This document shows, one piece after another, positions 1 through 32,000 of a stretch of 32,000 nt of DNA (positions within the stretch are counted from its first letter, which is position 1; each line of letters begins with the position of its first letter). The notes below the pieces were generated by a model that saw nothing but the letters and a program-made list of their open reading frames with translations, had not been told where the DNA came from and made no database searches. Position numbers and translations under genes: made by a program. Origin of the DNA: Wallemia ichthyophaga EXF-994 (lineage: Eukaryota > Fungi > Basidiomycota); the NCBI RefSeq assembly GCF_000400465.1, contig NW_008806300.1:1-32000 (forward strand), given 5' to 3'.

Positions 1-56
1 TATTATTTGGTATTTATTTATTTATTTAATATTGTGGGTATGTATTTATATTTACA

Positions 57-140
57 CGGAATAGGCAGGATTCGAACCTACCAAGATTAAAAAATCTAAA
101 CAGATAGCAACTGTTTTACCTTACCGATGGAGACTATTCC
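57..140 (-). tRNA. trnS: tRNA-Ser(GCU)
   Basis: Reverse complement folds as a cloverleaf: acceptor GGAATAG/CTATTCC, anticodon arm AACAG-TT GCT AT-CTGTT, long variable arm, TTCGAAT T-loop. Confidence 0.92.
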
Positions 141-228
141 TTAAATTTAATTATTTCCTTTAATAAAACAGTAATATATAATAAATAAATATAAAACAAT
201 TATATAAAAATCTAAAAAATACTATAAT

Positions 229-237
229 TATAGGTAA
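229..237 (+). promoter_or_regulatory. Putative mitochondrial promoter nonamer TAWAGGTAA (representative copy)
   Basis: Exact copies at +229, +10145, +12876, +16483, +16915, +17820, +27071, +27321 and -16885..16893, -29120..29128, -29732..29740. Each is intergenic and points at the next gene. Resembles the yeast ATATAAGTA promoter. Confidence 0.65.
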
Positions 238-311
238 TAAGTTAAATGATTATCTTTTATTAATAAGATATTCAATGGAAATTCGCAATTATTTTTATAA
301 TAAATATAAAT

Positions 312-1772
312 ATGATTTTAAGTCTAATTTTAATTCCTTTAGTTACATGTTTTTTTATTTCAGTTAATAATGAAAGTGGAACTAATAACAAATCTAATGT
401 ATTTAGTACTAATCCTTTTGTTCTAGCATTAGTAGGAACAGTAATCACATTTGTATTATCATTATACTTATTTGTACAATTTGATAATAGTCATGTAGGT
501 TATCAATTTGTTTCTCAAATTTTTGATACTAGTTTCTGTAGTTTTCATTTTGGTATTGACGGTTTAAGTCTTTATTTTGTATTATTAACTACATTTACTA
601 TGCCTATCTCTATTTTAGCATCATGGACTAATATTAAATTTAAAGCTAAATATTACCTAATTTTATTACTAATTTTAGAATCTTTATTAATTGCTGTTTT
701 CACAGTTAGTGATCTAATTTTATTCTATGTTTTCTTCGAATCAGTACTTATCCCATTATTCCTTATTGTAGGAATCTGGGGAGGTAATAACAGAATTAGA
801 GCATCATTCTTATTATTCTTATACACATTAGGAGGATCACTATTTATGTTATTATCAATTTTAACTATTAATAATAATTTTGGAACAACTGATTTTTCAT
901 ACTTAAGATTACATTCAATTAATTTAGATAGTCAATATATTCTATGGTTAGGTGTATTTATTGGTTTATATATTAAAACACCTTTAATCCCATTTGGACA
1001 TATTTGGTTACCTAGAGCTCACGGTGAAGCACCTGTTGCAGGAAGTATTATTCTTGCCGGATTAATTCTAAAACTTGCAACTTATGGTTATGTAAGAGTA
1101 TTAATTGATTTAATGCCAGAAGCAACAAGTTATTACCAACCTATGATTCAAATGTTAGCTTTAATTACAGTTATTTATGCATCATTCTCATGTATGAGAC
1201 AACAAGATAGTAAAAGTTTTATTGCTATGAGTTCAGTACAACACCAAGGTATTGTTATTTTAGGATTATTTAGTAATAATCTAATTGGTATTGAAGGTGC
1301 TATGTTATTATCAATTGCACATGGATTTGTATCCCCTGGATTATTCATGGTAGTAGGAGGAATTTTATATGATAGATTTCATACTCGTGTACTAAGATAC
1401 TACAGGGGACTTACTCTTTATATGCCAGTTACATCTGCCTTATTCTTTGTATTAACACTAGCAAACTGTGGAGTACCATTATCTCTAAATTGGTTAGGAG
1501 AATCATTATCATTAATGGGTATCTTTGGAAAATCAATGGTTGTAGGTACATTAGCAGCCTCGAGTGTTGTATTAGGAGCAGCATATAGTATCTGGTTATT
1601 CTCAAGAATGAGTTTCGGTACTTATAGTAAATACCTAAGCTATATGAAAGATATTAATAGAAGAGAATTTCACGTATTATTACCATTAATTACTATGACT
1701 CTTTTACTAGGAATTTACCCTAATGTTATTCTTGATAACTTACACGTAAGTGTTACAGGTCTATTATACTAA
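312..1772 (+). CDS. nad4: NADH dehydrogenase subunit 4
   Basis: 486-aa hydrophobic ORF with nad4 motifs FYVFFESVLIP, WLPRAHGEAP, GSIILAGLILKL, AHGFVS. Confidence 0.98.
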   Translation: MILSLILIPLVTCFFISVNNESGTNNKSNVFSTNPFVLALVGTVITFVLSLYLFVQFDNSHVGYQFVSQIFDTSFCSFHFGIDGLSLYFVLLTTFTMPISILASWTNIKFKAKYYLILLLILESLLIAVFTVSDLILFYVFFESVLIPLFLIVGIWGGNNRIRASFLLFLYTLGGSLFMLLSILTINNNFGTTDFSYLRLHSINLDSQYILWLGVFIGLYIKTPLIPFGHIWLPRAHGEAPVAGSIILAGLILKLATYGYVRVLIDLMPEATSYYQPMIQMLALITVIYASFSCMRQQDSKSFIAMSSVQHQGIVILGLFSNNLIGIEGAMLLSIAHGFVSPGLFMVVGGILYDRFHTRVLRYYRGLTLYMPVTSALFFVLTLANCGVPLSLNWLGESLSLMGIFGKSMVVGTLAASSVVLGAAYSIWLFSRMSFGTYSKYLSYMKDINRREFHVLLPLITMTLLLGIYPNVILDNLHVSVTGLLY

Positions 1773-1809
1773 TATAATAACTAATTAACCACTATTATAA
1801 AAATTTAAT

Positions 1810-1818
1810 ACCCCTCCC
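1810..1818 (+). terminator. C-box ACCCCTYC, putative mRNA 3'-end processing signal (representative copy)
   Basis: Also at 9997 (cob), 12799 (rns), 15191 (cox2), 16409 (nad1), 17785 (atp6, ACCCCTT), 27052 (nad3), 28368 (nad6), -29750..29757 (nad5), and inside introns at 5472, 6659, 8029, 14328. Confidence 0.7.
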
Positions 1819-1948
1819 TAATATAATCCAATAACATAACTCTAAAAATAATTTATTATTTCTATTTATAATAAAACTAATACTTTTTTATTCTTATATA
1901 ATAATATATCTAATATATCTAATATATCACTAATATTTTATATATTAT

Positions 1949-1960
1949 TCGTCCATACAT
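1949..1960 (+). promoter_or_regulatory. Dispersed (G)TCGTCYATACAT motif of unknown function (representative copy)
   Basis: Related copies at +1987, +10062, +12842, -16625..16637 and -28557..28569; the last two are identical 13-mers. Confidence 0.5.
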
Positions 1961-2280
1961 TTATTTTAACGTCAATATATACAATATCGTCCTAACATAA
2001 AATTTTATAAGTTAAAACAAACTTAGCATAATCTAATATTATATTAAAATATATATTATAAAGGTAGCTTAATTACGAATTTATTTTATTTTTTTTGAAT
2101 TTCATTTATTATTTTTATTTTTTACTTTTAGGTAATTTTTTTAATTTCTATATGTTATTATTTTTATAATAGCAATTTTTTACGTTGTCATTTAAGTTGT
2201 TGTTTTTACAGCAATAATAGTATAATATTTATCTATTAAATTAGATATCTATATACTATTAGCTATTTTTTATTAAATTT

Positions 2281-2435
2281 ATGCGTTTACTAAAATCACA
2301 TCCATTATTAAGTTTAGTGAATAGTTACGTTGTTGATTCTCCACAACCAGCTAACATTAGTTACATGTGGAATTTTGGATCACTATTAGCAACTTGTCTT
2401 GGTTTACAATTAGTAACAGGTATCATCCTAGCTAT
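2281..2435 (+). pseudogene. cob: Orphan duplicate of cob exon 1, followed by a truncated intron 1
   Basis: [36 protein letters not shown], identical to 4090-4244, but its intron is broken by the fold-back at 3206/3207. Confidence 0.9.
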
Positions 2436-4089
2436 AATTTAGTGTGTAGCTATAAAATATATTCAATAGCTAGATATATATATACAAAGTTTTTAATGGT
2501 ACAATTTTATATTGTTATAATCCGTAAAAATTTGTACAATTAGCTAAATGTGAAACATTTTCAGAGACTATACAATACAATAATATGATATAGTCCGATA
2601 TTATTATATATTTAATAATATAAGTTCACATTATAATAAGAGTGTAGTTTTAGACAATAGTATTCTTCAGTTATTAGTTTTATTTAGTAATTTCGTTCCT
2701 CTCTCATTATTAAATAAAAATTATACAACCAACTCATATAGTAAATCATTTGATGATAAAGGTTGGTTTTTACTGGTTTAACTGATGGCGAAGGATATTT
2801 TACAGCTGATATTAACAAGTCTAATACTACTAAATTAGGATAGGACTAAGATTTGGTTTACTAATGCATATTCGTGATATTGAATTACTACTTTCTTTTT
2901 CTGAATATTTAGGAAATATTGGTTATGTTAGAGCTGATCATAATAGAAACCAGGCAGTGTTTAATGTTAGTTCTATTCAAGAACTAGTAATGGTTATTAA
3001 CCATTTTAACAGATATCCATTAGTTACATCTAAATTTCTAGCTTTTTATACTTTTAAATTAATTCATAATATTATTATCACTAAGCAGCATCTAAGTGTA
3101 TCTGGTTTTGTTTTAGTATGTTCTTATATTAACATTTTAAATAAACCGTTATATCCAAAAAACTTGGTGAATTAACTAATGCTTTTGGTTGTTTATATGA
3201 TGTTGTACAACATCATATAAACAACCAAAAGCATTAGTTAATTCACCAAGTTTTTTGGATATAACGGTTTATTTAAAATGTTAATATAAGAACATACTAA
3301 AACAAAACCAGATACACTTAGATGCTGCTTAGTGATAATAATATTATGAATTAATTTAAAAGTATAAAAAGCTAGAAATTTAGATGTAACTAATGGATAT
3401 CTGTTAAAATGGTTAATAACCATTACTAGTTCTTGAATAGAACTAACATTAAACACTGCCTGGTTTCTATTATGATCAGCTCTAACATAACCAATATTTC
3501 CTAAATATTCAGAAAAAGAAAGTAGTAATTCAATATCACGAATATGCATTAGTAAACCAAATCTTAGTCCTATCCTAATTTAGTAGTAACTAATTAACCA
3601 CTATTATAAAAATTTAATACCCCTCCCTAATATAATCCAATAACATAACTCTAAAAATAATTTATTATTTCTATTTATAATAAAACTAATACTTTTTTAT
3701 TCTTATATAATAATATATCTAATATATCTAATATATCACTAATATTTTATATATTATTCGTCCATACATTTATTTTAACGTCAATATATACAATATCGTC
3801 CTAACATAAAATTTTATAAGTTAAAACAAACTTAGCATAATCTAATATTATATTAAAATATATATTATAAAGGTAGCTTAATTACGAATTTATTTTATTT
3901 TTTTTGAATTTCATTTATTATTTTTATTTTTTACTTTTAGGTAATTTTTTTAATTTCTATATGTTATTATTTTTATAATAGCAATTTTTTACGTTGTCAT
4001 TTAAGTTGTTGTTTTTACAGCAATAATAGTATAATATTTATCTATTAAATTAGATATCTATATACTATTAGCTATTTTTTATTAAATTT

Positions 4090-4244
4090 ATGCGTTTACT
4101 AAAATCACATCCATTATTAAGTTTAGTGAATAGTTACGTTGTTGATTCTCCACAACCAGCTAACATTAGTTACATGTGGAATTTTGGATCACTATTAGCA
4201 ACTTGTCTTGGTTTACAATTAGTAACAGGTATCATCCTAGCTAT
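4090..4244 (+). CDS. cob: Apocytochrome b exon 1
   Basis: Cob N-terminus ending CTA GCT AT; joins G CAC TAC at 5518 to give AMHY. Confidence 0.95.
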
Positions 4245-5517
4245 AATTTAGTGTGTAGCTATAAAATATATTCAATAGCTAGATATATATATACAAAGTT
4301 TTTAATGGTACAATTTTATATTGTTATAATCCGTAAAAATTTGTACAATTAGCTAAATGTGAAACATTTTCAGAGACTATACAATACAATAATATGATAT
4401 AGTCCGATATTATTATATATTTAATAATATAAGTTCACATTATAATAAGAGTGTAGTTTTAGACAATAGTATTCTTCAGTTATTAGTTTTATTTAGTAAT
4501 TTCGTTCCTCTCTCATTATTAAATAAAAATTATACAACCAACTCATATAGTAAATCATTTGATGATAAAGGTTGGTTTTTACTGGTTTAACTGATGGCGA
4601 AGGATATTTTACAGCTGATATTAACAAGTCTAATACTACTAAATTAGGATAGGACTAAGATTTGGTTTACTAATGCATATTCGTGATATTGAATTACTAC
4701 TTTCTTTTTCTGAATATTTAGGAAATATTGGTTATGTTAGAGCTGATCATAATAGAAACCAGGCAGTGTTTAATGTTAGTTCTATTCAAGAACTAGTAAT
4801 GGTTATTAACCATTTTAACAGATATCCATTAGTTACATCTAAATTTCTAGCTTTTTATACTTTTAAATTAATTCATAATATTATTATCACTAAGCAGCAT
4901 CTAAGTGTATCTGGTTTTGTTTTAGTATGTTCTTATATTAACATTTTAAATAAACCGTTATATCCAAAAAACTTGGTGAATTAACTAATGCTTTTGGTTG
5001 TTTATATGATGTTGTACAACATCATATATCTTAGGTAAAGTAAATCCATTCTGGCTTCTTTGTAGGTGAAGGTTGTCTTACTTTTCGTAAACAATATAGA
5101 CCTCGGGTGTTAATTATGATATTTGGTTGATGGCTGAAATTGGTCAATTAACTAAAGACTTATATGTTTTAGAAGCTATTCGTGACCTATTAGGATTTGG
5201 TAAAATTTACCATGAAAATAAACGTGGCTTATCTAAAATTAGATTTGATTCATCAGAATCATTAACATCTTTTATCCAGTTTTTACATGAATATCCTCTA
5301 ACAGGATTCAAACGTAAACAATTTGGATTAAAGCATTCAAATTAATTACGGAAATGCCTAAATCTGTTGAAAGAGAAGCATTACTTTTGGATATTCTGGG
5401 TCAATTGTCAGGTCTTACTAAGTCTTAAATTTTACTTAGAATTATTATTATTATCTTTATTAATTTTTAATACCCCTTACTTATCATTTATCCTATCTTA
5501 TTATAATAGAACTAATG
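4245..5517 (+). mobile_element. cob intron 1, group I (after cob nt 155)
   Basis: Exon ends in U, intron ends in G; P1 GTAGCT pairs exon AGCTAT; P10 TAGTGT pairs GCACTA; core TTCAGAGACTA and GATATAGTCC near the 5' end. Confidence 0.92.
4570..5428 (+). pseudogene. Degenerate two-motif LAGLIDADG endonuclease in cob intron 1
   Basis: Motifs FTGLTDGEGYF (about 4578) and SGFFVGEGCLTF (about 5050) lie in frames broken by several frameshifts and stops; start approximate. Confidence 0.85.
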
Positions 5518-5755
5518 GCACTACACACCTAACGTAGACTTAGCATTCATTAGTGTAGAGCATATTATGAGAGATGTTAACTACGGTTGGTTACTAAGAT
5601 ACATGCATGCTAATGGTGCTTCTTTCTTCTTCATTTTTGTATACTTACACATTGGAAGAGGATTATACTACGGATCATACAGAGCTCCTAGAACACTTGT
5701 ATGGAGTATTGGAGTAATTATCTTCATCCTTATGATGGCTACAGCCTTCTTGGGT
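5518..5755 (+). CDS. cob: Apocytochrome b exon 2
   Basis: [10 protein letters not shown]...[16 protein letters not shown]...MATAFLG; cumulative length 393 nt. Confidence 0.96.
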
Positions 5756-6615
5756 TTAACAAATATTAGCCCAACATGTCAATTAATGGTCATTACTATG
5801 GTATATTTAGTTCTGTTATCTAACTACTTTTCAAACACTAATATTACGGATTCTGGTTTGGTAAAACTATTAAATAATTTTAACTTAAAACCTGTAATTG
5901 TTATTGATAATCTACAGGAATTATCTACTAAAGTTATGGCACCTAAACTATTAAGAGACCTAGGTGGTATTTATTTAATTTATAATAAAATCACTGGTGA
6001 AAAATATGTCGGAAGTGCTATTGTAGGTAATTTATACAAAAGATTTTATAAACATTTATATGGTGGGCAAGGAAATAGACTAGTCAAAGAGGCTGTAGAT
6101 CAACATGGTCTATAAAACTTTGTATTCATGCAACTAAAATCAGTTGATGCTGATCCTCTTAGTGGAGAAACAGATAAACATTTCTTACTAGAAAATTATT
6201 TTTTAGAATTATTTAAACCGGAATATAATATTGCAACATTATCTCAAAATACATACGGATATCATCACACAGAAGAAACAAAACAAAAAATGCGTGATAA
6301 TTATTCTAATGAGAGAAGAGAACAAATTGGTTCATTAAACAGAGGTAAAAATTTATCTGATGAAACAAGAGAAAAAGTAAGACAAGCTGCTTAGGGCCTA
6401 TGTCTGAAGAACATAAACAAAAATCTATTTCAAATGAAAGACCTCTTTTAATTACTGATATTTCTGATACATCTTTCTCAAAAGCTATCTTTATGAGTAA
6501 CATTCTTGTTGCTGCTAATCATATTGGTTGCGATGATAAAACTATCAGAAGAGCTCTTAAAGCAAATGGTGTTGTTAAGAAACAGTGGTTAGTTAAGGAT
6601 TATTTACATTGTTAG
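5756..6615 (+). pseudogene. GIY-YIG endonuclease fused to cob exon 2, interrupted
   Basis: [19 protein letters not shown] and YNI/HTEETKQKM NUMOD-like repeats; in-frame TAA at 6113-6115 and a frameshift near 6392. Confidence 0.88.
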
Positions 6616-7001
6616 CTGTTTTTGGCATAGTCATAGTTTTTATTATATAAATTTCAAAACCCCTCTAAGCAACTTACACAAGAAAATTAGAGTGTATAAC
6701 TAAAAACTATTAATACTTACAAAGTATTGAATCGTTTACATATATTTACGATTTGGCGATACTAGTGAATACGGTTAAAGATAAAAGTTATTTATCCAGA
6801 CCGTCGGTTTTGTGTAAAATCGCTACAGACTGGGTCACTAGTAGGTGTCTGAAATGACGCTTAATGTACAGTCGAGTTTCCGCATATTATATATATATGT
6901 TCAAGGCCCAGAATGACGTTTATTTATGTTAATAGCATGATTTACTGACTGGGTACAACTACTACTAATAATAACTTAAAATATTGGTAGAAGGGAAATT
7001 G
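5756..7001 (+). mobile_element. cob intron 2, group ID-type (cob393 site)
   Basis: IGS GCCCAA pairs exon TTGGGT; core GCTACAGACTGG and ATGTACAGTCG; terminal G at 7001. Confidence 0.93.
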
Positions 7002-7104
7002 TATGTTCTTCCTTATGGGCAGATGTCTCTATGGGGTGCTACAGTAATTACTAACTTACTTAGTGCGATCCCTTGGCTAGGAAGCCCATTAGTAGAATTC
7101 GTTT
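7002..7104 (+). CDS. cob: Apocytochrome b exon 3
   Basis: [34 protein letters not shown]; the 3' boundary may be off by 1 nt. Confidence 0.92.
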
Positions 7105-8003
7105 CAAATTTTATTTACTTTGACTTATTTAGTTTTACTATTCTTTTATTTTCCTTAATTGGAACTCACAGACTTAAAAGAAAATTAGTAGATTCTAGAG
7201 TTAAAGAATTATTAAGTATTTCACCAAAATTCTTAGCATTATTTGCTGGATTTGTAGATGGTGATGGTTATATTGCTACTATCCAAAGACGTGGTTATGT
7301 AGAGTGTTATTTAGCTATCGAGGTAGGTATTGTTGATATGTCAACTTTAAACTATTTCAGAGAAGTTTTAGGTGTTGGTAAAGTTAAACATGTTCAAAGA
7401 GCTTCAAGAAATGATACTGCTTTGTACACTGTTAATTTAACTGATTTAATTAATACTATTGTTCCTCTATTTGTTTACCATCAGATTACTTTTTTAACTT
7501 CTACAAGACGTCATCAATATAACAGACTATTATATGTTATTGAAAATGGTATCAAAAATTACGATGATTTACCAGAAAATCCTCCTATTTCTCAATACTT
7601 ATTTCTTAATGAAATTGTTCCTTCAAACTATTTAGCTATTTCATTCTTTGATAGTTGGATTGTTGGGTTTATTATGGCAGATGGTAGTTTCAGTTACACA
7701 GAAAACATGAAATCAGCAAATTTCTCCATTAAACAAAGAACTCAACAAGGTTTATTGGAAGCTATTCTATTAAGATTAGGTTCTTCACGTAATTTAACTA
7801 TTATTCCGGAAATCGGTAATTGGCAAGAAAGACAATTACTTATGGTTTCATCAATTACAGATATTCAGGCTGTTATTAATTTCTTTTCATTCTCGGACGT
7901 TCACCCTCTTATTGGAGACAAAGCCGAATCTTACAAAAGATGGCTGATTGCTCTAAGGGATAGTAGTCGTTATGGAAGTTTAAATTTCCCACCTATTGAC
8001 TAA
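7105..8003 (+). CDS. Intact two-motif LAGLIDADG endonuclease/maturase in frame with cob exon 3
   Basis: FAGFVDGDG and [10 protein letters not shown] motifs, uninterrupted to TAA at 8003. Confidence 0.92.
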
Positions 8004-8222
8004 TTTTTATAACCTTATAATACCTTATACCCCTCCCGGAACGAATTATAAACTATTATATGCTAGAAATAAATTATGAATTATATAGTACATTAAGATG
8101 TAATAATCTATATAAAATTATAACTAGCAAATTTATTATAAATTTCAAAGAATATACATGTTTTCATTTAAAATGAATGAGATATTCTATTCTTGCATTA
8201 TATTATAACTTGCAAGACAATG
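7105..8222 (+). mobile_element. cob intron 3, group I (after about cob nt 496)
   Basis: Splicing GTT T to GG GGA GGC restores VWGGF; core TATGCTAG, CTAGCA, CAAAGAATA and GATATTCT lie after the ORF. Confidence 0.85.
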
Positions 8223-8482
8223 GGGGAGGCTTTAGTGTTAATAATGCTACTCTAAATAGATTCTTCAGTCTTCACTACTTATTACCATTTGTATTAGCCG
8301 CATTAGCAATTATGCATATGATGGCATTACATACACACGGTTCATCAAACCCAACAGGTGTAAGTGCTAACAGTGACAGATTAGCAATGCACCCATACTT
8401 CACGTTCAAAGACTTAGTGACTATTTTTCTATTCTTCTTAGTATTCTCACTATTTGTATTCTACGCACCTAATAAACTAGGT
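8223..8482 (+). CDS. cob: Apocytochrome b exon 4
   Basis: [22 protein letters not shown]...APNKLG; cumulative length 756 nt. Confidence 0.95.
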
Positions 8483-9355
8483 TTTATCGGCCTAAATAAC
8501 AATAATGTTATTGATATCAATTTTACTAAAATTATGGAACTAGTATTACTACTCTTAGTTTTTACTAAACCATATGGAATTCCCAATTCCTCAGAGACTT
8601 TACTTAAAAGTACTTCTTTAATTTCTAAAGATCCATATCCTGATAGTAGTCAATTTTATTTTTGGCTAGCTGGTTTAATTGATGGTGATGGTTATTTAGG
8701 TGTATATAGTAATGGAACACCATCAGGTGAGATCACCCTTGGTGAACATGATTTATCTACTTTAGAATATATTAGAAACAAAATCGGTGGAAATCTTGGT
8801 AAACGTACAGGTAAAAGAGCCTGGCGTTGGAGATCTTCAGCTAAAAGAGTATTATTACCCTTGGTTCAAAATCTAAACGGTAAACTACTTTTAAGTTCTA
8901 AACATGATCAATTAATCACTTTATTCTCACACTTTAATCTTCCAAATCCTATTACAAATAATTTATTGTCTTCTAACACAGCTTGGTTATCAGGATTTTT
9001 TGATGCTGAAGGATACCTATCTATTAGAAATATCAGTACTTTAACCTTAAGTATTGGTCAAAAAGATAGAAATATTCTTCAAAATATTGTCGATGTGTTC
9101 AAAGTAGGTACTATCTACCATGACATTTCAAGTGATACTTATAATTATGTAATTACAGACTAAAATAGCCTGTTGGTGCTAATTAATTATTTTGACAAAT
9201 ATCCATTATTAACTTCTAAATCATCGGATCTAGAAATGATCAAGAAACTTGCACTAATGAAAGTTAATAAAGAGCACTTACAAAAACACCCTTGCCATGA
9301 TTATTTTTATCAATTAGTGCAGGAATTCAAAGACAGGAACAAAACAAAGTCCTAA
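8483..9355 (+). pseudogene. LAGLIDADG maturase/endonuclease with a single in-frame TAA
   Basis: [10 protein letters not shown] and [10 protein letters not shown] motifs; TAA at 9161-9163, then the same frame continues to 9355. Confidence 0.85.
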
Positions 9356-9385
9356 ATCAAAATAAATAATTATTTTGATTTACAG
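8483..9385 (+). mobile_element. cob intron 4, group I (after cob nt 756)
   Basis: IGS GCCTA pairs exon TAGGT; P7 CAGAGACTT (about 8592) with AAGTCC (about 9347); terminal G at 9385. Confidence 0.9.
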
Positions 9386-9449
9386 CACCCTGACAACTAC
9401 ATCCCAGCTAACCCTATGAGTACACCAGCATCAATTGTACCTGAATGGT
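9386..9449 (+). CDS. cob: Apocytochrome b exon 5
   Basis: [21 protein letters not shown]. Confidence 0.96.
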
Positions 9450-9634
9450 AAATCTAACGTAATAAAAAATTTATGTGCCATTCTAAAACTAAAATATATG
9501 CTAGAACTGTTAAATGTTTTGTACTAATAATATGTAAGAATCAAAACTATAGAGCAGTATCAGCAAATTTATCAATTTCAGAGACTATAATAAAATTTAG
9601 TCCTTTATAAACTTATTTAAAGTTTAATATTTTG
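9450..9634 (+). mobile_element. cob intron 5, 185-nt ORF-less group I intron
   Basis: P1 GCCATTC (9477-9483) pairs exon GAATGGT with U.G at the splice site; TTCAGAGACTA and TTTAGTCC core; terminal G. Confidence 0.93.
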
Positions 9635-9969
9635 ACCTATTACCATTCTATGCTATTCTAAGATCTATCCCGAACAAATTGTTAGGAGTGCTAGCAATGT
9701 TTGGTTCTCTGCTAATCTTATTGGCAATGCCTATTTTAGATACTTCTAGAGTTAGAGGTGCTCAGTTTAGACCATTCATGAGAATTGCTTTCTGGTTATT
9801 TGTAGCTAACCTACTTATCTTGGGATTCATCGGGGGAGAACACCCTGAAGACCCATACATCGGAGTAGGAGCTGCAAGTACAGCCTTTTATTTCGGATGG
9901 TTCTTATTCATCGTGCCTGCGATTGGTGTGTTAGAAAACACATTAGCTGATCTAGGAAGTAACAAATAA
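9635..9969 (+). CDS. cob: Apocytochrome b exon 6
   Basis: [19 protein letters not shown]...; the spliced CDS is 1155 nt (384 aa), in frame. Confidence 0.96.
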
Positions 9970-10208
9970 TATTTATAACCCTTTAAAACTTTTAATACCC
10001 CTCCCTGAATTATAATTATAAATTATAAAATTAAACCAATAATTACATATTTTTTTTAATGGTCATCCATACATTATATAATTAAGTAATAAAAAAATTA
10101 GTAAAAAAGTGTATATTTATGAAATAATATAAATTATCAAAAAATATAGGTAATATTGAAGAGTAATTTATTTACTTAAGAAGATTATTAAGGATATTAA
10201 TAATTGAG

Positions 10209-11333
10209 TTATTTGTATGAGTTTAAGCTTGGCTCAGCTTGAATACTATCTAATAGCTAGACATGCGAGTCGTACGAGGATAATATATAAATTATTCTAG
10301 TGGCGTGAAGGTGAGTAATGGTATAATTAGGACACCTAGACCCGTCTTAAATGGATGATAAGGGGAATTTTATTTTTATAGGATTCTTTGAAAGGGTTGT
10401 ACTTGGTTTAGGTTCTGTTATATTCTAAGTAGCTAGTTGGTAGGGTAACTGCTTACCAAGGCTATGATTAGTAGTCAGTCTGAAAGGATGTATGGCCACA
10501 GTGGGTAATAAACCCATCATGTTATATTTAGCATGCAGCAGTCGGTAAAATTGGTCAATGCTTGAAAAAGTGAACCAGCTAATTAGATTACGTATAATCA
10601 TCGTATACGTAGTAGGATATATTCATAATGAGAATCTATATCTGAGTAGTCCTTGACAATTCTGGTGCCAGCATCAGCGGTAATACCAGAAGGGCGAGTA
10701 TCAAGCATAATAAATAGGCGTAAAGGGATCGCAGACGGTTTTAATATTTCTTATATTTAGGAAACTTATTGAAACTAGAATCTAATGGGTGTTTTGAGCA
10801 CGTTGGGAGTAGGGGTAAAATCCGTTGAGACTCAAAAGACTACTAAAAGCGAAAGCACAAAACAATTAAAGATTGACGTTGAGGATCGAAAGCATGGGTA
10901 GCAAAAGAGATTAGAGACCTCTGATAGTCCATGCCGTAAACGATGTCTGTTCATATGTAGCAATTTTTCCGCTATATATTTAGTTAGCACATTAAACAGA
11001 CCGCCTGAACAGTACATTCCCAAGAATGAAAATCAAAAGTTTTAACCGCAGGCTAGTACACGGGGTGAAGCATGTTATTTAATTCGATAACCCGCGTATA
11101 ACCTTACTATCTCTTGTATATTTAGATTTTTATCTATTTACAGGTGTTGCATGGTTGTCGTCAGTTCGTGCTTAATAGTGTTTGGTTAAGTCCGCTAACG
11201 AACGCAATCCTTATGTTTAATTTATACATAAACAATGATTAGATTAACATCTAATTTTAAAGGAGTATGACTAATCATCATGACCCTTATGAGATAGGCT
11301 ATAGACGTGCCACAAAATTAATAACAATATCAT
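10209..11333 (+). rRNA. rns: Truncated 5' copy of small-subunit rRNA (1125-bp tandem duplicate)
   Basis: Matches 11334-12458; lacks the 3' domains; true 5' end approximate. Confidence 0.88.
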
Positions 11334-12787
11334 TTATTTGTATGAGTTTAAGCTTGGCTCAGCTTGAATACTATCTAATAGCTAGACATGCGAGTCGTAC
11401 GAGGATAATATATAAATTATTCTAGTGGCGTGAAGGTGAGTAATGGTATAATTAGGACACCTAGACCCGTCTTAAATGGATGATAAGGGGAATTTTATTT
11501 TTATAGGATTCTTTGAAAGGGTTGTACTTGGTTTAGGTTCTGTTATATTCTAAGTAGCTAGTTGGTAGGGTAACTGCTTACCAAGGCTATGATTAGTAGT
11601 CAGTCTGAAAGGATGTATGGCCACAGTGGGTAATAAACCCATCATGTTATATTTAGCATGCAGCAGTCGGTAAAATTGGTCAATGCTTGAAAAAGTGAAC
11701 CAGCTAATTAGATTACGTATAATCATCGTATACGTAGTAGGATATATTCATAATGAGAATCTATATCTGAGTAGTCCTTGACAATTCTGGTGCCAGCATC
11801 AGCGGTAATACCAGAAGGGCGAGTATCAAGCATAATAAATAGGCGTAAAGGGATCGCAGACGGTTTTAATATTTCTTATATTTAGGAAACTTATTGAAAC
11901 TAGAATCTAATGGGTGTTTTGAGCACGTTGGGAGTAGGGGTAAAATCCGTTGAGACTCAAAAGACTACTAAAAGCGAAAGCACAAAACAATTAAAGATTG
12001 ACGTTGAGGATCGAAAGCATGGGTAGCAAAAGAGATTAGAGACCTCTGATAGTCCATGCCGTAAACGATGTCTGTTCATATGTAGCAATTTTTCCGCTAT
12101 ATATTTAGTTAGCACATTAAACAGACCGCCTGAACAGTACATTCCCAAGAATGAAAATCAAAAGTTTTAACCGCAGGCTAGTACACGGGGTGAAGCATGT
12201 TATTTAATTCGATAACCCGCGTATAACCTTACTATCTCTTGTATATTTAGATTTTTATCTATTTACAGGTGTTGCATGGTTGTCGTCAGTTCGTGCTTAA
12301 TAGTGTTTGGTTAAGTCCGCTAACGAACGCAATCCTTATGTTTAATTTATACATAAACAATGATTAGATTAACATCTAATTTTAAAGGAGTATGACTAAT
12401 CATCATGACCCTTATGAGATAGGCTATAGACGTGCCACAAAATTAATAACAATATCATAGCAAATTTATATTTTTTAATAGGAAAAAAGAGCTAATGATC
12501 AAATATTAATGAGTATGAATTATATGCTGCAATTCGCATATATGAAATAGGAATCCCGAGTAATCGTTTATCAGGATCGGAACGGTGAAACGAACTCTAG
12601 CCTGGGCATAAACCGCTCGTCACAAGCGTTAAGATGATTTATAATGAATATAAATAAAAACCTCAAATAATTTAAGATTTTAAAAAAGTCTTATTTTATT
12701 AAGGATAATCAGTTTGTAGAGTTGTGATCATCAAGATGCTTGAAGTCGAAACTGGTCACGGTAGGGGAACCTGCCGTGGTATCATTA
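11334..12787 (+). rRNA. rns: Mitochondrial small-subunit rRNA
   Basis: TTGGCTCAG, GTGCCAGCATCAGCGGTAATAC, GCATGGTTGTCGTCAG, ACCGCTCGTCAC, GAAGTCGAAAC...GGGGAACCTGC; ends approximate. Confidence 0.95.
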
Positions 12788-12907
12788 AAATTAATTAAAC
12801 CCCTTCAATATTATTATTAATTTTTAATTTTATATAAACAAGTCGTTCCTACATTAATTTATTTTATTTCAATATTATAGGTAACAAATAATTTTTTCTA
12901 CTTTATT

Positions 12908-12978
12908 AAGACGGTAGCTGAGTGGTTTAGCGTGCACTTTACACGTGTGATACAAGAGTTCGAATCTCTTTCGTCTTA
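12908..12978 (+). tRNA. trnV: tRNA-Val(UAC)
   Basis: Acceptor AAGACGG/TCGTCTT; anticodon loop TT TAC AC. Confidence 0.93.
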
Positions 12979-13148
12979 TTATTTAACAATGCCCATCATT
13001 ATTATAATGTGATTTTTTACTATTAAATTAGTAATTATTTCAGATTGCTATAAAAGCATTATATGATTGATCCTATTATTAGGGCACTTATATTATTTTT
13101 AAATTTTATTTTTAATTGATTATAAGTGTGATTTGTATTTAAAAGATT

Positions 13149-13472
13149 ATGAATTTTCTTTTAAACTGGTTAGTTCCCGTGTATAATGATGCCCCTGAAC
13201 CATGGAAATTATCTTTCCAAGATGGAGCAAGTCCTACATTTGAAGGAATTACCGAATTACATGATACCATTTTCTTCTACCTAGTTGTTATTGGTGTAGG
13301 AGTTTTCTGGATCATGGGAGTTACAATGATTAACTTCAGTGAATCAAAATCACAAATTGTTTACAAACACTTTAACCACGGTACTCTTATCGAGTTAGTT
13401 TGGACAATTACACCTGCATTTATCTTAATTGCTATCGCATTCCCTAGCTTCAAATTACTATATCTTATGGAT
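13149..13472 (+). CDS. cox2: Cytochrome c oxidase subunit 2 exon 1
   Basis: DAPEPW..FQD, ELVWTITPA, PSFKLLYLMD. Confidence 0.96.
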
Positions 13473-14294
13473 TCTATTACTAGAACGATTTTTAACACTA
13501 TTATGTCTAAATCAATCGTTTTATTTAAATCTACTGTTCAATCATTTTCAATAGCTATTGAAAGAGCTAAACCGATTTTCATTAAAAATATCACTACACC
13601 TTGTACCGCTATTGTACCATATGGTGTTATGGGGAATTCTAATGGAATCAAATTAAGTCAATATGCTAGAGATATTACTGTACTAACTGAAACTATGCGT
13701 GATCAAATTATTGGTCACATCTTGGGAGATGGTTCACTAACTAAATCATATACTTCTAAGAATGCATACTTTGTTTTCACACAGACATCTAAGCGTTTTT
13801 TCTATATTATGCATATTTTTTCAATTTTAGGTCCACTTTGCCTAAAATTACCAACATTAGGTTGTAGTTTACGTAAAGGAATTAGAAGTTACTATCTTCA
13901 AATTCACTCACGTAGTTACCCATTTTTTAGTAATCTGTACAATTTATTTTACTTCGATGGTATTAATCCAAATCCCGTAAAAAGAATTCCTACAGATCTT
14001 CTATTTTACTTAAACCCTAATGTTCTGGCAGTATGGTGCATGGATGATGGAAATTTCTCTCCAAGCGGTTTCTATCTTCACACTAATAATTTTAGTTTTA
14101 ATGATGTATATAAATTAGCTGCTATGCTTCACTATGTTTTTGAATTAACTGTGAATGTTCAAAGATTTGATGGAAAACCTGTTCTTTATGTTCCAGCTAA
14201 GCAATTACCTAAATTTTATGCTTTAGTTAAGCCTTATATTTTGCCTGAGTTTGCCTACAAGTTTAGACACCAAGTATTGACACAGTATGATTAA
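13473..14294 (+). CDS. Intact LAGLIDADG endonuclease (I-SceI-like type) in frame with cox2 exon 1
   Basis: IIGHILGDGSL and LAVWCMDDG motifs, uninterrupted. Confidence 0.9.
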   Translation, partial: SITRTIFNTIMSKSIVLFKSTVQSFSIAIERAKPIFIKNITTPCTAIVPYGVMGNSNGIKLSQYARDITVLTETMRDQIIGHILGDGSLTKSYTSKNAYFVFTQTSKRFFYIMHIFSILGPLCLKLPTLGCSLRKGIRSYYLQIHSRSYPFFSNLYNLFYFDGINPNPVKRIPTDLLFYLNPNVLAVWCMDDGNFSPSGFYLHTNNFSFNDVYKLAAMLHYVFELTVNVQRFDGKPVLYVPAKQLPKFYALVKPYILPEFAYKFRHQVLTQYD

Positions 14295-14556
14295 TACCGA
14301 GTCCCACTTTTATATTAAATTTATAATACCCCTTCCTATTTTTACAGTATTACAAATTTATAAAGTGAAACACATTTTACGAAGCTAAGATCGTTTTTAA
14401 GTTATTTAGTACTAGTATAATAGTGATAACCTAAATAATTACGTATCAGCTGTATTAAAAATATTTTCAGAGACTATAGCATATTGAATATTTTATTAAT
14501 ATTAAAATATAGTCCTTTTTTCAATATTTTAACTCTAAAAGTTTTGAAAATATTAG
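13473..14556 (+). mobile_element. cox2 intron 1, group I (after cox2 nt 324)
   Basis: Splicing GAT to GAG GTA ATT restores MDEVISP; core TTCAGAGACTA and AATATAGTCC after the ORF. Confidence 0.92.
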
Positions 14557-14838
14557 GAGGTAATTTCACCATCTATGACAATCAAGGTTAACGGTGCTCA
14601 GTGGTACTGGTCTTACGAGTACTCTGATTACTTGAATGAAGAAGGAGAATCCCTGGAATTCGATAGTTACATGGTACCTGAATCTGATTTAGAATTAGGT
14701 CAATTAAGACTACTTGATGTTGACGCACCAGTTGTAGTACCTGTTGATACTCATATCAGATTTATTGTTACAGCTAATGACGTTATCCATGACTTTGCTG
14801 TTCCATCTCTAGGATTAAAAATCGATGCAACACCCGGT
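14557..14838 (+). CDS. cox2: Cytochrome c oxidase subunit 2 exon 2
   Basis: [35 protein letters not shown]. Confidence 0.96.
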
Positions 14839-15012
14839 TAATAAACGGCCGGTTAAAAATTTACTAAAATGCTAATACGTTACTAATAATATGATTATTA
14901 CTTTAAAAAAGTAAAAATATAATCATTTATCTAATTAGCAAATATTTTTTATATTTCAGAGGCTATTTTAAGAAATAGTCCATTTAAATTATCAAATAAT
15001 TTATAAAATTTG
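14839..15012 (+). mobile_element. cox2 intron 2, 174-nt ORF-less group I intron
   Basis: P1 GCCGG pairs exon CCGGT; P10 TAAACG pairs CGTTTA; P7 GGCTA/TAGTC; ATGCTAAT/ATTAGCA pairing; terminal G. Confidence 0.92.
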
Positions 15013-15165
15013 CGTTTAAATCAAACTTCGGTATTAATCCAGAGAGAAGGTACTTACTATGGACAATGTAGTGAAATTTGTGGAGCTTACCACGCATTTA
15101 TGCCTATCCAAATTCAGGCGGTATCACTAGATAAGTATTTAAGCTGGTTAGATAGCCAATTCTAG
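15013..15165 (+). CDS. cox2: Cytochrome c oxidase subunit 2 exon 3
   Basis: RLNQ...[18 protein letters not shown] CuA motif, ends TAG; spliced CDS 759 nt. Confidence 0.96.
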
Positions 15166-15389
15166 ATTTACCTATTATTAAAATTATTAAACCCCTTCCA
15201 AAATAGGAATATATACACAATTATATTCTTAGTTGATTTTATCAAATTGAAAACACTTTACAGTGTGTACCTTATAGTCTAATTTAACTTTTATATTATA
15301 TATAATTATAGTTAATCTTAGACGTTTTTACTAAAATATATAATAAATTTATATATTTTATGTAGTTTATATTAAGTTATTTTTATAAA

Positions 15390-16376
15390 ATGTTTACATT
15401 ATTAAACCTTGTTGAAATTCTTATTGTATTAGTTCCTGTTCTTCTAGCTGTTGCTTTTATGACTATTTTAGAAAGAAAAGTTATGGGTAGCATGCAAAGA
15501 AGAGTTGGTCCAAATAGAGTAGGATACTATGGTGTTCTACAGCCGTTCGCCGATGCCCTTAAATTAGTAGTTAAAGAAAATGTTATTCCATCACACTCAG
15601 CTAAAACATTATTCTTCCTTGCTCCTATTATTGTTTTATTAACTAGTTTATTAGGATGGGGAGTTATGCCTTTTGGTACCGGATTAGTTATTGGAGATTA
15701 TCCATTAGGATTATACTTTACATTAGCAATTGGTGCTTTAGGTATTTATGGTGTATTATTAGCTGGATGGAGTGCTAACTCTAAATATGCATTCATTGGA
15801 TCATTAAGATCTACAGCTCAGTTAATTAGTTACGAATTAGTATTCAGTTCATGTTTACTAGCAGTATTATTCTTATGTGGTACATTAAATTACACTAGAA
15901 TGATCGAAACACAACAAGCTGTATGGTTTATTTTCCCATTATTACCATTATTTGTTATGTACTTTATTTCAGTATTAGCAGAAACTAACAGAACACCTTT
16001 TGATCTTGTAGAAGCCGAATCTGAACTTGTTAGTGGATTTATGACAGAACACGGATCTCTTGTATTCGTATTCTTCTTCCTAGGAGAATACTCATCTATT
16101 GTAGGTATGTCAGCGCTAACAGCATATATGTTCTTAGGAGGATATAATATGCCCGAATTATTTGTAAATGATACTATGATCAATATTCAAGGATTTATTC
16201 TTGGACTTAAAACATGTATTTCTTGTATTCTATTCGTATGGTTCAGAGCATCTCTACCTAGATTAAGATATGACCAATTAATGGTATTCTGTTGGTGTAA
16301 TATGTTACCATTAGCTATTGCTATTATCATGTTAATTCCAAGTATCTTATTAGCATTCGATATTATGCCATACTAA
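15390..16376 (+). CDS. nad1: NADH dehydrogenase subunit 1
   Basis: ERKVMGSMQRRVGPN, QPFADALKL, AETNRTPFDLVEAESELVSGF, PRLRYDQLM. Confidence 0.98.
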   Translation: MFTLLNLVEILIVLVPVLLAVAFMTILERKVMGSMQRRVGPNRVGYYGVLQPFADALKLVVKENVIPSHSAKTLFFLAPIIVLLTSLLGWGVMPFGTGLVIGDYPLGLYFTLAIGALGIYGVLLAGWSANSKYAFIGSLRSTAQLISYELVFSSCLLAVLFLCGTLNYTRMIETQQAVWFIFPLLPLFVMYFISVLAETNRTPFDLVEAESELVSGFMTEHGSLVFVFFFLGEYSSIVGMSALTAYMFLGGYNMPELFVNDTMINIQGFILGLKTCISCILFVWFRASLPRLRYDQLMVFCWCNMLPLAIAIIMLIPSILLAFDIMPY

Positions 16377-16492
16377 TAACTAAATTAACCCTTTTATATA
16401 AATTTAATACCCCTTCAGAATCATAATAACTATAATAACCATAATAAAGGTATTATAAAATTTTATTTTTTATATAATTAGTTATAGGTAAT

Positions 16493-16576
16493 GCGAGTAT
16501 GCTGTAATTGGTAGCCAGGTGATCGTTAAGTGATCAAGGTAATAATACCGTGCCGGTTCGAGTCCGGCTGCTCGTA
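16493..16576 (+). tRNA. trnL: tRNA-Leu(UAA)
   Basis: Acceptor GCGAGTA/TGCTCGT; anticodon arm TGATC-GT TAA GT-GATCA; long variable arm. Confidence 0.9.
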
Positions 16577-16767
16577 ATAAAATATTAGTAAACTCACATT
16601 ATTTTATAATTAAATAATAATAATATGTATAGACGACTTAATTTAAATAATAACATGTATAAATAACTAAACTACAATATACATAATTTATATGGTGATA
16701 TTTATATTTAATATTAATAATTAAATATATTTTTTGTTATAGATTATAATATTTAATATTTATGATA

Positions 16768-16839
16768 TGATCCGGAAAGGAATTGAACCTAATACCTTAC
16801 AGTTATCGGCTGTACGTTCTACCATTAAACTACCAGATC
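16768..16839 (-). tRNA. trnI: tRNA-Ile(GAU)
   Basis: Acceptor GATCTGG/CCGGATC; anticodon arm TACAG-CC GAT AA-CTGTA. Confidence 0.88.
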
Positions 16840-16962
16840 TTATATAATTACGATAATCGAAAAATTTAGCAAATAATCAATAATTTACCTTTAGAAAAAA
16901 TAAAAAATAAAAATTAAAGGTAAAAGTTAAAGTTTGAATTTTATAATAATTTATTAATAAAT

Positions 16963-17730
16963 ATGCACAACTTATTTATGATCAACTCTCCATTAGAGCA
17001 ATTCGGTGTTGTCAGTCTATTGGAGTTTAGACTACCATTTAATGGTACAGTTTTAAGTTTAACTAACTTAGGACTATATTCTATCATCATTGTTGTTTTA
17101 ATCTTAGGTGGACATTTTCTATCTACTAACAACAAAGGTCTAGTAAGTAGCCCATGGTCTCTTACATTTGAAAGCCTATATACTACTCTACAATCAATGG
17201 TTAAAGACCAAATTGGATCAAGATACGAATCATACTTACCTTTTGTATACGGATTATTTATTTTCATCCTAGTTGCTAACGTTAATGGTAACATCCCTTA
17301 CGGATTTACTATTACTACATCTGCTATTGTTTCATTAGGATTCAGTTGTATGATTTTCTCATCTGTTACTATTCTTGGATTATTCAGACATGGTATCCAC
17401 TTCTTCAGTTACTTTGTTCCTGCTGGTACACCATTAGCATTAGTACCATTACTAGTATTAATCGAATTAATTTCATACTTTGCTAGAGCTGTATCATTAG
17501 GAGTACGTCTATTTGCTAACATGGTAGCTGGACATATTTTACTAAAAATTCTAGCATCATTCTTATTTGGACTATTTAACTCATCATTATTAGTAGCTAC
17601 ATTAACTCTAATCCCATTTGCATTATTTGTTGCATTAATTGGACTAGAATTAGCAGTAAGTGTTATCCAAGCATACGTATTCACTATTTTAACTTGTTCT
17701 TACATTAAAGATGCTCTAGATCTTCACTAG
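16963..17730 (+). CDS. atp6: ATP synthase subunit a
   Basis: SPLEQF, RAVSLGVRLFANMVAGH, ELAVSVIQAYVF. Confidence 0.98.
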   Translation: MHNLFMINSPLEQFGVVSLLEFRLPFNGTVLSLTNLGLYSIIIVVLILGGHFLSTNNKGLVSSPWSLTFESLYTTLQSMVKDQIGSRYESYLPFVYGLFIFILVANVNGNIPYGFTITTSAIVSLGFSCMIFSSVTILGLFRHGIHFFSYFVPAGTPLALVPLLVLIELISYFARAVSLGVRLFANMVAGHILLKILASFLFGLFNSSLLVATLTLIPFALFVALIGLELAVSVIQAYVFTILTCSYIKDALDLH

Positions 17731-17882
17731 TTAAATAATAGTAATATTATACTAATATATAATAACCCTTTTATAATTAATTAAACCCCTTTTTATATAA
17801 TATATAATTATTAGATAATTAAAGGTAATCTGGTTATTTAATTTTTTTAAGTTATTTTATTTAACACTTATATTCTACCAAG

Positions 17883-17953
17883 GCATGTGTCGTATAATGG
17901 CAATATAGTGGTCTTCCATATCATTGACGTGGGTTCGATTCCCACCACATGTA
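17883..17953 (+). tRNA. trnG: tRNA-Gly(UCC)
   Basis: Acceptor GCATGTG/CACATGT; loop CT TCC AT. Confidence 0.92.
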
Positions 17954-18029
17954 TTTTTTGTAATATAAATTAATTCTATTATTATTTTAAAAAATTTAAT
18001 TAATTATTTTACATTGTGACTTTTTAGTA

Positions 18030-19221
18030 ATGCTATTATTAGCTTTAATTATTTTAGTTGTTGTTTTAGCAACAAGTTCCTCAGAAAACAGATCTACTGT
18101 TTCATTTGTTTACAATCCGGTTAAATTAATTGTATTATCATTAATTTTATCAATTGTATTAATTATTTCCGCTATTTCATCTTGCCCATTAGATTTAACA
18201 GTTTCTCTCTTTAGTGGACTATATCAAACATCATATGTAACATTAGCATTTGATTTACTATTATTTGTTAGTTCAGCATTAGTTTTAACATCATGGCCTC
18301 AATTTAAATCGAATAAATACTTATCTCATTTTAATAATTTTAAAATGAACGATTATAGTCTTATTGTTTTATTTTCTATTATTGGTGGATCATTCTTATT
18401 AGCTTCTAATGATTTAATTAGTTTATACTTAGCTCTTGAATTACAATCATTTGGTGTTTATGTTCTTACTACATTATATAGAGACTCAGAATCTGCTACT
18501 TCTGGTGGTATGAAATACTTCTTTTTAGGAGCTCTTTCTTCAGCCTTAATTTTATTAGGGTCAGCTATTTTATATACTTATTTAGGATTAACACAATTCG
18601 AATCTATTTATATTTTAGCAAGTGTTCCTACTAATACTATCGATCAAATTGGACTAAATTTTGGTTTATTACTTATTCTTATTGGATTATTATTTAAAGT
18701 TGCAGCTGCACCATTCCATTCATATGCTCCAGATGTATATGACGGAGCACCAACTCAAGTAACAATTTGGTTAACAACTATTCCAAAACTAAGTTTATTT
18801 GGTTTATTATTAGTTCTACAACCATTAGGTACATTATTAAGTAGTTCAGTAGAATTATTTAATTTAGTTCCATGGACAGATTTATTATTATTATCTACAT
18901 TATTATCATTTATTGTCGGAAGTGTTATTGGTTTAGGTCAATATAGAATTAAAAGATTACTTGCTTATAGTACTATTGGACATGTCGGATTTATTTTATT
19001 AGGTCTAGCAAGTCATAGTACACAATCATTAGAATCAACATTCTTTTACTTAGGTCAATATACATTCACTACTATTAATGTATTCCTTATCTTAATTGCA
19101 TTTGGTATTGCTATTAATGGTAAAAAATCTAATACTAATTATGATATTCAATTTATTAAAGATTTAACAGGACAATTCCTACATAACCCAGCATTAAGTT
19201 TAAGTTTAAGTTTATGTTTAT
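18030..19221 (+). pseudogene. nad2: 3'-truncated nad2 copy 1, cut by the fold-back junction
   Basis: Matches the first 397 codons of 25117-26637. Confidence 0.92.
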
Positions 19222-20444
19222 CCTAAAAGTGGAGGTACTCCTGCCATAGAGAATAAACATAAACTTAAACTTAAACTTAATGCTGGGTTATGTAGGAATT
19301 GTCCTGTTAAATCTTTAATAAATTGAATATCATAATTAGTATTAGATTTTTTACCATTAATAGCAATACCAAATGCAATTAAGATAAGGAATACATTAAT
19401 AGTAGTGAATGTATATTGACCTAAGTAAAAGAATGTTGATTCTAATGATTGTGTACTATGACTTGCTAGACCTAATAAAATAAATCCGACATGTCCAATA
19501 GTACTATAAGCAAGTAATCTTTTAATTCTATATTGACCTAAACCAATAACACTTCCGACAATAAATGATAATAATGTAGATAATAATAATAAATCTGTCC
19601 ATGGAACTAAATTAAATAATTCTACTGAACTACTTAATAATGTACCTAATGGTTGTAGAACTAATAATAAACCAAATAAACTTAGTTTTGGAATAGTTGT
19701 TAACCAAATTGTTACTTGAGTTGGTGCTCCGTCATATACATCTGGAGCATATGAATGGAATGGTGCAGCTGCAACTTTAAATAATAATCCAATAAGAATA
19801 AGTAATAAACCAAAATTTAGTCCAATTTGATCGATAGTATTAGCAGGAACACTTGCTAAAATATAAATAGATTCGAATTGTGTTAATCCTAAATAAGTAT
19901 ATAAAATAGCTGACCCTAATAAAATTAAGGCTGAAGAAAGAGCTCCTAAAAAGAAGTATTTCATACCACCAGAAGTAGCAGATTCTGAGTCTCTATATAA
20001 TGTAGTAAGAACATAAACACCAAATGATTGTAATTCAAGAGCTAAGTATAAACTAATTAAATCATTAGAAGCTAATAAGAATGATCCACCAATAATAGAA
20101 AATAAAACAATAAGACTATAATCGTTCATTTTAAAATTATTAAAATGAGATAAGTATTTATTCGATTTAAATTGAGGCCATGATGTTAAAACTAATGCTG
20201 AACTAACAAATAATAGTAAAGCAAATGCTAATGTTACATATGATGTTTGATATAGTCCACTAAAGAGAGAAACTGTTAAATCTAATGGGCAAGATGAAAT
20301 AGCGGAAATAATTAATACAATTGATAAAATTAATGATAATACAATTAATTTAACCGGATTGTAAACAAATGAAACAGTAGATCTGTTTTCTGAGGAACTT
20401 GTTGCTAAAACAACAACTAAAATAATTAAAGCTAATAATAGCAT
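19220..20444 (-). pseudogene. nad2: Inverted 3'-truncated nad2 copy
   Basis: Reverse complement of nad2 through GVPPLLG; carries D75A and T201A relative to the plus-strand copies. Confidence 0.92.
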
Positions 20445-20520
20445 TACTAAAAAGTCACAATGTAAAATAATTAATTAAATTTTTTAAAATAATAATAGAA
20501 TTAATTTATATTACAAAAAA

Positions 20521-20591
20521 TACATGTGGTGGGAATCGAACCCACGTCAATGATATGGAAGACCACTATATTGCCATTATACGACACATGC
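20521..20591 (-). tRNA. trnG: tRNA-Gly(UCC), inverted copy
   Basis: Reverse complement of 17883-17953. Confidence 0.9.
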
Positions 20592-20743
20592 CTTGGTAGA
20601 ATATAAGTGTTAAATAAAATAACTTAAAAAAATTAAATAACCAGATTACCTTTAATTATCTAATAATTATATATTATATAAAAAGGGGTTTAATTAATTA
20701 TAAAAGGGTTATTATATATTAGTATAATATTACTATTATTTAA

Positions 20744-21197
20744 CTAGTGAAGATCTAGAGCATCTTTAATGTAAGAACAAGTTAAAATAGTGAATACGTA
20801 TGCTTGGATAACACTTACTGCTAATTCTAGTCCAATTAATGCAACAAATAATGCAAATGGGATTAGAGTTAATGTAGCTACTAATAATGATGAGTTAAAT
20901 AGTCCAAATAAGAATGATGCTAGAATTTTTAGTAAAATATGTCCAGCTACCATGTTAGCAAATAGACGTACTCCTAATGATACAGCTCTAGCAAAGTATG
21001 AAATTAATTCGATTAATACTAGTAATGGTACTAATGCTAATGGTGTACCAGCAGGAACAAAGTAACTGAAGAAGTGGATACCATGTCTGAATAATCCAAG
21101 AATAGTAACAGATGAGAAAATCATACAACTGAATCCTAATGAAACAATAGCAGATGTAGTAATAGTAAATCCGTAAGGGATGTTACCATTAACGTTA
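20744..21197 (-). pseudogene. atp6: Inverted 3' part of atp6
   Basis: Reverse complement of 17277-17730. Confidence 0.92.
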
Positions 21198-21279
21198 ATT
21201 TATATGGTGATATTTATATTTAATATTAATAATTAAATATATTTTTTGTTATAGATTATAATATTTAATATTTATGATA

Positions 21280-21351
21280 TGATCCGGAAAGGAATTGAAC
21301 CTAATACCTTACAGTTATCGGCTGTACGTTCTACCATTAAACTACCAGATC
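21280..21351 (-). tRNA. trnI: tRNA-Ile(GAU), duplicate
   Basis: Copy of 16768-16839 at offset 4512. Confidence 0.88.
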
Positions 21352-21474
21352 TTATATAATTACGATAATCGAAAAATTTAGCAAATAATCAATAATTTAC
21401 CTTTAGAAAAAATAAAAAATAAAAATTAAAGGTAAAAGTTAAAGTTTGAATTTTATAATAATTTATTAATAAAT

Positions 21475-22242
21475 ATGCACAACTTATTTATGATCAACTC
21501 TCCATTAGAGCAATTCGGTGTTGTCAGTCTATTGGAGTTTAGACTACCATTTAATGGTACAGTTTTAAGTTTAACTAACTTAGGACTATATTCTATCATC
21601 ATTGTTGTTTTAATCTTAGGTGGACATTTTCTATCTACTAACAACAAAGGTCTAGTAAGTAGCCCATGGTCTCTTACATTTGAAAGCCTATATACTACTC
21701 TACAATCAATGGTTAAAGACCAAATTGGATCAAGATACGAATCATACTTACCTTTTGTATACGGATTATTTATTTTCATCCTAGTTGCTAACGTTAATGG
21801 TAACATCCCTTACGGATTTACTATTACTACATCTGCTATTGTTTCATTAGGATTCAGTTGTATGATTTTCTCATCTGTTACTATTCTTGGATTATTCAGA
21901 CATGGTATCCACTTCTTCAGTTACTTTGTTCCTGCTGGTACACCATTAGCATTAGTACCATTACTAGTATTAATCGAATTAATTTCATACTTTGCTAGAG
22001 CTGTATCATTAGGAGTACGTCTATTTGCTAACATGGTAGCTGGACATATTTTACTAAAAATTCTAGCATCATTCTTATTTGGACTATTTAACTCATCATT
22101 ATTAGTAGCTACATTAACTCTAATCCCATTTGCATTATTTGTTGCATTAATTGGACTAGAATTAGCAGTAAGTGTTATCCAAGCATACGTATTCACTATT
22201 TTAACTTGTTCTTACATTAAAGATGCTCTAGATCTTCACTAG
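21475..22242 (+). CDS. atp6: ATP synthase subunit a, duplicate
   Basis: Same 255-aa translation as 16963-17730. Confidence 0.93.
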   Translation: MHNLFMINSPLEQFGVVSLLEFRLPFNGTVLSLTNLGLYSIIIVVLILGGHFLSTNNKGLVSSPWSLTFESLYTTLQSMVKDQIGSRYESYLPFVYGLFIFILVANVNGNIPYGFTITTSAIVSLGFSCMIFSSVTILGLFRHGIHFFSYFVPAGTPLALVPLLVLIELISYFARAVSLGVRLFANMVAGHILLKILASFLFGLFNSSLLVATLTLIPFALFVALIGLELAVSVIQAYVFTILTCSYIKDALDLH

Positions 22243-22394
22243 TTAAATAATAGTAATATTATACTAATATATAATAACCCTTTTATAATTAATTAAACCC
22301 CTTTTTATATAATATATAATTATTAGATAATTAAAGGTAATCTGGTTATTTAATTTTTTTAAGTTATTTTATTTAACACTTATATTCTACCAAG

Positions 22395-22465
22395 GCATGT
22401 GTCGTATAATGGCAATATAGTGGTCTTCCATATCATTGACGTGGGTTCGATTCCCACCACATGTA
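22395..22465 (+). tRNA. trnG: tRNA-Gly(UCC), duplicate
   Basis: Copy at offset 4512. Confidence 0.9.
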
Positions 22466-22541
22466 TTTTTTGTAATATAAATTAATTCTATTATTATTTT
22501 AAAAAATTTAATTAATTATTTTACATTGTGACTTTTTAGTA

Positions 22542-23733
22542 ATGCTATTATTAGCTTTAATTATTTTAGTTGTTGTTTTAGCAACAAGTTCCTCAGAAAA
22601 CAGATCTACTGTTTCATTTGTTTACAATCCGGTTAAATTAATTGTATTATCATTAATTTTATCAATTGTATTAATTATTTCCGCTATTTCATCTTGCCCA
22701 TTAGATTTAACAGTTTCTCTCTTTAGTGGACTATATCAAACATCATATGTAACATTAGCATTTGATTTACTATTATTTGTTAGTTCAGCATTAGTTTTAA
22801 CATCATGGCCTCAATTTAAATCGAATAAATACTTATCTCATTTTAATAATTTTAAAATGAACGATTATAGTCTTATTGTTTTATTTTCTATTATTGGTGG
22901 ATCATTCTTATTAGCTTCTAATGATTTAATTAGTTTATACTTAGCTCTTGAATTACAATCATTTGGTGTTTATGTTCTTACTACATTATATAGAGACTCA
23001 GAATCTGCTACTTCTGGTGGTATGAAATACTTCTTTTTAGGAGCTCTTTCTTCAGCCTTAATTTTATTAGGGTCAGCTATTTTATATACTTATTTAGGAT
23101 TAACACAATTCGAATCTATTTATATTTTAGCAAGTGTTCCTACTAATACTATCGATCAAATTGGACTAAATTTTGGTTTATTACTTATTCTTATTGGATT
23201 ATTATTTAAAGTTGCAGCTGCACCATTCCATTCATATGCTCCAGATGTATATGACGGAGCACCAACTCAAGTAACAATTTGGTTAACAACTATTCCAAAA
23301 CTAAGTTTATTTGGTTTATTATTAGTTCTACAACCATTAGGTACATTATTAAGTAGTTCAGTAGAATTATTTAATTTAGTTCCATGGACAGATTTATTAT
23401 TATTATCTACATTATTATCATTTATTGTCGGAAGTGTTATTGGTTTAGGTCAATATAGAATTAAAAGATTACTTGCTTATAGTACTATTGGACATGTCGG
23501 ATTTATTTTATTAGGTCTAGCAAGTCATAGTACACAATCATTAGAATCAACATTCTTTTACTTAGGTCAATATACATTCACTACTATTAATGTATTCCTT
23601 ATCTTAATTGCATTTGGTATTGCTATTAATGGTAAAAAATCTAATACTAATTATGATATTCAATTTATTAAAGATTTAACAGGACAATTCCTACATAACC
23701 CAGCATTAAGTTTAAGTTTAAGTTTATGTTTAT
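22542..23733 (+). pseudogene. nad2: 3'-truncated nad2 copy 2
   Basis: Same truncation junction as 18030-19221. Confidence 0.92.
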
Positions 23734-24851
23734 CCTAAAAGTGGAGGTACTCCTGCCATAGAGAATAAACATAAACTTAAACTTAAACTTAATGCTGGGT
23801 TATGTAGGAATTGTCCTGTTAAATCTTTAATAAATTGAATATCATAATTAGTATTAGATTTTTTACCATTAATAGCAATACCAAATGCAATTAAGATAAG
23901 GAATACATTAATAGTAGTGAATGTATATTGACCTAAGTAAAAGAATGTTGATTCTAATGATTGTGTACTATGACTTGCTAGACCTAATAAAATAAATCCG
24001 ACATGTCCAATAGTACTATAAGCAAGTAATCTTTTAATTCTATATTGACCTAAACCAATAACACTTCCGACAATAAATGATAATAATGTAGATAATAATA
24101 ATAAATCTGTCCATGGAACTAAATTAAATAATTCTACTGAACTACTTAATAATGTACCTAATGGTTGTAGAACTAATAATAAACCAAATAAACTTAGTTT
24201 TGGAATAGTTGTTAACCAAATTGTTACTTGAGTTGGTGCTCCGTCATATACATCTGGAGCATATGAATGGAATGGTGCAGCTGCAACTTTAAATAATAAT
24301 CCAATAAGAATAAGTAATAAACCAAAATTTAGTCCAATTTGATCGATAGTATTAGCAGGAACACTTGCTAAAATATAAATAGATTCGAATTGTGTTAATC
24401 CTAAATAAGTATATAAAATAGCTGACCCTAATAAAATTAAGGCTGAAGAAAGAGCTCCTAAAAAGAAGTATTTCATACCACCAGAAGTAGCAGATTCTGA
24501 GTCTCTATATAATGTAGTAAGAACATAAACACCAAATGATTGTAATTCAAGAGCTAAGTATAAACTAATTAAATCATTAGAAGCTAATAAGAATGATCCA
24601 CCAATAATAGAAAATAAAACAATAAGACTATAATCGTTCATTTTAAAATTATTAAAATGAGATAAGTATTTATTCGATTTAAATTGAGGCCATGATGTTA
24701 AAACTAATGCTGAACTAACAAATAATAGTAAAGCAAATGCTAATGTTACATATGATGTTTGATATAGTCCACTAAAGAGAGAAACTGTTAAATCTAATGG
24801 GCAAGATGAAATAGCGGAAATAATTAATACAATTGATAAAATTAATGATAA
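23732..24851 (-). pseudogene. nad2: Inverted internal nad2 fragment
   Basis: Copy of 19220-20339, including both variant bases. Confidence 0.9.
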
Positions 24852-24969
24852 ACCCTTTTATAATTAATTAAACCCCTTTTTATATAATATATAATTATTA
24901 GATAATTAAAGGTAATCTGGTTATTTAATTTTTTTAAGTTATTTTATTTAACACTTATATTCTACCAAG

Positions 24970-25040
24970 GCATGTGTCGTATAATGGCAATATAGTGGTC
25001 TTCCATATCATTGACGTGGGTTCGATTCCCACCACATGTA
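24970..25040 (+). tRNA. trnG: tRNA-Gly(UCC), copy before the full-length nad2
   Basis: Copy at offset 7087. Confidence 0.9.
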
Positions 25041-25116
25041 TTTTTTGTAATATAAATTAATTCTATTATTATTTTAAAAAATTTAATTAATTATTTTACA
25101 TTGTGACTTTTTAGTA

Positions 25117-26637
25117 ATGCTATTATTAGCTTTAATTATTTTAGTTGTTGTTTTAGCAACAAGTTCCTCAGAAAACAGATCTACTGTTTCATTTGTTTAC
25201 AATCCGGTTAAATTAATTGTATTATCATTAATTTTATCAATTGTATTAATTATTTCCGCTATTTCATCTTGCCCATTAGATTTAACAGTTTCTCTCTTTA
25301 GTGGACTATATCAAACATCATATGTAACATTAGCATTTGATTTACTATTATTTGTTAGTTCAGCATTAGTTTTAACATCATGGCCTCAATTTAAATCGAA
25401 TAAATACTTATCTCATTTTAATAATTTTAAAATGAACGATTATAGTCTTATTGTTTTATTTTCTATTATTGGTGGATCATTCTTATTAGCTTCTAATGAT
25501 TTAATTAGTTTATACTTAGCTCTTGAATTACAATCATTTGGTGTTTATGTTCTTACTACATTATATAGAGACTCAGAATCTGCTACTTCTGGTGGTATGA
25601 AATACTTCTTTTTAGGAGCTCTTTCTTCAGCCTTAATTTTATTAGGGTCAGCTATTTTATATACTTATTTAGGATTAACACAATTCGAATCTATTTATAT
25701 TTTAGCAAGTGTTCCTACTAATACTATCGATCAAATTGGACTAAATTTTGGTTTATTACTTATTCTTATTGGATTATTATTTAAAGTTGCAGCTGCACCA
25801 TTCCATTCATATGCTCCAGATGTATATGACGGAGCACCAACTCAAGTAACAATTTGGTTAACAACTATTCCAAAACTAAGTTTATTTGGTTTATTATTAG
25901 TTCTACAACCATTAGGTACATTATTAAGTAGTTCAGTAGAATTATTTAATTTAGTTCCATGGACAGATTTATTATTATTATCTACATTATTATCATTTAT
26001 TGTCGGAAGTGTTATTGGTTTAGGTCAATATAGAATTAAAAGATTACTTGCTTATAGTACTATTGGACATGTCGGATTTATTTTATTAGGTCTAGCAAGT
26101 CATAGTACACAATCATTAGAATCAACATTCTTTTACTTAGGTCAATATACATTCACTACTATTAATGTATTCCTTATCTTAATTGCATTTGGTATTGCTA
26201 TTAATGGTAAAAAATCTAATACTAATTATGATATTCAATTTATTAAAGATTTAACAGGACAATTCCTACATAACCCAGCATTAAGTTTAAGTTTAAGTTT
26301 ATGTTTATTCTCTATGGCAGGAGTACCTCCACTTTTAGGATTCTTTGGAAAACAAGTAATTCTACAAGCATCTTTATATTCTGGATATAACTGGTTAGCC
26401 TTAGTAGGTATTGTTACAAGTGTAATTAGTGCATATTATTATCTAAAAATTGTAAGAACACTATTCTTTGAATCAAACAATTCAGTTGATAATTATAATG
26501 ATAATATCGTAGAAATTAATTCAGTACATTCATTTACAATTTCATTATTAACAATTTCATTATTGGTTTATATTATTAATCCATCATTAGTTCTGAATAG
26601 TATGCATCTACTAGGTTTAAGTTTATATAATATTTAG
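25117..26637 (+). CDS. nad2: NADH dehydrogenase subunit 2, full length
   Basis: 506 aa; [48 protein letters not shown]. Confidence 0.97.
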
Positions 26638-26639
26638 AT

Positions 26640-27023
26640 ATGAACTCATTAACATTACTTTTTATTGTAGTACCAGTTTTAATTGGTGTACTATTATTAC
26701 TTAATTTATTACTTGCTGTTCACAAACCCGACGCTGAGAAAGTAACACCATATGAGTGTGGATTCAGTCCAGTTGAAGGTCAAACAAGAACACCATTCAC
26801 AATTCAATACTATTTAGTGGGAATTTTATTCCTAGTATTTGATCTAGAAATTTTATTATTCTTCCCATTATCAGTTAGTTTATACCAAGTATCTAGTTAT
26901 GGATTTACTATTGCTGTATTATTCTTCTCCGTACTTACTATTGGATTCATTTACGAATTAAGTAGAAATGTATTACACTTCACTGATCAAAGATCTGCCT
27001 TTGCTTCAGCAGTAAGAAGATAA
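26640..27023 (+). CDS. nad3: NADH dehydrogenase subunit 3
   Basis: [18 protein letters not shown]; starts 2 nt after the nad2 stop. Confidence 0.97.
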
Positions 27024-27139
27024 TATACTATTTATATCAATAATTTTTAATACCCCTCCCTACATAAGATTATAGGTAATTCAATATATTTTTAAGTATA
27101 TGTATAAAATTGGCTTATTTTTATAATTTATCTATAATA

Positions 27140-27210
27140 GGGCGCATAGCTTAGTGGTAAAGCGAACTGCTTTTAACAGTTTGATGAGTGTTCGATTCGC
27201 TCTGTGCCTA
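27140..27210 (+). tRNA. trnK: tRNA-Lys(UUU)
   Basis: Acceptor GGGCGCA/TGTGCCT; loop CT TTT AA. Confidence 0.93.
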
Positions 27211-27361
27211 AATATAATATAACACAAAATATTACTATCTTTTAAGAATAAAATTATAATAATATTTATGTACAAATTAGTTATTTTTATTTTTATTTAG
27301 ATTATTAAAAATAATGAACATAAAGGTAATTATTTAGTTATTTTTCTATATAGAATTTATT

Positions 27362-27449
27362 GGGTTCATGGCAGAGCGGTCTATTGCATTCGTCTTGAAA
27401 ACGAAAGCTATCTAATCGATAGCCGTAGGTTCAAATCCTACTGAGCCCG
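27362..27449 (+). tRNA. trnS: tRNA-Ser(UGA)
   Basis: Acceptor GGGTTCA/TGAGCCC; loop CT TGA AA; long variable arm. Confidence 0.93.
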
Positions 27450-27519
27450 TTTTTAAAAATTTTAAAAATTATATAAATTTAATAATAAGAAAATGTGTAA
27501 TTATATTTTACAATTTATT

Positions 27520-27590
27520 GCTGTAGTAGCTCAATGGTAGAGCGCGTTGCTGTTAACAACAAGACCTTGGTTCGATTCCATGCTACGGCT
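27520..27590 (+). tRNA. trnN: tRNA-Asn(GUU)
   Basis: Acceptor GCTGTAG/CTACGGC; loop CT GTT AA. Confidence 0.92.
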
Positions 27591-27719
27591 GGGTTTATTT
27601 GAGAGACAATAAATCATTAGAGTGTCCAAAACTCTATCCTTCTCCTTAGTGTATCCTGTATTATCTTACAGGAATTAAATGATGAAAATCATTCTTTTTA
27701 TATATATTATTTTTTAACA

Positions 27720-28340
27720 ATGAACTTATTTCTTCTTGATTTATTATCTGCTTTAGCAATGATCTCAGGTGTAATGGTTATTACATCTAAAAGTCCAGTT
27801 AGTTCTGTTTTATTCTTGGTTAGTGTATTTGTTAACTCAGCCTGTTACTTAGTAATTTTAGGTGTTGGATTTATCGGTTTATCATACTTAATTGTATACG
27901 TAGGAGCCATTGCGATCTTATTCTTATTCGTAATTATGATGCTTAATTTAAGATTAGTTGAATTAGTAGAAGTAGGGAAGGACTATACTAAGAATCTACC
28001 GTTAGGTCTATTAATTGGTTTAGTTCTATTCCTAGATTTAGTTAGTGTTATTCCATTCGATTTTACTAATGTAACATTCACTAATAAATTATTAGGTTAT
28101 TATACTAATATTCAAAATGTTCTATTATCAGGTGATTTCAGTGGACTAAATAATGAAACTGTTTATCAAACTTTCAACCTAAACGGTCTTGATAATGAAA
28201 TTGTTTCATTTACACACATCCAAGCTATTGGACAAGGTTTATATACTTATGGTTCAATTTGGCTAATTCTAGTAAGTTTCGTACTACTTTTAGGAATGGT
28301 AGGACCAATTGTTCTATGTCTAAAACCATCTGCTAAATAA
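27720..28340 (+). CDS. nad6: NADH dehydrogenase subunit 6
   Basis: ITSKSPVSSVLFL, YVGAIAILFLFVIMML, LLLGMVGPI. Confidence 0.96.
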   Translation: MNLFLLDLLSALAMISGVMVITSKSPVSSVLFLVSVFVNSACYLVILGVGFIGLSYLIVYVGAIAILFLFVIMMLNLRLVELVEVGKDYTKNLPLGLLIGLVLFLDLVSVIPFDFTNVTFTNKLLGYYTNIQNVLLSGDFSGLNNETVYQTFNLNGLDNEIVSFTHIQAIGQGLYTYGSIWLILVSFVLLLGMVGPIVLCLKPSAK

Positions 28341-28655
28341 GACACAATTATAAAATAAAATTATTAAACCCCTCCCAAATGTATATTATAATATAATAAA
28401 ATTTTATACAATTTATTTATATTATCCATTCATAAAATATAAAATAAAAATCTACTAAATAAAAATAAAATAAAGTATATATTATTAGAATTAATATGAA
28501 ATAGATAATAGTAAAATATATGTGTAATATAGTTTTATTTTTGTAATAATAATAATATGTATAGACGACAATCAAATTAATAAGTAATAATTTTATAAGT
28601 AATATATAATATGTAATATTTAGTATATAGTATATAATATATAGTATTAATATAA

Positions 28656-28699
28656 TAGTATTAGTATGTAGTATTAGTATTAGTATTAGTATGTAGTAT
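28656..28699. repeat. TAGTAT(G) short tandem array
   Basis: About 7 near-perfect hexamer/heptamer units directly beside the 3' end of trnQ. Confidence 0.85.
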
Positions 28700-28769
28700 A
28701 GGAACGCGAAGACTCGAACTCCGACTACCCCTACCAAAAAGGGGTGAACTTCCCTTGTTCTACATTCCT
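28699..28769 (-). tRNA. trnQ: tRNA-Gln(UUG)
   Basis: Acceptor AGGAATG/CGTTCCT; arm CCCCT-TT TTG GT-AGGGG. Confidence 0.92.
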
Positions 28770-28820
28770 TATAAGAATAAACAAATAATCTTCTGTATTT
28801 ATAATTATAAATCATTTAAT

Positions 28821-28893
28821 GGCTGGGTAAAGGAATCGAACCTTTTCCTCATCAGTATGAATGATACGTTCTAACCGATTGAACTAACCCAAC
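28821..28893 (-). tRNA. trnM: tRNA with CAU anticodon (Met, or Ile if C34 is modified)
   Basis: Acceptor GTTGGGT/ACCCAGC; arm TATCA-TT CAT AC-TGATG. Confidence 0.85.
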
Positions 28894-28913
28894 TTAATTA
28901 AATAACTATTGTT

Positions 28914-28996
28914 TGGGCAGAGAGAGATTCGAACTCCCGACGGGTGGCACCCAGTTGAATTACAGTCAACCCCTATAACCACTCAGGCATCTACCC
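28914..28996 (-). tRNA. trnY: tRNA-Tyr(GUA)
   Basis: Acceptor GGGTAGA/TCTGCCC; loop CT GTA AT; long variable arm. Confidence 0.93.
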
Positions 28997-29026
28997 CTTA
29001 AAAAACTAATAATTAATAATTAAATA

Positions 29027-29097
29027 TGCCTGATGCATGATTCGAACATACAATGACCGTTTACAAGACGGTAGTTATACCCTTTAACTAATCAGAC
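29027..29097 (-). tRNA. trnT: tRNA-Thr(UGU)
   Basis: Acceptor GTCTGAT/ATCAGGC; arm ACCGT-CT TGT AA-ACGGT. Confidence 0.92.
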
Positions 29098-29183
29098 AAT
29101 AATAAAACCAAAAAGATAATTACCTTTATTACTATATAAAAATAAAAATTTTTTATCTTTTGTTATAGTTTTATATTTTAATT

Positions 29184-29256
29184 TATCCACGATCGGATTC
29201 GAACCGACATAACTCCACACGAAAAGTGAATGTCTTACCTGTTAGACTACATGGAC
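29184..29256 (-). tRNA. trnE: tRNA-Glu(UUC)
   Basis: Acceptor GTCCATG/CGTGGAT; loop TT TTC GT. Confidence 0.92.
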
Positions 29257-29391
29257 ATTTAATTTAAATAAAACCAATAAATCAGTATATAAAATAAATT
29301 AATATATTAATATTATGGATTTTTATTATTTTTAGTATTTTTATTATTTTTAGTATTTTTTAGTTTATTATTTTAAAGTTTTTTATTCATT

Positions 29392-29464
29392 GTGCGAGTA
29401 ATGGATTCGAACCAAATTCCAACAAGTCATGAGCTTATTATGCTAACCATTACACCAACTCGCA
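29392..29464 (-). tRNA. trnM: tRNA-Met(CAU)
   Basis: Acceptor TGCGAGT/ACTCGCA; loop CT CAT GA. Confidence 0.88.
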
Positions 29465-29506
29465 TTTAAATAGTATAAAGCATATATTATATTGGCTTTA
29501 TAATAA

Positions 29507-29577
29507 AATCACTTCCAGGATTCGAACCTGAATAGGGATCTTAGAAGGATCCTGCTTTACCCTTAAGCTAAAGTAAT
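29507..29577 (-). tRNA. trnR: tRNA-Arg(UCU)
   Basis: Acceptor ATTACTT/AAGTGAT; arm GGATC-CT TCT AA-GATCC. Confidence 0.92.
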
Positions 29578-29628
29578 TGCTACTTATAACTACTTATATT
29601 TTATTGTATATCTTTATTTTTATATAAT

Positions 29629-29701
29629 AGTCAGAGCAAGGAATTGAACCTTTTTCTACCAGATTTGCAATCCGAAGGCTGAAACCATCAGCCGCCCTAA
29701 C
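29629..29701 (-). tRNA. trnC: tRNA-Cys(GCA)
   Basis: Acceptor GTTAGGG/CTCTGAC, U discriminator; loop TT GCA AA. Confidence 0.9.
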
Positions 29702-29798
29702 CTTAATATACCAAAACAAATACTAATTATATTACCTTTAATTTACTATGAAGGGGTTTAATAATTTTATTAATAATAATATTTCTATGTTAAATCAA

Positions 29799-31005
29799 CT
29801 ATGAAACTAGTAATAATAGTAAAAACAATAATCCTAATTTAATTCCTAAAATCATTGTACCATTTGATAGGTTTAATAAACCTACTCCTAATACTAAGAA
29901 AATAAGAATCATTAAGGCTAACATGATATATAATGAGTTTAATGTAATTCCTCCACTATTTGATAGTGCATCAGTATCAGTTTCTTTTAATTGATTTTGA
30001 CTGAATAATTTACCTGTATCGAATTTTGATAATTTATTTGACATAGATACTAGACTTACTGATAATCCATATGGTCCTAAAATTTCAATAATACCTCTAT
30101 CAAATACTTTAGATAAAATTAATCCATATTTGAAACTTAAATCTGTAGTTAATCCATTTAAAATAGCATCGAATTTATATTTACCATTGAAGAATGTATA
30201 AGATTTATATCCGAAGTTTGATTTTGTTAAATCAATTGCATATTTTGCTGCTGACGGATATTGATATAGACTAAATCCAGCTAAGAATCCAATTAAAGTG
30301 AAAATAGCTGGTAACCATTTAATAAGAATAGGTAAGTTAAATTCAGCTTCAACTAAGTATACATTATTTGGGTGTGTAAACAATGCTGAACCAAAGAAAT
30401 CAGTTCCCATACCTACAAATGCATCTTTTCCAAAGTAACCAAAGAAGATACTCATAATACTTAATACAATTAATGGAATAAATGTAAATGTATCACTTTC
30501 GTGTGTATTTTCATAATCTACTTTTGGTGCATTTGGTGTTGAAAAGAATACTAGTGTTAATAATCTAGTTGAATAGAAAGCTGTGAATAAAGCTGCTACT
30601 GATCCAAGAATAAATACTACAATACCTGGTAGAGAATAAGCACCATATGACAATTCAAGAATTAAATCTTTAGAATAGAATCCTGTTAAAAATGGTACTG
30701 CCATTAATGAAAACGATCCTACTAGCATGGCTGTATATTTTAATGTTAAAAATGATCTTAATCCTCCTAATCTTCTAATATCTTGTTGATCCGCCATAGA
30801 GTGAATAACAGCACCTGCAGCTAAGAATAGCATAGATTTAAAGAAACCATGATTTACTAAATGGAATAATGCAACATCATATTGAGATAATCCACATGCC
30901 ATAACCATATATCCACATTGTGACATAGTACTCATAGCAATAATACGTTTCATATCATTTTGTAATAATCCCATTGAGGCTCCAATAAAGGCAGTTACAG
31001 CTCCA
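29799..31005 (-). CDS. nad5: NADH dehydrogenase subunit 5, 3' portion only (5' end lost at the duplication junction)
   Basis: QNDMKRIIAMSTMSQ, HLVNHGFFKSMLFL, GFYSKDLILE; the frame is open to the junction at 31005/31006. Confidence 0.95.
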
Positions 31006-31112
31006 ATACCCTTTAACTAATCAGACAATAATAAAACCAAAAAGATAATTACCTTTATTACTATATAAAAATAAAAATTTTTTATCTTTTGTTATAGTTT
31101 TATATTTTAATT

Positions 31113-31185
31113 TATCCACGATCGGATTCGAACCGACATAACTCCACACGAAAAGTGAATGTCTTACCTGTTAGACTACATGGAC
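31113..31185 (-). tRNA. trnE: tRNA-Glu(UUC), duplicate
   Basis: Copy at offset 1929. Confidence 0.9.
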
Positions 31186-31320
31186 ATTTAATTTAAATAA
31201 AACCAATAAATCAGTATATAAAATAAATTAATATATTAATATTATGGATTTTTATTATTTTTAGTATTTTTATTATTTTTAGTATTTTTTAGTTTATTAT
31301 TTTAAAGTTTTTTATTCATT

Positions 31321-31393
31321 GTGCGAGTAATGGATTCGAACCAAATTCCAACAAGTCATGAGCTTATTATGCTAACCATTACACCAACTCGCA
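31321..31393 (-). tRNA. trnM: tRNA-Met(CAU), duplicate
   Basis: Copy at offset 1929. Confidence 0.87.
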
Positions 31394-31435
31394 TTTAAAT
31401 AGTATAAAGCATATATTATATTGGCTTTATAATAA

Positions 31436-31506
31436 AATCACTTCCAGGATTCGAACCTGAATAGGGATCTTAGAAGGATCCTGCTTTACCCTTAAGCTAA
31501 AGTAAT
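31436..31506 (-). tRNA. trnR: tRNA-Arg(UCU), duplicate
   Basis: Copy at offset 1929. Confidence 0.9.
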
Positions 31507-31557
31507 TGCTACTTATAACTACTTATATTTTATTGTATATCTTTATTTTTATATAAT

Positions 31558-31630
31558 AGTCAGAGCAAGGAATTGAACCTTTTTCTACCAGATTTGCAAT
31601 CCGAAGGCTGAAACCATCAGCCGCCCTAAC
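31558..31630 (-). tRNA. trnC: tRNA-Cys(GCA), duplicate
   Basis: Copy at offset 1929. Confidence 0.88.
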
Positions 31631-31727
31631 CTTAATATACCAAAACAAATACTAATTATATTACCTTTAATTTACTATGAAGGGGTTTAATAATTTTATT
31701 AATAATAATATTTCTATGTTAAATCAA

Positions 31728-32000
31728 CTATGAAACTAGTAATAATAGTAAAAACAATAATCCTAATTTAATTCCTAAAATCATTGTACCATTTGATAGG
31801 TTTAATAAACCTACTCCTAATACTAAGAAAATAAGAATCATTAAGGCTAACATGATATATAATGAGTTTAATGTAATTCCTCCACTATTTGATAGTGCAT
31901 CAGTATCAGTTTCTTTTAATTGATTTTGACTGAATAATTTACCTGTATCGAATTTTGATAATTTATTTGACATAGATACTAGACTTACTGATAATCCATA
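31728..32000 (-). CDS. nad5: nad5 3' end, duplicate, cut by the window edge
   Basis: Copy of 29799-30071. Confidence 0.9.
   Translation of the reverse strand, partial: YGLSVSLVSMSNKLSKFDTGKLFSQNQLKETDTDALSNSGGITLNSLYIMLALMILIFLVLGVGLLNLSNGTMILGIKLGLLFLLLLLVS

Follow-up and report, generated by a model that had tools for sequence, protein, structure and literature searches.

A 12-base motif, TC(G/A)TC-N3-TACAT, is found almost exclusively in the gene-free mitochondrial DNA spacers of the mould genus Wallemia, is conserved across the genus and is polar with respect to its genes. It lies either between a C-rich motif behind the upstream gene (the C-box) and the next promoter-like nonamer, or at the boundary between convergent units. 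On this position rests the reading that we tentatively favour, in which the motif is a polar transcription-boundary element, either a terminator or a roadblock site. The fuller consensus is (T)TA-TC(G/A)TC-N3-TACAT-(A/T), and the core is degenerate, its third base being either G or A and its N3 unconstrained. The window, the 32,000-nt stretch analysed here, comes from the mitochondrial DNA of a species of Wallemia (Basidiomycota) and carries artefact-like duplications.

All six motif sites listed in the initial annotation were recovered in the window (Table 1). Two additional copies, starting at 3758 and 3796, had been overlooked and are present because block 3584-5028 is a 99.9% duplicate of 1775-3219; the block is missing from Logan contig L003, which comes from the same species. 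The copy at 1949(+) has W. mellicola orthologues at L018 2291-2302 and L150 3675, and a T/A polymorphism between strains at position 1993 falls within the variable N3 of the copy at 1987(+). Low scores were obtained for the copy at 10062, where G is changed to A, and for that at 12842, which has TCGTT, but relatives contain genuine members of the family with the same or a similar variant sequence. A variant identical to the former, TCATCCATACAT, is present at L023 5354, TCATCTATACAT is the predominant form in L148, and the copy at 12842 aligns with GTCATCTATACAT of L148. No clean W. mellicola copy could be aligned with that at 10062(+), and a degenerate ATCGTGTTTACAT stands there instead. The nad6 unit of the window has a sense copy in decayed form only.

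Table 1. Motif copies and neighbouring elements in the window, with convergent-spacer copies of the relative L148 in the last line
Feature	Sequence	Position	Strand	Context
C-box	TTAATACCCCTCCC	1805-1818	+	after nad4; 3' processing-type motif
Motif copy	TCGTCCATACAT	1949-1960	+	nad4-to-cob spacer; 131 nt past nad4 C-box
Motif copy	TCGTCCTAACAT	1987-1998	+	second in tandem pair, 38-nt spacing; 61 nt ahead of cob nonamer
Promoter-like nonamer	TAAAGGTAG	2059-2067	+	before cob; conserved as TATAGGTAG in W. mellicola
Redundant motif duplicate		3758-3769	+	of nad4-to-cob pair, within block 3584-5028
Redundant motif duplicate		3796-3807	+	of nad4-to-cob pair, within block 3584-5028
C-box, similar		9992-10005	+	cob; 3' processing-type motif
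Motif copy, weak	GTCATCCATACAT	10062-10074	+	cob-to-rns spacer; between C-box 9992-10005 and nonamer 10145-10153
Promoter-like nonamer, matching		10145-10153	+	rns
C-box, similar		12795-12806	+	rns; 3' processing-type motif
Motif copy	GTCGTTCCTACAT	12842-12854	+	rns-to-trnV spacer; between C-box 12795-12806 and nonamer 12876-12884
Promoter-like nonamer, matching		12876-12884	+	trnV
Motif copy	GTCGTCTATACAT	16625-16637	-	131 nt downstream of trnI(-), convergent with trnL(+); with conserved 3' extension ATTATTATTAT, 16614-16637(-), aligned across three lineages
Decayed tandem partner	TTATTTATACAT	16655-16666	-	upstream of copy 16625(-); aligns with first of two TCATCTATACAT in L148 and with W. 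mellicola TCGTCTATACAT
C-box, similar		28364-28376	+	nad6; 3' processing-type motif
Decayed copy, probable, low confidence	TCCATTCATAAAAT	28425-28438	+	downstream of nad6 C-box; aligns with intact L148 nad6-side TCATTCATACAT (13675-13686)
Motif copy	GTCGTCTATACAT	28557-28569	-	130 nt downstream of trnQ(-), convergent with nad6(+); with ATTATTATTATT, 28545-28569(-), 25 nt identical to 16613-16637
Motif copies, L148 convergent spacers		13399, 13420, 13675, 18512, 18554		no co-oriented gene or promoter downstream

The initial annotation had held that a real element should be enriched over background and conserved in relatives, and both proved to be so. Enrichment is clear in the spacers, although a scan of the whole window allowing two mismatches was not significant (9 matches, 5.45 expected). 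Across 3,539 nt of non-redundant window spacer (14.9% G+C) the pattern TCGT[CT]N1-3[TA]ACAT occurs five times against an expected 0.026, with a maximum of two among 5000 dinucleotide shuffles; on both strands of the spacers TCGTY is followed 1-3 nt later by [TA]ACAT in 5/5 cases. In an unbiased 12-mer scan only the C-box and AT repeats ranked ahead of the motif, which was third and outranked the promoter nonamer, by a noisy statistic whose level was also reached by 5/20 shuffles. When a weight matrix was built from the relatives only, 28568(-) was the best match and 1949(+) the second in the entire non-redundant window. No occurrence was found in the window genes. The same core is present in four related Wallemia lineages, and across the lineages 88 copies lie in spacers versus 3 in genes (50.5 kb), where about 6.7 were expected; introns, which are equally non-coding, lack the motif. 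L023 has 22 plus-strand copies (0.39 expected) and none on the minus strand (0.06 expected), while L018, L002 and L022 contain three, three and two copies, with about 0.1-0.2 expected in each.

The plus-strand copies had been annotated as lying between the C-box of nad4, cob or rns, which is TTAATACCCCTYCC in the window, and the next TAWAGGTAA nonamer, and the minus-strand copies as lying downstream of minus-strand tRNAs in the convergent trnL/trnI and nad6/trnQ spacers; both contexts hold. In the window, 37-131 nt separate the C-box from the motif behind it. The proposed order of gene, C-box, motif and promoter, seen in the window at nad4-to-cob, cob-to-rns and rns-to-trnV, recurs in every lineage, with the succession of C-box, motif(s) and TAWAGGTAA at nad4-to-cob and nad6-to-rnl in W. 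mellicola and at rns-to-trnV in L023. L148 has the motif followed by the promoter at rnl-to-atp9 and trnW-to-rnl, without a C-box behind rnl or trnW. Many C-box-to-promoter junctions of the window and W. mellicola have no motif copy (nad1-to-trnL, atp6-to-trnG, nad3-to-trnK, trnK-to-trnS), and in the window none was found after nad1, atp6, nad3 or cox2.

The C-box of the initial annotation is a C-rich 3' processing motif of the type known from fission yeast and other fungi (PMC3185421); almost all ORFs, and rns too, have one within about 20-60 nt behind them, marking the mature 3' end. The Wallemia motif is likewise short, linear, on the sense strand and downstream of genes, but lies further downstream, at some junctions only, is not C-rich and can be multi-copy. 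As a fungal 3' processing motif (C-rich or dodecamer) it was rejected on its position past the C-box, its absence after several ORFs and its presence behind tRNA-only units.

That orientation always follows the upstream transcript, as first proposed, is true of 6/6 copies in the window and is the rule, with nine exceptions, across the genus, where 75 of 84 copies share the orientation of the closest gene upstream of them. Spacers flanked by two same-strand genes contain co-oriented copies only, in 11/11 distinct types, for which random orientation would give 2^-11. Over 22 kb of L148 the motif changes orientation five times, and at every one of these points the gene strand changes as well. A single copy (L150 1817) is antisense relative to both neighbours. 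Convergent spacers cannot discriminate the orientation rule, because an upstream transcript exists on both strands.

Convergent boundaries also hold copies without a downstream gene to serve, in the window (16625, 28557), L018 (5062, 12131) and L150 (1031). Over four Wallemia lineages, seven convergent spacers contain copies, the best conserved ones included, downstream of which no co-oriented gene or promoter lies. Among the convergent spacers examined in the window species, L148 and W. mellicola, only trnL/trnI of W. mellicola is without a copy, and in L148 the converging trnQ and nad6 units each reach their own co-oriented copy first. In relative C the convergent trnH/trnF spacer has no copy, and copies lie about 1 kb further, past the opposing unit. 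As for protein-bound terminators, a short specific sequence is found at unit boundaries, convergent junctions included.

The association with the upstream unit is stable to rearrangement. The motif stays 3' of the trnQ cluster whether nad6 or trnR(acg) faces it, with copies downstream of trnQ in L148, L018 and L150 despite the differing neighbour gene, and likewise keeps its place 3' of the trnI/trnW unit with either trnL or nad5 opposite. When the window is compared with W. mellicola, the trnI/trnW copy, TCGTCTATACATATTATTAT, stands out as a 20-nt island of perfect identity in an otherwise gappy, unalignable spacer. At rns-to-trnV the presence of the motif, though not its exact position, is kept between lineages. 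At least 17 different spacer types have the motif. Copy number ranges from 6 or 7 in the 26-kb W. mellicola genome, a compact genome that retains single copies at unit ends, to 17 in the 22 kb of L148, 22 in L023 and 34 in the 21 kb of L151, where some copies are parts of longer tandem units of 25-26 nt. L023 has nine copies at rns-to-trnV and another nine at cox2-to-nad1, versus none in the latter spacer of the window.

The motif is a credible candidate stop signal because it is confined to spacers, is mostly co-oriented with the upstream gene and is sited where transcripts should end. We propose it as a cis-acting, orientation-dependent boundary element of Wallemia mitochondrial transcription units, and we infer that it acts on DNA, is bound by protein and ends transcription. 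On the sense strand it would stop or block the phage-type mitochondrial RNA polymerase beyond the C-box or the last tRNA of the unit, most likely through a sequence-specific protein bound to it and less likely through direct recognition by the polymerase. Antisense run-on into oppositely oriented genes would thereby be prevented and transcripts would be kept out of the next promoter. The motif core is not self-complementary, and the 72-nt contexts around the six copies in the window show no more folding than shuffled sequence (z -1.19 to +1.52), which sets the motif apart from hairpin terminators and palindromic repeats; with no hairpin potential, any action would therefore be via the linear sequence, as with protein-bound terminators.

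A literature search for equivalent elements found no described counterpart, and the nearest likenesses are partial. MOC1 binds a short repeated motif and restricts antisense read-through (PMC3711419). The sites of MOC1 and other mTERF-type proteins are, like the Wallemia motif, short linear DNA without a hairpin at mitochondrial transcription-unit boundaries, but have no sequence similarity to it. Animal terminator sites number one or two per genome and are bidirectional in vitro, whereas the Wallemia motif is present in multiple copies, many of them in tandem arrays, whose distribution would fit action in one direction. T7 RNA polymerase, a single-subunit enzyme of the same family as the mitochondrial polymerases, responds to a class II termination signal, ATCTGTT followed by a U-run, that is linear, hairpin-independent, orientation-dependent and factor-independent. 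The Wallemia motif shares this polarity and linearity and begins ATCGTC before A/T-rich sequence, but its core reads ATCGTCC or ATCATCT instead of ATCTGTT, and T7 signals do not form tandem arrays. The nuclear rDNA terminators (Sal-box/TTF-I in mammals, Reb1 in yeasts; TTF-1 is mentioned in PMC3778013) are co-oriented short protein-binding sites, in arrays downstream of a highly transcribed unit and ahead of the next promoter, where they both terminate transcription and block forks in a polar manner. Wallemia copies that precede a promoter and follow an rRNA gene or atp9 resemble these, but the compartment, polymerase and sequence all differ.

Possibly, though we think it unlikely, the motif acts in RNA, the copy in the transcribed 3' trailer (UCGUCCAUACAU) being a binding or cleavage signal for an RNA-binding protein or nuclease that trims or degrades read-through RNA while the polymerase continues. 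That copies point along the upstream transcript and are missing from mature RNAs agrees with this as well as with the DNA reading, and there is precedent in Candida albicans, whose unit boundaries are set chiefly post-transcriptionally by the mtEXO RNase complex (PMC8677008), and in S. pombe mitochondria, where a C-rich short linear RNA motif is already used in 3' processing (PMC3185421). However, the C-box, which precedes the motif, already marks mature 3' ends, and it is not obvious what use a further RNA signal would have in a trailer that is discarded. The motif is unaccompanied by structure, and its placement just before promoters and its 25-26-nt tandem arrays are more typical of DNA-bound factors.

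Also unlikely in our judgement is that the motif is the core of a selfish or neutral family of short dispersed and tandem repeats, spread by slippage, gene conversion or transposition without benefit to the host. Copy number tracks spacer length and shifts quickly, and such swings among close relatives are how selfish or slippage-generated repeats behave; positions within spacers turn over, relative C has tandem arrays with a 25-26-nt period as well as longer shared units, among them TCGTCCATSCATGGTCAGATTA, and the 25 identical nt common to both minus-strand window copies suggest copy-and-paste. Dispersed repeats of fungal mitochondria are likewise confined to non-coding DNA, lineage-specific and highly variable in number. 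Known examples, such as the GC clusters of Saccharomyces, the PstI palindromes of Neurospora and the double-hairpin elements, are rich in G+C, palindromic or hairpin-forming, and inserted in either orientation, whereas the Wallemia motif is non-palindromic, unstructured and polar. While copy number and exact position vary, orientation and boundary placement obey a rule, and neither the 11/11 polarity of same-strand spacers nor the five gene-tracking switches of L148 would be expected of freely inserting repeats. The most compact genome keeps single copies at unit ends, the copy at trnI/trnW forms an island of perfect identity across species, and the introns are devoid of the motif.

A role in replication or recombination, whether as an origin or iteron array, as a fork barrier or as a motif polarised along the replication arms, is improbable. 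The direct-repeat arrays are iteron-like, and animal mTERF-type terminator sites also act as replication pause sites (PMC3778013), so one roadblock protein could serve both processes. The motif is nevertheless spread over too many spacer types, and its five gene-strand-matched switches in 22 kb compare with at most two for a motif of the Ter, KOPS or Chi type that follows replication arms; no motif copy falls on a breakpoint of the window duplications. An upstream activating site of the next TAWAGGTAA promoter, or an alternative promoter, is very improbable: copies do lie upstream of a co-oriented promoter in same-strand spacers and the divergent spacer of relative C (22-71 nt in the window; atp6 and rnl in L151), and 52 of the 64 copies with a known downstream gene share its orientation, but the convergent spacers offer no such gene or promoter, the motif-to-promoter distance ranges from 22 to more than 800 nt, the majority of promoters have no copy, and it is TATAGGTAA, not the motif, that resembles the yeast nonamer ATATAAGTA and fills the promoter role.

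Of the readings in the initial annotation, terminator and roadblock site are thus fitted by the comparative evidence (spacer confinement, co-orientation, stability to rearrangement and the place between C-box and promoter), while replication-arm polarity is disfavoured by the flips in L148. Fungi are reported to be without mTERF homologues (PMC8677008), and therefore a protein binding the motif would need to be of another kind. A transcription stop signal is not yet known in fungal mitochondria, and the Wallemia motif would be a candidate for one.

The six sites at which the initial annotation had placed a 12-nt spacer motif all proved to carry it on the strands claimed, in the surroundings described there, and two further copies within a duplicated block had been overlooked. 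The C-box, a 3' processing-type motif (TTAATACCCCTYCC), follows each ORF and rns in the window, and the promoter-like nonamer TAWAGGTAA lies upstream of most genes; the window nonamer TATAGGTAA matches the yeast promoter, ATATAAGTA, at all positions bar one. In three lineages the nonamer lies immediately before trnL(taa), with no base between the two, so that the primary transcript would begin very close to the 5' end of the mature tRNA. Additionally, relative C, a more divergent Wallemia, contains minisatellites built from AAAAGGTAAAG units that form promoter-nonamer-like arrays.

Coordinates of motif copies and other features in the window and in Wallemia contigs (L-numbers)
Feature	Sequence	Position	Strand	Context
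Motif copies	window	1949, 1987, 10062, 12842	+	between C-box and nonamer, after nad4, cob, rns
Motif copy	window	16625-16637	-	131 nt downstream of trnI(-)
Motif copy	window	28557-28569	-	130 nt downstream of trnQ(-)
Motif copies, overlooked	window	3758, 3796		duplicated block
Motif copy, probably decayed	window	28425-28438		nad6 side of nad6|trnQ
Motif copy	L150	1817		antisense to both flanking genes
Duplications	window	3220-5028, 11334-12458, 19222-26308, 31006-32000		direct and inverted, 100% identical
Palindrome centres	window	near 3206, 19237, 23749		self-reverse-complementary
Palindrome/duplication regions	window	2825-3588, 17277-21197, 22647-24851, 10209-12458, 29077-30071 / 31006-32000
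tRNA-like gene	window	29630-29701	-	between trnR(tct) and nad5
Start of L013, L014, L017	window	27596 onward		6 nt past trnN 3' end
Nonamer	window	16483-16491		abuts trnL(taa)
Nonamer	L023	9094-9102		abuts trnL(taa)
Nonamer	L150	9431-9439		abuts trnL(taa)
Minisatellites	L151	14837-14974, 18524-18556
Minisatellite	L022	2862-2916
DNA_pol_B_2 fragment	L148	8068-8538		trnF->nad4L spacer
DNA_pol_B_2 fragment	L149	2667-3083
trnI(gat)	L148	6892-6965	-	by trnW/trnP
trnI(gat)	L148	18347-18418	+	between trnL and atp6

The window, 32 kb long, is mitochondrial DNA of fungal type (72% A+T, reading frames without internal TGA) with the gene order trnS(gct)(-), nad4, cob (introns), rns, trnV, cox2 (introns), nad1, trnL, trnI(-), atp6, trnG, nad2, nad3, trnK, trnS, trnN, nad6, followed by a minus-strand block of trnQ-M-Y-T-E-M-R, a tRNA-like gene and nad5. 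The tRNA-like gene was missed by ARAGORN, its sole Rfam match, with a model of the tRNA clan, falling below threshold (32 bits, E = 7e-5), and is possibly trnC with an unusual structure. The protein clusters contain members named Wallemia ichthyophaga and Wallemia mellicola, and the window Atp6 shares 96% identity with proteins bearing the name W. ichthyophaga and 97% with that of a W. mellicola-type genome; judged on these sequences, the genus is firmly Wallemia (Wallemiomycetes, Basidiomycota). Two public records are likely contaminated or mislabelled: XP_017304359.1, given in its annotation as an uncharacterised Diaphorina citri (psyllid) protein, falls inside a 90%-identity Wallemia Nad5 cluster, and TIA68075.1, a Nad5 under the name W. 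ichthyophaga, shares 99.9% identity with the Nad5 of W. mellicola.

Because independent assemblies of the same species lack the window's duplications, a 20,984-nt non-redundant version was used for the analysis; two of these assemblies (L001 and L003) are colinear with it at 99.6-99.8% identity. Perfect palindromes and identical tandem or dispersed duplications interrupt cob, rns, nad2 and nad5, and since they are missing from the independent assemblies they are either artefacts of assembly or fold-back or else mtDNA molecules that have been rearranged. Three independent Logan contigs begin at one and the same position past trnN, which could reflect assemblies derived from RNA, with 5' ends set by tRNA punctuation, or a k-mer break common to all three.

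The motif signal emerges only after removal of genes and duplicated blocks. Scanning the whole window at two mismatches gave 9 matches where 5.45 were expected, which is not significant. The non-redundant spacers, 3,539 nt at 14.9% G+C, stand out clearly: on neither strand does a TCGTY occur there without a [TA]ACAT 1-3 nt further on, and a pattern of this type was counted 5 times against 0.026 expected from 5000 dinucleotide shuffles. Raw counts of words taken de novo gave no useful information; an unbiased 12-mer scan scored by Poisson statistics, for which the shuffle null was broad and noisy, ranked the motif third, behind the C-box and AT microsatellites and ahead of the promoter nonamer.

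Protein searches recovered relatives only at the level of Wallemia, the next-best matches falling to about 60-69% identity. Four lineages were obtained: W. mellicola (L018, L150), a lineage close to the window species (L148, L149), relative C (L002, L022, L023, L151) and strains of the window species (L001, L003-L017). The core TC(G/A)TC-N3-TACAT, in which G or A is allowed at position 3 and N3 is unrestricted, is found in the spacers of all four far more often than expected. Contig L023 has 22 plus-strand and no minus-strand copies against 0.39 and 0.06 expected, and L018, L002 and L022 have 3, 3 and 2 against about 0.1-0.2 each. A weight matrix built from the relatives alone ranked 28568(-) best and 1949(+) second across the non-redundant window. 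By comparison, 50.5 kb of pooled genes, rRNAs and introns held three loose matches (one sense against 3.7 expected, two antisense against 3.0), and the stricter core had no sense-strand match there. The motif appears to be limited to Wallemia, since two contigs from the next-nearest lineages (L024 and L026, Atp6 68-69% identical) lack it; a metagenome scan for tandem core pairs returned, among the matches listed, only unrelated satellites of 31-67% G+C.

Orientation was said to follow the upstream transcript always, and this stood for 75 of the 84 copies for which an upstream gene could be identified and failed for nine. Spacers between two same-strand genes hold co-oriented copies exclusively in 11 of 11 distinct types (nad4->cob, cob->rns, rns->trnV, cox2->nad1, trnL->nad4, atp6->trnG, nad6->rnl, trnW->rnl, rnl->atp9, atp9->orf and trnF->nad4L), for which the probability under random orientation is 2^-11. 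The proposed order of C-box, motif and promoter was found again in every lineage, and a TAWAGGTAT nonamer lies at the 5' end of rnl, downstream of that gene's motif copy. Many C-box-to-promoter junctions have no motif copy. Eight of the nine exceptions fall in one region of relative C where units of opposite strand, trnH on plus and trnA-trnF on minus, interpenetrate, both ending in co-oriented copies past the other unit's promoter, an arrangement that makes sense only with one-way action of the motif. A W. mellicola copy (L150) is antisense to both its neighbours.

Gene order varies among the species, and motif copies move with transcription-unit ends. The copy downstream of trnQ is kept opposite nad6 in the window and L148 and opposite trnR(acg) in W. 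mellicola, and that downstream of trnI/trnW is kept opposite either trnL or nad5; the trnI/trnW copy is alignable in three lineages and, between the window and W. mellicola, forms a perfect 20-nt block, TCGTCTATACATATTATTAT, inside an indel-rich spacer. The nad4->cob copy keeps 11 of 13 positions, presence is conserved in rns->trnV and position is not, and in W. mellicola the weak copy at window position 10062 is matched by degenerate counterparts only. Variation within the species, over about 15 Logan contigs, is too little for a test of constraint.

This distribution fits a polar transcription-boundary element. The motif lies past the 3' processing site or last tRNA, ahead of the next promoter or of opposite-strand genes, and nearly always reads in the direction of the incoming polymerase. 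Our leading interpretation, held at somewhat under even confidence, is that it may be a DNA-level terminator or roadblock; a little more tentatively, it might be a Wallemia-specific one-way terminator, a 12-nt DNA signal read by a non-mTERF DNA-binding protein or by the phage-type polymerase directly. An RNA-level trailer signal seems unlikely. Several findings call for caution, among them the many junctions that lack a copy and the looseness of the core; no stem-loop or hairpin was found at the motif, and an Rfam search of the spacers gave no family match.

Equally doubtful is a selfish repeat. Copy number does vary widely among lineages, from 6 or 7 single copies in the 26-kb W. mellicola genome to 17 over 22 kb of L148 and, at two long relative-C loci, 22 and 34 (the census counted 88 spacer copies over seven sequences, with two loci counted twice through the overlap of L018 and L150), and relative C has 25-26-nt tandem arrays and longer shared units, as a repeat family would; strict polarity, however, would still call for explanation. 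Relative C also has long spacers whose sense strand is poor in G and rich in C and T. In L148, the 1.8-kb trnF->nad4L spacer carries a plasmid-type DNA polymerase B gene fragment (Pfam DNA_pol_B_2) along with three motif copies and three orphan C-boxes. The same contig has two trnI(gat) genes, and W. mellicola contigs L019 and L020 have a trnI-like sequence beside trnW.

Along 22 kb of L148 the strands of the copies read + - - - - - - - + + + + + - + + -, and each of the five orientation switches coincides with a gene-strand switch, which disfavours a replication-related site whose polarity follows replication arms and makes that reading improbable. Convergent boundaries have motif copies without a co-oriented gene beyond: at the L148 junction the trnQ unit runs into two sense copies and the facing nad6 unit into its own, and at nad6|trnQ in the window the trnQ-side copy is kept and the nad6-side copy is probably decayed. 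With copies in seven convergent spacers, a promoter-associated element is barely credible.

Copies of the motif are arranged in the same way as nuclear rDNA terminator arrays. Their placement is also that of protein-bound mitochondrial terminators such as the mTTF sites at convergent bloc junctions in animals (PMC3778013) and the MOC1 octanucleotide in algae (PMC3711419). A 2021 study of Candida albicans noted that mTERF homologues are not found in fungi and called the terminating mechanisms unknown (PMC8677008). Assignment to the mTERF system cannot be claimed, because the binding protein is hypothetical and fungi are reportedly without mTERF homologues (PMC8677008). The literature searched contained neither a description of the motif nor a study of how Wallemia mitochondrial genomes are organised, and the motif is best classed as a candidate sequence-specific organellar boundary or terminator site in a kingdom with none known.

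The motif may bear on the way in which fungal mitochondria end transcription. Being short, conserved and oriented, and placed at the boundaries of units in a genus that can be cultured, it offers a concrete target for experiment, such as TTATCGTCCATACATAT, in states that span single copies in a compact 26-kb genome to arrays in relatives. If it is a one-way terminator, fungi would have their first described cis-acting terminator of mitochondrial transcription, and polar sequence-specific termination in mitochondria would have arisen independently of the mTERF family.

Follow-up and report, generated by a model that had tools for sequence, protein, structure and literature searches.

Copies of the host C-box behind endonuclease ORFs in mitochondrial introns of Wallemia ichthyophaga

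To our knowledge, how intron-encoded homing endonucleases and maturases are expressed from within a host gene is understood in a few yeast cases only. The stretch of DNA analysed here (the window; positions 1 to 32,000 of contig NW_008806300.1 of Wallemia ichthyophaga EXF-994) was identified as mitochondrial DNA, and it raises this question anew: a short C-rich element, the C-box, follows the host genes and also lies behind endonuclease ORFs inside their introns. Where the whole mtDNA is considered below, the window is taken together with L105, another contig of the same mtDNA. The intronic boxes are probably working copies of the host's C-core-type 3'-end element, which would give the ORF RNA a protected end.

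The 9-mer AWACCCCTY matches the window 18 times against 0.93 ± 0.91 matches expected from 100 dinucleotide shuffles, the highest count in any shuffle being 4. When the window's internal duplications are collapsed, these 18 matches reduce to 13 unique sites, nine of them associated with host genes (nad4, cob, rns, cox2, nad1, atp6, nad3, nad6 and nad5) and four located in introns; no match was found elsewhere in the window besides these sites and their duplicates. The other CCCC runs of the window have no AWA prefix and belong to tRNA, rRNA or coding sequence. On the left, an AT-rich flank extends the box to AAATTT(T)AAWACCCCTYC, and RNA accessibility predictions for the box gave no consistent hairpin or unpaired signature for host or intron copies. 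In the window and L105 together, 12 host genes or transcription units carry a C-box, which is situated 24–55 nt past the stop codon where a gene has one. The rns box lies 8 nt past the Rfam-defined end of rns, and the nad2-nad3 pair has a single common box, as expected if these genes are co-transcribed.

Runs of at least four C residues on the sense strand, soon after protein genes and rns, are also the mark of the C-core elements of S. pombe, which have been reported for basal fungi and for Basidiomycota too (the latter in PMC6097661). The Wallemia element resembles them in all these respects and differs in its extended AT-rich left flank. RNA 3' ends at the C-core fall a few nt past the C run, Rpm1/Par1 and Rpm2/Pah1 have been implicated there, and the S. 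pombe data, with their heterogeneous ends, favour exonucleolytic trimming (PMC6097661).

The introns of cob and cox2 are listed in Table 1. Each of the five cob introns ends in G and follows an exon with a terminal U, as is found in group I introns, and the spliced cob CDS yields the full COB protein on translation. A search with Rfam Intron_gpI gave no match at E ≤ 1 in positions 1–17000, and the ribozyme cores were found by R/S motifs and homology. Canonical R/S pairs of the same core type are present in cob i1, cob i5, cox2 i1 and cox2 i2, and the core of cob i2 is homologous to that of another intron. Pfam matches above the curated cut-off assign the ORFs of cob i1, i3, i4 and cox1 iA to LAGLIDADG_1, those of cox2 i1, cox1 iB and cox1 iC to LAGLIDADG_2, and that of cob i2, in the intact copy of strain L015, to GIY-YIG with NUMOD3. 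Several of these ORFs are broken in the window. The LAGLIDADG_1 ORF of cob i1 is degenerate, with pieces at 4673–4984 and 5127–5345 and a C-terminal frame that closes at 5426–5428; by way of correction, its P7 (R/S) is located upstream of the ORF. A second correction concerns the GIY-YIG ORF of cob i2, which has two in-frame stops in the window (6113–6115 and 6392–6394) and is unbroken, at 351 aa, in L015. The cob i4 ORF, which traverses an R/S-like core, is interrupted at 9161–9163 of the window sequence, whereas L007/L008 have it unbroken.

Table 1. Introns and C-boxes of the window. Terminal stop coordinates are given in brackets.
Feature	Position	Strand	Remarks
Host C-box after nad4	1808..1816; duplicate 3617-3625	+	motif match
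cob intron 1, group I	4245..5517	+	R/S (P7) at 4370-4405
C-box after cob i1 LAGLIDADG remnant, ATACCCCTT	5470..5478	+	44 nt past stop (5426-5428)
cob intron 2	5756..7001	+	GIY-YIG/NUMOD3 ORF 5756-6615, in frame with exon 2; core ~6755-6960
C-box after cob i2 GIY-YIG ORF, AAACCCCTC	6657..6665	+	44 nt past stop (6613-6615)
cob intron 3	7105..8222	+	LAGLIDADG_1 ORF to 8003, in frame with exon 3; core ~8060-8222, 3' of box, placed from orthologues
C-box after cob i3 LAGLIDADG ORF, ATACCCCTC then CC	8027..8035	+	26 nt past stop (8001-8003)
cob intron 4	8483..9385	+	LAGLIDADG_1 ORF to stop 9353-9355; without box
cob intron 5, ORF-less mini group I	9450..9634	+	R/S 9578-9603; without box
Host C-box after cob	9995..10003	+	28 nt past stop
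Host C-box, rns 3' end	12797..12805	+	motif match
cox2 intron 1	13473..14556	+	LAGLIDADG_2 ORF in frame with exon 1, to 14294; R/S core 14467-14515, 3' of box
C-box after cox2 i1 LAGLIDADG_2 ORF, ATACCCCTT	14326..14334	+	34 nt past stop (14292-14294)
cox2 intron 2, ORF-less mini intron	14839..15010	+	R/S 14956-14981; without box
Host C-box after cox2	15189..15197	+	motif match
Host C-box after nad1	16407..16415	+	motif match
Host C-box after atp6	17783..17791	+	repeats 22295, 24870, 20683(-) in duplicated segments
Host C-box after nad3 (end of nad2-nad3 pair)	27050..27058	+	motif match
Host C-box after nad6	28366..28374	+	motif match
Host C-box after nad5	29751..29759; duplicate 31680-31688	-	motif match

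A preliminary description of this DNA placed the host element behind the ORFs of four unrelated introns. The four boxes were found where it had put them, with C-runs beginning at 5473, 6660, 8030 and 14329, and its spacings of 44, 44, 26 and 34 nt for cob i1, cob i2, cob i3 and cox2 i1 were borne out when distance was taken, for intronic and host boxes alike, from the last base of the terminal stop to the A preceding the C-run. All four thus fall inside the host range. The proposed identity with the host 3' element also holds, as core, strand, spacing and AT-rich left flank are common to both, and the cob i1 box is identical over 17 nt to the host boxes of nad3 and cox1. In cob i2, cob i3 and cox2 i1 the ribozyme core does lie downstream of the box, as had been claimed (~95 nt downstream in cob i2), and cox1 iA is likewise ordered ORF, box, core; the cob i1 box is located 40 nt upstream of the 3' splice site. 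The description of the introns as unrelated roughly stands for their ORFs, among which three Pfam families are represented, but not for their ribozymes throughout, since cob i1 and cox2 i1 have one R/S core type.

Whether an intron has a box is linked to whether it has an ORF. In the whole mtDNA, five of the eight ORF-bearing introns have a box behind the ORF, the fifth being cox1 iA (box at L105 10905), and a box was found in none of at least 10 ORF-less introns (one-sided Fisher test, 0.0065). In a sixth ORF-bearing intron, the ORF is frameshifted and is followed by a decayed box, AATACCCAAA. The remaining two, cob i4 and cox1 iB, are box-less, and their ORFs end 30–45 nt before the 3' splice site. 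The exceptions named at the outset proved to be such: the cob i4 stop is separated from the 3' splice site by 30 nt and comes just past an R/S-like P7 pair, and cob i5 and cox2 i2 are ORF-less and have no CCCC on the sense strand. The cob i2 ribozyme has a paralogue without an ORF, and there too the aligned site has no box. The ORFs of cob i4 and cox1 iB, both capable of being intact, indicate that the box is not essential for an intron ORF, and the perfect box kept behind the degenerate ORF of cob i1 indicates that a box can outlast its ORF.

In insertion site and ORF, the present introns have orthologues among the widespread fungal group I introns of cob, cox1 and cox2 (e.g., the Neurospora cob intron ORF, P0119), and they differ from the orthologues outside Wallemia in having a C-box behind the ORF. 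Among 80 cob-i3-type ORF loci of other fungi, AWACCCCTY was found in one, whose close relatives are without a match, and among three cox1-iA-type loci (58–67% identity) the box was found in none; in non-Wallemia orthologues the conserved core directly follows the ORF stop. The comparison of orthologous introns that had been proposed as a check thus shows the box to track the host and not the intron lineage. In Mortierella-like hosts a C-run follows cob, yet the orthologous intron ORFs are mostly without one, and the idea that every host with a C-box marks its intron ORFs can be discarded.

Within Wallemia, a sister species (L021) has homologues of cox2 i1 and cob i3 that carry no ORF; these have no C-run, although both flanks are alignable. 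The boundary between ORF presence and absence in these two introns falls 12–25 nt upstream of the box, and because both sides of the box align with the ORF-less homologue, it is not merely part of an inserted ORF block. Small local changes in place, rather than ORF insertion, appear to account for the origin (or decay) of the boxes. The single ORF-bearing cox1 intron of L021 carries a box 26 nt past the stop. The cox1-iA box is no better conserved between the two Wallemia species than the background of its region, and its conservation is uninformative since the whole region is 89% identical.

A host mRNA 3'-end element at the end of an intron-encoded endonuclease or maturase ORF, as is found four times in the window, has a genuine precedent in yeast. 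The dodecamer is present there after SCEI, the ORF of the omega intron, with a deviant one at BI3 (PMC3797045); according to PMC11789488 and to the title of Zhu et al. 1989, which PMC3797045 cites, I-SceI expression needs processing at the dodecamer, and Rmd9 binds it and pauses exonuclease (PMC11789488). The Wallemia element is a C-run in contrast to the AU-rich yeast dodecamer, and its binding factor is probably different as well. Yeast has one free-standing ORF in an rRNA intron and one deviant case, whereas Wallemia has five or six introns across three protein genes, in most of which the box precedes the ribozyme core. The Wallemia ORFs are mostly fused in frame to the upstream exon, and the free-standing ORF with its own start codon seen in omega was not found; a free-standing ORF is a trait of the omega case, not of the mechanism. 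The Wallemia case would seem to widen an arrangement already known from baker's yeast. In the full-text literature consulted on C-rich and C-core elements with intron ORFs we found no account of the motif behind such ORFs, and an earlier description is possible.

With the signal present behind most of the intron endonuclease genes, selfish genes seem to have taken up a host mRNA-end signal. A box 26–44 nt past the stop of an intron ORF would give the ORF RNA a defined, protected 3' end, most likely through binding of the factor that marks host mRNA ends, which would either block a 3'-5' exonuclease or direct cleavage. This would yield an RNA both stable and translatable, composed of upstream exons, ORF and box for the in-frame ORFs, and of the 5' part of the intron, ORF and box for cob i1. 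What the sequences show is which element this is, where it stands, that it goes with ORFs and that it is particular to the Wallemia host; RNA ends at the boxes, binding of a factor and an influence on ORF expression are inferred. A simpler reading agrees equally with these data: the box could act as a roadblock to 3'-5' exonuclease, protecting ORF RNAs in the form of excised introns or 3'-shortened precursors, as has been inferred for the S. pombe C-core (PMC6097661).

The preliminary description envisaged instead a switch between splicing and 3' processing that meters endonuclease or maturase expression. In such a model the box would bring about endonucleolytic cleavage of precursor not yet spliced, and kinetic competition with splicing would meter endonuclease or maturase output against that of host mRNA. 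Because the box is placed between the ORF and the core or 3' splice site, cleavage and splicing would be mutually exclusive for each molecule. The order of elements in cob i2, cob i3, cox2 i1 and cox1 iA, and that of ORF, box and 3' splice site in cob i1, agrees with such a scheme, as does the requirement of in-frame ORFs for unspliced RNA in translation, and an endonucleolytic model has been argued for the yeast dodecamer (PMC11789488). Trimming of the S. pombe kind (PMC6097661), however, requires neither cleavage nor a switch. Nor is exclusion of splicing guaranteed, since a group I RNA that is cut in a peripheral loop once it has folded can still splice, and the boxes of the window remain although its cob i1 and cob i2 ORFs are broken. 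We consider metering by cleavage plausible but unlikely. Its fuller form is likewise doubtful: a host signal would have evolved in place, separately, between ORF and core in at least five group I introns whose endonuclease genes come from three families, and stable mRNA versus splicing would constitute a kinetic switch. If true, this switch would set the balance between expression of the selfish gene and of the host gene.

Homing endonuclease genes are mobile independently of their introns, and the boxes might accordingly be functionless relics that arrived with once free-standing endonuclease cassettes, or by copying or conversion of host 3' UTRs. The 17 nt common to the cob i1 box and those of nad3 and cox1, and the perfect box still standing behind the degenerate cob i1 ORF, would suit such an origin. 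It is nonetheless quite improbable, as the cox2 i1 and cob i3 boxes lie outside the ORF-presence boundary with flanks that align to the ORF-less homologue, five independent ORFs of three protein families all have a box at host-like spacing, and the orthologues outside Wallemia have none. The intronic box might alternatively serve the host, as a site where turnover of long excised introns begins or halts, or as a block to ribosomes or exonuclease before the core. Its confinement to long, ORF-bearing introns and its position immediately upstream of the core in four of them are compatible with this role, which we regard as very unlikely since the spacing follows the stop codon, just as it does for host genes, rather than a core element, and since cob i4 and cox1 iB are long yet box-less. 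Chance or base composition, which an AT-rich genome, short motifs and an orphan match in L105 might suggest, can be put aside as extremely improbable given the excess over shuffled sequence and the position of all four intronic matches 26–44 nt past terminal stops, with none in ORF-less introns.

As working copies of a host signal, the boxes would represent a repeated, lineage-specific uptake of a host 3'-end element by selfish ORFs, for which ORF-less homologues and orthologues in other hosts, both without the signal, provide natural controls. Wallemia thereby offers a simple system in which to ask whether C-core elements alone are enough to fix RNA ends, whether splicing and processing are in competition, and how fast mobile genes adapt to the RNA-processing machinery of their host. 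The C-box is also of practical use as an annotation marker of true ORF ends in basidiomycete mitochondrial introns.

No transcript-like contigs, with upstream introns removed and the ORF intron retained, were found among the 100%-identity matches, and an intronless cob contig (L107/L108) stops short of the box. The orphan box match of L105 is located at 17658 of that contig.

AWACCCCTY, the C-rich box that follows host genes, occurs 18 times in the window, an AT-rich fungal mtDNA with nad4, cob, rns, cox2, nad1, atp6, nad2, nad3, nad6, nad5 and many tRNAs; 0.93 occurrences are expected (100 dinucleotide shuffles; shuffle maximum 4). Without duplicated segments there are 13 unique sites: 9 host boxes 3' of nad4, cob, rns, cox2, nad1, atp6, nad3 (the end of the nad2-nad3 pair), nad6 and nad5, and 4 intronic boxes 3' of endonuclease ORFs in cob i1, cob i2, cob i3 and cox2 i1. 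The intronic boxes stand 44, 44, 26 and 34 nt behind their ORFs, respectively, counting from the final base of the stop codon to the A that precedes the C-run; these figures agree exactly with those first noted. Host spacings range from 24 to 55 nt, including cox1, atp8 and cox3 of L105, a 28-kb contig of the same mtDNA from another assembly. The boxes share a consensus beyond the 9-mer, AAATTT(T)AAWACCCCTYC, and the cob i1 box is identical to the nad3 and cox1 boxes over 17 nt. Behind cob, nad1 and atp6 the box is preceded, at ~20 nt, by a second, weaker element, (T)AACCC(T)TT, of which a variant follows nad4; in cob i3, AACCTTAT stands at the same distance before the box. The sister species shows little conservation of this element. 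L105 has an orphan box match in a spacer rich in tRNAs, where no ORF can be recognised upstream, and a further match antisense to a tRNA.

Coordinates of features in the window and in compared contigs
Feature	Contig	Position	Remark
cob exons	window	4090-4244, 5518-5755, 7002-7104, 8223-8482, 9386-9449, 9635-9969	COB translation
cox2 i1	window	13473-14556	
cox2 i1 canonical R/S (P7) pair	window	14467-14515	downstream of box
cob i1 R/S pair	window	4370-4405	before ORF
Intronic boxes (cob i1, i2, i3, cox2 i1)	window	5470-5478, 6657-6665, 8027-8035, 14326-14334	
(T)AACCC(T)TT element	window	9975-9985, 16385-16395, 17760-17770, 1785-1795, 8010-8020	
cob i2 core	window	6755-6960 (start approximate)	3' of box
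ORF-less cox1 intron core	L105	12940-13130	similar to cob i2 core
cob i2 ORF, in-frame stops	window	6113-6115, 6392-6394	
cob i2 ORF, intact	L015	1773-2828	351 aa
cob i4 ORF, in-frame stop	window	9161-9163	
cob i4 ORF, intact	L007	6927-8105	392 aa
cob exon 3 mini-intron (153 nt)	L007	5635-5787	site between window 7037 and 7038
cox1 iC box-like sequence	L105	14190-14210	AAATTTTTAATACCCAAATT
cox1 apparent micro-exons (~27, ~40 nt)	L105	9770-9795, 9969-10008	
Orphan box match	L105	17655-17663	GATACCCCTTA
Antisense box match	L105	18000	
Box-like sequence after GIY-YIG ORF	L068	2221-2275	GTTCCCCTTG
Non-collinear regions	window	3194-3588, 10209-12458, 16135-24851, 29726-32000	
Fold-back palindrome	window	3158-3255	

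The cob exon-intron borders were fixed by the demand for a complete COB translation; each exon ends in T and each intron in G. Pfam domains are LAGLIDADG_1 in the ORFs of cob i1, cob i3, cob i4 and cox1 iA, GIY-YIG with NUMOD3 in cob i2, and LAGLIDADG_2 in cox2 i1. The earlier placement of the box upstream of the ribozyme core in cob i2, cob i3 and cox2 i1 agrees with the R/S pair of cox2 i1, with the conserved core that follows the ORF in 80 orthologues of the cob i3 family, and with core homology in cob i2, where the sequence 3' of the box matches an ORF-less cox1 intron core of the same genome, so that the cob i2 core lies downstream of the box. The identity of these two cores (85-90%) suggests a recent intron transposition between cob and cox1. 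In cob i1, the box is 40 nt upstream of the 3' splice site. The cob i4 ORF was rightly set apart as an exception: it reads across an R/S-like pair and its stop comes 30 nt short of the splice site, which leaves no space for a box, and none is present. In the window the cob i2 and cob i4 ORFs are interrupted by in-frame stops, and both are intact in other strains of the same species; these ORFs are thus decaying or polymorphic, with boxes unchanged.

The observation on intronic boxes is real and extends beyond the window. In L105, the cox1 iA ORF, fused to the upstream exon, is followed 26 nt after its stop by a box and then by the R/S core, and the frameshifted LAGLIDADG_2 ORF of cox1 iC is followed by the cox1 host box with its C-run cut to three, either a decayed box or a proto-box. 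The free-standing LAGLIDADG_2 ORF of cox1 iB ends ~45 nt before the splice site without a box. No sense-strand CCCC was found in at least six ORF-less cox1 mini-introns, in one of cox3 or in the polymorphic group I mini-intron of cob exon 3, which is present in some strains (L007 and L015) and the sister species, is absent from the window, and has no box. In total, a box accompanies five of the eight ORF-bearing introns, a sixth has a decayed copy, and none of at least 10 ORF-less introns has one (one-sided Fisher 0.0065). The box is dispensable for intron ORFs, as cob i4 and cox1 iB lack it, and can outlast a decayed ORF, as in cob i1. In addition, two micro-exons with mini group I introns between them appear to be present in cox1.

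In the sister species contig L021, 87-93% identical to the window genes, host boxes follow nad4, cob, rns, cox2, nad1, atp6 and nad3, and cob i1, i2 and i4 are absent. Short ORF-less introns clearly homologous to those of the window occupy its cob i3 and cox2 i1 sites; in them, both sides of the box position align and the C-run is missing (cox2 i1, window TTTATAATACCCCTTCCTATTTTTACAGTATTA versus L021 ATTAATAC..TTTATTATTTTTATATTTTATAGTATTA; cob i3, window AACCTTATAATACCTTATACCCCTCCCGG versus L021 AACCTTATAATTAAAACTTATAAC..TAAG). The ORF indel boundary is therefore upstream of the box, which differs by small local changes, and the alignments argue against simple co-insertion of box and ORF. The only ORF-bearing cox1 intron of L021 has a box 26 nt after the stop. 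The one intronic box shared by the two species is conserved no more than the background identity of its surroundings.

Homologues of the cob i3 ORF fused to cytochrome b exon sequence number in the thousands, at ≤46% identity, Neurospora's included. For 80 such loci fetched from metagenomes, the 90 nt after the stop were inspected for CCCC, which was present in ~10; in most, the stop leads directly into the conserved core (GGGCTCCTTGAAACAGTAATG...GGCAAATGGGGAG). The comparison of orthologous introns in other hosts, proposed in the preliminary description, left 79 of the 80 cob i3-type loci and all three of the closest non-Wallemia cox1 iA ORF orthologues (L111, L110 and L106; 67%, 63% and 58% identity) without AWACCCCTY. 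The single match is in L087, whose close relatives have CCC or nothing there. The box thus belongs to Wallemia rather than to the intron families. In low-GC, Mortierella-like contigs, TTTACCCCCCTAT follows cob, and the intron ORFs usually have nothing comparable behind them; boxes behind intron ORFs are not universal in hosts with C-rich signals. In a Mortierella-like contig (L068), GTTCCCCTTG occurs 46 nt after the stop of the GIY-YIG ORF orthologous to that of cob i2, and the related contig L029 has none; this may be a sporadic parallel case. The intronic element is the 3' signal of the host; it was gained in the Wallemia lineage and goes with the presence of an ORF.

In S. pombe, every mRNA and rns has a C-core near its 3' end; the ends themselves are heterogeneous and fall a few nt beyond it, the Rpm1/Par1 exonuclease and the Rpm2/Pah1 helicase are implicated, and the motif is said to exist in Basidiomycota too (PMC6097661; PMC3185421). 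Its S. cerevisiae counterpart is the dodecamer, bound by Rmd9 (PMC3797045; PMC11789488). The yeast precedent named earlier, a dodecamer at the intronic I-SceI ORF, is borne out: it follows SCEI, and BI3 ends in a deviant form of it (PMC3797045; PMC11789488). By analogy, the Wallemia intronic boxes would most likely provide a protected 3' end for ORF-bearing RNAs, and we consider it somewhat probable that they serve the intron ORFs as 3'-end or stability elements. Such RNAs could arise by trimming of excised introns, or of precursors minus their 3' part, or by precursor cleavage as the preliminary description proposed; a true splice-versus-process switch, the regulatory hypothesis put forward there, seems unlikely. 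Compared with the yeast omega/bI3 dodecamer, the Wallemia case is more systematic and involves a C-core-type signal; it is a new variant of that situation, of which earlier mention is possible.

P0121, a protein of a Wallemia ichthyophaga assembly, shares 99% identity with the spliced COB of the window, and L105 (GCA_004918755.1, with W. ichthyophaga protein labels) matches the window at 99.5-99.9% identity. Locus L109, from an assembly under the label W. mellicola, has an intron segment identical to the window's. These matches place the host in Wallemia (Basidiomycota). Two assemblies labelled W. ichthyophaga (L107, L108) contain a 1.17-kb contig with cob entirely without introns and flanks homologous to the window, 99% identical in protein and only ~88% in DNA; its source may be a second mitochondrial lineage of Wallemia, cross-contamination or a copy in the nucleus, and it renders the window's species label uncertain. 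Other assemblies of this mtDNA do not have the window's fold-back and tandem duplications, and the stretch where they run collinear with the window contains all four intronic boxes. The non-collinear regions resemble rearranged concatemers, or a chimera from long reads or assembly. They include a fold-back in which part of cob i1 is copied in inverted orientation before the sequence restarts at the nad4 3' UTR, a 1.1-kb tandem duplication within rns, atp6-trnG-nad2 in direct and inverted repeats, and a likewise repeated nad5/tRNA block. The perfect palindrome at the fold-back junction gives rise to spurious Rfam microRNA-precursor matches on both strands.
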